Shown here piece after piece: positions 1 to 64,000 of a stretch of 64,000 nucleotides of DNA. The stretch covers positions 71,625 to 135,624 of the forward strand of contig NMRA01000353.1 of the NCBI GenBank assembly GCA_002633005.1, given 5' to 3'. Position numbers and translations under genes: made by a program. The stretch is from Phoronis australis. Lineage: Eukaryota; Animalia; Phoronida. Positions within the stretch are counted from its first letter, which is position 1, and the number at the start of each line of letters is the position of its first letter. The notes beneath the pieces were generated by a model. It did not search any database. It worked only from the letters and a program-made list of their open reading frames with translations, and was not told where the DNA came from.

Positions 1-467
1 AAAGTTTTTCTCAGTTCATCATTGTCAATGCCCGTTACAATTCTGTCTCTGAGCAGGGTGTCTTTCATGCAGTCGCAGAATTGACAGTTGCGCTGCAAAT
101 GTCGTAGGTTTGTCAAGAAAACATCAAAAGACTCACCTCGCTGCTTCAAAGAGTTGAACAAATACCTTTCATATGTGACGTTGGTCTGTCCAATGATGTA
201 GTCATCAAAGCGTGTGATGGTTGTTGCGACGGTCTTCTCACCATCGAATGTAAAACCGTTGTAAATTCTCAGAGCGTCCGTGCCAATGCAGTTTAAAAAC
301 ATTGCCAGTTTATACTCTTCAGGTTGTCCATCGAGCTTTGACAAAAGGGCATAATTAGTCCACTGTTGCCTCCACAGTTCCCACTGTCCGATTCTGTCAG
401 CGGCGGACAAATCCAGTGTCTGTGGTGGTTTGATTGCGGGTAGGAATTTGTCAGTTCCCTCAGCCAT
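1..467 (-). CDS. gag: Ty3/Gypsy-type Gag, 5' part (ORF runs off the window start)
   Basis: ATG at 467, open frame to position 1: MAEGTDKFLPAIKPPQTLDL...WELWRQQWTNY...LAMFLNCIGTDALRIY...NVTYERYLFN...QRGESFDVFLTNLRHLQRNCQF...LLRDRIVTGI, a typical Gypsy Gag pattern. Absent from the ORF track because it has no stop in the window. Confidence 0.9.
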   Translation of the reverse strand, partial: MAEGTDKFLPAIKPPQTLDLSAADRIGQWELWRQQWTNYALLSKLDGQPEEYKLAMFLNCIGTDALRIYNGFTFDGEKTVATTITRFDDYIIGQTNVTYERYLFNSLKQRGESFDVFLTNLRHLQRNCQFCDCMKDTLLRDRIVTGIDNDELRKT

Positions 468-540
468 GTCAGTATCGATGTAGAATGTCTCCAACACTAA
501 AATCTGTGTTCCACTGGCTTTAACTCTAAAACCAATGAGT

Positions 541-552
541 TCGCTGCCACCA
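541..552 (-). promoter_or_regulatory. Primer-binding site, tRNA-Leu type
   Basis: Minus strand reads LTR end ...ACA then TGGTGGCAGCG, complementary to the CGCUGCCACCA 3' end of eukaryotic tRNA-Leu(AAG/TAG). Confidence 0.8.
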
Positions 553-820
553 TGTATGAAAACCTCTTTCAAACACAACTCTGTGTTACGGTTTTACGTG
601 GGTTTATTCTAGAGATCTACAAGATACATCTATTCACTATGCTGTCTAACTCTCAACTGAAAACTTGTTTGTCAGAACTAAAGATCATATGCTCATGAGT
701 CATAATCAGATTTCAGAGAATTGTTTTGCACAACTTACACAATCTATGATTCTAGCTACCAGTGCCATATAAGGTTATGTTTTGGACTCTGCAAGTTGAA
801 TGAAAACCACGAACATAACA
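553..820 (-). mobile_element. 5' LTR of the Gypsy element (268 bp)
   Basis: Minus strand TGTTATG...CATACA termini, TATA-like box near 766-772, AATAAA near 604-609, abuts the PBS. Confidence 0.8.
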
Positions 821-934
821 GGGGCCACTGTCTGTACTGGGGCCACTGTGTGTACTGGGGCCACTGTCTGTACTGGGGCCACTGTCTGTACTGGGGCCAC
901 TGTCTGTACTGGGGCCACTGTCTGTACTGGGGCC
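821..934. repeat. 18-bp minisatellite (GGGGCCACTGTCTGTACT) x~6
   Basis: Direct reading; explains the spurious WGHCLY/QWPQYR ORFs. Confidence 0.95.
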
Positions 935-1322
935 AGTTGAGGCTGTGATACTGTATAGGCTGAAACATTTACTTACACTAAATACTTTGAGCTTTAGCCA
1001 ATCACAGCCGTAGTTGTAGGCTTACCCCTGTACACAGTGTATTGTTGAACTTCTCAGTCAGGGATTACAGCTGTAATAGCGATTACGTTTAGTGAGATTG
1101 TCTTTGGTAATGAAAATGAAATTTCAAATTTGGCATTTCAATCCTTTTTGGTGGTTGTGGTCTAAAAAAGCTAGTCCACACCTGTCAATGAGACTAGGTA
1201 TATTACTGGGTTCCATTTAAGTGATAAAAGTATTGAGTAAAGATCCCTTGTGGAATCAAAAAACCGTACCTTGATGTGCAAAATGTATAACCATTTTGCC
1301 AAGCAGGGGGAGGGGCACCTGG

Positions 1323-2126
1323 TGTAAAATTTCAGCATTACTGATAGTGTCCTGTAATTTCCCTTCGATGAGTACACAGAGGTGTATCTTGGTGGAAGAG
1401 TCTAATACTCTGAGTGTTCACTACACTGAAAGTTTACTACTCGGAAGGTTTACTGCACTGAATGTTCACTGCCATTACGGCTCAGGCTATTCATAATCCA
1501 TATGGGATAATAAAACAATTATGTTCTCAGTCAGCACCATAAATCTTTTGTGAAGTGATGTTTACTTACACAGGCTAACCAAAGCTGCTTTTGCATTAGA
1601 GTTCAATGAGTTTTATTTTACTGTTCTAGAAGTTTCCAGAATGTTTGTGGTTAATATAGAATGACAGTCTGGAATATTCTTAAGTCTAGTAAATGATTGT
1701 ATAACAATTGGGTAGATTCTGGAAAGTTCTAGAATCTGCTTGAAATATTGAAAAGTCCGAAAACATTGTAAGCGACTATAAATAACGAGGCACGGGTTTT
1801 GTGGCAGTTTGTTGAAAGTCAGTAAAAGTCAGTTGCGTTGAGTTAAAGTTACAGTTGAGTAACAGTTATAGAATCAGCTGTTACAGCGTTAATCAATAGA
1901 GTCGGCTTTAAAGAGAGCAGTAACAAGTATAACTGTTACAGTTGCTTGAAGTGTCTCAGAAGTTCATCACAAGTCAAGGCTTGGCATCACTGGCTAGAGT
2001 ATAGAACAGACATTAGTGGACGTATTGTTTGAGTAGACTTCTGAACATATGGTGTATAAAGTGCTTAACTTGAACCAGTCTTCAGTCTATCATCACACCA
2101 AAACCTATTAGCATCGGTTGGTAACA
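1323..2126 (+). mobile_element. Possible solo or 3' LTR
   Basis: TGTAAAA...GGTAACA ends, purine tract AGGGGGAGGGG just upstream, repeated TCTAGA/TTCTGGA motifs, TATAAATA near 1777. No clean TSD, boundaries uncertain. Confidence 0.35.
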
Positions 2127-2892
2127 ACCTGCGCCCACCCATCCATGGGAGAAATGTGGCTGTCACTGAAAATTCTCAGTTTTTGCATTTGCAAGTTGTG
2201 TGATTTAATCAGTTGATCCACATTGTCTGCAGTGAAAGATTGGAAACTTTGCCATTTTTGAAACTTGTTTGGGGAATGTATAGTGTACGCCAAATTCCAT
2301 TGTGGGGGGGGTTGGGCACTAGTTGAACATAGTGGTGCCTGATTTTGAGAACGAGGCACTCACTGGTGAAAATGGTTTTCCATATCGGAGTCTGCTCTAT
2401 TTGACCAGTGCCGAGGGTGTACTTTTGTCATAAGGCGCTCCCTTATTCAGTTATCTGTTTGTTCTGTAGGGCTATTTAGATCATTAAGATATTGAAATAT
2501 GATGTGCACAAACCAAGGCAACAAAGGCTTTTTGTGTAAAGCCTGTGGAATGTCCTGGTACAAGATCTTAACTTCTATTGGAAAATGTGGGCTGATTCGT
2601 TGTTAATTCAAGGTATTTAAACTTTAATTGTCTTTAGTTTTAAGTTAAAGTTATATTTAAAGTTTAAGGTTTGCACATACAAATACCTTACAGACATTTA
2701 AGGTCAGTGTGGTAGTGTCAATACACTACTTGAAATCAGTCTAATTTGAAATAGTTTGAAACAACATAATTATCTCTGTGTGATTTCCATCTCTAATTGC
2801 AAACTGTATTGGTGACTGATACCACTAAATGCTGTTGGTTCTGCTTGAACTCTTCGCAAATTGAAACCTAACAATCTGCCATTTATTTTCAG

Positions 2893-3293
2893 CAAATAAG
2901 ACGTCACTTGCAGTCGGTCAAGATTGATGAGCTGTTTATGAAACAGCCTGATGGAAGCTACATGGCTCTGTCAGATGACAGGTAGTACTGTATTTATACC
3001 CATTCATTGTACTCACCCTTCGCTCTCTGTGTGTGCATAAGTGACTCTTACTGTATAGACCTGTCTTTACACCCGTTCATTGTAGTGACTATTCTCTGTC
3101 TGTGGGTGCGTAAGTGACTTATTACTGTGTAGACCGATCTTGATATCTAATTCATTTTACTGACCCTTCTCTGTGTATTTGACCCAGGTATCCATTTCAG
3201 CGCTTGGAGCATTGACTCGTATCGAAAAAAGGTCATCTATCTTTCAGATCTGTCGCCCATTATTCCATTCAACCCAACTCTATTCTGGAGACT
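2893..3293 (+). CDS. C-terminal half of a ubiquitin-like domain (exons 2893-2981 and start of 3248-3451)
   Basis: Spliced LSDDRSVAHYSIQPNSILE aligns with ubiquitin LEDGRTLSDYNIQKESTLH. Confidence 0.5.
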
Positions 3294-6200
3294 GTGTCTA
3301 ACCCGCTGTGGGTAGCAGCCATGCAGATCTTGCATTTTGAAGCAACCATGAAGCTCAATCAAGAGTTTGAGGACCGCAAAAAGCGCAACATGTGGGAACA
3401 GTCTCAGATTAGGAAAAGGACCATCATGTCTGTCTTGTACAACTCTAAAAAGTATGATGTGATTTTCTTAACTTCTGTATAGAAGAGTGTGAATTATTAA
3501 CCTTGGATATATCTAGTAGCTACACTGAACTTTGTTACCAGATGAGTCATCAGTGTCAGTTAATATGCTTTTGGAAAGTCTTTAATCAAAAATGTTGCAT
3601 GCGTTCTTTCCTTTTTACCTTTTATGAAATGATTTTCAGTTGTGTACTGAAGTCTTTGATATTGTCTGTGTATTTGCCACATGAATATATGTTTTGCGAG
3701 ATAAGTAGAGCAGTGGCTTTTTGTCCCACTTCCTGTGACGTCATGGAGGTAACTTGCTACTACATAGCAGAAATTCGCCTGAATTTTGTGAGGCCCCTTG
3801 TTGGTTTTCAAGACTATGGATGCCTGATGAGGCTCTGCAATGAGATGGTGACTCTGCCTCATTTCCAATGTTCTGAAAGTTGCAAGTGGTCTACTGACTG
3901 TCGTTTTCATTTCTATTTTTCTAGGAATGGTAAGCCAACTCAGATCATCATTTGTATTAGATTAGAACTACTTTTCCAACACCTATAATTACAAATGGGG
4001 ATTTTTTTGCCATTCAGGGAAAGCGACCGACAACCTCCTTTTTTTCTGAGAGAGGATGATCTCAATGCATTTTTGCAGCAGCTTGCTAGAAAAGGTGCTG
4101 AAATGTCTCCGATTACTCTACTATGTTTGAAGAATTATCGCATCCAGTTTGAAGAAGTGGATGTAAAGCAGGAGGAAGACCCCATAGGTTCCTTCGTAAG
4201 TCGTTACAGAAGAATACTGGCCGAGGAATACGGGGGTAACCAAACAATGGGTAAGATTGACCTCAGCTGCAAATATCACCATTGCAGATTGCAACAATAT
4301 TTTGGCCAAGAATTTGTGTCCCAAATGTATTGTCTATGTTAGAATGGAAGAAACGATTCGAAGTGGGAAAAATTATCTAATCTATAAGAATTGAATTTAG
4401 TCATATTCGATTCATATTCTGTTCCAGAAAAAATCAGTTTGTTCAACAAAAATTGCTATTGTGCTTTTAGAAATGAACTAAGTTCTGGGACTAAAACATA
4501 AATTAAGGAAGGTACCCACTTTGAAGGGAAACGAACAAACAAATTTAGAATTATTTTAAGTGAATATTTTTTTATTTTTCATTGAAAATTAAAAAGATGT
4601 GCTGGTTTCTTAAGGTTATGACCCTGACACTGACCTAGACCCATCTGCTGGCATCAATAACAGAAAGAGAAGAAAGACAGCTCCACCTGGTGGTGGTGTG
4701 TCCAGAAACAAGAGAGCCAATCCTACCATTGGTGTTGATTTGTTGAACAAAGGTGGCGCCGCTGCTGGAGCCAGAAGCCGACCAAAAAAGGTGTTTAAGA
4801 CTGTTGTTGCTTTTGGAAGTTAACTCATCTAAATGTCTTCAATGTGTGTTGTGAATTATGTCTCAATTTGTACAGTTCTCCCACAAGTAAAATAACTTAC
4901 TTGGTTGGTTTTAACTTTTCAGGGTCTATTCGAAGTTGTAAATTTGCACATTTTATCACATATCACATTTTGTGTCTTGAAAATAAACATCGAAATTGAC
5001 ATCCTTGTGTAATGAACGCATTAGCCGGATTCTGAGATGTCCATGAAAACCACTCCTATGTGTTTTCTAGTTTATGTTACTTACAAATAATGTTTTTGTT
5101 AACAATCTGTTCTTTACCAGTGTGTCTTCTGCTGATATATCTGCATGTGATGAGTATTTGATCCATGGTGCATAGTATCTTGTTCCTCTGTTTTTTGGTA
5201 GGAAAGATATTGTGATGACTGTGGGGAAGACTACCAGACTGTTGCTGCATTCTATTGCCCTGACTGTGAAGGAGGTCTGGCATTATGTGCTATCTGTTGC
5301 GATACCATTCACAGAGGTGCTGCCAGAAGAAATCACCAGGTGGCAGGTAAGTGATGATTGTCAATAGTAATAGTGGTCCTACTGATCATTTTTATGGTCG
5401 TGTCCATCATTGATGACAACTAAACAGTGCAAGTATATGACAATAGTCACTTCCCTGGATACCGCAGTGCCCTCTGATTCTGCTGGGTTTACCCACAATG
5501 CTGCACGTCCATAGTGCACTTAGCCTGCAGTTGTACTGTGGTGCTGTGCTAATCACTATTTTTGCATTAAAAACTACTCTACTGTTTTAATAAGTACAGT
5601 TTATTGTTGCATATTGAGTTGCAATGCAGACATGATTAATTTTAAAAAGATGTATGAGGCTTGAGAATTCAGTTTTTCACTTGTCTGCCTAGGCTCACAA
5701 ATGTAATTTTTGCCCTTTTTTTGAAAATTAGGTCAATCAAAAAATGCACTTTCCTACCTCCATAAAAGAGGAGAATTGAATACGCGATGTGGGAATCATC
5801 TATTTACCAACTAGGTTCCTAAATATAAATATAAATTGTTGCTAAAGTTCTGCTCCTTATTTTTTTGCTGTTTACAGTATCGTCTGGTTACGACTACCTA
5901 TAAAATCAATCGTGATTTAGAAATTCCAACGATTGCAATCTTGTGGTGTTCGTTTATTGAAGAATGTTAGTCAGCGTAAACAGCTTTTGCATATGTTGCA
6001 AGTTGATGTGTGTCATGACACTGAAGGCCGGGTTGACATGGCACGAGTTGATGTGTGTCATGACACTGAAGGCTGGGTTGACATGGCACGAGTTGATGTG
6101 TGTCATGACACTGAAGGCCGGGTTGACATGGCACGAGTTGATGTGTGTCATGACACTGAAGGCCGGGTTGACATGGCACGAGTTGATGTGTGTCATGACA

Positions 6201-9200
6201 CTGAAGGCCGGGTTGACATGGCACAAGTTGATGTGTGTCATGACACTCTCGGAACACGCAGCTATTGACACTAAGTTATTTTGCTCATGCACAAGATAAC
6301 AGTTACGCGAAGGTAAATATGAATTAATATTTACTAAATGCTTTTGGATTTCATTTTTCAGTTCTATCCAACTTGGCAAAGATTTTTTAATGTAACAGAT
6401 CTCCATGCTTGAATATTTTCGGGCTGTCACAATCTTTAGCTACCACAATCGAACCCATCGTAAATGTCCGGGGGTGTCTGTCTTGTGTGTCAAGCATGCA
6501 AGTCCATTAGGAAATGTTTATGCAGTGTGCACATGTGTTGATAGTGTTTACTTATAAAATGTGTGCAAATACTGAAGTTAGGGGACATCGTGTACTCAAT
6601 ATGCATGGTAAAGTCAGGAGGACATTGCGTACTCAATATGCATGGTGAAGTCAGGGGGACATCATGTACTCAATATGCATGGTGAAGTCCATTTCCCTAC
6701 TCTGGAATGTAATGAAATTTCTTGGAAAATGTCAATGTCATCCATACTAACTCACTGGAAAAATTTTGCACACAGTTAAGATGGCCAACAACAGCATACT
6801 TAACAAAGGGAGGTTGCAGCGTTAGCGTCAATCAGGCACAAGTTAGGTTACTGTTTGTGCTTAAAGAAGAAGAAGAGTGCCACTTTTCACTAATTGTTAG
6901 AGAAAAATATGTGGATAATTATTGATGGTCGTATTGTTAGAGTGTCTGTGAACCTGGAGAGGATACCATACCTTTTGTTGTGTGTAATCCCGTTCATAGA
7001 TGAAATTGTTGTTCTTTGATTCTCTCCCATTTCTGCTTTATTTGTAGACATTTCAACTGCACCAAAGCAGACTAAACAATATGCTCCAGAGGTGGGTGCT
7101 GTGAATTAGTTTGCTTTAAAATATTGCTTGTATGTCAGGTTAAATGTCTTTCAGCTTTTTTCAACCCTGTTATACTGGTCATTGACTGGTCACTGACTGG
7201 TCATTCCTTTAACAAACAGCTGAAAAACGTTTTTGTGATTATTGTTGGATGGAATATACTTTTTGATGTTATTAGTTTTGACCAGACCTATTAAGGAGAA
7301 TGCCATCCAAAAAACAAAATATTTTGTATCAGTTTAGATCGAGTAGTTCCGCTCGATAACAGCAAGTACAGTTCTTTTACCTGACACCTGACGGCAGAAG
7401 GTGTTGAAATTAAGCGATGACGTCAGAAGTACGAACACGATCTGCTCAGCAGTTCACAACACGCTTACTGGTGTGAGCTTATCGCTTGAATTCATCGTTT
7501 TACACCAATAAATCTTCAAAATTTGATGTAAATCTCTTACAAATACATCGAGTTATTGAACAAACGTGTTGTTTTGTTTTGCTGTTATGGATTTATAAGT
7601 ATTTAAACGTACCGTAGCCTACAAAGTTTGATTGGCCAATTTACCAAGGTCGGTCGCGAGAGTTTGGGGTCTGATAAATTCGAATCATTCTTTCGTGAAA
7701 TACAGACAGGAGAACATAGCTGTGGGTTTTAATTTTAGACTTGGAATTTTTTCAGTTCTTAACACAAAACGCTTGTTATCCTGGCCAGTGGCTCGGAACC
7801 CAATCAGGCCCATCGTTGCCGGACTGAAGACATCACGAACATTAAACCAGCCAAAGTTGGAAACTAAACTTCCAGTCACGAAAAGACTGTACTAGTGAGC
7901 CAAAGAAATAATATGCACGTGATTATTTTGATGAATTAGCTGCGAAACTGCAAATCTACGTACTTTTCGGGAGCCGCGAAGTCAGGTTCCCCTTCCACAG
8001 AACTGTCAAAGCAAAAGTTGTACAGTAACAATGATTTGAATAATGTATATGTTTTTCTATATAGAGATTTCCCTAACACACGGCCTCGGTGCACAGCCAA
8101 TTAGCTTTATTGCATCTGAACCCGGTAACGCAGTGATTTATTCATTGCTGGCTTCTCAAAACATTTGCACTCACGAACACTCCAAAGGCATTACAAATTG
8201 TATCTAATGAGACACGCTTCGTTTCAGTTTTATAAAACCTTTGGTTAGGGTGAGAATAATTCATTTTGAAACAGAACACACAATAATAAACGTCATCATG
8301 GCAACTCACTGTAACCCAATCATAATCTAGTTGCTTTGAATGCTAATTTCTTTGTATTCCTCCTTCAGCCCTACAAAGCACCCTTTGCCTTACTGGTCGC
8401 CCTGTACAGCGGATACAATGAAACACCCAAGAAACTTAGCATGGCTGAAGATGAAGTGAAAGAAAGAGCTCAGAAGTTAACTGACACTGATCTTAATGAT
8501 CGACAATATGGTAATAGGCAATGGGTGCTATGGTAACAGAGGTGTGGACAGTATGGTAATAGGCAACAGGTGCTATGGTAACAGAGGTGTGGACAATATG
8601 GTTATAGGCTGGGGGTGCTATGGTAACGGGGGTGTGGGCAATATGGTAATAGGCAACGGGTGCTATGGTAACAGAGGTGTGAATAATATGGCAATAGGCA
8701 NAATATGGTAATAGGCAACGGGTGCTATTTTAACGGGGGTGTGGGCAATATGGTAATAGGCAATGGGTGCTATGGTAACAGAGGTGTGAATAATATGCTA
8801 ATAGGCAGCGGGTGCAGTATGGTTACTTGGGTGAGGGTTAGATGGGAGGTGGAGGGAATGGCATTGGTTTATGAAGTAGGATTTGTGTAGAAAATATAGA
8901 AAAGGACAGACTTGGGATTCCATGTTACATTCTGCCAAAAGTTTACTTAGCCTGATTATTGATAAAGCATGAATATTGTATGACATGAAATTATGTAACA
9001 GGTTATTTGGTGATAGGCCACGATGAAAAACCAGCAACTTTACTTTAAGTGAAATTGTGTACTGTATAACACATGCAACGAAATGCAGAATTTAGTTTAG
9101 AGACAGATTACTGAATCAACTTAACGGGGTCATTATAAATGATATGAATGTTGTGAAGGAAATGGTCTTCTTCAGTATTATGTTTGGAGGGACAGAAAGT

Positions 9201-12200
9201 GGAGTTTCCTATAAAGCCTTGTTCCCACTATTAGTATGTTCGCACGAGTGTCTAAATTGCAAATCAAAATGTGACACCAATTTTTGCCCTTAGTTTTTTT
9301 ACTCGCCATCGGAATTTCTCTTAAGTGACAATTGATGTCAAAACAAATTCACTGTGCAATAAATTGATTACTGTGACTATAACCAAAGCCCTCTTACTGC
9401 TGTGCATGTGTGTCCTGTGAAGTAAGTGGTCTGGCTATAAAAGTTCTTGCGAAAACACCAGGGGTGAGTGGTACAGCTGGCAAAGTGACCCTTGTTACCG
9501 TTCACATGACGGGCGCTTTTGCTTTCTAGTGAAAACGCTAGAATTTTAGGCAGATTGTGAATGGAGTATGTAAATTCATTTATCTAATGGAACAATTATT
9601 ATGTTACTCCACATAATTTTTTTTGCTTGGCAGTTTGTATGCTACACACCACATTTGTTGATTGACCAACGTGGAATTTACACACAGCATGTGTCTTGTC
9701 AATTGGTTTGTTTTGGTTGAAAGACTCAAGGTGGCACTGTGATTGCCTTTTTAATGTAGCCTTTTCCATAGGCATTGCTCTGGTGTCTTGTGATAGACAA
9801 TTCTGAAACTTGGTAGACCTCTGTGAATAAATATTGTCACGGACTGCAAACAGTCTGTCACACGCTTTTCTCTACAACTTAATGTTTGTGAGTTCTTTGA
9901 GATGTAGTGATGTCTGCTCTTTTATCAACAAGTTTTTTACTGGAGGTTTATTGGTTCACCAAGCTATTTGTTACTTAATCTTAAATCGTTCTTTTTATTG
10001 TCTATCATTGTTTTCATACAATTTACAATTGTTGTTCTTTTGAATGTTTTCAGTTTGAATACAGTTTTATTGTTTTAATTTCAGGAAAGTTTGTAAGTGG
10101 CTTTGACTGTATGGATCGTTCACTGATATCAAAAGGCTTAGTACAAAAAGAAGACGCTGCCAATCCAACGTATGGGTGATCACGTATTTTAATAAAACTT
10201 TCTATCACTCGTCCTTTAACTTATGCAGTGAGGAAGTTATTGTTTGTTTCTTAGAATTTAACATTACTGTTAGTTTCATATTCATTACACCATATCTTAA
10301 ATGTCAATTGTCGTATAGTGTTTTGATTTTACTTTATTTCTGTTTCTGTTGACAAAGGACGTTATTACATCCGAAAATTTCAGTTGATCCATTCTTTTTG
10401 TTTTATTTACCTATTTATATTAGTTTCATAAATACAGTTAGTAAGTATTTTTTTGACATTTTGGGTTTTGCTGTTGACTGTTGAGATGTTTTGTAATTTA
10501 ATTTTCAGTATTTGAAACTTATGGAGATAGTTTTATGAGAAAAGCGTCTGTATTTGAAATTAAGTGATGTGAAGTTTCACTTTTTTCTCAGATAACTGTG
10601 TTCCAGACTACAGAGACTTTCCTTGACTAAAATTGCTATGAGTCACTAATCAAATATTTCTCATTAATAATTACTGAATTATTGAAACATTTCAACTAAA
10701 TATGTTCACTTCACTTGTACCTTCACCCGAATTTCTTTCGACGCAGGTATGCTTTGACAGAGTCTGGAGCGGCCCTTGCCAAACGCCTGTCCATCTACCA
10801 TGATGCTTTCTCTAGATTCAAGTTGTCCACTAATCTGCCTGTGTTACCTGATCTGGCGCAGGGACATCCTCAGGGGTAAGACTGCAGCACATCTCTACAG
10901 TGCTTTACTTTCCTTTTATCAAACCTCATTCTCAGTTTATGGTAAATTAATACAATTTACTATAAATATTGTGCCAGAACCTGGTACTAGAATGGTTTGG
11001 AACATTTTTGCAATATTAGAAGTCTTCAATGTTATGAAGATTTATTGAATTAACACATAGTAACAACCAGATTTGTTGCCATGACGAAACCCAATACAAT
11101 CTCAATATCAAATGCAAAAAATATAAATAACTGGATTAACAGTCCAAGTTAAGAAATAATTTAAAGAACTCTCCATGTGAGATCTATTACCGTAATTTTG
11201 TTCATTTGGTGGAAGTCAGTCACTGTTATAGGCTGACAATCTGAAACCTTTTCCTACTTAAGGTTTCTCACATTTTATTAGAGTGCTGAGTTCTTGTGAT
11301 GACAGCTTATACTGTTTAATTTTATTATTCTTGCTTTAGTACCCGTTGCAAAAACAGAAATGTGGTCTTGATCATTGATGAGCGAGAGAGAGACAAAGAT
11401 CGTCTGGTCGCTCAGTGTAGGCAAGCAGGTATTGCAACACAGATCCGTGAGTTACCATCAGGAGACTACATATGGCTGCTGCCACCTGTCTGGGCTGACA
11501 AGAACTACTCACAGACCATGGCAGATTTAGAAGTGGTAAGGTGGCATCCTGGATTAATTAGCATTTTTAAAACACCTTGCAGTGCTAAATAGGTCAAGCC
11601 AAAATCCCCAACTTCGAAAGTGAATAAATCAAATTAATGGTGTTCAATTTTACCGTTGAAGTAACCATGAGTACACTTGGTCTATGGTGTAAACATGTGT
11701 AATTAACTCACAGTTATTACAATATCAAAACAAAAGACTCTACTTTAAAATATGAATCAAGCATGTGGGTTTAAAATGTTATGTCTTTCATTAAATTAAG
11801 AATACATCAAAGCAGAGCCCTTGGTCTAAGCTTTGTATTCAAAATTATTTTTTACTTTCTCCATTCTACTTTGTTGCAAACTCAATAAAAATTTCTGTTA
11901 TTGGGATTGGGAAACGAGAGGTGAGTACACCATTAGCTAGAGGACCCATTACTCTGATTGGTTGGAACAAGAACCAATGACATCAATTTTGTACTTCGAT
12001 ATGGCACTTGTGTCAAAGTTGATATGTACTCACATTGGGCAATGTTTCACAAACACCAACAGTGGTTGTGATTTATCTTCAAACAGTTGTCATTTGTAAT
12101 CTGAATATATTTGGAATCCTCTTCCCTCATATGTGTTGCTTGCAGGTGCTTCCTTATATAGTTGAGCGCAAAACATGGGATGACTTGGCCAACAGTTTGA

Positions 12201-15200
12201 GGGGAAGACGGTTTGAAAACCAGCTGGAGCGAATGAAAGTACGTAAGACACCAGTGCTTATGAGTTGATAATTTAATTCCAGTACAGGGGCAGATTGAGA
12301 GAGATTACAGTATTTAGATTTTTTCTGGAGTTTGAGCATGCTTGATCCATCAGGAGTTGACGGTGGAATGGCTTTAATGATGTTGAATGACCTGAAGATT
12401 TGAGAAGACTAAATTTTGCATGTCTCTAGTCACTTCCCCACAGTATTGTCTTCTTTTGTCTTACTAACAGACCATTACAAACTTTATTTAATTTACTAAG
12501 TTGTTCATTAGCAAATTATGCCTAATTAATGCAGATTGTCAAGCTGGTGTTATTGCTGCCACCATGTTTACTGTTGCAGAAATGTGCCAAATAAGCTCCA
12601 TTTGGGGAATCAATGAAAAAATCTTTAGTGATTGCAGAATCTTAACAAAGGTGTTGTTATTTCACCTTTTCAATATCGAAAACATAACTGATTAAGAAAG
12701 TTGGATATGAGAGATTATCCTTGTAGGGTCTATTTCATGCTTGGTCATTGTCTTTTGCTGTTCTTTGTCTGTAGTCATGACTACGATATTTCGGTAACCT
12801 TCAATTCACATTTTGGATCATATGTTTATTTTTATGCGCCCACATATTTATTGATATGGTGGTGCATATTGCCGTCATCTCTGCCTGGGCGCCTGCATCT
12901 CCTAAACCCCCTGCAGGATCGTATTGAAATCTAGCAGGTGTGCTCCTATGGGGTTTACGAGTTTCGGACTGACCCGAATACCGCTGTGCCCCCTAGTGGC
13001 AATTTTAATTTTTTACGTTTGCCTCTGTATCTTCAAAGGGCCTCAACCGATTTTCATGAAATTTGGCACATAGGCATGTGTTAATGAGATGACGCTTTCC
13101 TCTTGTTTGTGGATGGATTTGAGGTATTTTGCGCCATCAAGCGGCCATTTTTATTATTTTCGAGTCTGTTTTTTGGCATCTGCCCCTCTATCAACCAAAC
13201 CACTCTTACTCTTATGATAATTGTGAAAATTGGGTTGTATGTTCTTACTATGAAGAGGACGGTTGGCGATGATTTTCCGATGACTTCGAACACTGTGGCA
13301 TCTCCTAGTGGCAGTTTTGTTTTTTTGCGCCTTAGCTGTATCTCCTAAACGTACTACAGTATCTTTATTAAATGTAGCAAATGTATTTATATGAAGTTGT
13401 TAATAGAGGACGACGACGACTTCAGACAGATCAGACCATGGGTGTGCCCCCTAGTGGCAATTTTAATTTTTTTGCATTTACCGTACGTATATTCAAAGGT
13501 CATCAACAGATTTCCATAAAATTTGGCACATCGGCAACTATTAACAAGTTGACGCTATCCTTCCATTTTCGGATGTATTCGAGGTATTTTGCGCCACCTA
13601 GTGGCCATTTTTATGTGCCCACATATTTATATGTGGGTGCATATTGCCGTCATCTCTGGGCGTCCGGGCGTCGGTGGCTGTATCTCCTAAACCCCTTGCA
13701 GGATCTTATTGAAGTTTGGCAGGTGTGTTCCTACGGTGCTGACAACAGAGGACGAGTTTCGGACCGACCCGAATACTGTTGTGCCCCCTATAATTTACCT
13801 CTGTATCTTCAAAGGTCCCGGATTTTCATAAAATTTGGACTAAAGGCATCTATTGGTGAGATGACGCTATCCTCCCGTTTTCGGATGAAATCAAGGTATT
13901 TTGCATCACCTTGAGTCCACCCTCTATCAACTAATCCATTCTAAGGATGATTTTGAAAATTGGCGAATATTTTCTCATTGTGAAGAGGAGGGTTGACGAT
14001 GACTTCGACTTTTGTGGCGCCTCCTAGTGGTAGTTTGTTTTGGTTTGCACCCATAGGTGTATCTCTTAAACCCACTGCAGAATCTTTGTTAAATTTAGTA
14101 AGTGTATTTTTATGAAGCGAACAACAGACGAGGACTTTTAGATGGATCCAAGGAACGCTGTGCCCCCTATTGGTATTTTCATTTTTTTCTGTTTACTTTG
14201 TTTCTCAGAAGTTTCTTGACAGATTTTTATAAAATTTGGTAAATAGTTTTCTATTAGAGAAGTGATGGCACTTCCTCTTTTCGGATGTATTGGACATTTT
14301 TGCGCCATCTAGTGGCCATTTTTACGATGCAAATAATCAAACCCTAGACGCACCTCCTTCGCGGTGCATTGACATGGGCGCATTTCAACGCTTTGCATTG
14401 CTCTTGTTCATTATCAGTAACAAATCTTTGCACACACTATTTAACCATCAAATCTGCTAGCTGTTATGGACATCTTCCATTGATTTTAATAACCTGGCAA
14501 ATCTTTACTAACCATTTTCAGGCTCTTTGATTTTTTATGTTTATCAAGTAGTTTTGAACTTTGATTTGTATTTAGAGTATGGGTAGATTCACATGAAACT
14601 TTGCACTATTCTTTTCTAGCTTATGAATAAGAAAATGACTTCTCAAATTTTTGACTTTTGGTGGAACAATGGAGATATTGGTTGTCAAAATGAATACTTG
14701 AGAATGAACATTTTTTTAAAAAAGGACTTTAGATTGTTGATATCTTTGTTGTTTGTTTGAGACACGGTTCCATATGCATTGATAATTAGAATATTATGCT
14801 CTAACATTAAGTTTAGTTTTTAAAAACAGTCATGTCCAGTGTAGGAAATGATGATTTTCACAAATATTGGTAGTCACATGATTGTAAATGTCATTGATTG
14901 CACAAGGGTTTTAGGCATGAATAATGTTTCTGTTATCAAGAATTCAGAAAATGTATACTTTTGATTTATGAGACAGCCTGAAAATGGACGGTTAAATTTA
15001 TTTGATGAAATGTGAAAGGACTTTACGAAGGTTGACAATTTTCACTGTCTATTAAAATTCCTTTTTATGCGCCCACATATTTATATGTGGACGCATTATG
15101 CCGTCATCTCTGTCCGTCCGTCCGTCCGGGCGGCGTCCGTCCGGCGTCCGCTGCTCTATCTCCAAAACCCTTTGACATAGGTTCATGAAATTTGGCACAT

Positions 15201-18200
15201 ATGTTCCATTCATGAATGGGACGGCATGTGCGAACTTTCGGACGGATCCGACTACCGGTGTGCCCCCTAGTGGCAATTTTAGTTTTTTACGCTTACCTTT
15301 GTATCTTCAAAAGTCCTGAATGGATTTTCATGAAATTTGGTATGTAGGCACCTAGTAGTGAGATGACGCTATCCTGCCGTTTTCGGATGGATTCGACATA
15401 GTTTGCGCCACCTAGTGGCCATTTTTAGTGTTTTCGAGTCTGTTTTTGTGCTTCCACCCCTCTATCAACCAAACCGCTCAAAGGATGATTGTGAAAATTG
15501 GCATGTATGTGCTTACTATGTAGAGGACGGTTGACGATGATTTTCCGACGATTTCGACTACTGTGGCGCCTCCTAGTGGCAGTTTTGTTTTTTTGCGCCT
15601 ATGGCTGTATCTCCTAAACCGTTCGCAGGATCTTTACAAATTGTGTAAGTATATTTATATGATGTTAACAACGGAAGATGACGACTTTTGGTCGGATCCG
15701 ACTACCGGTGTGCCCCCTAGTGGCAATTTTAGTTTTTTACGCTTACCTTTGTATCTTCAAAAGTATTGAACGGATTTTCATGAAATTTGGTATGTAGGCA
15801 CCTATTAGTGAGATGACGCTATCCTACTGTTTTCAGATGGATTCGACGTAGTTTGCGCCACCTAGTGGCCATTTTTACTGTTTTCGAGTCTGTATTTTTG
15901 CGTCCACCCCTCTATCAACCAAACCGCTCAAAGGATGATTGTGAAAATTGGCGTGTATGTGCTTACTATAAGGAAGACAGCTGACAATGATTTTCAGACG
16001 ATTTGGACTACTGTGGCGCCTCCTAGTGGCAGTTTTGTTTTTTTGCGCCCATGGCTGTATCTCCCAAACCGTTTGCAGGATCTTTACTAAATTTAGCAAG
16101 TGTATTTATGTGATGTTGACAACGGACGATGACGACTTTAGGATGATTCTGATTACCGGTATGCCTCTAGTGGCAATTTTAGTATTTGCCTCTAGTGGCA
16201 ATTTTAGTATTTTACATTGACCTCTGTATTTTCATAGGTCTTCAGGTGTATACTTTGTGTTACTTCGTGACTGTGAAGGAAAAGTTCCAAGTAGAAATTT
16301 GTTTCTGGCATTCTAATGCTGTGCTAATCTCGTATGTTGGTAAATTTGTTTTTAATTCTATGTTTCTGTGGTGCTTTAAGCAACTGGTGTATAGGATGTG
16401 CTTGTATTATGAAGATTACTCACATTTTGCCCCTAGCCTATTGAGGAGACAATGACCATGCCTTTCCATTTTGCAAAGTATGCCCTCTACTGGCCACTTT
16501 ATGGTACCAATAAACAACCCTAGAAGGATACCGTATGCGGTGCAATTGTGGGCGCATTTCAACGCTCCGCGTTGCTCTTGTATTTTATTGTTTTGGTTTC
16601 TATGCATATAAATCACTTGTCGACTGTTCTTTCACAGAGATGTGAGTGCATGCTGTTTTATGTGGTTGAAGGAGACATTGATGGGATGAGAACCAAACCA
16701 GCTGATCCTTATAAACGATTCCTTGAAGTAAGTTCATCATATCAAATCTCATTATCTGCTCCTTGTAAACAGTTCTTTGCCTCAGTATGCCATGTGTGTT
16801 CCTACTTACTTTCTGTGCACTTTGGTTGCCATTGGCCCTTTTGTCTAAATATACTCGAGTGTCCTGCTTTATGCACTCTGATTCAGGAACAGTGTAAAGT
16901 AAACAATATTGAGGAATTGTGAACTTAAGGTAGTCATGTGTGAGATACTTTCTCTGATTCTGAACATCAAATATTAACTACGAGACAGTGACATTTCTAA
17001 ATGTTTTTCGTGTTCATTAACCAATAATGTTGCAGAACAAAGTGTCAGAGTTGCAACTTAAGGAGAATGTGTTTGTTAACCACACGTCAAGCTGGAAGAA
17101 GACAGCACAGTTTCTGATCTGGATGTCGTATCTTATCGCTGAGAAACACTGGGCAGGTAAGAAAGAAGCTTTGAAGAGGAGCCTCGCTGCATTTATGATT
17201 TCCGCAGCTGCTTTTGCAATGATTGAAATCAAGTACTATTTTTGTGATGTGAAGCTCTAGGGGTTTAACCATGACTTTGTTGTTTTCAGTAGGGTGGTTC
17301 AGCCATCTGATGCTGTATATTTATGGATATAGTGACCCAAAAGCCATAGACTCTAAGTTAGCTAGCAATTCTTCAACAACACTATTCAATTATTGACTTT
17401 CACCGGGGTCAATTTTTTATCAGTATCACATTTTTGGAGTCTGATCAAGTGTGAAAGTCAATAAATTATAATTTTTTTTCATTCTGTAAGTACATTTGCC
17501 AACTAACTCATCGAAGAAGGCTGGGCTTTTGGTTGTACGTTTATTACTCATTCGGTCAGTCAGGTACTGGTTTTTTAACCAAAACATTATGGAGAGATTT
17601 TGAAAAAACTTTCAGGAGATACAAATGGACAAAAGAATAATCAGTTTTAGTTTGGGAAAGATATATTTTTTTGGAGTCATACAAAGGTCCATCTTAATAC
17701 AAAACAATCAACAAACGTCATTTAGTGAAGTCCTTGCAATCATGAGTGTGATGGAGAGAACTGGGATGCCTTGATGCGGGTTTACTTTCCTCTGGTGGTT
17801 TACATTTTGCGATTATTTTAAAACAAATGTGACTTGGAAATCTAGATTAATTAAAAGACTTTTGATTTTGGTGACTTACTGGTAGAGTACTGGTAAAGTC
17901 AAAGTTTGCACCATGAGAGAGACTGGGTTCAAATCTTGATGAAGTAATTGCATATCAGGAAAGCATTTTGAAATTAAATAATTATTGGAAATGGCATTTC
18001 CATAGTAGCGGAAATATTGTGACTTATTGACAAATACTGGTTAAAATTAACTCCACAATCTGTCCAAATCATAGGATAAAACAGTGTTTATGTAGATGAC
18101 AAATAATATCGTGTGCATGTAGTATTCATAGTGACTTTTAACAAAATGTGTGTCACTGTACAGGGCAGAGTGTTGGCACTATGACTTATACTGAGTACAC

Positions 18201-21200
18201 TGCTAAAGCTAACAGCACAGAGGTTGTACCCGTGGTGAACTTGAAAAAGAATGTGAATATTTGGACAGCTGATCTATTTATTGATCTCCTAATCAGGTGA
18301 GCTATTCTGTTTGGCTTACTTTATTGTTTCGTGAAAACAACACCTTAAGGTGGCACTAGATGTGGTCTAATGGTGTGTACATTATTCGGACCAGCTGTTT
18401 ACTGACATGTTTCTCATAGTCAAGTTTCTTAGAGTTACAACATATCAATTCATCAATTGCTACTAAGATTTTGTGACATTATAAGGTTCATTCACAAACT
18501 TGAGTGAAACTTTTGCAATTCTTCTGCTGAATTGACTTTTTGCATTTGCACGACTGCTAAAAACAGGCAAAAGGATGAAGATGTGCGTTCATAGTTTACC
18601 TTATTTTACTTGTCACACATTATCCATAAAAGTGTTTTGATTTCTAAAGTGTGATTGAGTGTTTTTTGGTTAAACTTTTAATCCATTGTGCATGAGAGTA
18701 AATGATGAGAGACAATCAGTCGTACACAACAACCACAGGGCAGTCTCAGCTGGGGATCATCTCAGTCTCCCAGGACATATCACTGTGCTGGTCATCGCAG
18801 GTGAACGTTTAGATTTATTTGTGGAAACGCGCGAGGCATAGCAATGTTCAAAATGTTGGGGATTTGTTATAATTTGTTTTGACGTCATATTGTATATACC
18901 ATTATTCCTATGAGTGTAGTTAATATAGCTTAACAGTCTATTTTTCTGTCATACTCGTTTGCTACCTGTTCTCTATTATGAAGAGTTTAGCATCATTTGT
19001 CACTGATATATTTATATTTAATTTAAACTGTTTTAGAGATTCATGTGGCGAGAGCAGCTTTTGCTGCCACCTCAACAACGTGTTATCAACCCATGCCAGA
19101 CCCACACTGCTAGTTATACAAGACCTGTTACAGTATAACAAGGTATGTTATCAACCCATGCCAGACCCACACTGTTAGTTATACAAGACCTGTTACAGTA
19201 TAACAAGGTATGTTTTGCATCTCATCTAAAATCCTTCATACTAGACTGGCTTTTAAACTGTTCAGAAATAATAATGTAAACACCCGATTCATTGCTTTTT
19301 GTTAATTAATTGCTCTTGTTTTTGTTACTCTGTCAATACCAAAAAGTTAATATGCCATGATAATTTGTGGGAGAGGCTGGAATAGGACCAGTGATCAATC
19401 AATTAGATTTTAGATATTATCATTAGCTATCAGAATAACGGGCTAACATAATTGCATTACATGAAAAACAATGTGAACTGTGCTGATATGCTTGTCATAC
19501 ATATGGCAATGCATTTTAAAAATCAAAAGACATTAGTTTGTAGATATGTGCCATCTGATGTAGTTACATTAGGCACAACTTAACTATGATAGCTGAGAAA
19601 GGGGTGTACGCTCTTGGGGCTTTTTAGTCGGTTGTTTGTTACATTTCACACATCTTCCTACACATCTTCCTACACATCTTCCTACACATCTTCTCACAAT
19701 ATTCATGTGCTCGACTGGAACCTGAAAGTTGGTCTGGCTTCAGTAGATGATTACTGATTTTTAGATGAGAAGCAAACTACTCAAAAGGTGCGGGGATGTT
19801 TTCATTACAGCTAACAGGAACGCAACAGGTATTTATGTTTGAATTAAAAATTTTTAATTAGTGATTGTCAGTTGTGGAGTTATCAAGTGCCACCATTTGA
19901 AAGACTTTTCCATCTTCTCTGTGTTGCCTTATCTCCTTTTGTGAGACATGGTAACTTTTATGTTACTTTTTATAAATCTTCAAGATATCGTAAACAATAA
20001 ATTATAATTGTAAATGTTGTTTTTCTCTTTGCAAATCTACATCGTCTCTATTGGTTACTTCTGGGTTTGCTTTTGTTGTAGAGTGTATAACAAATTGTAT
20101 AGAGAACACAAAGAGTCAACTCATTCATTATGACATCACAACGTATTGGCAACTCTATATCCAGGTATATTTTGTGTTTACCTACATACAGTTGTATAGC
20201 TGGTGATGCTCCTCTATGGGTGTTTGGACATGATGGCATACAGTTGTGTCACGCCTAATACTGATGAGTGACCTAGTGGAACTAGTAACTGTTTAAGCTG
20301 CTGACTTGTGTTGTGCAATGAGTGTAAGTGGTGTGGGCCATAGAGTATGACATTTGTGTGACTATGAGTTGCCTTATAACTGTTGTGCAACAATGGGTCA
20401 TTGGAGAGCACATGATAGCTCTATGGTCATCCTACATTATATACCTGATTGTTCAAATGTTTCACTATTGTGCAATTGTCCTTTGTTAATTTCATGGCTT
20501 CAGATTATCTCACGGCAGTCGTACGTTTTGCTCTCCATCAATCTTGACTTCTTATAAAAAAACACGTCCAGTGAGTGTAATGCTCTGAAAGTCTCAGAAG
20601 TCCAAGAAAGCCTCACCCACTACACTCTGTAGGAGAATGACTATACGTAATAACACTGTTTTTGACATGTTAGTTAGTGAGTTACATTAAAAATGATATT
20701 TTATTACCATGAAAACTGATCCATATATATGTTGTACCCATGGCCCTTTGGCTACAGAAAGTGTTTGTCCAGCATCTCTCATGTCTTTAGGTCATACATC
20801 ATGTCAGTGTTATAAGGACAGAAGATGATGAAACAACCAAGTCAGTTCAGAAACTCTACATGGGCGAGGGGACACGCAGTCAAGACACAGTAGTGGAGGT
20901 AGTTATGTAGTCTGTTTGACTAGTTACGTACTTCTGCATTACAGAGATGGCAGATTGAAATTTTATGCCAATGTTGTGAATTTTTTTCTAAGGAGTAAGA
21001 CCAGTACAGGGCTCTCTCTCACTTGAGAGTAAAGGTACCTGAGGGGAATTTTTTGTTTGGTTGAGCGGAGTACTTCTCGGTCACCACCAATTCCACCTCC
21101 CCGGTTGCCACCTCCATCTATATTTCAATATTGGTTCTCAAAATCGAGGTCTCAAGGATCGTGTAGTAGCAAGCAATGTGACAGAGATGAATGGAGGTTC

Positions 21201-24200
21201 GGGTTTGAAAGTAATGCAGTTTTCCAATGGTACCATTTGATTTCTAAATTGTGCTAAAAACTGCTAACCTCAATACTGTTCAATATTTTTGGCCAAGAAA
21301 ATTGTTGGAGTAAGCAAAAAGTGCTGTATGATACAAGCTCTTCAAACTTTTTTAAAATAAATAAATAGGACTTCAATATAAAGCAGCTGTAGTAACTAGA
21401 AACATTGGTATTCCAGGTTGTTGTTGACCATGACACTAGAGACTGTAGTTTTGTGAAAGAGGACTATGCAAGTGATTCACAAACATTCAGAGTGATGATG
21501 GAACAGGCAAGTCATTTGATGTGTAATGCCTTTTATCATGGTAACCGTAGTAAGAGAAGTATTAAATAGTCCTCTATTATCTACTTAATGTGTGTTGTGA
21601 ATTTGCGTATCTGAGAACTTTTGATGATTAGAAGAAAGTTGTGACACAGTTGTCAGCACTTATCATTGCCCTGGTTTACCTCTAGGCTTTAGAAGAGAGT
21701 AAAAACACGTCTGCTCCATGTCAACATGTAAGACGTGAAGATGAGTACTTTGCTGTGGGTGTCAAGGAAAGTGAGGTTGTCAACAGGTCACAGTCTTCTT
21801 CTATTGATGTAACTACGCTCACAGACTCTCAACAGCTTGAGTTAGCTCTTGAACAAAGCAAATCCATTTATGTGGAAGAGACAACACAAAGGGGAGAGTC
21901 TTCATCCAGATTCAATGGTGATTTATCTACACTGACAGACTCTCAAAAACTGGAGATGGCTCTAGAACAAAGTGAGTCAATTGACGTGGTCACGATTCAA
22001 ACAAAAGACACTCTGTCTGAGGGTTTTGATGGCATAACTTCTGGATTGACAGAATCTCAGGAATTTGAGTTGGCTCTGCAAGAAAGCCGATCTTTCTGTG
22101 TAAATGAGACATCAACTCCTAAAGACCCTCAATCTAAGTGCCATATAACCACTTCACACAACGTGGGCAATAGTGTAAGTAATGACTGTGTTGGTATAGC
22201 TAATGAAGATGATGATTTGAAACTGGCATTGGCTCTAAGCATGTCAGAGGTCAAAGGGGAACACTTCACACAATCCGACTGGAGCTTGCCAGAGGTGAAA
22301 CACAATCACTTTTTACGAACAGATGGTAATTGGTCAGATCGATTCTCACAGAATGCAGATAGCGTAGCAGTGGTTAAGCCATGTCACTTAACACAAACTG
22401 AAAATTCTCCAATAAATACACCAAAGTTTGGAAATTGCGAGAGGATTACAAAAGCTGTTGAGGAGGATTTGAGATGTGTTCGCAGAGAAGCTCAGGCCAA
22501 GTGGAGGGGAACAGCCAAATGTGTAGCGACTGGTAAACACAAACATTCAGTGTCAGATGATGAACTCCTTGCTCGTACACTTCAACACCAGTTTGATACA
22601 GGTATGTTATTATTTACAGTCAATGTGGTGGTAATGCTGCAAATGGTATTTGGATGCTGTAATTTCCAATTGGTCGTAGACAAAAATTTAAAACACAATG
22701 CCTTATTTAATTCCTAAAGTGGTGATTTTTGTCATATTTTGTCTGTACTCATGTTATTTTCTGCATTGTTTTCATCTTACTTTTTATCAATGTTCACAGC
22801 TCATAGTAGTAGTTAGGGCTGTGGAATCACAACATGTAACATATGGAGGTTATTTCATAATTAATGAATTATGTCATTGTTTTATAGGCTATGTCAATGT
22901 GCACAACAGTGGAGCATTTCAAGATGAGATCCTTGCTAGCAAACTACAAGATGGGTTCCTCAATGCTGATCAGTTGAAACAGAAGTCATACAACCTAAGC
23001 ACAGGTATGGTGCTACCAAATTGACACAGAAGTCATACAACCTAAGCACAGGTATGGTGCTACCAAATTTTGGTCTGTCTACCTAAACATCATCCTTCTT
23101 TGCTCTCGAGCAAACTCCGCTCTGCATTGCTCTTGTACATTTTTGTTGAAATAACATGGCACATGAACTCATTTTCAGTGTTTGGAGTGAAGGAAGGTTA
23201 CCACAATAACCGTTAGGTAAACAATTCCTTATTTCTTTTAGGTTTCTCTTCACCCAATAAACGAAAAGCTGACAAGATACCCTCAAGTGATAACACGGCA
23301 GACCTAATAAATACCCATAAACAAAGGTGCTTGGAAGTACCCCCCGGCCCTGACTACTCACCTACAGCTGAAGGCAAGGGCAGTAACAGGACTTTAGGAA
23401 AGGATTGGGGAATCCTGGGTAAAGTGTAATCATTGTCTTAGAACAGTATTGTTATAAGGTCTGTTGCCCAAGTTCTGTAGTTGTCAAAAAATGACAAAAT
23501 CATTGTGCCTTTGTCGTATTATCAGTTTTGTTTCAGACTACTACCAAAATGTTTAGTTCAAAGGTATACAACTTTTTTATGTCATCAGAAATGGACTCCA
23601 TTGACAAATAGTTGAATAATAATAGCTCATAACTGAAAGAATTCAAGGTACTTGTTTAATATTCGTGGCAGTTTACAAAACAATGGAACTTTTAGCACAC
23701 AAGCTGTTGGTCATCTCGTGAACAAAATTGAGAAACTTTCAGTTTGAGAATGTTATTCTCAACAATTGCATCAAGCAGCAATACTTGGATAGTAGCTACT
23801 GCAATTTGTTTTTATCCAGTGTTTTACTTTTATAGAGCAAATTTAAGTTTGAAGTTATCGACGTCAAGCCATGGTGATTTTGTTAGTCTGCTTAATATAC
23901 TATTACATTTGTCTTCAAAGATTTTGTACTCTTAACTAGATTTCTCAAGTTATCCAACAGAATCTTCCATGATTCTCTTCAACATATTAAAGCTTTCAAC
24001 AATTTCAGTAATTCCTTTCAAAGTTTTCTCTGATAACAAAATGTATCAGCTGATGTTTCTGCTAATGAAATTACAATTGTGTCACTTAAAAATGAATGAC
24101 CTTGTGCTGATTTAGGTTATAATGAACTAATTTCCTGCTAAACTTGGTCAAAATAATCGCAGCTTACTTGTTCATAAAATGTAAGTGAAAAACTGTGACC

Positions 24201-26322
24201 AAGTAGAATTTGCTGCCTCTTGAAGGGTATCTGGTGAGTTACAGAACCATTCCGCTTGTATGATTTCATAACATTAACAAAAAGTTTTCAATGTTTTTAC
24301 AGAGGCAAGACTCCCTGCTTGTTACTATTGAGACAGAAATAACTTGGCTTCAAGTTGTAATGTGACCTTTTCAGGTACACTTGATGATGACAGTGATGAT
24401 GACTTGCCTGATCTTCCAACTGCTGAACAGTTCATTGGTGACTCTGCAGTTGATAACTGTAAAGGTGAGTTCAGCTGTTGATCATATCATGTTCTGTCAC
24501 GAATTTAAAAATAAAAAGTACCGAAACCAAATAGGCACCTCCGCCATGTCTGTCAACTTGATGGCAAAGGAGACCTAAGATTTGTTTCCGATTTGGGTAC
24601 TAGGTGCTATGTGGACACACAATTTTTAAGAACCGGTACAAATCTGCTTTTTGGCATTTCAGACAATTTTTCCTCATCAACTTGAAACAAATGACTTATG
24701 GCGTGTCTTAGCAATAGCAATGCTTTTTGATGCCTTGTAGTTTCTTTAGAAACAAAGCTCAACCTGCTTACTGTTTTCAGGTGAGACTGGTCTGGCTAGC
24801 AACATGAAATGTGGTGCATGTCAGGGACGTGGTCACTCACGGGTCTGGAAACAGTGTCCACAGTACTGGTCATCAGCTGAAGTGGAGCGCAGGGAGGTAA
24901 ATGAATTTTATCAACTGACAAACAATTTCATATTCTCCTGCCAGGGCACGACTGCTGTTTTCCATTTCTCTTCTATTATATTGGAGTATATTTGGTGTGT
25001 GTATATGCTCAGATTTGTGCAGTTTTAAAGAATGAAAAAGTCCAGGGCCCTGAATCTAATCTTTATACTTAAAACAAACTTGAAATTATGTTTGGCATAA
25101 TTTCTCTGCTCCTTTTGTGTGACCTCAAACTAAGTAGTTATCAGACTGTGCTTGAATATATTAGTTTATGCGTATGAGTTTCTAGTACAGGTTTGTACTT
25201 GAAGACCCATATATTCGTGCTACAAGCTCGAGTAAAAACTCAAAATTTCGAGTTCAAACTTCAAAATTTTAGCCTTAATGTTGGATTTATCAACTGCAAA
25301 TTAGGACTAATAAATTACCCACGTAAGTCATTATGTACTCGAGCATAGAATAATAGACATTTGTCTTGAGTTCGCACTAAAGTAGAGTAGAAAATGCCAA
25401 ACATAATTTTAAGTTCCATTTTGAGTAAAAACATTAGAGACCGGGCCCAGAGCAACACACTAAAACCTATACCAGTTGTATCATGTAAAAATCACCAAGA
25501 CCAAACAAGATTAGGTCAAGTTCATTGCTGTTAATCCAGCTGCTCCAGCTATCAAGTGAATTGACTGTTCATAACCTTAACATGTTCATAACCTCAACCT
25601 GTTCATAATCTCAACATGTTCATAACCTCAACATGTTCATAACCTCCTCAACATGTTCATAACCTTAACATGCAGAGTTAAGAAAGGGAGAATAGTCACT
25701 TACAGGAGTCCCCACATTTAGAGAACCAGTTTTCTGAATAATTGATTATCTGGCATCAAACTGGTTCTTAAAATCTGGCACCCTGTGACTATTGGCAAGA
25801 AAAGTATTTTGTAATTATTTCGATACCAAAACAGAGGTTTGAGGCATCCGGTCTGTGCGTATTACTTGTTGTAGAATAATATTCATTTATTTCACTTATT
25901 TTTGTTGCTTTTAGACTCAAAATCTGAAGAGAAAACAAGCAGCAGAGAAGAAAGTTCAAGAAAAAGAAGCAGCATTAAATGAACTTGTAAGTTAATGTTT
26001 ATTTGTAACAAAAGTGTTCATGAGCAACATGTTTCGCCGTCACTTTTTTGTCCATCAATGTTTTCAGTATTACACAGTGGATTTTGTTCAACTAAAAACC
26101 TCTACTTGATTTTCACATTCCTCTTTCGATCAATAACGTTCATTTATTTTACAGCGTAACAAAGAACAGCAGCTGGAACTGGTCAGTCGCAACGTCCAGC
26201 AGCAGATTGCTGATGTTAAGCGCGGACTGCATGGTTTGATGAACATTGTGGGGGGATGGCCTAAGGAGCCGAAGGGTGGACGAGGGAGGGGTCGGGGAAG
26301 AGGCCAGCGTGGCAGACAATAA
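2893..26322 (+). CDS. MUS81-like ERCC4 endonuclease with Ubl, B-box, winged helix, second EME1-like ERCC4 module, UIM/MIU array, zinc knuckle and RG tail (~1328 aa, 5' partial)
   Basis: Phase-compatible exons: 2893-2981, 3248-3451, 4018-4250, 4615-4790, 5202-5346, 7048-7091, 8369-8510, 10085-10169, 10747-10875, 11340-11535, 12146-12238, 16638-16727, 17036-17156, 18164-18296, 19037-19142, 19765-19828, 20082-20164, 20791-20898, 21417-21506 (GC donor), 21686-22601, 22888-23004, 23242-23418 (donor uncertain; 23373 or 23382 also fit phase), 24375-24464, 24781-24896, 25915-25986, 26155-26322 (TAA). Total 3987 nt, no internal stop. Confidence 0.85.
5202..5346 (+). CDS. B-box zinc finger exon
   Basis: CDDCGEDYQTVAAFYCPDCEGGLALCAICCDTIHRGAARRNH; canonical AG/GT borders. 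Confidence 0.85.
6001..6247. repeat. 45-bp minisatellite x~5.5 containing the palindrome GTGTCATGACAC
   Basis: Near-identical units; explains four overlapping repetitive ORFs. Confidence 0.95.
6583..6689. repeat. 37-bp tandem repeat x3
   Basis: GGACATCGTGTACTCAATATGCATGGT units at 6583, 6620, 6657. Confidence 0.85.
7048..10875 (+). CDS. MUS81-type winged-helix domain (4 exons)
   Basis: KQYAPEPYKAPFALLVALY...EVKERAQKLTD...GFDCMDRSLISKGLVQKEDAANPTYALTESGAALAKRL matches the MUS81 WH pattern (YxPxxxSGxxALLxAL...LIxKxLV...PxRYxLTxxGxxLAxxL). Confidence 0.8.
8502..8826. repeat. 45-bp minisatellite starting at an exon 3' end
   Basis: CAATATGGTAATAGGCAACGGGTGCTATGGTAACAGAGGTGTGGA x~7. Confidence 0.9.
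11340..17156 (+). CDS. ERCC4 nuclease domain with intact catalytic motifs (4 exons)
   Basis: VVLIIDERE...RELPSGDYIW...VLPYIVERKTWDDLANSLRGRRFENQLERMKRC..LFYVVEGD...LQLKENVFVNHTSSWKKTAQFL; GDxnERKxxxD signature of the XPF/MUS81 family. Confidence 0.9.
12829..14407 (+). mobile_element. Non-autonomous Helentron (HINE/DINE-1-like), composite copy
   Basis: 5' TTTTTATGCGCCCACAT with adjacent inverted repeat, a second nested 5' end near 13608, ~150-bp internal repeats, 3' GGGCGCATTT + hairpin + CTTGT. Confidence 0.7.
15062..16581 (+). mobile_element. Non-autonomous Helentron (HINE/DINE-1-like), best-preserved copy
   Basis: Subterminal inverted repeats ATGCGCCCAC/GTGGGCGCAT, (CCGT)n microsatellite, 450-bp tandem unit (15244 vs 15694) built of three ~150-bp subunits, 3' stem-loop CAACGCTCCGCGTTG, T-rich flanks. 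Confidence 0.78.
18164..20898 (+). CDS. Second, degenerate EME1-like ERCC4 module (5 exons)
   Basis: VNIWTADLFIDLL...SFCCHLNNVLSTHARPTLLVIQDLLQYNKMRSK...WQLYIQVIHHVSVIRTEDDETT follows the order of the ERCC4 fold C-terminal half with no ERK motif. Confidence 0.55.
19081..19214. repeat. 65-bp tandem duplication spanning a splice donor
   Basis: Two near-identical copies ending AACAAGGTATGT. Confidence 0.9.
19648..19693. repeat. 12-bp tandem repeat (CACATCTTCCTA) x~4
   Basis: Direct reading. Confidence 0.85.
21417..23004 (+). CDS. Ubiquitin-binding motif array (5 UIM-like, 2 MIU-like)
   Basis: MMEQALEESK, DSQQLELALEQSK, DSQKLEMALEQSE, ESQEFELALQESR, EDDDLKLALALSM; DDELLARTLQ and QDEILASKLQ. 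Confidence 0.75.
22979..23069. repeat. 47-bp tandem duplication spanning a splice donor
   Basis: ACAGAAGTCATACAACCTAAGCACAGGTATGGTGCTACCAAATT twice. Confidence 0.9.
24781..26322 (+). CDS. CCHC zinc knuckle, coiled coil and RG-rich C-terminus (3 exons)
   Basis: CGACQGRGHSRVWKQCP; ERRETQNLKRKQAAEKKVQEKEAALNELRNKEQQLE; GGRGRGRGRGQRGRQ*. Confidence 0.8.
25046..25447. mobile_element. MITE, PIF/Harbinger-like
   Basis: GGCCC...GGGCC termini, ~50-bp imperfect TIRs (AATTATGTTTGGCAT / ATGCCAAACATAATT), CAG 3-bp TSD on both sides. Confidence 0.7.
25567..25672. repeat. ~17-bp minisatellite (TGTTCATAACCTCAACA) x~6
   Basis: Direct reading. Confidence 0.85.
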
Positions 26323-28520
26323 TGGGTCCCCTAGTCACAGTTTAAGGGAAAGTGGTGCTGTAGGGAATGAAGGAGAAAGTGGGGATGTAGAGACTTTGGC
26401 TGAAAGCAGAACTCATTGGTGTAGCATTGTTGCATGACATTGCAGTTGTGTTGTGTAAAATGACAGGTCTTGTTCTTTACTTCTTGGAGGGTTCCTTTAG
26501 AGCAGAACTGAGCAATGGAGATGTATGTTGCCCCTTTCATGGTGCTATGATGTCTTGAGGCATGCTCACTACAGGACATATGGCAATTAGATTGTAGGTT
26601 TGTAAACTAGTGGTCACAAGGACATGGAAGTGTATTAAATTTTGTTCATAACCATTGAGTATTTAGCATAACCAACAGGTATCGTTAGTTTACCTATAGA
26701 TTCTAGTCTTCATGGGGTGACAAAAATACTCTGTGGTCTCACTCATTAAATCACCTGGCAACGAAGTGAAAGTCATGCAAGGTCTGGCCATAGGGTTTAA
26801 TCCAGCTGATGCAATTGAGAATTATGAAGTTTGACCTGTGTATTTGGGCCCAACCACACCATCAGATGAGTGAATCCACTGTGTGAATTTTTCTTCATCG
26901 CAAGTTGGGGGTTAATAACCAGACTCAGATTGTTATGTACCCCAAGAGAAAATTGACCTTGCCAGTGTGACACTGTGTGCCATGCATGTACGAGTCCATA
27001 AATCTACATGACAGAAATTTTGGTGCTTTTTGGTTGTTTGTTTTTCAAAGATTTTAACTTTTGTATTACTTAAAGATAAACCCATGAATATTTTACTGTT
27101 AGTGAACATTTTAAAATTTATATGTTGAGCTTAAACGATCAGCGGCTAGGTACTTATAATTTTAACGTTCACCAAAGATCAACTCTTTTTCGTCCCAATT
27201 CTTCAAACTGTTCACTCCATTCTTATTGTCATGTTCACAATATTCCTTATAAACATGTCACATAGTTACTAAGATGTTTTATGTCTAGATATAAATAGCT
27301 TTAAACTTTTTAAAAAGTAGAAGTAAGTGTGCGTGTTGCATCAAGGAGATTGCATGTTTTTTATTTCAGAGTTTATTATAAAAAAGTTATTTTACAAGCT
27401 TGTTTGTTATCAACAGTTATTGTGTGAGCTGACAAAACTACGTTTTATATGACCAAATATAGGTTCATCTTCAATATCTGGAGTACATACACACAGATCA
27501 TACAGATGCTGCCAGTGTCAAGTTTTGTTTGTAGCACTCTGCAGTTGTGCATTGTTTGTGTTAGGGAACAAGTCACATATTACGTCTTCACCCCGTCGTC
27601 TCCTATCATCATGATATAAACCCTAGCCCTATCCAGCCTCTAATTATGTCATAACTGATGAAGAGGTCTGTCATTTTTCAGTGTACATGCTTGCAAGATA
27701 AGCCTAGTGAAATGGTTGTTTTGTAATTAGTCAATTCTGCTATAAGGTGAACCTGTTTCTCAATGACATGTACTGTGATGGACGCAGTCTAATAAGCCAC
27801 GTGATAATATCACCGTGAGTCAAACTTCCCTTCCTCCAGTCACAAATCAAGATCTTTTTCATATTCCCTCCCCACTCAAGTGATGGTGTAATATTTGAAC
27901 GCTCCCTAACGTAATATCATCAATGCTCCCTTACATAATGTCATCAATGCTCCAGTCATTCATCTATTAGCAAGGATTTGTTATAAAACTTGGCACTTCA
28001 TAACAATAAACACACAAGGTATCCAAGCAAGTATATTTTACAATGTTTTAAAGCCTTTGGCTTATTCTTTACAATGTGTTAAAGCCTAACTTCAACGGAA
28101 CTTTGTTATTTTAGGTGTATTGGGCTAACCAGATAGTCCAAGCAAAGTAAGAAAATGCGAGTTCAATCACACAAATGTAAGCCTGTCAAATGGTTGGTGA
28201 AGCTGCCTTTTTGTGCCATGTTGTGTCACCGCGAGATCCCAGCACAAACAACAAATGGTGGTATTGAATGCGGGACTGAATAGAACATCACTGGGTGGGG
28301 GTCGTATTAGCAGCTGTTTGAACAAAAGGTGATTCTCACGGTGACGTAGACAAAGGCAAGCCAATACCTCTAACAGTTCTTTACATTTGGCAATTTATGG
28401 CACTAGTTTGCTCATAGCCATGCTTTTAACATACTGCAAGAACCAACTTTACAGGTGTTACCGTTGAAGATAGGCTTTAAGATAACCCTGGAGACATCTC
28501 TTTATCGCTGTCTGGACCAG

Positions 28521-31500
28521 TCATAGTGTCAAAGCGTACAACTCATCCAGATTTGCCCTATTCTCAGCATTCACCTGAAACATAACACGCCAAGTACATT
28601 GTATGAGGTTAGCTATCACAACACTGGATGGTCACATCATGTTACTGGACTACACCAAGGACCCTGCACTTTGTGAGTCTACACAATGCATATTTGCCAA
28701 CATGACAGTCACTTTGGTATCAAACTTCCCATGAACAGCAGCCAATGCCTTGCAATTACAACAAAAGCACTGAAACCAATGGGCAATTTCCTCCAGTACA
28801 ACCAAATAGGCAGAAAACAAGTGTATGATCTTGGCTTATTTTCAAACCTAGAACTGCACTTCATCAATAGTAGTTGCTTACATGTCAAATCATGAAGTTC
28901 ACTAAACGAGACTATCTAATTGGACCTACGTAGTTCTTGAGGATATGCATTAAACAAGAACAGATGCGCAAGTTGCTTCCATTTAAAGTTAAATCCCTTG
29001 AAACGTTAGCAGTATCTCGTACCAGGAAATGACAACCGATATGTTGCATTTTAATGCGTTTTCAAATGGGATAAAAGGAATTGTTCAAGTCATCAGCAAG
29101 TTGCTTATTAATGATGTGATTGGAACAACTTGTTTTATCCAAATTGGCACTGATGTGTGTAAATGAGTGGACATTTGTGTCTGTAGAGTTGCAATACATG
29201 TTCGGTGGCCGCTGGTGTGGAGTAGTGCTGTTATCAGAAATCACTTGAATAAACAGTGACATAATCAGCTAGCAAAAATGTTTTTTTAGACCAGCATCCA
29301 GCCTCTATTAGCATTTAGTTTCTGAAGAACAAGTCTGAAATCTGTTTCTTTCTCAATCAATGAAGAATGTGAATCGCTCATGACATCATGGACCTGTGTT
29401 TAGGGCGAATCCACTAAAAATACAGGATTAAAGTACATGTAACATGAGAATATCGAAGAATTAAGTGGAGTTTCTGAAATCTGTGTTAGTTCATCGCCGG
29501 GCCTAAAGATAGTGTTTTACAGGGCTCAAGACAGTTGATAAAGATGTGTCGATTGAAAGAATGTGGGCCAGGGTTGACTGTAATCTAAAAACTGACAAAC
29601 AAACAATTTCACTCCCATATTGAAAATTTTTTCCAGCAATCAAATGTGCTACTTTCACAACTCGTACATTTTTTACCCTCCTCAATTTTTAGGCCAGTCC
29701 TTCCCATATGTTTATTCCTGTTTTTAGCCAGCCACCCTTTCCATCCAAAGTCCGTCATTTCCATTGAATTGCACGACCAAGCACGATTGTCAAGGATCAC
29801 ATAAAATTCAACGAATTCTATGAAAATACACACACATGCAGAAAAATGGAACTTCAATGTTATGGAACAAAAAAGATTTACATCATGTGTTACCATACCT
29901 CAAAACATCTGGACATGAAATCCTCAAACTCGGAGGAATATGCTGGAGGTATAGATCTGTTCTGTACCTGCAAACAGGAATTAAGAAACATCGAAAATAT
30001 TTAGTTCCACAAGGCAGTCATTGCTTCTTTTAAAAATGTATATAAACACGCAAGTTAATCAAAGAAACATTAGATTTAGATTACTTACAGCTACAAAATT
30101 GACTTCAAATTGTTCCCTGTTTGTCACTGATTGAGTAGGCATCAATTCTGCCACACTAGATATCCTGAGCATACCAGACTGCATTGATTGACCTCATTAC
30201 CAGAACAATTGATAGCAACCTGAACACTGAGGTATAGATATTATTGGATGTTGGTCTAAGCCCATTTTCATTTTGGCAGATCCCTGGTGCACCGCGACAC
30301 TTGGAACTTGATTGAGTAGGGCTGGGTAGTGACAACTACCGAGGAATCCTCTCTGTCTCAAATTCGTCAATGTGATCATTAACTTAACATATTGTAAATT
30401 GCATTTAGTTTTCACAACAAACATTCAAGTTGGCTTCTAATTAATACTTTTTGAAGTTTAAAACTTAACAAATGTTTATAAATAACACAGTAAGCAGGGC
30501 TTCCCTCCAGTGATCACTGAATTGACCATGAGACAGCACAGGCAGTCAGTCTCACAGTGTGGTTTCTTGAGTTAGGGTTAGTCTCCATTTGAATGAATGT
30601 GGATATGGAATTCGCCGTCCAAGATGGGTCTCTTTAAAAAGTTGTTTGCATGTCCTTCCAACAGTTGCGACACCTGATTTGTCAATCATAACCATGTCAC
30701 CTTCACGGAATTTCTGCGTTGTTCGGTTGTTGATAGTTGCGTTTTGCAGACGATAAAATGTAATGCGTATGGATTTCTACTTTGCACTACTTTGTGATTC
30801 GTCCATGTACATGTAGTATCAAAAAACTCAGTGTTATTAACCAGTTGTGTTGTAACACATTCCACGTACTATGCTTTATACACTGTTCTACAAAATACTT
30901 TTAGGAATTGTTTTCAAAATTTTCCACTTTTGCATGAGGGCTATCGAAAATAGGGCGATGTGATGAAAAAAGTTACATGAAATGAAAACGAAACGATAAT
31001 TTAGAAAACTGTAACAGATTTTTGAAATCTTATCTTGAACACACATTTCATGGACTTTGCTCATGTTATTGTTTCCATTGCTTGATCACGTGATTAGATA
31101 CATGGGAGATTGGTGTCAAGTCAAAAATCAAGTACTACGAAAATTTCTGCTTTCAGAAAATATATACTTCTGCCATTCCAAGTTAAATTTTATCGTTTTC
31201 TGGATATTTAGCTAAATACGCAAACCTGTCAATCAATAACGTCCTACATGACCTTAAATTGTAGCAAGAATTCAGTTCTTCCTAAACCTAGAAACTCATG
31301 AACAATTTGAGATCAATTCTATAACGATAAGTGATCTAAATCAAAATTTAACCTGTGTATCTCAAGTCGGGTTTGTAGCCCTTCAAAAGAAAACTTGCAC
31401 TTATTATTGTTGCAACATGAAAATGTGAGAAATAACAACTATCCAGCACAAAATGAACAAGAAATAACTATCCAGCACAAAACGCCAACTATTGTTTCAC

Positions 31501-34500
31501 TTGCAGCTAGATGAATATGACCTTTAAGTAAACTGAATTCTTCAGCATGCATTTGTCTCTAAAAGTGTATCAGCCATTTGCAAGATTCTTGGAAAATGCA
31601 TGTCACCGAGCCACAGTGTGCGATACATTTACAGAAATACACGGTAGAGATGGAGAGTTGTGACAAATGACACAGCTACATACCATTTCCCTGGTGTATT
31701 CAGGTGGGCAGTGTCTCAGATCATGGTGTACTCTGTGCTTGTTCACCAGTTCATAAGCAATACAACCCAGTCCCCACATGTCAGACATCAAACATGGGCC
31801 ATCGCTGAAAAGCTACAAATGAACAGAAAAATAAAATCCACCATATAAAAAAAATTGCAGGCAGTCTGGTACATGCTGCACAGACCACTCAGGTAGGCTC
31901 ATTGAACTGATCACCTGGAACCATTTTTATGTTTTATCAGTAAGCTTAGCTAGAGACTTGACTCAAGGGTGGAACTCGAACCCACAATCTTAAGTAAAGG
32001 AATCGGACACTTGTCCATTAGGCCACACTGACTCCTCTGTAAAATTCAATCAACGCACTTTAAAATTACTTCAAGTTCTCCCACACGAAGGAGAAGCAGC
32101 CACGTGCACCTAACTAGGGTGAATATTTTGCTTTTTCTTTTGCCACGAAAACTACTTTTAGATATTCAGCTCACTATTAACATGTGAATTTTCAATAAAA
32201 TCAAAGACAAAAGAAATGGGATTTACAGCTTACATGAGAAGCAAATAATGACTAAGAAACAATCTCCCAAACTAATCCACAATTAATTCAGGTAAAGAGA
32301 GAAAATCTACCTCTGGAGGTATGATTACAGCTGGTATTACAGAAAAGTAAATGTCCTCTATTACTTCTGGGTCTGTTATGGCCTTTTCAACATGAACAGC
32401 TGCAGAAAAGTTACTCAGCTTCACAACGAAGTCTGGTTTGGGTGTTGAATCACCAAAGTTGATGAGAATATTGGCACCTATTAAAAACATATAACTTAGT
32501 GCCAAAAGTAAAGAAATTAGAAACCTGCTGGCTGAAACTAGTTTGACCACAAGTGTGGTTTCAATGACATCTAGTAACTTATCAGATGGTGCATTTGATT
32601 GAATGCCTTAAGTAACAGTTAAACTCCTAGTATGCAGCCCCATTTCGTAGGTCAAATTTAAACTAAAACTGCAACATTTTTCTTGGAATATCCGATTGTA
32701 ATAACTATTATTAAACTTCACTTCGTCCCTAAACCTGAGAAAATTTTGAGTGCTAACTAGTCTGATAAAAATGGAAACAAGTGTTTCACCCAATAAAAAC
32801 TGATGTCAATGTAATGGAGGCAATCTGGTTGTACAAAACTGTACTGAAAACACTGTTCTTCCTCAGTAGAACTTCTAACATATGCTGACATAAACAGTAA
32901 GAAAGCCAACAAATCATGTGAAACATGCAAAAGATAATCCGAAAAACAAAAAGAAACTGCATGAAGCTTCTGGATATTGAAATGGAACTGTTACATTACA
33001 ATGCAATGCATTCACAATAAGAATCAGGTTAGCTCTGTAACCATGAATCTGGAAAGCAATAAATGAGATACAATGGAACAAATTGGAGATTAAGAGCATC
33101 CATGTCTTACTCATGAACCTGTTTGAGTTGACTGACTGTTATGAGCTTTGGTTTAATGCACATCAAGAGTTTGGTCAAAATGTTACATACAAGTTGTAAC
33201 TTTGCTAAAATACAAGCAACATTACCATGTAACTACTAAATTGAGGATACAAAAATGTTTATGCATGCTAAGTTGACCCCGGTAATATTTACATGTCCAT
33301 AAAAGATATACAATCTTCTTGCTGTCTTGGTGAAGGTATGTCAATGCATTGATGAACTGGCGCAAACAGCATCCTATTTGAGGAGCAGTTAAATCTGAAA
33401 CATACTCTTCCAACGAGCCACCTAAAACAGTGCACAGAACAATCCTCACTAAACAATTTTACACACAAGTGTGGCATTAAAAATGCCAAAATATAAGTAA
33501 CAAGTATACCATATTAAAACATCCAATTTAAGAAACAAGTACAACATTAAAACCTAAAGAAACAAGTGTAGCCCATCCAATTTAAGAAGCAATTACACTA
33601 AAACATTACAATTTGTGAGCAATAAACTAACAGCAGTTCTTTAATGTAAAACGGTTTGTCATTATCAGCACAATTAAAATTTTCTCATAACTTACAACAT
33701 GAAAACAGACGACACAGTTGGACTTTAAGCATAAATTGGACAAACACTACTCATGATAGTAAAATAATAGACTTCCCATGGGCACCTCAAGTAAAAAATT
33801 GCTATCTTTGTTTCTCAATTGTTATCCTGGCATAATGTCCAGAAACCTTTAGAAGAGGCATGGCAGATTTCCCTATATACAGGGTTGAGGCTGAAAACAC
33901 GTCTTAGTGGAGTGTCCAGTATATGAAGAACTTAGGAGAAAGTTTGGTATTTGTCGTAATATTACTAACTTCGACGGTGATCTCTTCATTTATTTGATAA
34001 AGCCTAGCAACGTTTGAAACTTAGCTCGTTTCATCCACCAAGTTTTTATTGTGCATAACTCATTCATTAGTATGTATTTATTGTGCATAACTCATTCATT
34101 AGTATGTTTTTATTGTGCATAGCTCATTCATTAGTATGTATTTATTGTGCATAGCTCATTCATTAGTATGTTTTTATTGTGCATAGCTCATTCATTAGTA
34201 TGTATTAATTGTGCATAGCTCATTCATTAGTATGTTTTTATTGTGCATAGCTCATTCATTAGTATGTATTTATTGTGCATAGCTCATTCATTAGTATGTT
34301 TTTATTGTGCATAGCTCATTCATTAGTATGTATTTATTGTGCATAGCTCATTCATTAGTATGTATTTATTGTGCATAGCTCATTCATTAGTATGTATTTA
34401 TTGTGCATAGCTCATTCATTAGTATGTATTTATTGTGCATAGCTCATTCATTAGTATGTTTTTATTGTGCATAGCTCATTCATTAGTATGTATTAATTGT

Positions 34501-35710
34501 GCATAGCTCATTCATTAGTATGTATTTATTGTGCATAGCTCATTCATTAGTATGTATTTATTGTGCATAGCTCATTCATTAGTATGTATTAATTGTGCAT
34601 AGCTCATTCATTAGTATGTATTAATTGTGCATAGCTCATTCATTAGTATGCATTATGCTAACCACTTTGTTAATTACACGCTTGTATTTGTTAATTTTAT
34701 AATTGTATATAGGCTGGAGGCCTAAGTACTCACAGATAAATTGTTTTATAGTAATGATGTTTGGAGAAGACTAAACAAATGACACTCATGCAGATGGTGT
34801 TATATAAAGTCTACATGAAAACCTCATTGCTAATGATTTAACCTACTTCTCTTGTGACATCTGATTAGTATACTTGCCTGGTTCAAATGGCAGACAGACA
34901 TAGACATGCTAATGATTTAACCTACTTCTCTTGTGACATCTCATTAGTATACTTGCCTGCTTCAAATGGCAGACAGACATAGACATGCTTTATACATTCC
35001 ACTGTCCAAAACAACTGGATTATATTTGGACAACTAGACGAGCTTACATGGGTCAGCACATGAGTAAGCATGTTAGTGTCCTGGCTGACAATCTGCAATG
35101 AGATACGTCACAGAGAATCATATACAGTATAAGTTACTACAGTATGCAATGTGCTAACAAGATTCCATAAGACTATTGGAGCAATCTCAAAAGTGATATC
35201 AGGTCATGTGGACCAAGGGAGAGTGATGTTGCGCGAGATCCATGATCTGACATGACATGCCCGAGGGTTAATCCCCATGTACAAATAAATTCCCACACTG
35301 CCTCTGAGGGTTAACTCGCAAGATTAGTGTCCAGTAGGCTTGTTTACAACTTACAAGCAGCAATGCATTCTGCTCTTTTCCAAATCTTACTCATGCAATT
35401 CAAATTGCTTACATAAATGCAACTCCCTGGTCACACTACAGTTTGCGTAGTAATATTCACTTTTAAATGCCTACACTTGCTGTTAACACTCACCTATTGA
35501 CTGAGTTTTTCAAAGTAAAGGTCCTGGGGATTCTATAGACGAATACGGCACATATTACACTTTTACACCATTTGCACAAACCTTCTTAAGAACACGGTAA
35601 TGTGACTGATTCTGAACCAGAACCGTAGAAAAATGTCCAAAAGACCCCAAATGACAAATGAAGTCGCAGTCTAAAGCAGCTTCCAAATTTCCTGGAGATG
35701 AGTCATGAAG
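28521..35710 (-). CDS. Protein kinase fold lacking catalytic aspartates (7 exons)
   Basis: LGSFGHF/VLKK, CPNIIQL, FEAGGSL, ALTYLH...IVYLLWTCANILI, VKLSNFS, PPE, SDMWGLGCIAYEL, EDFMSRCFEVNAENR. Confidence 0.88.
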
Positions 35711-38700
35711 CTGGAAAATAAATATCAAGAAAATAATAATAAAAAACATTGTGAGTTTTGTTTAGTTGGTGATGCAGCAGATATGTTCACAAAGCCTAAA
35801 TCCCCTATTGGTCATGCAATGAACTAGCTTAATCTGTAAGATATACATCCACACATGCACTACATTCACACATACAAACATGCACTGCATCCATCCACAC
35901 ATGCACTACATCCACACATACACACATGCACTACATCCACACATACACACATGCCCTACATCCACACATACACACATGCCCTACATCCACACATACACAC
36001 ATGCACTACATCCACACATACAAACATNTGCCCTATATCCATCCACACATGCACTACATCCACACATACACACATGCCCTACATCCACACATACACACAT
36101 GCACTACATTCACACATACACACATGCACTACATCCTCACATACACACATGCACTACATCGTCATACACATATGCTCTACATCTACACACACACATGCAC
36201 TACATCCATCACTTGTCACTGCAGAGTTGAAAGTTATTTGGCCAGAGAAAACATCATCGCACAGTCTACACCGAGAATTTTTAAAGGTATTCTCAGGTAA
36301 AAACTTTTGACAGTTAAATTCATATTGTGAAAATTTAATGAAACCTTGAATATTTGGAATGGTGCATCTTATTTTAGCAGAATAGTTTGCAATTTAATAA
36401 GTCAAGAGCAAAAAAAAGAGCAACGTGGAGCATTGAAATGCACCCACAATTGCACCGTAAATGGTTTGTTTCTAGTGGTGCTTATGTGTATCATATAAAA
36501 TGGCAAGATGCACAGAATATATTGAACCCTTCCAAAAATGGGAAGATACAATTCTCTCTCAAAACTAGTAGCCAAATTTCATGAAAATCTGTCAAAAAAT
36601 TCCAAAGATACAAAGGCAAACGCAGAAAAAATACAGCCATTAGGAACCTCAGCAGTAGTCGAATATGTCCACCTGTTGTCAAGTTAATAGTAATACATTG
36701 CAAAATTTCAAAAACATCTTGCAAGGGGTTTAGGAGATACAGGTGTAGATGCGAACAAATGTCACTAGGGTGCATCACAGCAGTTCATAATAAAAGCACA
36801 GCTCCAGAAATTGCTTTCACATTATATCCAGGTTCACATTCACTCCCTTGCACACATTTAGATAGTCAATCGTTTATTAATTAGACCCTGATCAGAGGCA
36901 TAGGAGACACCTTTGAGTAATATTCGAAATAGCTGGACTTGTTTGAAAATCCTCGTCAGTCATTCTCTTGTCAGCGGGAACACATCTGCCAATTTTCATA
37001 ATGATCCTCTGCACACGGTTTGGGAGATACAGAAGCAGATCACCAAAAATAGACTCAAATAATTAAAATGGCCGCTAGTTTGTAGTATACATTGGATCCA
37101 TCGAAAAAGGAAAGGTGCTATCCTCTTCATAAAAGAAATGTTTACCCAATTTCATGAAAAAGCATCAAAGAACTTTGAAGTTAGAGAGAAAAGCATAAAA
37201 AAAAACTGTCGCTAGAGAGCACAGCTGTAGTTGGATTGGTCTGAAACTGGCTGTCACACTTCGCCATCTCCAAAGGAACATGTAGACTGCTAAATTTCAG
37301 AACGATCTTCCAAAGAGTACAGGAGATATAGCTGTGGATGCCAGAGTAGTTGAACACGTCCGAAAATCAACATCATCATGATGATCTTTCTTTGGTGGAT
37401 GGAGAGGGTGATGTTGAAAACATACTCAAACATTTTTAAAATGGCCATGTAGTAGCTCAGAGTACCTTCCAAAAATGAGATGTCATCGTCTCCTAAGAAA
37501 CCTATTCGCAAAATTTCATGGTAATAAAAACGGCCACTATATGTTGAATCTATCCGAAAATGGGAACTTGTTGACTCTTTAACAGAAACCTATTTATTAA
37601 ATTTCATAAAAAAACTGCCATAGAGTGACAAAGATACAGAAGACAACAAAAATGCCACTGGGGGGGGGGGCACAGCGGTAGTCGGATCCAGCCAAATGTC
37701 GTCGTTATCTGCTGTCAACTTCATAAATACACTAGCCAAATTTAACAAAGTTCCTGCAGAGAGTTTGGGAAATACAGTCATAGACACAAAAATGCCACTA
37801 GGAGGCGCCACAATGGTCTGAGACGTCCGAAAATCATCATCAACTGTCCTCTTCACAGTAGAAACAACAATGCCAATTTCAAAAATCATCCTTAGAGTAA
37901 TTTGGTTGATAGAGGGGTAGATGCCAAAAACATACTACAAAACAGTAAATATGAGCACTAGATGGCCCAAAATTCGTCAAATCTATGTTTCCTTAATAGA
38001 ATGCTATTTACCACATTTCATACAAGAGCAATGCAGAGCATTGAAATGCGCCCACGAATGCACCGAAAACGATGTGCTTCTAGGGGTGTTATTTGTATCA
38101 TAAAAATGGCCACTAAACGGCGCAAAATGCGTCGAATCCATCCGAAAACGGGAACATGCCATCATTTTTTAATAGAAAGCTATTCATTAAATTTCATAAA
38201 AATCTGAAAAGGAGCCTCACAGAAACAGAAGAAAATGAAAAAAATTAAATTGCCACTAGGGGGCACAGCGTTCGTCAGATCCGTCTCAAAGTCGTCGTTA
38301 TCCGTTGTCAACTTCATATGAATACACTTGCTAAACTTAATAAACATCCTGCAGAGCGTTTAGGAGATACAGCCATGGGCGCAAAGAAACAAAACTGCCA
38401 CTAAGAGGGGCCACAGTAGTAATCGGAAAATCGTCAATCGTCCTCTTCATAGTAAGAATATACATGCCTATTTTCACAATCATCCTTTGAGTGGTTTGAT
38501 TGATAGAGGAGCAGATGCAAAACACCTCGAGTCCAGCTGAAAATGGGAGGATAGTGTAACCTCTCTAATATATGCCTAACTGCCAAATTTCATGACAACA
38601 GCAACGCGGAGCATTGAAATGCACTGATGAATGCACTGCAAAGGTTGTGCTTCTAGTGTTATTTATTTGTTTCGTAAAAATAGCCACTAGATGGCGCAAA

Positions 38701-41700
38701 AACATCCAATCCACCTGAAAATGGGGAAAATGCCATCACTTCTTTAATAGAAAGCTATTTACCAAATTTCATAAAAATCTGTCGAGGAACTTCAGAGAAA
38801 CGAAGGAAAACGGAAAAAATGAAATTGGCACTATGGGGCACAGCGTTCCTTGGTTCGGCCTGAAAGACGCCATCTGTTGTTAGCTTCATACTGATAAATA
38901 CAATTACTAAATTTAATAAAGATCATGCAGTGCGTTAAGGAGATACAGCTATGGGCGCAAAACAAAACAAAACTATCACTAGGAGGCGCCACAGTAATCG
39001 AATTCGTTATAGTCAACCGCCCTCTTCACACTGAGAACATACACGCCAATTTTCAAAATCATCCTCAGAATGGTTTGGCTGATCGAGGGGTGGACATCAA
39101 AAACCAGACTCGAAAACAGGAAAAATGGCCACTAGGAGGAACAAAGTATCTCGATTCCATTCGAAAAATGGGAGGATAGCATCATCATACCAATATATGC
39201 CTATATTCCAAATTTTCTGAAAATCTGTTGAGGACCATTTGAAGATACAGAGGTGAACCTAACAAACGAAAATTGCCACTAGGGGGCACAATGGTAGTCA
39301 GATCCATTTGAAAGTTGTTGTCAGCTGTTGTGAACATAATATAAATACACTTGCTAAATTTAGAAAAGATCCTGGAAATGGTTTAAGAGATACAGCCATA
39401 GGCGCAAAAAACAAAAGTGGCACTAGGAGGCACCACAGTAGTCGAAGTCATCAGAAAATCATCATCAGTTTCGTAGTAAGAACATACATGCCAATTTTCA
39501 CAATCATCCTTAGAGCCATTTGGTTGATAGAGGGGTGGACTCCAAAAACAGACTAAAAAACAGCAAAGATGGCCACAAGGTGGCACAAACTATGTCAAAT
39601 CCATCCGAAACAAGACGATAGTGTCATCTCACCAATAGATGCCTATATGCCAAATTTTATGACAATACATTGAAGACCTTTAAACATACAGAGGTAAATG
39701 TGAAAAACTGAAATTGCAACTAGGGGGCACACTGGAAGTCAGATGTGTCCGAAAGTCGTCGTCATCTATTGTCAACATCATATAAATACATTTGCTAAAT
39801 TTAGTAAAGATCCTGCCAACGGTTTAAGAGATACAGCCATGGGCGCAAAAAACAAAACTTCCACTAGGATGCACCACATCGTCATCTGTCCTCTTCATAG
39901 TAAATACATACATGCCAATTTTCACAATCTTCCTTAGAGCGGTTTAGTTGATAGAGGGGTGGACTCCAAAAAACAGACTCGAAAACAGCAAAAATTGCCA
40001 TTAGGTGGCGCAAACTTCGTTGAATCCACCCGAAAACGAAAGGATAGTGTCATCTCACTAATAGACCTTTGAAGATATAGAGGCAAGCGTAAAAAACTAA
40101 AGTTGCCACTAGGGGTAATCGGATCCGTCCGAAGGTTCGCTCATGCTGTCCCATACATAAGAGGAACATATGTGCCAAATTTTATGAATGTACGTCAAAG
40201 GGTTTCGGATATAGAGCAGCGGACGCAGAATAGATGGATGCCAGATGGATAGACGGAGATTACATCATAATGTGTCCACATATAAATATGTGGGTGCATA
40301 AAAATCCGTTGAGGAGTTCGGAAGATACAGAGGTAAGCGTAAAAAACTAAAATTGCCACTAGGGGCACACCTGCAGTCGAAGAGGCACATCATTCGTAGG
40401 ATATGTCCGTAAGTCATCATTTGTTGTCAACTTCATATAAATTCACTTGCTAAATTTAATAATTAAAGATCCTGCAGAGGGTTTAGGAGATACAGCCATG
40501 GGTGCAAAAAAGCTGCCACTAGAAGGTGCCACAGTAGTCAAAATCATCGGAAAATCATTGTCCGCCGTCCTCTTCACAGTAGGAACATATATTCCACAAT
40601 CATCCTTTGAGAGGTTTGGTTGATAGAGGGGTGCATGCCAAAAACAGACTCGAAAACACTACACAAGAGCAACACGGAGCGTTGAAATGCGCTCACAACA
40701 GCACCGCAAAGAGTGTGCTTTTTTGGTGTTTTGGCCATTAGATGGCGCCGAATGTGGCAGAATGCTTCAAACCCCTCCAACCGTCTCTGTAATACACAAC
40801 TATTTGCCAAATTTCATAAAAATAAGCCAAGGGACTCCTAAGATTTAGACTGAGGTAGATGTAAATACCAATTAAAATTAGCACAAGTATAGTCTGATTG
40901 GTCAAAAATTAATGTCATCTGTTGCCATCCATCTCTATAGAAGCCCATCTGCCAAATTTCGCTTATTGTCAACATCATATAAATACACTTGCTAAATTTA
41001 GTAAAGAACCTGCCAACGGTTTAGGAGATACAGCCGTGGGCGCAAAAAAAATGCCACAAGGAGATGCCACAGTAGTTGAAATTGTGGGAAAATAATTGTC
41101 AGCTGTCCTCTTCATAGAGAGAACATACATGCCAATTTTCACAATCATCCTTAGAGTGGTTTGGTTGATAGATGGGTGGATGCCAACAAACATACTCAAA
41201 AACAATAAAATTGGCCACTTGGTGATGTAAACTGTATCGAATCCATCCAGAAATGGGAGGATAGCATTATCCAACTAATAGAATATACCAAATTTTATGA
41301 AAATATGTGGAGGACCCTTGAAGATACAGAGGTAAATGTAAAAGCCTAAAACTGCCACTAAGGGCACACCGGTTATCGCATCCGTCCAAAAGTTTGCACA
41401 TGGCGTCCTATCCATGAAAGAAACATAATGTGAAAAATTTCATGAACACATGTCAAACGGTTTTGGAGATAGAGCAGCGGACGCCGGAAGGACTCAAAAA
41501 CAGCAAAAATGGCCACTAGGTGGCGCAAACTACGTCAAATCCATTCGAAAATATATAAATATGTGGGCGCATAACAAAAATGACAAGGTGACGTAAAACC
41601 TGTCGAATCTGTCCGAAAATGAAATGGCATCATCACATCTTTAATAAAACCTATTTGCCGAATTTCATGAAAATCCATCAAGGAACTCCAAAGATACAGA

Positions 41701-44700
41701 GGCAAACATAAAAAACTAAAACTGCCACTAGGGGGCACAGCAGTACTCACATCGGTCTGAAATTCGTTATCATCTGTCGGTAGCTACATAGGAACACACC
41801 TGTCACATTTCAATAAAATCCTGCAAGGAGTTTAGGAAATGCAGCTGCAGATGGTGGATGCCCAGACAGAGAAGATGACAAAATGGCCACTAGGTGGCGC
41901 AAATACCTTAAATCCATCCAAAAATGAAAAAAAAACAGCATCATCTCACTAATAGATGCCTCTCTGCCACATTTTATGAAATTCGGTCGAGGATGTTTTA
42001 ACATACAGACGAGGTAAAGATAAAAAAAACTAAAATTGCCAATGAAGGGCACACTGTTAGTCGGATCCGTCCGAAAGTTTGCTAATGCTTTGCCTTCCAT
42101 GAAAGGAACACATGCGCAAAACTTCATGAACATACATTAAAGGGTTTTGGTTGAAATCTGAGAAACACGTGAATGCATAAAAATCATGGATAGGCTAAAA
42201 TTCAGAAAAATACGGTTGAATCACAAAATACCACAGTAGTGTGTTACAACACTCCATATCCATACTTATATGAAAGTTTGGACAAAATCCTCTGCAAAAT
42301 GTAGGTGAGCATTTTCGTAGATGGGTGGGTGAAAATAAAAAAATGGGACAAAATTCTGGAAAATACAGTTGAATCGCCAAATACGCATGACATATGCTAC
42401 ATTGCAACATACTATTTTCAAAGATTAGTCTTTGAAATGTAGGAATTGAGAACAGAAGAGCATTTCTGTGAATAGAAGGGTGAAAAGCAGGACAAATTCA
42501 GAAAAATACACCCAAATTGCAAAACGCCAGATTTATGCACTACGGCACTTTGGAATTCTATTTTACAAAAGTTTGGTGAAAATCCAGAGAGACCTGAAGA
42601 AGTTGCACATAGAATAGTATTACTCTCTGTACATGGACACACGAATGGAATGATGACTACCATCAATGTATCACCTTTGCTGCGGGATAAAAAAGATGTA
42701 CGATAAGTGATGATAAAAATAATGATCAAGAAACAGAGGTGGGTACAGTGGGCACAAAACCAATAAAATTGAAGCAAAAATCCATCAACAAAAAAGAAGT
42801 CATCAAAAAATATTTAAAAAATTAAAAATGTTAAGTTGAAGTGAAAAACTGAGATAATCCCAGCAGGACTTGTCGAGATCTATCTTTATACTAAGTCTCA
42901 AAAAGATCTGTCAAAAGATGCCGGAACTATGGTCAGTAAAGAGAGACGTCAATGAATGACAGATAAAATAACATTTTGTGTCTAATTTGGGCCAAAAACG
43001 ATAAACTCCTAGTTAACGAGTCGTGATTTGTGAAATTTTTTTGTTGGTTGGGTAAGATTATGGGACCTGTATGAACAAACAAAAAAACAAACATTCTTAT
43101 GACAGTGTGTCATACTTGGCAAAAATTGCTTGACATAATACGATGTAGTGAATAGAAAATATTCATGTCAATTACCTGAGTAAAGCGAGCGTCACTTTCT
43201 TTAATTTCTTGAACAGTCAATTTCCACAATAGCTGTCCTGATCTTTGGAGTGTCGCACTCAACTGTAATAGTGGGCTGTAAAATGAAACATTCTATGACT
43301 GAAACTTAGTTTTGCAACAACCAGGCCTACACTATTAACATGATTGTGATTGCATCAGTGTTTCAACGGTAAGTTGCTGTTAGCATTGATTTGCATCAAC
43401 CAGAAAGTTTCAGTGCTTGTTTTATGACAAGACAGGAGCTCACATGCACAGATGCTTAAATGTCAACATGTCTAACAATTTCAACTCGTTGTATCTTCAT
43501 AGCAGTCTTTCAGCATCTTAGTTCAAATTTAAAAACTGAACCACTGCAACTGCACTTAATGATATATGACTCGATTTAGCAAATTAATATAAAATGTTCA
43601 GTAAATTGGAATTCTCAATAACTATATCATTAGTTTTATTTTACAAACATTTCAAATACAGACTTAACTGTACAAATAGCATTTATTCTTTGAACAGGAA
43701 CATTGATACCTCGGAGTAGCTGCAATTTGTAAACAGCACTCAAGTGGTAATTAATGGCCCATAACATGGTGGAGCTGAAGTGGTAATTAATAGCCAACAG
43801 ATGGAGATCAAAAGAACAGGGAGCAGCACAAACAGAATTTGTCTATAAATTAGCATGTTCTCTCTTATCTTTATTAAAAACAGTTAACACAAAGATCAAT
43901 TACATCTAGGCAGAAAAAGAAATGAGTGCCAAAAATAAAATTGCCACCGAGGAACAACAAGGAAATTCGATGTCAGTCAAGTAACACACATGCCAAAGTT
44001 AATGACATGCCTTCATCACCCACATATGCAGTGTCCCAAAATGTATAAACACTTCAAAATTACACTTCAAATGACAATGTTTGCAGACTAATGGACAACA
44101 TTAACCATTCAAATTCATAAACATTGGTCTAAAAAGAAATTAATCCACGAATTAAACCTAAATATTTAAGTGCATTGTTGATTAACTTGAAATTGTCTTA
44201 TAAACTGTCTTTGCATTTCCTGGATGTTTCTGAATTTCCTATAGCATTGTGCGATAACCTTGGATTACCAAATCCGAACCAGCAAGATGTGCACACAGTA
44301 GGTACGGGTGCAGAGTCTAACTCATGGCAACTAAATTTGAACTTCCGCCATTATAATTAAGTGGGCAGCCCTTTGTGTGGTTTCATTATTAAATGGGCAG
44401 CCTATATGTTTGGTTGAATAATTAAGTGGGCAGCCTAGTGTGAAACGAAATACATACAAATCTGTCAATGCTTTACAGAAAGGAACACGGCATCTAACTT
44501 CACTACATTCCCTGTTCTGATGATCTTGGATGTATTTGATGGCTTTTTCACAAGAGTGACAATCACCCTTGTAATCAATGTCAGCGCACTTCAGACATCT
44601 CTTATACTGAAAGAGAAACTATTTTAAATTTATAATTTAAATTCAACCACAATGTGAATGAAAATTGATACTTCATTTTGCTCAATTTTTCATCAAAACA

Positions 44701-47700
44701 AATGATCGAGCCACAGACTAGCACCTAGAAAAAAGCGGCAATGCAAAGCATCAAAATGCACTGCAAATGGTTCTAGGGGCATTTATTAGTCCTGTGTATT
44801 ATTATGCTAAGTAAAAACAACAATGCACAGTGTTGAAATGCATCCATGACTGCACCACAAACAGTATGGTTCTAAGGGTGTTAGATGAAAAAAGCCATTA
44901 AGTAGCATAAATATGTCAAACCTGTCCCAAACTGCGAAAGCACTGTCTGATCCCCAATAAAAATAATTTACCAAATTTCAAAAAAATCTGTCTAGGGATT
45001 CCATAGAAACAGAGGCAAATGTGAAAAAACAAATTGTCATTAGGAAGCACAGCAACAGTTGGATTCATCCACCTATTGTCAACTTAATAAAAATATGATT
45101 ACCAAATTTCTAAAAGATCTTTCAATTGTTTAGAAGAAACTATCGCAGATGCAATAAAATGACACTAGGGAGAACCCCAGTAGTTGGACAGATCTGTGCG
45201 AAAATTCACGTCAGTCATGCTCTTGTAAAGTAGGAATGTATCCAGCAAATTTTTATAATGATCCTCTGAGTGATTTAGCAGTTGTCGAGGAAGGCCCCAA
45301 ACAGACACAAATATAGAAAATGACCACTAGGTTGCGCAGAATAAGTTGAATTTATCCCAAAAAAGGAAAGGTGATATCACCTTCATACCGTTAAATTTTG
45401 TTGAAAAGGTGTTAACGAATTCTAAAGAAATGTAAAAACAAAAATTGCCACCAGGGGACACAGCGGTATCCGGAGAAAAATTCACAAACATTCTACGAAG
45501 GAATCAGGAGATACAGCCGTGAACCCACAAACAACAGAATCACCAGTAGGGGGCGTCACAGTTGTGAAAGCTGATTAAACATCAATGTCACCAGTGGTGC
45601 TCTCATCAGGAGCACATCTGCTAATTTTCATAATTATTCTTTTACAGATTTGACAGATAAAGAGACAAATATCAAACAAGAGTGACGTGGAGCATTGATA
45701 TGCGCCCATGAATGCACTTCAAACGATGTTCTTCTAGGGTGTTCATTTGTGTCATAAAAATAGCCACTAGATAGTGCAAAATATTTCGAATCCATCAAAA
45801 AACTGGAAAATGTCACCGTTTTTTAACAGAAAGCTATTTACCACATTTCATGAAAATCCGTCAAGAAACTTTAGCAAAATGGAAAAAATGAAATGGCCAC
45901 TAGGGCACAAAGGTTCATTGGATCCGTCTGAAAGTTGTCGTCTTTCGTTGTCAATGTCACATAAATAAACTTGCTAAATTTAATAAACATTCTGCAGAGG
46001 GCTTAGGAGATACAGCTCAGGGTGCAAAAAACTGCCACTAGGAGGCACCACAGTAATTGAAGCAGGAAAATCATCGTCAATTTTCACAATCATCCCAAGA
46101 CTGGTTTGGTTGACAGAGGGGGGACGGCAAAAAAGACTAGAAAACAGTAAAAATGGAAACTAGATGGTGCAAAATAAGTCGAATCCATCTGAAAACCGGA
46201 AAATGTCACCGTTTCTTTAAAAGAAAGCTATTCAACAAATTTCATGAAAATTTGTCGAGGAACTTCAGAGAAACAGGAAAACAAAAAAAAGGAAATTGCC
46301 ACCAGGAGGCAGTGTTACTCGGATCTGTCTGAAAGTTGTCGTCGTCCGTTGGCAACTTCATATAAACATTTCCTACATTTAAAGCTATTACGAGATACAG
46401 CCATGGGCACAAAAACAAACAAAACTGCCACTAGGAGGCGCCACAGTAGCCGAAGTCATCAGAAAATCATCATCAACACCGTCCTCTTCACAGTAAGAAC
46501 ACACATGCCATTTTTCGCAATCATCCTTAGAGTGGTTTGGTTGACAGCGGCGCAGACCCCAAAAAATGGACTCAAAAATAGTAATAATGGCCACTAGATG
46601 GTGCAAAGTGCCTCAAATCCATCCGAAAACGGGAGGGCTAGCGTCACCTCATTAATAGATGCCAATGTGCCAAATTTCATGGAAATCGGTTGAAGACCTT
46701 TGAAGATATAGAGGTAAACGTAAAAAACTAAACTTGCCAGTAGCGGGCACAACGGTATTCGGGTCGGTCCAAAGCTCTTCGCTCTCTGTCGTCAACCCCG
46801 TAGAAACACACCTGCCAAATTTCAATAAGATCCTGCAAAGGGTTTAGGAGATACAGACACGGACGCCGTACGCCAAGACAGAGATTACAGCAATATGCAC
46901 CCACATAGAAATATGTGGGCGCAAAATAATAAGAATGACCACTAGGTGGTGCACATTATGTCGAATCCCTTAAACAAGAGCAACGCGGAGCGTTGAAATG
47001 CGCCCACGAATGCACCGCGAACGGGGCAGGTCTAGGGTTGATTATTTGTATCATAAAAATGGCCAATAGATGGCGTAAAATGTCCAATACATCCGAAAAC
47101 GAAACGCCATTACTTCTCTAATAGAAAACTATTTACCAAATTTCATAAAAATCTGTGAAGGAACTTTAGAAAAACGGAAAAAAATGTAATTGAAACTAGA
47201 GGGCACTGGGTTCCTTGGATCCGCCTAAAAGTCGTCATTGTCTGTTGTTAGCTTCATATAGATACACTTACTAAATTTAATAAAGATTCTGCAGTGGGTT
47301 TAGAAAATGCACCTATGGGCGCAAAACAAAACAAAACAAAACTACCACTAGGAGGTGCCACAGTAGTCAAATTCATCGCCAACCATCCTCTTCACACTGA
47401 GAACATATACGCTAATTTTCAAAATTTTCCTTAGAATGGATTGGTCGATAGAGGGTGGACTCAAAACATGAAAAATGGCCACTATGTGGCACAAAATACC
47501 TCGATTTCATCCGAAAACAGGAGGATAGTGTTATCTCACCAATAGATGCCCATATTCCAAATTTTATGAAAATCCGTTAAGGACCCTTAAAGATACAATG
47601 GTACATGTAAAAAACTAAAATTTCCACTAGGGGCACATTAGTAGCCAGTTCCGTCTGGAAGTCGTGGTTGTCCGTTGTCAACACAATATAAATAACAGTA

Positions 47701-50700
47701 CACTCTTGCTAAATTTCATAAAGATCCTGCAAACGGTTAAGGGGATACAGCTATGGGTGCAAAAAAAACTGTCACTAGGGGGCTCTTCAGTAGTTTAAGT
47801 CGTCGGAAAATCATCACAAGCCGTCCTCTTCATTGTAAGATATGCATGCCAATTTTCACAATCATCCTTAGAGCGGTTTGGTTGATAGAGGGGTGGACGC
47901 CAACAAACATACTCAAAAACAATAAAATTGGCCACTTGGTGATGTAAACTGTATCGAATCCATCCAGAAATGGGAGGATAGCATTATCCAACTAATAGAA
48001 TATACCAAATTTTATGAAAATATGTGGAGGACCCTTGAAGATACAGAGGTAAATGTAAAAGCCTAAAACTGCCACTAAGGGCACACCGGTTATCGCATCC
48101 GTCCAAAAGTTTGCACATGGCGTCCTATCCATGAAAGAAACATAATGTGAAAAATTTCATGAACACATGTCAAACGGTTTTGGAGATAGAGCAGCGGACG
48201 CCGGAAGGACNNNNNNNNNNNNNNNNNNNNNNNNNNNNNNNNNNNNNNNNNNNNNNNNNNNNNNNNNNNNNNNNNNNNNNNNNNNNNNNNNNNNNNNNNN
48301 NNNNNNNNNNNNNNNNNNNNNNNNNNNNNNNNNNNNNNNNNNNNNNNNNNNNNNNNNNNNNNNNNNNNNNNNNNNNNNNNNNNNNNNNNNNNNNNNNNNN
48401 NNNNNNNNNNNNNNNNNNNNNNNNNNNNNNNNNNNNNNNNNNNNNNNNNNNNNNNNNNNNNNNNNNNNNNNNNNNNNNNNNNNNNNNNNNNNNNNNNNNN
48501 NNNNNNNNNNNNNNNNNNNNNNNNNNNNNNNNNNNNNNNNNNNNNNNNNNNNNNNNNNNNNNNNNNNNNNNNNNNNNNNNNNNNNNNNNNNNNNNNNNNN
48601 NNNNNNNNNNNNNNNNNNNNNNNNNNNNNNNNNNNNNNNNNNNNNNNNNNNNNNNNNNNNNNNNNNNNNNNNNNNNNNNNNNNNNNNNNNNNNNNNNNNN
48701 NNNNNNNNNNNNNNNNNNNNNNNNNNNNACAGGGATGATATGCACCTTATGTATATGTGGGGGAGACAGGGATGATATTCACCTTATGTATATGTGGGGG
48801 AGACAGGGATGATATGCATCGTATGTATATGTGGGGGAGACAGGGATGATATTCACCTTATGTATATGTGGGGGAGACAGGGATGATATGCATCCTATGT
48901 ATATGTGGGGGGAAACAGGGATGATATGCACCCTATGTATATGTGGGGGAGACAGGGATGATATGCACCTTATGTATATGTGGGGGAGACAGGGATGATA
49001 TGCACCTTATGTATATGTGCGGGGAGACAGGGATGATATGCATCCTACGTATATGTGGGAGGGATCCATCTGAAACTGAGCAGGACCCATCACTTTCTTC
49101 AAGGAAAGGTTGATGCCACAGTAGTTGGACTTGTATCAAAGTCACTGTCAGCCTCGTGAGGAATAAAAACTATCATGCAAATCCATAAAAAATAGGGAGA
49201 TTCTAGAGGAAAAAGCAATCTGCTAAATTTCATAATGGCACCAGGTGATGCAGAATATGTTGAAAACCTATTTGCCAGGTTTCGTGACAATTGTAAACTG
49301 AAAGAACTTGGAATTCATAGCAGCAAATGGAAAAAGCCAAAATTATCACTAGGGAGCACAGTTCATCATTTCAAAAATTTTCATGTTCATACTAGTCTAT
49401 TAGAAACATATTTGCAAAATTTCACAAAGATCTGCAATGGGTTTCCGAGACACTGCTGATGATGCTGAATGGAAGCTGAATGCTGGACAGAGATGGCAGT
49501 ATTATGCACTCATTTTACATGGGTGCATAACAAAAACTCACCAAAATTTAAAGGGTAAATTAATCCTATTTTTGGCAGTCAAAAGCCACATATAAAAGTC
49601 ATGCATCCTAATAAAAAACAATCAATGGCATTCTTGAAATTATGATGTTTAAAAGTTTGAAAAGCTGACTAAAGTTACTTTAAGAAATGTTAAGTAACTA
49701 TTTTATCATCAAAATATCTACATTTTGTGCAAGTACATAGCAGGACAAAGTCTGTAAATGGTAAGTAAGATCAAAACAAACCTCTTGACACCATTCCTCA
49801 TGACAGGAATTCTCATAGTTACACACAACTGCTTCCTAGAAAAATAAAATTCCAGTGGAAACATTCCAACCATAAAATTAAAAGCAATCAAAATTAATTC
49901 TGACTAGATACACTGGCAGTACTGAAGAGTTTATGTTCTCTATTAAATTGCCAGACTATTCACATTTATGACTCCTTTTTATTTTATGTTGCACTTTCTG
50001 TCTTAGTTAGACTTCATACTTGCTTCATGAAGAATGTCCAATAATTTGATGCAAAACTTAATTTCAAACAAATTCTAGTTTTATCGCCATCGACCAAACT
50101 TCAACCAAGATCAGAATACCTTAGACAACCATCTCATATTTACTGAGTTGAAAACCAGCCTCCCGTTCAGTAACACTAGGACCTAGCTAAAAAGCAAAAT
50201 ACACAAATGATGAAGTTCATGATAAATCAACGTTTCGTCTATTCGTTAGACATCATCAGGATATTTACATAGGACAACAAGTGCCAACATACATCACTGC
50301 AGATAACACTAAATGAATTGGCTTGGTGATTGTTGCTATATCGGACTCACACAGAGACGCCTCTGTGACAGGCTGAAGAACATCACACCTCAGAGAAAAG
50401 CAACATATATAGGCATTGTGTTAGCAACAATCACCAAGCCAATTCAGTTAGTGTTATCTGCAGTGAAACTAATAAGGAATTACTGTACATTAAAGAGTCA
50501 CTGGCTATTCAGAACCAGCATGCTACTGATTCTCTGAACAACATGCAGAGCTCAGTGACCCTGCAACTATGGTGATGACCAGCTACTGACTACTCTGTAT
50601 CTCTCACTTCACTTCATGGATGTCACCTGAGATGTATGTTGGCACTTGTTGTCCTATGTAAATATCCTGATGATGTCTAACGAATAGACCAAACGTTGAT

Positions 50701-53700
50701 TTATCATGAACTTCTTCATTTGTGCGGCGATCGTCCGGTTTTTAAAATACACAAATACAGCATTTAGGTTGCTTGTGTGTTACTTCTGCTTTTCCAGGTT
50801 CACCTACAACTACAATGGAAATGCTTATTGGTTTGCCACCCCTGCATATTTACCTCAGTGGTGAAGCTGTGCTTGCAGCTTACCGTATGAGATGTAATGG
50901 GCAGTGGAGTAATGCGCGAATCTCTGATACTGTTGCTCATAAGAGCCATGTTAATGTATGTAACAGGTTAATGTCAGAACCTGGAACACATTTGACAATG
51001 TCAAGGGATGTTTTATTGACAGACACAATTTCTGTATAGAAATTGGAGGTGGTCACGAAATCATTGATTACAATGACCAACAGTCCGTTTGTTACACTGA
51101 TGGCTCTAAACTTGACAACGGACAGTCAGGATCAGGAATTTATTTTCCAGGCCTTGCAGGTGATGACAAAGAAAGCTGGATCTCACTGGGTAACACCGTT
51201 ACAATCTTTCAGGCTGAAATTGTTGCCATTCACCAGGCTGCCCAACTGACAAGGGAGCATGAAGCAGTCCTTGATAACAAGGAACTCTTCATACTCTCAG
51301 ATAGCCAAGCAGCTATTAAAGCTTTAACTAAGCCTAAGATCAACTCCCATTGTGTCCTGGCCTGTGTAAATGAACTTAACCACCTATCAGCTGGTAGAAC
51401 GGTTCATGTGAACTGGGTTAAAGCCCATGTTGGCATTGACGGTAACGAAGCTGCTGACGAACTTGCAAAAGAAGGAGCAAGTGCACACTGTTTTGTACCA
51501 AAACCTTGCATACTAGTTGCCTATAGGTACTGTAGAGCAAAGGTAAAACACTGGGTGTGTAAACTGTCCGTGGATCCATGGAGAAAGCTGTCTGCCTGCA
51601 GATAAACAAAACAACTTTTTCCAAGTCGCATTGAACCAAAAGGTTCAAAGAAACTGTTACGTTTAGATAGGTTTGTTATAAGGCAGCTGATCAAGGTTAT
51701 TACTCGACACTGCAACCTAGCTCGGCACCGTAACATCACAGGCCACATGGCATGGTGATTGTGTCCCAACTGTGGCGTGTCTTTCTGAAACAAACAGGCA
51801 GATTGGAAGATTTCACCCATGAGGAATCTGGTGATGTCATATCCCCATGAGTCACAATCAGTTGACTGACTAGTGTAATAGCCCAGGCCTTGTGGCCTAA
51901 ACACGCCTGATGTACCGCAAAAGGCATCAGGGCCACCTGCACCTTTTTTTAGCTAAAAAGCAATACTTCGCGAGATTACGTGAGATATTGCTGTGTATTT
52001 TAAATGAGAACACGTGACTTTGGCTAGATTTTAGGTATGTCCTAGCGTAGGTCCTAGCCTTATTGAACGCACGCCAGGTATCCTCAAATTCCACTTTTTC
52101 CAAAAGGGAATACAATCCTGCACTAAATTTTTGCCTTAATCAAAGAAAATATTAACTTGTTGAATAAGACCATCTTACCAGTACCAAGCTTTTCTCAACC
52201 TTATTTAGACATCATTTATAGGTTTGGAAAGAACTGGACGTTCCTTATTGCTCGAAGAAACGCTTGGTATTTTTAATGACTTGTTGTGACAAGACAACTT
52301 GAGTCAGATCTCCAGTAGTAACGACCTGTGAGTTCTTCAAAAGCGCAAATATCACCTCTGATCCCAGGAAGGAAGCAGGTTCACAGGAACACATAATTAT
52401 CACTAAAACTTATCCTGCAAGGGTTTAGGAGATACAGCAGCAGACGCCAAGAGATGACAGCAATATGCACCCACATATGTACAATTATGTATGCGGGTGC
52501 ATACAAATGACTGTCACAATGGCAAAATCATACAGAATGGTTTAACCATCTTACTAACTTTCCAGTTAATTTCCCTTCGTTCTCAGTTAAGAAAGGGAAC
52601 CTAGTCTGATGATAATTTGGCTTACGCTCAGCCATAAAGATTGGGAATTACGGGTCATCTTGTTTGAATACTTTTAGCATGTACTGCAAACACTAGTCAA
52701 AATTAAGGAACAACACTATACCTCCTCTTCTTCCTCGTCTGCAAAAGAAAAAGGCACAACATCAATGTCTGACAGACAACACGACTGTGTACATATTAAT
52801 TATAAACAATCCAGTGGAACTACACACAAGCACTTAATACCACAAATCTATAACTTCTAATCAACAAGAAGCAAGTTTGAGACAGCTTAACCCCGCAAAA
52901 TACTGTCTATGATCCCCAGCCCAAGAATACAACACTAATATCTTGTGGACCTCAAACCATAAACAAGCCAGCACTCGACCACGGACGAATAACGTAGTGT
53001 TAGAAATTCGGTCCTGCACTTCGGTCACTTGCATTGGAAATTGTCCATCCAAGGTAAAGATGCCTGTCTGTGGTTTTGGTTCTGTGGTAAAGATTTTGAA
53101 TTTTTGAGTTGTGTGGTATGGGTCCCGTGTGTTAAGAGCGGGTTTCCACTCTCCAGCATATGCAAAAATGCTCTGCCACCCGGGTTTAACAGTCTATGCA
53201 TGTACAAGCTTGAATCTGGCAACTGCCACACGTACACATTTGAACCACTACAGCTGCAAAATCATGTAGATATTGGTTTAAAAACACAAATTTTTTTCAT
53301 TCTGTAATTATACAGAATTGGTTTAACACACAACATTTTTCATTGTTCACAGTCTTTATTCCGTTACGTTTGTACCGTCGAAACAAAACTCTACTCTCAA
53401 TAGAACATAGAAAAAGTAACTGACCTAGCAACATAATTAAAAGACACATGATATTTCGAAACATACTTGTTTCATTCTCAAGTGAAGATAAAATGACGCA
53501 GTAATGCCACCACAGAGCTAAGCTGATGACACACACAGTGAAACACGGCAGGTGTGAAATACTGCAAAGAATGACTAATGAAGGGGGTAACAGGAAAAGG
53601 CATGCAAACAAGTGTAACGTGCGGCGCGACACTATTTGCTGCCCATTCAAAACAGGCTTCTCAAAAGCGATTAAAAGGGACTCTTAATACTTTCAATTGC

Positions 53701-56700
53701 AGCACATCGTGCTCCACGTAGCAAATTGACTTGTTTTCCACAATTTCTTGACGGGTGATTTTACGTTCGTGACACTGCAGAAAATGATCTTGGATGACGC
53801 CATTTTGAAGATGCATAAATAACCGACAGGAAAGACTGCAAACCGTTTGACCAATGTAACATTGCTTGATGATGTCTGTAATTAATAAAGCGTGCCTTTT
53901 TGGTGGAACATTCAATTTTTATAGCAAGTACATTCCTATGACACATCTTACGTTATTGTGACAATTTGGGACCTTGTGATAATTTGAGCCTGAACACACA
54001 AAATTGTTGTGACAATTTGGACCTGCACAGGGCCCCACACAAAACATGGCTCCACCGTGCAGAAACGGGGCCCCAGAATTTTTTTTCGGAACTTTTAAGT
54101 GAAAATTCGTGTCAAAAGAGTCAAGAACAACACTGTTGCTCAAATTTATTCACCATCATTTCATATGAATTTTTGTACAATTATGTACTTTTCTGGGACC
54201 TTTGTAGTGCTGTAAATTGTAAATCTAGGCAATGGAGACGTAGTGAAAGTGTGCGTGGTCACAGTGGGGTCGCGCGAAGTGAAAACTCCGGCAAAGATTC
54301 ATCAACTCACTACTGAGGAATGCAAACATTACAGGATTAATCCCACAAGTGATACACTGCACAAGTCAGAAGCTTTTGAACAAATCGCCATGCCAGTTGA
54401 TTGATCTAAAAAGTATAGTTTTACAAGATTTAAGGGACTTACTTTATACCAGGAAAATCTTCATAGTGTACATGAATGTTAATGTAGCCTACTTCAGTGG
54501 TTTTATTTCAAGAAACATTTGGGTAAACTATGTCATAACTACCAGGATTCGTTTTGGCAATCTAATGATACGATATAAACAAAAGTCATACAACCTTGTC
54601 CACATGTTACAGTTTTGGAATCGCCTGCTGAATGAGTTCCACACCAGTAGGCTAAAGCCACGCAAGGTCCACGGGTTGCCATAAAAACGAGTGCAAAATT
54701 GTATGCCTCACTTTTTGAGCTTGGTACAATTATCAGAAACTGTTTTGAAGAGTTTGAAGAGGAAGCTAAATCTTAATTGCCTGGTGTAAATGATAAAGCT
54801 GCGGCAAAACGAAGGACACGGAAAAAGCAACCTAATGACGGAGACGCTGATCTTGATAACAAAGATATGATTTCAGAGTTAACCGTAAAATCAAGAAAAT
54901 AGAACTTCGCAAAATCATAACAGCAAGTAGAATGCTGTATCATTTTTAACGTACAAAAGCCAGTTGTGTGCAATTGGATCAATACTCACTAGATTATAGT
55001 GAGAGCTTTTCCTGCAGGAATGCATTGGTTATTTCAACTTTCAAGTTGTTTATTTTATTCCGTTGTTACAAGAACTGAACTATGTTGGTCTACGTAATTT
55101 ACCTCAGATTAGTCGATGGGGTTCCAGGCTTGTGATAGCTTAGGGCCCCACAAACCCTTAATCTGGCACTGCTTAACTTAGACTGAAATAACATTGGCTG
55201 TCACTGATCACATTGTCATGTTGCACTTGTTGAACAATGCCGTTACTCGCCAATCATATTTTGTAGAACAAGCTAACCTTAAGCTTGCTGACTTGACTTA
55301 TGTTTTTAAGTAACATTTTGAGGTATTATTATTGCGAATAGACCTAGGATGCCCTGTCGTATATCAATCAATCAATTCAGTTATATAATAAAGGCCATAG
55401 GCACACAGTACCAAAGAGCAACATGTAACAGACTTAAGAGTGCAGCACAACATGTAACAGACTTAAGAGTGCAGCACAACATGTAACAGACTTAAGAGTG
55501 CAGCACAACATGTAACAGACTTAAGAGTGCAGCACAACATGTAACAGACTTAAGAGTGCAGCACAACATGTAACAGACTTAAGAGTGCAGCACGCCAACA
55601 CGGAGTAAGCATTTAAATACATATTTATTAGGTTAATTAATTTAGCATCATCACTTGTTGACATTAATCTATGGAATTTGAAAACAGACGGAAAATTCCA
55701 GTAATACACTTCAATATAATTTTCTCTCAATTCATAATATTTATCATAGCTGAGAATAAAATGTTACTCGTCTTCTACAACTCGGGCAGAAGGGACACAC
55801 TCTGTTTGCCCTATCCAAATTCGAGTGCCTGCCTGCCTCAATCATGAGGCTGTGTCTAGAACAATGAAAACGTGCCATGGATATAATTTGTGCACGGGGT
55901 GTATTCAAACTTAATTTTTTTTTCTAATTTGAATTCCTTTGTAAATTGATCATAAAAACACAGTTTAGGATTATTCTCAACAGTCTGTCTCCATCTTTGC
56001 AAATAATAATCCCTTACTCATTGTCTAAAAATTAGTATTTTCACACACAACTCCTTGATTTAACCAAATTACTTGGAATCCATAATTTGATAAATAAGTC
56101 AATCTGATGTGGCCTAATCTGTAATATTTTTGTAGATGTTTTATTAAATTTAAATGCAAGTTTCCAACTTCACCGTTGAAGAAATATTTTCACAAAATTA
56201 AAAACACCATACTCGTCTGGGTTACTGTCCATGCTCGGCTTACCGCCCATCCCCAATTTTTCATGATCGAGACCTCCTTAAAAGTGTTTATGCATTTGTG
56301 AACGTTCGTCGCACAAAACTAAGATTCCAAAACATGCGCAACTCGCTTACGTTTCTGTGACAATCAATCAGTTTTAGTGGAAACAGGACCTTGCCTTACT
56401 ACGACGAAATACAGGTATTCTCCTGCTCTTTACTGAAGAAGACACAATTGTTTCCTTTGGCTCACGCGCGGACAGCCCTTGTCGAATGTATTTCATTGCC
56501 ATTGTCAGGCTCAATGTTTCGCTTCAACACTGAATTCACCGACAAATGGTACCCAGTCATGTCTATAGTGATGGTAACCACGTACGACAGAGTAAAAGGT
56601 GAAACTGTCACATTGTTTTGAGCCCAAACAGACATGAGACATTGTCGTGACAAGCAACTTGTCACTGTCTTGGTTTTTAATGACTCACTCTTGACACCAA

Positions 56701-58123
56701 AATGGAAGTGCCTGAACAAAAAGCAACAGCGCAAGAAATCAACTAGTCATTAAGCGCAAGTCGGACATTCTGTCCACATCCACGTGGTCAAAAACTTATT
56801 TTTTGAACTCTTGATTTGCCTGATGACCTTTTACATGTGTTTTTGCTTCATTATTTTTGCAGCCGACCAACCACCCCTAGTGCCTAATAGTAGTATGGTC
56901 CGATTGTTGAGCATGTGCTTTGAACAAATTCTGGGAGGTCGGTTTTGGCTCTTCAACACAGAAAGAAATAAACAATGTATATAAAATGTTAGCACATAGT
57001 TCAAAGCTCAAAGTATTAAGAAGACCTGTCAATCATCAGCAAGGGTTGGTTGCCAAAGTATTCAGCAGGGAGCAAATCTTATATAAAGTCATGTGCTTCT
57101 CTTAGAAATACATGGTGAACTAGCAGAGTCTTGCTTTTCCCTCAAGAAACTTGGTCTACTGAACGCACACCTACCTGTAGAAATACCTTAGTTCTAAGGG
57201 ATAATGAGCAGCGACCAAAGTATGTAAAAACCCAATCACGCTCGGGATCACGGCACCACTGTATCGTGTGCGCTACTCCACTACCGCCCTTCAAAGTCCG
57301 TTACTTCAATCCGCTGACACATATTGTAACTGACATGCCAGAAGTCTGACGTCAGTGCAGCTCCGTCAGGGTGGAATTGGTCCTCCGTGCAGTAAGCACC
57401 CACTCCCGACTTTTCAAAAATTTCGATTTTAGCCGCCCATGCTCGGCTTACCGCCTACCCATTTTTTTAGATTCCCAATTTAAGCGCCCTGGGTGGTAAC
57501 CCGGACGAGTACGGCAAATGATTAGATTTGAGAGGTATTGTTTAAAATGGAATTGGGCTTGGAAATCAGAAATAGTTACCTGAAATCTCTAAATTTTCTT
57601 CATATTCACCTTCATAGTGATGCCCAGTACTTATGAAATCTATCTCATGTCTGGCAGGCTCGTGGAAAATCATGTCTGAGAAATAAAAATCGAACGTGAT
57701 CAGTTACAACCAGGACTCCAAAACCAAACACACACGAACAATATAGAGTTCAGTAATTAACAAGTATTTACCAAGGGGATCTTGATCTTCTTCATTCACG
57801 GTTGCCTCTTCATGACTAATGGTCGCAGTCCTTGGTGTCTCTGGAGTCCTGACCTGGATGACATGATCAGTAGGCAAGCTCTCATTCAAATCATTGATTG
57901 ATAGGCTACTCATCAAGTCATCAGTTGAGCATTCATTTTCACCAGCTGTTGATGGATCTTCAGAACTAGTTAAGACCCCAGTCATATCCGTCAGCCTCAA
58001 CTCTCTAGAATCTGTTTTTTGTCCACCAAGGTTCATGTTGTTATACAGAGGATCTGGCACATTCTCATTACCACAGGCGCCACCTGGTGGTTGGGCGTCA
58101 TCGCATATGTTGGCTGTATCCAT
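28521..58123 (-). CDS. TAZ-like zinc finger plus pseudokinase protein (~526 aa)
   Basis: Phase-compatible exons (5' to 3'): 58123-57772, 57675-57580, 52738-52722, 49835-49782, 44606-44458, 43275-43176, 35710-35582, 35092-34957 (GC donor), 33421-33293, 32477-32311, 31812-31684, 29967-29899, 28574-28521 (TGA). Total 1581 nt. Extra exons in the N gap cannot be excluded. Confidence 0.8.
31960..32034 (-). mobile_element. tRNA-derived SINE head or tRNA pseudogene
   Basis: Minus strand A box TGGCCTAATGG and B box GGTTCGAGTTC; no convincing cloverleaf. Confidence 0.5.
34045..34650. repeat. 32-bp minisatellite x~19
   Basis: TTTATTGTGCATAGCTCATTCATTAGTATGTA, highly homogeneous. Confidence 0.95.
34828..34989. 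repeat. 79-bp tandem duplication spanning the GC splice donor of the minus-strand gene
   Basis: CCTACTTCTCTTGTGACATC at 34842 and 34921. Confidence 0.9.
35844..36208. repeat. 25-bp CA-rich minisatellite x~14
   Basis: TCCACACATACACACATGCACTACA; explains the His/Thr-rich ORFs. Confidence 0.95.
36402..42150 (-). mobile_element. Cluster of nested or tandem HINE-like copies
   Basis: Reverse complements of the 15062-16581 element: several 3' ends (ACAAGAGCAA...GAAATGCGCCC at ~36402, 38021, 40663) and 5' ends (ATGTGGGYGCATAA at ~40290, 41560), dozens of CCACTAG motifs. Confidence 0.75.
44458..49835 (-). CDS. TAZ-like zinc finger (2 exons)
   Basis: CNYENSCHEEWCQEYKRCLKCADIDYKGDCHSCEKAIKYIQDHQNRECSEVRCRVPFC compared with CBP/p300 TAZ2 CRNANCSLPSCQKMKR...GGCPICKQ...HAKHCQENKCPVPFC. 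Confidence 0.6.
44730..48210 (-). mobile_element. Second cluster of HINE-like copies
   Basis: Same family; 3' ends near 45676 and 46974, 5' end near 46925; runs into the N gap. Confidence 0.75.
48211..48728. other. Assembly gap (518 N)
   Basis: Run of N. Confidence 1.
48729..49059. repeat. 37-bp minisatellite x~9 next to the gap
   Basis: ACAGGGATGATATGCACCTTATGTATATGTGGGGGAG. Confidence 0.95.
49060..49530 (-). mobile_element. Degenerate HINE-like fragment
   Basis: GCCACAGTAG and CACTAGGG motifs, AAATTTCA motifs, 5' end ATGGGTGCATAA at ~49519-49530. Confidence 0.55.
50202..50743 (+). mobile_element. Penelope-like element fragment with inverted pseudo-LTR
   Basis: 94-bp inverted repeats (50202-50295 / 50631-50724, 2 mismatches) around a GIY-YIG remnant YIGLTQRRLCDRLK; 13-bp direct repeat AAAATACACAAAT at 50196 and 50744. 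Confidence 0.75.
50224..50265 (-). ncRNA. Minimal type I hammerhead ribozyme core
   Basis: CUGAUGA-U-GUCUA-ACGAA-UAGAC-GAAAC-GUU; stem II GUCUA/UAGAC, palindromic AACGUU stem III. Confidence 0.65.
50744..51950 (+). mobile_element. Degenerate non-LTR retrotransposon 3' part with RNase H (LOA/Lian-Aa1-like)
   Basis: CLCVTSAFPGSPT..MEMLIGLPPLH; YTDGSK..GSGIY; TIFQAEIVAI; ILSDSQAAIKAL; WVKAHVGIDGNEAADELAKEG; ITRHCNLARH; frameshifts and stops. Confidence 0.88.
52412..52503 (-). mobile_element. Short HINE-like 5' fragment
   Basis: CCTGCAAGGGTTTAGGAGATACAG...GAGATGACAGCAATATGCACCCACAT...GGGTGCATA. Confidence 0.6.
53300..53960 (-). mobile_element. Penelope-like element remnant (GIY-YIG endonuclease)
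   Basis: KQCYIGQTVCSLSCRLFMHLQNGVIQDH...HERKITRQEIVEN; left boundary approximate. Confidence 0.7.
54027..55171 (+). mobile_element. Degenerate hAT-like DNA transposon remnant
   Basis: VRGHSGVAR, IHCTSQKLLN and FWNRLL-type transposase remnants; right end GGGCCCC...TTAATCTGGCACTG resembles hAT termini. Left end uncertain. Confidence 0.45.
55419..55593. repeat. 29-bp minisatellite x6
   Basis: CAACATGTAACAGACTTAAGAGTGCAGCA, identical units. Confidence 0.95.
56207..57514. mobile_element. Non-autonomous TIR transposon, Tc1/mariner-pogo-like
   Basis: 25-bp imperfect TIRs CCATACTCGTCTGGGTTAC / GTAACCCGGACGAGTACGG; subterminal direct repeat CATGCTCGGCTTACCGCC near both ends; TA TSD not preserved. 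Confidence 0.65.
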
Positions 58124-58666
58124 GGTTCTAAAACAACTCCGCAACCCAAACCATAACCTGAAAATTATCATATATGACGAGTTAAGTATGTTAGGGAACA
58201 TCAAGCAGTAAACTGACTTACCTATGATAAATCTTAAATTTCTGTCAACTTTAAGATAAAAGTTAAATTCGTTTTGTAATAAGTCCATTTCAGGAAAGAT
58301 ATCTTATGTTAGACTAAAGTCAAAAATGAAATAAGTCTGTTTTTTGGAACTGGCCTCATGATCAGAACACGTCAAATAAATTGACCTTAAGCATTAAGCA
58401 GGCTTTCTTCCATAGGGCAGAGAGTGTTGCTGCAAAGTCAAAATCCTCCTATGCTCAACCTGAGCATTAGGAGATACTGACACCACAAAGCCAGAATAAT
58501 ATCTGAAATTGGCTTGAAGAGGATGGGAGGTGGCGAACAAGATGTAATAATGTCATAGTTATCTTTCGCTCTGCCGACCACAATTTTATGAACCCCCACG
58601 CAACCTGTTGAAAACCAAGCTATGCAAGTGCAAAGTACCAACCAGGAGACGATTGTGAGAACTAAT

Positions 58667-58827
58667 CAGTGGCGGATTTAAGGGAGGGCAAAGGAGGCTA
58701 TGGTCCCCCCTTAAATGTCTCCCAGATTCCATGTGGCAATACCAGGGTGCTAATGTATGACCAGCAAAATCTTGGCTTATACTCTGCCCTGCCCCCCCCT
58801 CAATTCAAAATCCTGGATCAGCCCCTG
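58667..58827. mobile_element. hAT-type MITE
   Basis: CAGTGGCGGATTT...GGATCAGCCCCTG termini; flanks GAACTAAT / CAAATAAT match 6 of 8 as a TSD. Confidence 0.65.
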
Positions 58828-59429
58828 CAAATAATACAGCCTGAGTTATCGTGACTTCTTTAGCAACTCTTCCAATGGGAGAGCCCTCTGTGACATATTA
58901 AGTGAACAAGAACCCTCTTCTCGAAACCTCTGGTTCTTAATAAGGTCAATCGTGACATCGCGGTCCCTGAATCAGTAAATAAATAAACAAATTACCGTGG
59001 TTATCAGTAACTAATTCAAGAATTTTCTGGATAAATATTGTATTTATAGGAAACACAACAAATTGATGCCTAATTCTCAATACAACTAAAACTCACTAAC
59101 ATAACAGTAACAAAAAACAACCTAAAAGTATTCAGTGCTGGTCAACTATTGTCACCATCTGCTGATCTTGTTTATCCACAGGCGCTCGAACAACAACACT
59201 CTCGAACAGCACCTCCTACAAAGGCGAGGGAGCGACTCTCTAGAGGTCGTGAATTTAGGAAGGAGAGAATAGCCACGAGGCGAAAATGGTGCCCCAAAAA
59301 AATTTCTTTACGTGCTTGGAAACATAATGTATGCATTGTTATATCATTACGGTGTTTTCCCGTTGCTCCCAACTTGTTTGATTCTACGGTATAGCCCAAA
59401 CAACAAGTTGGGAAGAACACCCCTGTAGC

Positions 59430-60416
59430 CAATGTCTTACACGACTGATTAACTCCATTCTGGCATTGATGGTTGGAGGACCAGCTCTCTTTTGTTCAAT
59501 AAGTGCTCTTTTTAGTCGTGATCTACCCCAGTCCAGCCACTGCTGCGCAGTATTGTTTGCATTGCAATCACCCACGTTATAAACGACACCTATTGGACGC
59601 CTGCGGTACTAAAAAATTTGGCAACCAGAAATTTGAAATGGCAAGCTGGGATTTGACCCAACTCGTCAATTGCACGTTGGGTGCTGTCTTAATGTTGGAT
59701 GCTGATCCTAAAAAAGGCCAAGCAATCTGGAATGACATCAGATATTGCATTGCTACACTGGCACTGCACTCCTATATTGAACGTTCTAGCAATAGTCCCA
59801 CATAACTTTTAACGGGCAGACGGATTCAGTACCCAATTGCTACCAAGATCATGAATGACTACCAAGGACAATGATCAAGTTGATGGTGCTCTACAACATT
59901 GACAAGAAAACCAGAAAAAGTATTTCGACTGACATTCGCTCCAAGGGGGGCTGCCACCTGTGTATCCTGGTCAAAGAGTAAGGGTACAACATCATGTATA
60001 TGGAAGCTGGGATCCAGCAAATGTAGTATCAAAGGCAGATGGTCCTTACCGATACCTCCTGAGGAATGCCAATGGACACGTGTTTCGGAGAAACTGTCAA
60101 CACACACGAGATACTCCGATAATGACACCCACTTGTATGTACAATACCTATCTCGCCCAAAAGCTTTCCAGGCCATACTCGCAGTGGTGGGATTATGACC
60201 ACAACCAAGGATGAACTGGTGATTTTTTCAAGCCTTCCATTGCATATTACCTAGTACATAGTCACAACCTTACGGCTGGCAACTCATGGGGCAGAATAAT
60301 CTCTTGGCTTGTCGTGGCTGTTCAGACAGTCTACCCTGAACAAGTCCATTGTATTTTTACATTCATGGCATAGTACAGCTCTAGTGTAAGACTTGTTTAT
60401 TGGTAAAGGGGGGATG
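59430..60416 (+). mobile_element. Gypsy integrase C-terminal remnant ending in a polypurine tract
   Basis: KKAKQSG..DIALLHWHCTP...SPT*LLTGRRI; PGQRVRVQ..GSWDPANVV...PYRYLL...GHVFRRNCQH; AAAGGGGGGA followed by TG at ~60405-60416. Confidence 0.75.
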
Positions 60417-60723
60417 CAGTGATAATGCTAACCTTGTGTGCATGTGTTCTGCATTTCATAACTACCCCGTTCAATTTTTATGTAAAGCTGCCACCTACAG
60501 TGGATATTGTGTGACATTCAACAAACCAACCTGTGCAACAACTGCAGTGCTCTTAATTCATATAACATGCCATCCATGGCATGACACCTAACAGACATTT
60601 AACCACAGAGGCACAAATCTATTGAAGAAGTACCAGGTGCTGCGAAACGTGCAACTTCTAACATGATAAAACGTTGAAACACAAGTGAAAAATGTGACCA
60701 AGCCCAGTACTGTTAACGGAGGA

Positions 60724-60797
60724 GGCAGGGTGGCCCGGTTGATAAGTGCCCGCTTTCTTTACTCAAGGTAGTGTGTTCGAGTCCCACCAGGTCACAC
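60724..60797 (+). mobile_element. tRNA-derived SINE head
   Basis: A-box-like TGGCCCGGTTG and B box GTTCGAGTCCC. Confidence 0.5.
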
Positions 60798-61945
60798 TGC
60801 TAAACCCTTGAGCCAGGTTTCTAGCTTCTCAGCTCGGTTTTAACAATACATATTAATAAAGCATAAAAATAGTTCCAGGTGATCATTGCAATGGGCCCAC
60901 ACGCAAGGCCTGCCCAAGTTTGGTACAACATGTATCAGACCACCTGCAATTGTTTTTTTTTAGTACTGTTAATGGTAACATGCCTTGCAGCTCAATTTGT
61001 AGTTAATATGACTAGTATCTCCAGAGAGATTCGACGTTCAGTTTATAGGTTGTTTGGCTTTGTAAGCATACATGCTCATATACATTATAATCCTGGTTAA
61101 AATTGGCAGCCAATGGCAGATGCTTGAAAACCACAATTAGAGTGCTGCACCACGGCTTCACACGATATAAGTGAGAGTGTGAGTACACTTACTGCTAGAG
61201 TTTCCAAAATGAACTCTGTGAAATTGGAAGAGCAAGTGCAACAATGGCCAGTTGCCGCTTTGGGCAACTGAACGAAGGAGTGCTTGAAAAAAAGTTTGAT
61301 TACGAGTACTTGTTCGTGTTGGAACATAACGTGGAATTGCGAGGACTTGACAGGGACCTCAGGGGTCTCATGCTCCACTGGCTTATCTACACTAATTTGA
61401 AATGGTTTTGTCCAGTCACGTGTTTTGGGTCACAAAAGAGATAATGATACCTAAAGCTGACATGGCAAGCATAACTACTCTGGTTTATCACACTGGTTCA
61501 GACTCACAGGAGAAATAAAGAATTACGCTGACTGTTAACTTGTTTTTGCAGACTTAAGTCTCAATGCCGTGTGCGCAACGACGATGCACGATTTTCAGAG
61601 TTGTGTTCACAATGATCAACATTAGAATTAGAGAGCAAATATGTACCCCCGTTACTTTTTCCCAGCATTCATTTTGAAATGGCTAATATTTCAATTGTAA
61701 GCGAAAAAATACATGGCCGTTCTTACTTGCTATACCGGAAAGACTAACTACTCACTAGATTGCGCGAGCTACGTTCCTGTAGATTTTACACTAAGGTCAT
61801 TAATTTGCCTTTTTAACTGCTAAACTATAACTGCTGTTACTCATGTTTGCGATATTAGAGCAAAAAATAGTTAAATGTTAATTGTAATTACTTTTGACGT
61901 CTTTCTTTGTTGACAAAGAAATCGCTTTACCGTGTAATAATCTAT

Positions 61946-62754
61946 TGTGACGATTGTCCACTCTGCCGAGCTGGCCCACACTGAATTTGAAAGATCTTGG
62001 CCAAAACGTCAACGATAATAGTTGTCAGAATAAATATTGATTAAGTAATTAGTAAGAATAGATCCATTTTAAGTAGACTAAAATTTGTGCATATGTACTT
62101 TTAAATCATGGGATCAGACTTGTTGAGATTCTAGAAAATTCTGGGAACAAACTGTAACAGCCAATTATATGATTGGATATGATCATGTGTTTTTTATTAA
62201 CCAATCACTAAATAAGTAGAATATTATAATATGAGCTTAAGTCAACAAGATATTCAGATGAGATATAGTAGTTGAAGCATAAAGACTTGCTACAGTGGAG
62301 TCCAGAGGAAATTGTACAGCAGAGCCATCTCGTGGAAGATTCTAGAAAGGATTTTGGCAAGGGCAAAGGTTAACGAACAGGAAGTTAACTAAGAGCTTGT
62401 CACTTGCATCGTGGGTAGTAAGATACTACCTGAAGTGTTGTGTCACCAGCCAGAGACTGTGACCAGCAAGAAGAATCGCAGTTAGAAGAAAATGCCTGCA
62501 AGTGTTGCATCACCATAGACGGTGACCAGCAAGTACACTGTCGCTATACAGTGTGTGTAGTTCGAAGATTCACCAACAGGACAGTCATCCAACAAGTGGA
62601 GAGTCCTAGCTTGCATAGCAGATAAGACATTTGATTATTTTGGTTGATTGATTGAAGTAATCTTTAAAGAGGGCGCTATAGCATAGTTACTCTTCTTTGT
62701 AGTTGATTACTTAATTAACAACAGGTTTCACTTGTCTAATAAGGGGTTATCACA
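61946..62754 (+). mobile_element. Probable solo LTR (~809 bp)
   Basis: TGTGA...TCACA termini, TCTAGA and CCAAT motifs, TATAAT near 62226; TSD imperfect (TCTAT / TAAAT). Confidence 0.5.
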
Positions 62755-64000
62755 TAAATTAATTACTGGATTTAACTATTCACTCTCCATCTACGCACAA
62801 TCTCAAAGCATAGCTACCTTTTAAACAAACCCACCGTCAATCATCTGACAATAGCGAAAAAAAAGGATTTGTGTTCAGATTTTTACGAGGAATTAATTCT
62901 TAATCTTTTAGTTTTACATGTCGATGAAAAGGTTGAAAATGTAAACGCGCAAGTCATATTTCTTCAGGCAGCTCCTATCATCAAACCATCGGCTTCAGGG
63001 GCAATAAAATGGTTTTCCGTTGAGCCCAGACCGTCCAGAGTTGCCCATTTACCAACTCCGGACGGTCTCTCACAATGATTTAGTGTTATGGGAATTAAAG
63101 ACATTAATGGCCTGCTAATGTGTCCCGCTATGCACAAAAGGAATACTTATATCAACGTGACTTGTGATGTTTTAATCAGGGTGAGGCATAATTCGCCAAA
63201 AAGCTTCCGGTGTATGAAGCTCCAGGAGCTGTCTCTACTGGGGCCAGTCGAGACGGTGGCACTGACTACTGAGGCTGAGTACAGTAGGCATGCCCTGAAT
63301 GCCGCAGCAACATTTGCTACAGTACTAACTGTTCACCCAATAGGCAATAACTTTGCGAGTGGCTTACACTACAATACTGGAGCTCACATGATTCATCAGA
63401 AGCACTAGGCAATGACCATCGCCACTGTCGGGCCAACAGAGGCGATGGTCATTGCCTACACTACTACAGTACAGAAGCACAGAACTTTGTTTTTAGTGTC
63501 TGATCAGAATTATGGTTTAAAATCTATAAGGTACTTACACAAACGGTTCACTTCGCACGACGCTGCAAATGAAACCTAACGTAATTTCCGAATACCACTG
63601 AGGACTAAGAATTGCTTTGGAAATGTTAAGTTCGTTGAACAAATAAACAGCATCAAGATGCGAATGAACTCAACTTCCTGGAAAACTCTCAAAACTCTCA
63701 AATGAGGGCGCTGTGACGGAAGTCATCGTGAAGAGCAACAAAAGGGGGCAGTTCGATGCTTCTGTATGGTGTGGCATGCTGCGCCGACGGGGTTCACATT
63801 GCTTTGTTATTCAATAGGCTACTTTTTTGAATGCCGGGAATGAGCTACAATGAGACGTTCAGAATCAGGATCGAAATCAGGTTGGTGAATTATGAAGTCG
63901 AAGTTACAGCGACCAGGTTGGTCAATACGCCTATCCCTGTCCTGCATTCCTGGCTATGCATAGCCTGCCAGCTAGCTGTATGAAGACTGTCGTCAAAATA

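What the first reader, a model, noticed from the sequence alone, without database searches (positions are those of the whole stretch)
2893..26322. Non-canonical MUS81 paralog: Ubl + B-box + WH + 2xERCC4 + UIM/MIU + zinc knuckle + RG tail, no visible HhH2
Seen: one continuous 3987-nt spliced frame joining all these motifs, with an NLS-like RKRRK. Established: canonical MUS81 is about 550-650 aa with HhH, WH, ERCC4 and HhH2, and in vertebrates is recruited through the SLX4 scaffold, which supplies ubiquitin-binding zinc fingers. Inference: an approximately 1330-aa self-scaffolded, ubiquitin-guided endonuclease, probably a paralog rather than the ortholog, defining a possibly undescribed family.
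Basis: partly seen in the sequence, partly recalled or inferred. Interest (0 to 1): 0.88.

Follow-up and report, generated by a model that had tools for sequence, protein, structure and literature searches.

The report
Single-chain MUS81-like nuclease with built-in partner
This expressed invertebrate gene encodes an uncharacterised relative of the DNA-repair nuclease MUS81, conserved from corals to amphioxus, in which a predicted dead half-copy of the nuclease fold and a string of ubiquitin-binding motifs stand where the usual DNA-gripping tail should be, so it likely cuts branched DNA without the partner and scaffold proteins that MUS81 uses.

Summary
Confirmed: 26 exons at 2893-26322 give one open 3987-nt frame. 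RNA reads show 11 of the 14 junctions in the 3' half. The start exon (about 40 aa) was not found in the window. Colinear relatives (31-40% identity over ~730 aa) occur in a coral, bivalves, gastropods, an annelid, a brachiopod and amphioxus. They are labelled 'uncharacterized' or auto-named MUS81. A model of an abalone relative shows a Ubl, a MUS81-type winged helix (Z 10.3) and a nuclease closest to MUS81 (Z 19.4), with the catalytic motif intact. The 'second ERCC4' is real but is only the C-terminal two-thirds of the fold, without catalytic motifs. The top 11 of 48,161 chains are all XPF-family. It sits where MUS81 has its (HhH)2, and no HhH family was found. Best reading: an ancient MUS81 paralog that likely carries its own EME1-like partner and likely targets ubiquitin itself. 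Nuclease activity, in-chain docking and ubiquitin binding are untested. No describing paper was found in ten searches.

The parts
2893..26322 (+). Gene body, 26 coding exons (5' coding exon missing): 2893-2981, 3248-3451, 4018-4250, 4615-4790, 5202-5346, 7048-7091, 8369-8510, 10085-10169, 10747-10875, 11340-11535, 12146-12238, 16638-16727, 17036-17156, 18164-18296, 19037-19142, 19765-19828, 20082-20164, 20791-20898, 21417-21506, 21686-22601, 22888-23004, 23242-23418, 24375-24464, 24781-24896, 25915-25986, 26155-26322
   Evidence: Open 3987-nt frame; 11 of 14 junctions in the 3' half seen in RNA; colinear with relatives
2893..3299 (+). C-terminal half of a ubiquitin-like domain (aa 1-47; exons 1-2)
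   Evidence: Aligns with relatives; Pfam ubiquitin in 5 of 17 members, best E 8e-5; model of P0018 residues 17-94 matches ubiquitin, Z 10.8, rmsd 1.6, 68 aligned
3300..4234 (+). [quoted passage not shown]
   Evidence: Conserved in alignment; confidently modelled helices 97-212 in P0018; no Pfam, PDB-sequence or Atlas hit; likeness to MUS81 N-HhH is recalled, untested
4662..4676 (+). Basic NLS-like motif RKRRK (aa 192-196) in a poorly conserved linker
   Evidence: Sequence; function inferred
5202..5346 (+). B-box zinc finger (exon 5, aa 238-281)
   Evidence: Pfam PF22586 E 1.5e-5 and PF00643 E 0.008; PF00643 in 8 of 17 members
7080..10804 (+). MUS81-type winged helix (aa 294-392; exons 6-9)
   Evidence: Model matches MUS81 WH 2mc3, Z 10.3, rmsd 3.0, 95 of 103 aligned; PF21136 E 0.003 in the coral relative
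11350..18216 (+). ERCC4 nuclease domain with intact motifs (D429, E432, G457-D458, E488-R489-K490, D494) plus the MUS81-like linker helix (aa 420-600; exons 10-14)
   Evidence: Pfam PF02732; PDB sequence hits at E<1e-7 are all MUS81; model Z 19.4, rmsd 2.7, 178 aligned to MUS81 vs Z 15.2 to archaeal XPF; motif residues nearly invariant
18250..20862 (+). Truncated, non-catalytic ERCC4-fold domain (aa 612-735; exons 14-18), in place of (HhH)2
   Evidence: Relative's domain modelled at pLDDT 82; top 11 of 48,161 chains are all XPF-family, best Z 9.1, rmsd 2.3, 93 aligned; Pfam ERCC4 in 3 of 11 members, best E 1e-3; window exons 15 and 18 match the family profile, E 2e-5 and 4e-5
21489..22260 (+). 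Five UIM-like motifs in a low-complexity region (aa ~772-965); the first is split by the GC-AG intron
   Evidence: One passes Pfam PF02809, E 2e-4; the other four were read by eye; UIM in 10 of 17 members
22555..22970 (+). Two MIU-like motifs (aa ~1068-1105)
   Evidence: By eye against a recalled consensus; similar motifs visible in relatives; no Pfam hit
24804..24872 (+). CCHC zinc knuckle (exon 24)
   Evidence: Pfam PF15288 E 1.4e-4; 10 of 17 members
24873..26322 (+). Coiled-coil-like helix and basic RG-rich tail (exons 24-26)
   Evidence: blastp hits to relatives continue from the knuckle to aa 1245-1301; coiled coil judged by eye; RG repeat not conserved

Best explanation
The gene encodes a member of a conserved invertebrate family, likely an ancient MUS81 paralog, whose intact nuclease motif is followed by a predicted dead, shortened ERCC4 fold that likely docks on the nuclease in place of EME1, making a likely single-chain, ubiquitin-guided cutter of branched DNA. 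Shown: the gene structure, expression, conservation and intact catalytic motif. Predicted on a relative: the Ubl, WH, nuclease and half-ERCC4 folds. Inferred: (1) tandem UIM/MIU motifs bind ubiquitin chains at damaged chromatin or stalled forks, the job SLX4's UBZ does for MUS81; (2) the half-domain completes the nuclease/pseudo-nuclease pair in cis; (3) with no (HhH)2, DNA is held by the WH, the basic helix inserted in the half-domain (conserved YNK motif) and perhaps the zinc knuckle and basic tail; (4) the metal site nicks one strand at a junction; (5) the Ubl and B-box recruit partners or regulate turnover.
For: One open frame and RNA junctions. Whole 1489-aa coral proteins are encoded on ~5-kb Logan contigs. 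Colinearity is 31-40% over aa ~2-735 with E down to 6e-155, plus a shared C-terminal knuckle. The GDXnV/IERKX3D motif (definition in PMC8117345) is present, and D450, E453, E511-R-K513, D517, R526 and Q530 (P0018 numbering) are kept in 90% or more of rows. The nuclease is closest to MUS81 and the WH matches the MUS81 WH. Domain 2 has an ERCC4 fold but aligns only from MUS81 residue 321, Hef 42 or EME1 305, whereas domain 1 aligns from MUS81 residue 264; it has no GD/ERK motif. The MUS81 match of domain 1 ends at residue 467, just before (HhH)2, and domain 2 follows at once. The 810-aa model has pTM 0.71, which suggests a defined packing of domains (no PAE given). Active/inactive pairing through nuclease-fold domains is the family rule (PMC3763369; PMC3834828). 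UIMs and the knuckle are each found in 10 of 17 members.
Against: Both (HhH)2 domains are described as essential for junction binding by MUS81-EME1 (PMC3834828), so a protein with none may not act on the same substrates, or alone. Domain 2 is not specifically EME1-like: Hef 9.1, XPF 8.7, EME1 8.5 and MUS81 8.3 are tied, Foldseek E-values are 0.056 or weaker, and the profile comparison of domain 2 with domain 1 is not significant. All folds were predicted on the abalone relative, not on the window protein. Four of five UIMs and both MIUs were read by eye. No biochemistry exists. Three junctions inside domain 2 and all 11 5' junctions were not displayed in the RNA tables.
Confidence: 0.55

Rival explanations
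1. It is an active MUS81 paralog, but it still needs a second chain (EME1-type with an HhH, or a second copy of itself). The half-ERCC4 is a partner-binding or regulatory module, not a built-in EME1.
For: All described eukaryotic members are heterodimers that use (HhH)2. Domain 2 lacks about 57 N-terminal residues of the fold. The B-box and coiled-coil-like tail could drive oligomers (inference).
Against: Domain 2 is fused 10-15 residues after the linker helix and is conserved from coral to amphioxus, with 12 invariant columns in 11 sequences. The whole-core model has pTM 0.71.
Confidence: 0.24
2. The fold has been repurposed. Without (HhH)2 it does not resolve junctions but cuts another substrate found through ubiquitin (DNA next to a ubiquitinated protein adduct, R-loops, foreign nucleic acid), or it serves mainly as a ubiquitin-binding scaffold.
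For: No HhH family was found in 17 members. The Ubl, B-box, CCHC knuckle and basic tail are not MUS81 features. Expression is uneven: present in runs X1 and X2, nearly absent in X3.
Against: It keeps the MUS81 WH, the linker helix and all catalytic motif residues, which argues for DNA cutting of a MUS81-like kind.
Confidence: 0.12
3. It is simply the diverged MUS81 ortholog of these animals, as the UniRef automatic name says.
For: UniRef names 7 of the 15 long or named relatives looked up (representatives) 'Crossover junction endonuclease MUS81'. Its best structural and sequence matches are MUS81. A second MUS81 in this genome was not testable.
Against: MUS81-EME1 is listed in fly and human as well as yeasts and a plant, while this architecture spans coral, molluscs and amphioxus. 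One orthologous gene would need the same complex architecture gained or reverted several times. NCBI calls these proteins uncharacterized or hypothetical, or gives unrelated names.
Confidence: 0.07
4. Two or more neighbouring genes were joined by mistake.
For: The 5' junctions and three middle junctions were not displayed. Some database models are partial (P0017, P0018, P0039).
Against: Full-length relatives in five phyla are colinear from the Ubl to the UIMs, and all but the Lingula model also reach the knuckle. Single ~5-kb contigs encode the whole coral protein. Junction reads link the nuclease exons into domain 2, and domain 2 on to the tail.
Confidence: 0.02

Closest known systems
Canonical MUS81 (catalytic subunit of MUS81-EME1/EME2; PDB 2ZIU, 4P0P, 7F6L, WH 2MC3)
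   Same: WH followed by an ERCC4 nuclease with the GD..ERKxxxD motif and the post-nuclease linker helix; best sequence and structure match.
   Different: No detectable C-terminal (HhH)2. It adds a Ubl, B-box, half-ERCC4, UIM/MIU array, zinc knuckle and coiled-coil-like tail. It is 1370-2500 aa rather than about 550 (recalled). Identity in the nuclease is only 25-30%.
EME1/EME2, ERCC1, FAAP24 (non-catalytic partners); Zip2-Spo16 pseudo-nuclease pair
   Same: Domain 2 is a non-catalytic ERCC4 fold next to a nuclease fold.
   Different: It is fused in the same chain, lacks the first part of the fold, has no (HhH)2, and cannot be assigned to EME1 rather than another member.
SLX4 scaffold (SLX4-MUS81-EME1)
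   Same: Ubiquitin-binding modules in a long disordered region are linked to a structure-specific nuclease (SLX4 UBZ: PMC7610648).
   Different: It uses UIM/MIU helices, not UBZ, and in cis. No homology to SLX4 was seen or tested; this is a functional analogy only.
Archaeal Hef/XPF nuclease homodimers (PDB 1J22, 2BGW)
   Same: Top fold matches for domain 2 (Z 9.1 and 8.6-8.7); two ERCC4 folds paired.
   Different: These are homodimers of active domains with (HhH)2; here the pair is asymmetric and in one chain.

Membership tests
XPF/MUS81 (ERCC4) nuclease family | ERCC4 domain | tested here: met
   PF02732 on exons 10, 11 and 13 and in 16 of 17 members; fold Z 19.4
XPF/MUS81 (ERCC4) nuclease family | Catalytic motif GDXnV/IERKX3D | tested here: met
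   G457-D458 ... E488-R-K490-x3-D494 in the model; nearly invariant in relatives; definition from PMC8117345
XPF/MUS81 (ERCC4) nuclease family | Endonuclease activity on branched DNA | not testable with these tools
   Needs biochemistry
Canonical MUS81 | Nuclease closer to MUS81 than to XPF/FANCM/Hef | tested here: met
   All four PDB sequence hits at E<1e-7 are MUS81; Z 19.4 vs 15.2 for archaeal XPF and 12.6 for FANCM
Canonical MUS81 | Winged helix N-terminal to the nuclease | tested here: met
   2mc3, Z 10.3, rmsd 3.0, 95 of 103 aligned; PF21136 weak, E 0.003
Canonical MUS81 | C-terminal (HhH)2 directly after the nuclease | tested here: not met
   That position is filled by a confidently modelled alpha/beta ERCC4-like domain. 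The MUS81 alignment stops at residue 467. No HhH Pfam family at E<=1 in 17 members. RNA junctions leave no room for extra exons at 11 of 14 introns. An Atlas feature hit to PF21292 scored 0.80, which is chance level.
Canonical MUS81 | N-terminal single HhH domain (SLX4-binding) | tested here: inconclusive
   A conserved helical domain lies at that position, but it has no Pfam, PDB-sequence or Atlas match and was not folded alone
Canonical MUS81 | Obligate heterodimer with a separate EME1/EME2/Mms4 | not testable with these tools
EME1-type non-catalytic partner (domain 2) | ERCC4 fold without catalytic motif | tested here: met
   the fold is truncated at its N-terminus
EME1-type non-catalytic partner (domain 2) | Specific descent from EME1 | tested here: inconclusive
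   Hef, XPF, EME1 and MUS81 are within 1 Z unit
EME1-type non-catalytic partner (domain 2) | C-terminal (HhH)2 | tested here: not met
   Domain 2 is followed by a low-complexity UIM region; no HhH Pfam family in 17 members

The most novel reading that the evidence does not exclude
An undescribed branch of animal XPF/MUS81 nucleases, present before the cnidarian-bilaterian split and missing from the standard model animals, that packs catalytic subunit, pseudo-nuclease partner and ubiquitin-targeting scaffold into one chain and recognises DNA without any (HhH)2 domain: a natural single-chain MUS81-EME1-SLX4 analogue.
Probability: 0.5. Interest if true: 0.85.

Novelty: new variant of a known kind. 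Interest (0 to 1): 0.72.

Why it matters
The eukaryotic XPF/MUS81 enzymes described in the papers I read are two-chain complexes that depend on (HhH)2 domains. A conserved single-chain, HhH-less version would show another way to activate and aim this fold. It would give a one-polypeptide system in which to test what the inactive partner really contributes. It would also add a genome-maintenance gene that human, fly, worm and yeast genetics would not have shown. Because UniRef labels many members MUS81, DNA-repair and meiosis gene inventories of molluscs, annelids and amphioxus may be counting the wrong gene.

Tried and rejected
No whole genome is held, so I could not search for a separate MUS81/EME1 or for the 5' exon beyond the window. 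No RNA holder was listed by the index; runs came by species label. Word-based searches with single exons found nothing; HMMER with exon 10 found the family. My first model used a false exon at 18739-18800 (3975 nt); alignment to relatives and the RNA junction 18296>19037 replaced it. tblastn of relatives' N-termini found no first exon in the window (output partly cut). Complex prediction of domain 1 with domain 2 gave no answer (score 0.01, alignment not used, partner fold uncertain). The Atlas gave only a chance-level lead for domain 2 and nothing for the helical domain. hhalign of domain 2 vs domain 1 was not significant. The domain 2 profile vs PDB sequences gave only chance hits, and vs P0025 probability 0.1. 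The viral fold search gave single-domain ERCC4 proteins with TM-scores covering one domain. MUS81's N-terminal HhH structure was not among the 50 rows shown in any fold search. A planned tree, motif count and synonymous-change count did not run because the script machine was lost; no phylogeny is reported. Ten paper searches listed no paper describing this family; (six gene or accession ids) found 0 papers. No vertebrate, arthropod or nematode protein appeared among the named hits, but the searches were narrow, so absence there is weak.
Full report
Gene structure. The window is repeat-rich animal DNA of about 38% GC. I rebuilt the gene from splice signals and corrected one exon after alignment to relatives. 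It starts at a splice acceptor, in the middle of a ubiquitin-like domain. Relatives have about 40 more residues in front, which tblastn did not find in the window (output partly cut). The start exon probably lies upstream of the window (inference).

Expression. Three RNA-seq runs and one contig set under the same species label were laid. In 16600-26700, 11 of 14 predicted junctions appear, on the sense strand, with 3-17 reads in each of X1 and X2 (junction 13/14 in X1 only). The three junctions among exons 15-18 were not among the rows shown; 8 rows were hidden, and those exons do have depth. In the 5' half, repeats filled the junction table, so only low sense-strand depth over exons was seen. 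Run X3 barely holds the gene. The reads differ from the window at fixed positions, so they come from another individual or population.

Family. HMMER with exon 10 against 1.84 billion representatives gave 32 hits, and a profile search gave 9, of which 7 were new. The long relatives are from Mytilus, Pecten, Argopecten, Crassostrea, Saccostrea, Pinctada, Tegillarca, Haliotis, Owenia, Lingula, Branchiostoma and the coral Montipora; a Nucella fragment also matches. Most align to model aa ~2-735 at 31-40% identity, and most match again at the zinc knuckle. NCBI names them uncharacterized or hypothetical, or gives unrelated names; UniRef auto-names several MUS81. Logan contigs of about 5 kb encode the whole 1489-aa coral protein, which is independent support for a single transcript. 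Pfam over 17 members gave ERCC4 16, UIM 10, zinc knuckle 10, B-box 8, ubiquitin 5, MUS81-like WH 1, and no HhH family. P0022 and P0032 had no ERCC4 and were dropped. P0025 has ERCC4 but a different architecture and was left out of the family alignment.

Structure (predicted on the abalone relative P0018). The 810-aa model has mean pLDDT 76 and pTM 0.71. Residues 17-94 match ubiquitin (Z 10.8), 317-419 match the MUS81 winged helix (Z 10.3, rmsd 3.0, 95 of 103 aligned), and 440-626 match the MUS81 nuclease (Z 19.4, rmsd 2.7, 178 aligned, against 15.2 for archaeal XPF). The match runs through the linker helix to human MUS81 residue 467 and stops there. The catalytic motif GDXnV/IERKX3D is intact in the window protein and nearly invariant in relatives. 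The next domain, folded alone (pLDDT 82), has XPF-family chains as its top 11 of 48,161 (best Z 9.1, rmsd 2.3, 93 aligned). The Z values are middling and Foldseek is not significant, but the ranking is clean, and Pfam ERCC4 hits 3 of 11 members. It aligns only from MUS81 residue 321, Hef 42 or EME1 305, so the first ~57 residues of the fold are missing, and it has no GD or ERK motif. It cannot be assigned to EME1 in particular. Its invariant residues (W, YNK, HxD, Q, RxE) show that it is under constraint. The B-box was modelled at low confidence and rests on Pfam. The helical domain after the Ubl has no match; its likeness to the MUS81 N-terminal HhH is my recollection, untested.

How it most likely works. 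In the described complexes an active ERCC4 domain pairs with an inactive one, both (HhH)2 domains grip the DNA, and SLX4 brings ubiquitin binding (PMC3834828, PMC3763369, PMC7610648). Here the inactive fold is fused where (HhH)2 would be, and ubiquitin-binding motifs follow. I infer a single-chain nuclease: the UIM/MIU array tethers it to ubiquitinated damage sites, the half-domain docks on the nuclease as an internal partner, the WH and basic elements hold the DNA, and the intact site nicks a junction. The docking, the DNA binding, the ubiquitin binding and the activity are all untested. The main rival is that it still needs a second chain.

Ortholog or paralog. This could not be tested in this genome, and no tree was built. 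By distribution, MUS81-EME1 is listed for yeasts, Arabidopsis, fly and human, and this family spans coral, lophotrochozoans and amphioxus. Both therefore existed before the protostome-deuterostome split, which makes them paralogs (inference; the canonical domain order in fly is recalled). It fails the (HhH)2 test for canonical MUS81, so I file it as a separate subfamily that likely works like MUS81-EME1.

Literature seen. PMC3834828: abstract, outline and introduction. Passages only: PMC11377751, PMC3969565, PMC3057012, PMC7610648, PMC8117345, PMC10564563, PMC8599992, PMC3620063, PMC3763369. All others: search listings. Ten searches listed no description of this family. The library lacks most subscription papers, and supplements were closed. 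I saw it after my analysis; it is not independent evidence, and it means the family is a repeat within this scan.

Verdict. This is a real, expressed and conserved gene, and a new variant of the XPF/MUS81 kind with an unusual single-chain design. Its mechanism is predicted, not shown. Interest 0.72.

Noticed in passing
window 3-593, - strand: A 197-codon open frame that looks, from recall, like an LTR-retrotransposon gag; no Pfam hit. It probably lies in the intron before the first exon found.
   Followed up: partly
window 12700-16580: A dispersed repeat with a 450-bp unit (2.1 copies at 15234-16187) inside intron 11. It draws RNA depth of about 1000 on one strand in all three runs; similar sequence recurs at about 37000-48000.
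   Followed up: no
window 21507-21685: A GC-AG intron that splits the first UIM-like motif; confirmed by 10 and 5 reads.
   Followed up: yes
window 21880: An in-frame 3-nt insertion in the RNA reads relative to the window, inside the UIM exon; probably an allele.
   Followed up: no
window 50746-51602, + strand: An RNase H domain (Pfam E 7e-17), probably a retrotransposon remnant.
   Followed up: partly
window 33225-33458 and 44334-44618, - strand: Open frames that look by eye like a protein-kinase fragment and a Cys-rich zinc-binding stretch, possibly exons of a convergent neighbour gene; no Pfam hit at E 0.1.
   Followed up: partly
P0025 (ENA, 1506 aa; hit): An unnamed protein with ERCC4, OB-fold and HTH_40 domains. 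A short stretch after the nuclease aligns in register with domain 2 but is not significant; it may be a remote relative.
   Followed up: partly
window 16600-26700, runs X1-X3: The gene is covered in X1 and X2 but almost absent in X3 of the same study, which hints at tissue- or stage-restricted expression.
   Followed up: no

Follow-up and report, generated by a model that had tools for sequence, protein, structure and literature searches.

The window, i.e. the entire 64,000-nt stretch of DNA that was analysed, carries on its forward strand an intron-rich gene related to MUS81. It encodes, in frame and in this order, a ubiquitin-like domain, a B-box, a winged helix, an ERCC4 nuclease domain (domain 1), a second module (module 2), UIMs and a zinc knuckle (Table 1). 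The exon ends follow the AG/GT rule with one GC donor. A model of 25 exons is open for 1,298 aa, and addition of the GC-donor exon leads to the 26 exons and 1,328 aa listed. Hence, the check by splicing that the earlier note had proposed yielded an open frame, with the first coding exon absent from the model; the first ~40 aa of the homologues have no match in the 64,000 nt. The comparison rests on an alignment with 14 homologues, which stem from molluscs, an annelid, a brachiopod and amphioxus.

Table 1. Features of the MUS81-related gene, with positions in the window
Feature	Position	Strand	Basis or remark
MUS81-related gene	2893..26324	+	26 coding exons in model, 1,328 aa
Ubiquitin-like domain, C-terminal half	2893..3296	+	window exons align to this part of homologue
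Conserved all-helical region	3297..4234	+	alignment; sits where the MUS81 N-terminal HhH domain lies
B-box zinc finger	5205..5345	+	Pfam ANCHR-like_BBOX, E 1.5e-5, under curated cut-off
Winged-helix domain, MUS81 type, 3 exons	8369..10813	+	homologue model
ERCC4 nuclease domain (domain 1), 4 exons	11359..17155	+	catalytic residues intact
Domain 1 exons	11340-11535, 12146-12238, 16638-16727, 17036-17156	+	AG/GT ends, single frame
MUS81-type linker strand and helix after nuclease domain	17156..18222	+	homologue model
Module 2 exons	18164-18296, 19037-19142, 19765-19828, 20082-20164, 20791-20898	+	AG/GT ends, single frame
Module 2, N-terminally truncated, non-catalytic, predicted ERCC4 fold	18250..20856	+	5 exons, aa ~612-733
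Basic helix inserted in module 2	19128..19794	+	conservation, charge, helix in both models
Terminal helix-strand-helix of module 2	20129..20856	+	secondary structure in both homologue models
In-frame 90-nt exon with GC donor	21417..21506	+	RNA depth
Poorly conserved tail, 4-5 UIM-like repeats and 2 short acidic-helix motifs	21498..22949	+	Pfam, repeats
Zinc knuckle, TAF1 type	24810..24870	+	Pfam zf-CCHC_6, E 1.4e-4, over cut-off
Charged helical stretch, RG-rich C-terminus, stop codon	25915..26324	+	translation

Four sequencing runs were included by their species label. Stranded RNA reads cover the exons of domain 1 and module 2 at similar depth in two of three raw-read runs, the last exon of the gene has RNA depth, and the depth is zero in two bins consisting of intron only. 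In the bin 21140-21696 the depth amounts to 3.38 and 1.78, while 0.2-0.4 is expected without the GC-donor exon and 1.8-3.9 with it, so the observed values are explained by the presence of this exon. The 16 differences between reads and window in exons (eight silent, eight changing) are too few and pre-selected and were not used as evidence. The intron 12239-16637 is rich in repeats.

Regarding the N-terminal half, residues 15-95 of the homologue model match ubiquitin folds with Z 10-10.7, and Pfam reports ubiquitin in 4/16 proteins. The adjacent helical region, which corresponds in position to the N-terminal HhH domain of MUS81, comprises five helices in the homologue model, where it was folded together with other parts of the chain, and Pfam detected no HhH family in any of 16 proteins. 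The B-box is found by Pfam in 6/16 homologues. The winged helix of the homologue model is best matched by that of MUS81 (2mc3; Z 10.0, rmsd 2.9, 92 aa), a match tied with other winged helices at Z 9.9; among the Pfam families, WHD_MUS81 occurs in none and HTH_45 in six of 16 proteins. As in MUS81, this predicted winged helix is situated upstream of the nuclease domain.

Domain 1 carries the catalytic residues D429, E432, D458, E488-R489-K490, D494 and Q507, which are retained in 14-15 of 15 alignment rows, and thereby displays GDXnERKX3D, described in PMC7048804 as the active-site motif of these nucleases. Three of its four exons match Pfam ERCC4. Among solved structures the family profile matches MUS81 (E 1e-16), the homologue model compares with MUS81 at Z 19.2, and its residues 440-626 align without break to MUS81 316-529 of 2ziu_A.

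The earlier note had described five further in-phase exons behind the ERCC4 domain. They are present with AG/GT ends and an unbroken frame, all ten motifs it quoted are found on the forward strand where it had located them, and its observation of two modules in a single frame is confirmed. When the 3,911 six-frame segments of the window are searched with a profile built from homologues only, and hence independently of any splice model, four of the five module-2 exons are recovered in their correct order (E 7.6e-10 to 0.04, the 21-aa exon being missed); the spliced module is matched at E 4e-39. Other sequence searches returned nothing: Pfam on the module-2 exons (0/5), phmmer with one exon against solved structures, a word-based protein search with one exon (0/31 candidates) and a weak word-based search for short stand-alone module-2 proteins (0/22 candidates). 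Full-length family profiles run against solved structures found MUS81 only and no EME1 at E<=10. Likewise, the sequence likeness between module 2 and domain 1 is at chance level, since the pairwise score is reached by 793 of 1,000 shuffled sequences and the profile-profile score by 59 of 100. Module 2 also lacks any ERK-like motif in 15/15 rows, in agreement with the earlier note, which had regarded it as free of catalytic residues; a single GDF occurs in one of 15 rows, in the tail behind module 2.

Its predicted fold gives a different picture from its sequence. The fold searches were performed with a structure predicted for module 2 of the homologue from Haliotis rubra (pLDDT 80.5), which is 30% identical to module 2 of the window. 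When compared with 48,161 chains, ranks 1-11 were all XPF/ERCC4 domains and the best unrelated fold reached Z 5.5. Hef scored highest (Z 8.6, rmsd 2.5, 93 aa), tied within 1 with EME1 (Z 7.8, rmsd 3.7), which gave the longest alignment of the ERCC4 family with 108 aa, followed by MUS81 (7.4), ApeXPF (7.3), ERCC1 (7.1) and FANCM (7.0); the comparison tool grades Z values of 7-8.6 as middling. An Atlas search with another model found ERCC4/EME2 clusters as the three nearest structures (TM 0.59-0.66 over 119-123 aa, feature score 0.79), rows that are under the bar for naming a family. Hence, the notion of the earlier note that the second module repeats the first one stands for the predicted fold and fails for the sequence. 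In correction of that note, a complete second ERCC4 domain is not present: in 10/10 chains compared the alignments begin 34-62 residues into the ERCC4 domain, and module 2 appears in the model as the C-terminal two thirds of the fold, missing the first three strands. The length of the matched span is similar only in EME1 and EME2 among these 10 chains (differences of -4 and 17 residues, compared with 34-52 in the other eight), a similarity of length and not a residue-level alignment.

Two elements of module 2 contain conserved residues. In the inserted helix, which has a net charge of +1 to +5, Y660, N661 and K662 are invariant and R664 is kept in 13/15 rows. It may sit at the place of the 36R linker, a long basic insertion described for EME1 residues 368-403 (PMC3834828). 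In the terminal helix-strand-helix, Q707, L708, Q711, R720 and E722 are kept in 14/15 rows; XPF-ERCC1, MUS81-EME1 and FANCM-FAAP24 pair through such an element (PMC7048804). In the homologue model ~12 residues link domain 1 and module 2. The Atlas search with both modules, in clusters of at least 50, gave MUS81 clusters over 135-200 of 335 residues and none over both. The pTM of 0.67 was rejected as a sign of module 2 placement on domain 1, because 0.57-0.72 can be reached without such placement.

Both modules are complete in one chain in 11 of the 14 homologues, which come from independently annotated genomes, while the remaining three models are incomplete in one module. The window protein is colinear with nine full-length homologues over aa ~2-748; module 2 aligns over 120-122 positions with 26-36% identity in 13/14 homologues, and identity drops to 0-12% immediately behind it. 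These data support the conclusion that an ERCC4 domain with catalytic residues and a non-catalytic module 2 have been kept in one chain across four phyla. In the databases the homologues are labelled 'MUS81', 'uncharacterized' or 'serine-rich adhesin-like', hence the architecture is hidden in the current annotation.

No HhH or EME1-MUS81_C family was detected at sequence level at E<=0.5 in 16 proteins, and a scan for the HhH motif was negative in 14 homologues and in the window model. The UIM match of Pfam (E 2.3e-4) is at the cut-off and occurs in 12/16 proteins, as does the zinc knuckle; the profile of the gene family matches TAF1. The earlier note had proposed a MUS81-EME1-like enzyme in a single chain. 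The order it proposed holds, with an ERCC4 domain that keeps its catalytic residues followed by a non-catalytic module of predicted ERCC4 fold. The chain does not amount to a complete MUS81-EME1, however, as the searches detected neither of the two (HhH)2 domains. In MUS81-EME1, junction binding is described as requiring both of them (PMC3834828), therefore activity in their absence is not a given.

Taking sequence and predicted structures together, we consider it fairly probable that the gene encodes a relative of MUS81 in which the truncated, non-catalytic ERCC4-fold module packs in cis and permits cutting without a separate EME1. The helix-strand-helix of module 2 would pair with its counterpart on domain 1 in the manner of MUS81-EME1, and the chain would then be able to cut branched DNA on its own. 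DNA binding may have passed from the two lost (HhH)2 domains to the winged helix, the inserted basic helix and the zinc knuckle, and the UIMs might bring the enzyme to stalled forks or crosslinks that are ubiquitylated. Module 2 could originate from an EME1-like gene that was fused to, or inserted in, a copy of MUS81.

Other explanations have to be considered. An ERCC4-fold module 2 might not pair in cis at all, with the chain forming a swapped homodimer, or with domain 1 still relying on free EME1 and module 2 standing in for (HhH)2 in the binding of DNA or protein. Module 2 indeed occupies the (HhH)2 place of MUS81 directly behind the linker helix, its basic helix is invariant, and all members described in PMC3834828 and PMC7048804 pair between chains. 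We nevertheless regard this explanation as unlikely, because the helix-strand-helix used for pairing was kept as the most strongly conserved part while the N-terminal third was lost, and because a chain without (HhH)2 misses one of two surfaces for the normal partner (PMC7048804). It is still less probable that the self-paired ERCC4 unit only binds or scaffolds junctions, similar to FANCM-FAAP24 or Zip2-Spo16, or cuts only if a cofactor presents the DNA. That (HhH)2 was detected in none of the 16 proteins would fit such a function, the large number of ubiquitin-related parts hints at recruitment, and the Mya homologue model has no ERK motif; yet the acidic and ERK catalytic positions are all kept in 14-15 of 15 rows across four phyla, and since further stretches of domain 1 are absent from the Mya model, it may be faulty.

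The fold assignment itself might be misleading if module 2 were a small alpha/beta domain without kinship to ERCC4, such as a PIN/FEN1-like domain carrying a helical arch, and shared no more than a common arrangement with it. Such an origin would fit the missing sequence similarity to domain 1 and EME1 and the Z values below 9. Moreover, none of the Foldseek matches reached E<=0.001; EXO1 was the first hit at E 0.11, and EXO1 and FEN1 filled many rows. Its top probabilities were, however, obtained for Hef (0.91) and ApeXPF (0.82), eleven different ERCC4-family chains in a shared register surpass all other folds, no PIN chain is among the best 50 rows of the 48,161 chains, and the second model and library (Atlas) agree on ERCC4, making an unrelated fold rather improbable. 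Finally, the modules could belong to separate transcripts or genes joined only by gene models. This would be compatible with eight poly(A)-like hexamers within the introns between 17156 and 21686, with the Pinctada model ending within module 2, and with the lack of any exon junction among the 15 of 399 read joints listed, all 15 being repeat-derived. But exon 18164-18296 codes for the MUS81 linker helix as well as the first strand of module 2, 13/14 homologue models run on through module 2, and in run X1 the depth is 10-13 both before and after the 17156/18164 intron, so that we judge separate transcripts to be very improbable.

It might also be possible, and we put this forward more tentatively than pairing in cis as such, that the gene belongs to a class of XPF/MUS81 nucleases which is so far undescribed, is of ancient bilaterian age and arose from a MUS81-EME1 fusion. 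Such an enzyme would be self-paired, would have discarded both (HhH)2 domains, would grip the junction by the winged helix, a basic helix like the EME1 linker and the zinc knuckle, and would be switched by the ubiquitin-like domain and the UIM array that it carries. The earlier note knew of no described example, and no paper in the literature searched describes such a chain in title or abstract. If true, a conserved animal family that unites an active and a dead fold in one chain while lacking (HhH)2 would break both the two-chain and the (HhH)2 rule, and it would reveal which portion of EME1 is indispensable. An extra structure-selective nuclease would then be present in molluscs, annelids, brachiopods and amphioxus, and biochemistry would gain a natural single-chain construct.

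Eukaryotic XPF/MUS81 enzymes such as MUS81-EME1 and XPF-ERCC1 are heterodimers of one active and one inactive ERCC4 subunit. As two-chain pairs, they are described as needing both (HhH)2 domains to hold the junction (PMC3834828, PMC7048804). The window gene is most similar to MUS81, its best match in sequence and fold, with which it shares the winged helix, the ERCC4 domain with GDXnERKX3D and the linker helix in identical order. It differs from MUS81 in that a second module of predicted ERCC4 fold replaces the C-terminal (HhH)2, in the additional ubiquitin-like domain, B-box, UIMs and zinc knuckle, and in the length of 1,300-2,500 aa. Module 2 resembles the nuclease-like domain of EME1/EME2 by its predicted non-catalytic ERCC4 fold and by the length of its span, to which a long insertion would contribute; in contrast to EME1/EME2, it resides within a MUS81-like chain without (HhH)2, lacks ~58 N-terminal residues of the domain and has no detectable sequence likeness. 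Among archaeal XPF/Hef proteins, which form homodimers by pairing of two ERCC4 folds, Hef provides the best Z of module 2, tied with EME1; however, their dimers consist of two copies of one active, (HhH)2-bearing chain, whereas the window gene combines one putatively active domain with one truncated module. Like module 2 in its predicted structure, FANCM-FAAP24 and Zip2-Spo16 show an ERCC4 fold without catalytic residues, and both are found in its top 11. However, these are two-chain complexes with HhH and no shown nuclease activity, whereas domain 1 of the window gene keeps the full active-site motif.

The gene in the window encodes a chain in which a nuclease domain (domain 1, four exons) is followed by a second conserved module (module 2, five exons), and this architecture is real, expressed and conserved. 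All ten motifs quoted in the earlier note were found on the plus strand where it had placed them. Twenty-five exons, picked by their AG/GT ends, read without a stop over 1,298 aa, and RNA depth within an otherwise intronic bin pointed to an extra in-frame exon of 90 nt with a GC donor, which brings the gene to 26 exons and 1,328 aa (the model). The spliced model is open throughout, which bears out the claim of 26 exons in one frame with the module-2 exons in phase with domain 1. The first coding exon, forming the start of the ubiquitin-like domain in homologues, was searched for and not found within the window. A further check did not depend on the splicing: a profile built solely on the homologues was run on 3,911 six-frame segments of the window. 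It recovered all four domain-1 exons, of which one with a weak match (E 0.2), and four of the five module-2 exons in order. The donor half of one exon is tandemly duplicated, and read-through to the resulting second donor runs into a stop codon.

Four RNA sequencing runs were mapped against 10000-26700, X1, X2 and X3 as raw reads and X4 as a contig set. Reads of X1 and X2 lie over the coding exons with the strandedness expected for plus-strand RNA; in X1 the exon-normalised depths were 6-12 (domain 1), 4-14 (module 2) and 19-21 (long tail exon), and two intron-only bins had zero depth in all runs. The X4 contigs cover little of the gene. All joints listed (15 of 399) came from intronic repeats, and none of these 15 was an exon junction. 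X3 gave hardly any reads over the gene, which is on in X1 and X2 of the same study (10557-26700), therefore its expression may be tissue- or stage-specific. Reads matching the dispersed repeat family in the 4.4-kb intron reach a depth >1,000, mainly on one strand. The open frame upstream of the first exon found resembles the start of a Ty3/gypsy gag.

Features of the gene and its neighbourhood (positions in the window)
Feature	Position	Strand	Remark
Open frame upstream of first exon found	3-467	-	155 aa; no Pfam match
Spliced open frame	2893-26324	+	ends at stop
Repeat family, 4.4-kb intron inside nuclease domain	12800-16580
Module 2	18250-20856	+	five exons
Exon with duplicated donor half	19037-19142
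Tandem duplication	19078-19207		61/65 bases identical
GC-donor exon	21417-21506	+	90 nt
Convergent gene, exons	28400-32430	-
Pkinase match in convergent gene	31684-31803	-	weak, Pfam E 0.0045
Repeat family, much of stretch	~36400-48200
Gap	~48211-48729		520 Ns in whole window
Retroelement-type RNase H domain	50991-51599	+	Pfam E 6.4e-17
Short tandem-repeat arrays (raw sequence)	836-935, 5995-6245, 8510-8820, 34050-34650, 35850-36200, 48730-49060, 55410-55565

A HMMER search with one 65-aa exon against 1.84 billion representative sequences gave 32 matches. After exclusion of 20 short fragments, two repeat-driven matches and P0025, a protein of other architecture, nine long matches from Mytilus, Pecten, Pinctada, Saccostrea, two Haliotis, Owenia, Lingula and Branchiostoma were colinear with the model over ~aa 2-748 (identity 31-40%). 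Five additional homologues came from Argopecten, Saccostrea, Mercenaria, Ostrea and Mya, and 14 were aligned with the model (15 rows), two isoforms and one cluster mate being left out. Of the 14 homologues, 13 have a complete module 2, 12 a complete domain 1 and 11 both, which upholds the claim that the two occur within one chain. Domain 1 of the homologues is 32-48% identical to that of the model and module 2 26-37%; directly behind module 2 the figure is 0-12%. Pfam found ERCC4 in all 16 proteins searched, UIM and zinc knuckle in 12 each, B-box in six, ubiquitin in four and HhH families of any kind in 0/16. Its occurrence in both lophotrochozoans and amphioxus, in searches of limited reach, suggests that the gene arose early in the Bilateria. 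Three homologue models are incomplete, namely P0040 (Mya arenaria, without the ERK motif), P0024 (Branchiostoma, without ~30 aa of domain 1) and P0017 (Pinctada, without the second half of module 2); these gaps are either annotation errors or real decay. The unnamed P0025 (1,506 aa; ERCC4, OB-fold and HTH domains) is related only through domain 1.

Sequence and predicted structure place domain 1 among nuclease domains of the MUS81 type. The family profile matched MUS81 with E 1e-16, and the AlphaFold model of the Haliotis rubra homologue (pLDDT 75.6) with Z 19.2, linker helix included; the domain upstream of it matched the MUS81 winged helix (Z 10.0). D429, E432 and D458 are conserved in 15/15 rows and E488, R489, K490, D494 and Q507 in 14/15, in line with the intact, catalytic-type first domain that had been proposed.

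Module 2 had been read as a dead ERCC4-like module repeating the order of domain 1. As sequence this repeat did not hold, the likeness lying at chance level (793/1,000 shuffles; 59/100 in a second comparison), and profile searches found no sequence resemblance to EME1. The order reappears in predicted structure: module 2 of the H. rubra homologue, folded alone (pLDDT 80.5), runs strand-helix-helix-strand-(two inserted helices)-helix-strand-helix, as does the C-terminal part of domain 1. Among 48,161 chains, ranks 1-11 all fell to the XPF/ERCC4 family: Hef (Z 8.6, rmsd 2.5, 93 aa), EME1 (Z 7.8, rmsd 3.7, 108 aa), MUS81 (Z 7.4), ApeXPF (Z 7.3), ERCC1 (Z 7.1), FANCM (Z 7.0), then FAAP24 (twice), EME2, a second ERCC1 and Zip2-Spo16 (Z 5.8-5.6); the best unrelated chain had Z 5.5. 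These values are middling, and the weight lies in one family filling the top ranks in one register. The three rows nearest to the Atlas's own model of module 2 were ERCC4/EME2 (TM 0.59-0.66, below the Atlas naming bar), and Foldseek gave no match at E<=0.001, with EXO1 first and Hef of highest probability. It is very likely, on these predictions, that the chain carries a second, non-catalytic ERCC4-fold module. However, this is not a complete domain: the matches begin 34-62 residues into the domain in 10/10 ERCC4 chains, therefore the first three strands and the first helix are missing. Among these ten, EME1 and EME2 alone match over a span comparable in length, an indication that the insertion in module 2 is of the EME1 type. 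The basic 36R linker of EME1 (368-403) is important for DNA binding and activity (excerpt of PMC3834828), and module 2 carries, at the place inferred for this linker, a basic helix in which Y660, N661 and K662 are invariant.

In XPF-ERCC1, MUS81-EME1 and FANCM-FAAP24 the ERCC4 domains pair via a helix-strand-helix (excerpt of PMC7048804). This element is retained as the best-conserved part of module 2 (Q707, L708, Q711, R720 and E722 in 14/15 rows), which begins ~12 residues after the MUS81-type linker helix in the H. rubra model. In the simplest reading, module 2 would cover the pairing surface of domain 1, and such pairing in cis is probable. Both (HhH)2 domains of MUS81-EME1 have been described as essential for binding junctions (excerpts of PMC3834828 and PMC7516265), therefore a chain without them needs substitutes. 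The MUS81 winged helix binds DNA (PMC3834828, in part), as does the TAF1 zinc knuckle, which is related to the one here (PMC5854669, in part); both might serve, with the basic helix of module 2 as third candidate. The presence of UIMs along with a ubiquitin-like domain suggests that the protein is recruited to ubiquitylated repair sites and perhaps inhibits itself. The whole scheme of a self-paired chain with substitute DNA grips and UIM recruitment is held with moderate confidence.

The earlier note knew of no described example, and our full-text literature search, covering few subscription papers and no supplements, likewise found none, so that an earlier mention is possible; the architecture is apparently undescribed. 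PMC8117345 and PMC9534323, considered as earlier descriptions, were irrelevant in the parts available. Of the idea of MUS81-EME1 in one chain, the first domain with its catalytic residues and the second, predicted ERCC4-fold module stand, the (HhH)2 domains and a full-length module 2 do not. The protein may work like MUS81-EME1; it differs from canonical MUS81 in lacking (HhH)2, and from complete EME1 in that module 2 is truncated, likewise without (HhH)2, and placed in the same chain as the nuclease domain.

What the first reader, a model, noticed from the sequence alone, without database searches (positions are those of the whole stretch)
28521..58123. TAZ-like zinc finger fused to a pseudokinase
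Seen: Cys/His spacing resembling TAZ2 (third site H-x4-C-x4-C-RVPF-C; the His ligands of sites 1 and 2 are replaced) upstream of a complete kinase fold. Established: in animals TAZ fingers are essentially known from CBP/p300, where they bind acidic transactivation domains. Inference: an undescribed adaptor or decoy; its own acidic N-terminus (DEEEEE) could occupy the TAZ surface.
Basis: partly seen in the sequence, partly recalled or inferred. Interest (0 to 1): 0.78.

Follow-up and report, generated by a model that had tools for sequence, protein, structure and literature searches.

The report
TAZ2-like zinc finger dead-kinase fusion
An expressed, spliced animal-type gene joins a worn-down relative of the zinc finger with which the coactivator CBP/p300 grips transcription factors to a kinase domain missing its catalytic residues, so it likely works as a signalling adaptor, in a domain pairing I found no record of.

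Summary
The fusion is real. The minus-strand gene has 13 coding exons and 526 codons; exon 57580-57675 was needed to fit the reads. A profile of 85 TAZ2 domains scores the Cys-rich region 32.7 bits, against at most 20.6 in 1000 shuffles that keep Cys/His fixed. A kinase profile aligns residues 313-516; HRD is YLL, DFG is NFS and the helix-C Glu is lost, so the kinase is predicted dead. The finger is degenerate: 9 of 12 ligands are canonical, helix 1 is replaced by poly-Glu, and net charge is -3 against +2 to +14 in 85 of 85 TAZ2 domains. That argues against the proposed decoy for acidic activation domains or self-binding of the acidic N-terminus. No homologue, no TAZ-kinase protein and no paper turned up, but only single exons could be queried, and folding was inconclusive. 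The scan had not found this on other DNA. Verdict: a new domain pairing among pseudokinase adaptors; function and conservation untested.

The parts
57772..58123 (-). Coding exon 1 (aa 1-117): start codon, acidic low-complexity N-terminus
   Evidence: Open frame and ACCATGG start; junction to exon 2 not covered by reads
57580..57675 (-). Coding exon 2 (aa 118-149): acidic segment with scattered aromatic and aliphatic residues; absent from my first model
   Evidence: AG/GT borders, phase 1-1, frame kept; its 3' end predicts the 21-letter read piece seen at the micro-exon, exon 1 predicts 19
52722..52738 (-). 17-nt micro-exon 3 (aa 150-155, poly-Glu), standing where TAZ2 helix 1 ends
   Evidence: Joint 49834/52721, 6/6/9 reads
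49782..49835 (-). Exon 4 (aa 156-173): zinc site 1 (E156 at the His position, C160, C166, C171; spare H167)
   Evidence: Joints on both sides; profile alignment
44458..44606 (-). Exon 5 (aa 174-223): helix 2, site 2 (C180 at the His position, D184 or C177, C189, C192), helix 3, site 3 (H202, C207, C212, C217)
   Evidence: Best PDB hits p300 TAZ2, E 0.024; 27.2 bits alone on the TAZ2 profile; joints
43176..43275 (-). Exon 6 (aa 223-256): hydrophobic, likely helical linker between finger and kinase
   Evidence: Joints 4/13/10 and 13/13/13 reads; hydrophobic moment up to 0.64
35582..35710 (-). Exon 7 (aa 257-299): kinase strands 1-3, altered Gly-rich loop, strand-3 Lys (K298/K299)
   Evidence: Joints; alignment with 70 kinases
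34957..35092 (-). Exon 8 (aa 300-345): helix C without Glu (V311), strands 4-5, hinge; GC donor
   Evidence: Joints
33293..33421 (-). Exon 9 (aa 345-388): helices D/E and catalytic loop with YLL in place of HRD
   Evidence: contig record 4; loose end at 33291 matches exon 10 (12 and 14 reads)
32311..32477 (-). Exon 10 (aa 388-443): N390 kept, NFS in place of DFG, activation segment ending PPE
   Evidence: X1 contigs cover 32314-32457
31684..31812 (-). Exon 11 (aa 444-486): helix F with D454 and G459 kept
   Evidence: Pfam Pkinase E 0.0052, below cut-off; contig record 1
29899..29967 (-). Exon 12 (aa 487-509): helix H
   Evidence: 68 record letters between exons 11 and 13 in contig record 1 and read depth at 29932
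28521..28574 (-). Exon 13 coding part (aa 510-526 and stop): R515 kept; 3' UTR to at least 28452
   Evidence: Contig record 1
58158..58221 (-). Putative 64-nt intron in the 5' UTR; if spliced, an in-frame stop lies upstream of the ATG
   Evidence: GTAAGT donor and pyrimidine-rich acceptor; not read-tested

Best explanation
This spliced 526-aa protein joins an acidic N-terminus, a TAZ2-like zinc finger and a kinase domain lacking HRD, DFG and the helix-C Glu, and it likely works as a non-catalytic adaptor. Shown: exon structure, in-frame fusion, TAZ2 profile match, loss of the catalytic motifs. Inferred: the kinase keeps its fold (helix-F Asp, the Glu-Arg pair and the strand-3 Lys remain) and serves as a binding platform, perhaps holding ATP without metal. 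Inferred: the finger still binds two or three zinc ions, using Cys180, Glu156/His167 and Asp184/Cys177 as stand-in ligands, and, having lost helix 1 and its basic rim, is completed by the hydrophobic linker (aa 218-256) and binds partners other than the acidic activation domains that CBP/p300 TAZ2 binds. Because the whole protein is acidic, partners are predicted to be basic.
For: Junction reads and contigs of a second study. TAZ2 profile: 32.7 bits against at most 20.6 in 1000 Cys/His-fixed shuffles; 22.4 against 16.9 with the two residues that my search pattern shared with the query masked. The 8-residue spacing from ligand 4 to ligand 5 is found in 85 of 85 TAZ2 domains and here. Kinase profile 22.7 bits over aa 313-516, best shuffle 1.8 (231 of 500 shuffles were reported, the rest not); catalytic columns lost, C-lobe structural columns kept. 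Net charge: aa 1-155 -33, finger core -3, kinase -14. 4 of the 6 listed coding differences in run X1 are synonymous and the other two conservative. Pseudokinase definition, and cation-free ATP binding in STRADalpha and MLKL (PMC4718504, passages).
Against: No homologue was found, so conservation and selection are not shown; the 6 variants are only those listed among many hidden rows. Pfam zf-TAZ did not hit exon 5 alone. The exon-5 model without an alignment gave no TAZ match. The model guided by TAZ2 rows gave CBP TAZ2 as sole Foldseek hit but at E 6.4, and that test is circular. No partner, zinc count or nucleotide binding was tested. The role of the linker is a guess from its hydrophobic moment.
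Confidence: 0.55

Rival explanations
1. The finger still works like CBP/p300 TAZ2: it captures acidic activation domains as a decoy, or is shut by the protein's own acidic N-terminus.
For: Helices 2-3 and site 3 align well with TAZ2. The added exon 2 gives an acidic stretch with aromatic residues and one hydrophobic-x-x-hydrophobic-hydrophobic motif at aa 117-121, as in activation domains (motif recalled). The exon-5 part alone is net +2.
Against: Core net charge -3 against +2 to +14 in 85 of 85 and +1 to +10 in 118 of 118. Only 2 large hydrophobic residues in the 10 positions before ligand 1, against 3 or more in 82 of 82; helix-1 moment 0.11 against a median of 0.49, though the lowest control is 0.08. 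Canonical binding uses basic side chains around a groove (PMC3534135, passages).
Confidence: 0.15
2. A lineage-restricted duplicate under relaxed selection: both domains are decaying and the protein has little or no function.
For: No relatives in any search; both domains are highly divergent (about 30% identity to TAZ2; 22.7 bits against at least 183 for the kinases of the profile); modest read depth.
Against: An intact 526-codon frame over 13 exons and 30 kb with clean splicing in two studies; losses fall on catalytic columns while structural ones stay; 4 of 6 listed variants synonymous. Single-exon queries are too short to make the blanks strong.
Confidence: 0.15
3. The kinase is atypically active, or is an enzyme of another kind, and the finger recruits its substrate.
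For: Strand-3 Lys and N390 are kept; some kinases lacking canonical residues are active (WNK, CASK; PMC4718504, passages).
Against: Catalytic Asp, catalytic-loop Lys, metal-binding Asp and helix-C Glu are all replaced; EphA10 and EphB6, with comparable losses, are predicted inactive (PMC7586955, passages).
Confidence: 0.07
4. The Cys-rich region is a different or convergent zinc-binding fold that only resembles TAZ2.
For: The full 12-ligand pattern is not met; Pfam zf-TAZ gave no hit on exon 5; fold searches were inconclusive; introns split the domain here.
Against: Non-ligand residues carry the match (0 of 1000 Cys/His-fixed shuffles reach it); 8 of 9 PDB sequence hits are p300 TAZ2 constructs; recalled RING, PHD, MYND, ZZ and LIM spacings do not fit.
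Confidence: 0.08

Closest known systems
TAZ2 (CH3) domain of CBP/p300, Pfam zf-TAZ PF02135; PDB 1F81, 2K8F, 3IO2
   Same: Order and spacing of ligands (site 2 ends C-x2-C, 9 residues to the site-3 His, then C-x4-C-x4-C), helix-2 register, 9 of 12 ligands identical, about 30% identity.
   Different: His1 is Glu, His5 is Cys, Cys6 is Asp; the site-2 loop is 3 residues shorter; one extra residue in C2-C3 and in H9-C10; helix 1 is replaced by poly-Glu; net negative; no acetyltransferase, bromo, KIX or ZZ domain; fused to a kinase fold.
Scaffold pseudokinases such as STRADalpha, MLKL, TRIB1-3/STK40, EphA10/EphB6
   Same: Kinase fold with HRD, DFG and helix-C motifs lost but helix-F Asp kept (against Table 1 of PMC7586955); non-catalytic binding role inferred.
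   Different: No orthology shown to any of them; none is known to me to carry a TAZ finger (recalled; 'TAZ' occurs 0 times in PMC7586955).
TAZ domains outside CBP/p300: plant BTB-TAZ proteins and short stand-alone TAZ2 proteins of corals and a midge
   Same: TAZ reused as a module without the acetyltransferase (search listing; P0010, P0015, P0090, P0020).
   Different: Those in my sample keep canonical or near-canonical ligands and a positive charge; 0 of 120 listed proteins carry a kinase family.
MEKK1-type (STE11) MAP3 kinases, as a possible parent of the dead kinase
   Same: Introns just after the strand-3 Lys, in the hinge, in the catalytic loop, after the APE motif and in helix G recall MAP3K1 (recalled, no call tested it).
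   Different: No SWIM or RING domain; no sequence test against animal kinase families could be run.

Membership tests
TAZ2 zinc finger (PF02135) | Significant profile similarity beyond Cys/His content | tested here: met
   Own profile of 85 TAZ2 domains: 32.7 bits, 0 of 1000 Cys/His-fixed shuffles reach it; 22.4 with the shared Val-Pro masked, 0 of 1000. True members score 49-126.
TAZ2 zinc finger (PF02135) | Passes Pfam's zf-TAZ gathering score | tested here: inconclusive
   Exon 5 alone gives no hit; the spliced domain could not be scanned against Pfam.
TAZ2 zinc finger (PF02135) | Three HCCC zinc sites (12 ligands) | tested here: not met
   9 of 12 canonical; positions 1, 5 and 6 are Glu, Cys and Asp. 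Site 3 is complete.
TAZ2 zinc finger (PF02135) | Amphipathic helix 1 ahead of the first His | tested here: not met
   Poly-Glu; the profile match starts at node 29; 2 large hydrophobics against 3 or more in 82 of 82.
TAZ2 zinc finger (PF02135) | Basic surface around the binding groove | tested here: not met
   Net -3 against positive in 85 of 85 and 118 of 118; a sequence count, not a surface map.
TAZ2 zinc finger (PF02135) | Four-helix TAZ fold | tested here: inconclusive
   Only a 49-aa exon could be folded; pLDDT 68; weak, circular hit to 1F81.
TAZ2 zinc finger (PF02135) | Binds zinc and acidic activation domains | not testable with these tools
   Needs protein work.
Protein kinase fold (PF00069) | Subdomains in order from N-lobe to C-lobe | tested here: met
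   Profile of 70 bacterial Hanks-type kinases aligns aa 313-516 at 22.7 bits, best shuffle 1.8; strands 1-3 placed by multiple alignment only. Pfam on exon 11: E 0.0052, below cut-off.
Active protein kinase | Catalytic Asp (HRD), metal-binding Asp (DFG), helix-C Glu | tested here: not met
   YLL 383-385, NFS 410-412, V311.
Pseudokinase (sequence definition) | Lacks at least one of the VAIK Lys, HRD Asp and DFG Asp | tested here: met
   Two of three lost (definition in PMC4718504).
Pseudokinase (functional) | No phosphotransfer; non-catalytic role | not testable with these tools
   Needs an assay.
MEKK1/STE11 MAP3K lineage | Phylogenetic placement and shared intron positions | not tested
   Recalled resemblance only; no animal kinase set was retrieved.
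RING, PHD, MYND, ZZ, LIM fingers | Family ligand spacing | tested here: not met
   Recalled spacing patterns gave no match in aa 151-230.

The most novel reading that the evidence does not exclude
An animal lineage took the TAZ2 module of CBP/p300, rewired its zinc ligands and charge, and fixed it to a dead MAP3K-like kinase, making a conformational switch that controls the coactivator system directly: the acidic segment docks on real CBP/p300 or on the finger, and partner or nucleotide binding at the pseudokinase releases it. It would be the first TAZ-pseudokinase regulator and would show TAZ to be a mobile signalling module in animals.
Probability: 0.12. Interest if true: 0.8.

Novelty: new variant of a known kind. 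Interest (0 to 1): 0.5.

Why it matters
TAZ2 is studied almost only as the activation-domain receptor of CBP/p300. A natural, expressed version that has swapped three zinc ligands, dropped helix 1, reversed its charge and joined a pseudokinase shows how far the fold can be rewired, and adds a domain pairing to the invertebrate-type pseudokinome that family scans of single exons miss. The weight is limited: one gene, no orthologue, no function, and new domain pairings in lineage-specific pseudokinases are not rare (own knowledge).

Tried and rejected
No whole genome is held, so paralogues and the organism's own CBP could not be searched. Word-based homologue searches with exon 5 and exon 11 gave no candidates. 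phmmer of exon 5 over 1.84 billion representatives gave 1 hit, a repetitive protein with no zinc finger, rejected. A metagenome scan with exon 5 matched 168 stretches, 0 confirmed. ESM Atlas: exon 5 best score 0.81; exon 10 best 0.86, kinase clusters at 0.82; leads only. PDB phmmer: exon 10 none, exon 8 one spurious hit, exon 9 STK10 at E 0.57, exon 11 PDK1 at E 0.028; no family can be named from these. AlphaFold of exon 5 without an alignment: pLDDT 68, pTM 0.39, no TAZ match. With 33 TAZ2 rows: pLDDT 68, pTM 0.46; VIA-align best Z 3.3, no TAZ chain among the 50 rows shown; uninformative for a 49-aa fragment. Kinase motifs within 1.5 kb of TAZ2 loci: 3 of 118 loci had one isolated motif each, none taken as a kinase. 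The first read lay at 90% identity was swamped by intronic repeats. No RNA holder was listed in the run index itself; the RNA runs came by species label. My first 12-exon, 494-aa model was replaced after the read-piece length did not fit. No complex prediction was run, as there is no candidate partner. Earlier scan notes: nothing by sequence, relatives or genome.

Full report
Gene model. Six-frame translation and splice-site reading give a minus-strand gene of 13 coding exons from ATG 58123 to stop 28521: 1581 nt, 526 aa, one frame, all introns GT-AG except one GC-AG (after exon 8). No whole genome is held.

Splicing. Four runs carry the same species label. At 99% identity, stranded reads of X2, X3 and X4 (one study, about a fifth of each run read) bridge 52722>49835 (6/6/9 reads), 49782>44606 (4/6/11), 44458>43275 (4/13/10), 43176>35710 (13/13/13), 35582>35092 (11/0/10) and 34957>33421 (4/8/4); loose ends at 33291 (12 and 14 reads) match exon 10. 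First mates lie on the + strand, as expected for a minus-strand RNA. Contigs of X1 (a second study; its RNA status is a guess) join exons 7-8-9 and exons 11-(12)-13. The chain rests on overlapping junctions, not on one spanning read; exon 1>2 and 10>11 were not shown directly. The micro-exon piece was 21 letters long, which exon 1 cannot give (19) but a 96-nt exon at 57580-57675 can; I added it, replacing my first 494-aa model.

The zinc finger. Exon 5 alone has p300 TAZ2 constructs as 8 of its 9 PDB hits (best E 0.024) but no Pfam hit. To test the whole domain I collected TAZ2-type loci from metagenomes with a spacing pattern (118 loci), kept the 97 with three complete sites in one frame (21 dropped), and built a profile from the 85 distinct ones. 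Residues 132-247 score 32.7 bits; 0 of 1000 shuffles with Cys and His fixed reach this (best 20.6). My pattern shared a Val-Pro with the query, so I masked it: 22.4 bits against a best of 16.9. Only this exon scores above 9 bits among 1617 six-frame segments. True members score 49-126 bits, so it is a distant member. Ligand 4 to ligand 5 is 8 residues in 85 of 85 domains, which puts C180 at the second His; E156 stands at the first His and D184 at the sixth ligand; a MAFFT alignment instead pairs C177 and C180 as the first two ligands of site 2. Nine of 12 ligands are canonical, site 3 is complete, and C177, H167 and H190 are spare. Recalled RING, PHD, MYND, ZZ and LIM spacings do not fit.

What the finger has lost. 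The profile match begins after helix 1; the ten residues before ligand 1 hold 2 large hydrophobics against 3 or more in 82 of 82 controls, and their hydrophobic moment is 0.11 against a median of 0.49 (lowest control 0.08). The core is net -3; all 85 profile members (+2 to +14) and all 118 canonical cores among 126 domains of a second set (+1 to +10) are positive. TAZ2 needs zinc to fold and binds acidic activation domains in a hydrophobic groove ringed by basic residues (PMC3534135, passages only). So the canonical receptor function is doubtful. The linker after site 3 has segments with hydrophobic moments of 0.46-0.64 and could stand in for helix 1; this is inference.

Folding. Only the 49-aa exon 5 could be modelled. 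Without an alignment: pLDDT 68, pTM 0.39, no TAZ match. With 33 TAZ2 rows: three helices at the expected places, pLDDT 68, pTM 0.46, sole Foldseek hit CBP TAZ2 1F81 at E 6.4, TM 0.52, which is circular; VIA-align best Z 3.3 to unrelated helices. The fold test is inconclusive.

The kinase. A profile of 70 bacterial Hanks-type kinases (128 loci fetched, 58 dropped as cut short or lacking DFG) aligns aa 313-516 at 22.7 bits; the best shuffle scores 1.8 (231 of 500 reported). In the joint alignment, HRD is YLL (383-385), the catalytic-loop Lys is Thr, DFG is NFS (410-412) and the helix-C Glu is V311, while two Gly-loop glycines, the strand-3 Lys, N390, D454, G459 and R515 are kept. This meets the sequence definition of a pseudokinase (PMC4718504, passages; Table 1 of PMC7586955, passages). 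Selective loss of catalytic columns, an intact frame and 4 synonymous among 6 listed X1 variants (further variants were not listed) point to a maintained, non-catalytic protein. The parent family is not determined; intron positions recall MEKK1-type kinases (recalled, untested).

Relatives and precedent. Single-exon queries found no homologue, and the protein itself is not in the word-indexed collection. These blanks are weak because the queries were 43-55 aa. A TAZ2 profile that included exon 5 returned 172 proteins among 195 candidates; of the 120 listed, 119 carry PF02135 and none a kinase family (52 not seen); the kinase part matches none of them. Several are short TAZ2-only proteins of corals and a midge, so TAZ outside full CBP is not unique to this gene. 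Paper searches for a TAZ-kinase (listings only) gave no description. One plant receptor-kinase preprint names zf-TAZ among ectodomains used for comparison (10.1101/2023.12.21.572927, one passage); whether it implies a TAZ-kinase in plants is unclear, and its supplements, which I did not see, may bear on this. Subscription journals and InterPro architecture tables were not searchable. An unchecked scan note (e1-9080661) reports a CBP TAZ1 fragment captured by a repeat element in another animal genome: a possible precedent for shuffling of CBP pieces, not tested here.

Verdict. Real, expressed and spliced; a degenerate TAZ2-like finger fused to a predicted dead kinase; most likely an adaptor with partners other than acidic activation domains (0.55). 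It is not a full member of the TAZ family by ligands, helix 1 or charge, but is most likely derived from it. New variant of a known kind; interest 0.5.

Noticed in passing
window 11320-26319, + strand: The convergent neighbour seems to combine ERCC4 nuclease-domain exons (11320-11589, E 3.4e-4; 12023-12265, E 5.6e-9), a 343-aa frame with a ubiquitin-interaction motif (21686-22714), a zinc knuckle (24750-25025) and an Arg/Gly-rich tail. An XPF/MUS81-type protein with such parts may deserve its own look; that these exons form one gene is untested.
   Followed up: partly
window 50964-51602, + strand (intron 3): A 213-aa RNase H frame (Pfam E 7e-17), likely a retroelement relic.
   Followed up: partly
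window 34828-34989: A 79-bp tandem duplication copies the 3' end of exon 8 together with its GC donor; reads show only the first donor in use. The intron is of the GC-AG type.
   Followed up: partly
window 36300-42200, 45500-48100 and 15234-16187: A dispersed repeat family of about 440-450 bp period fills these introns and draws many RNA reads from other loci, nearly all in one orientation.
   Followed up: no
window about 48200-48730: A run of 520 N lies in intron 4; reads splice straight across it, so it hides no constitutive exon.
   Followed up: yes
proteins P0002, P0005, P0010, P0015, P0020, P0090: Short stand-alone or tandem TAZ2 proteins in corals, a midge and unnamed assemblies; some may be CBP fragments or truncated duplicates.
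   Followed up: no
window 57175-57454, - strand (intron 2): A G+C-richer stretch with a 57-aa open frame (no Pfam hit) and a strong donor at 57175; possibly an alternative non-coding exon.
   Followed up: no
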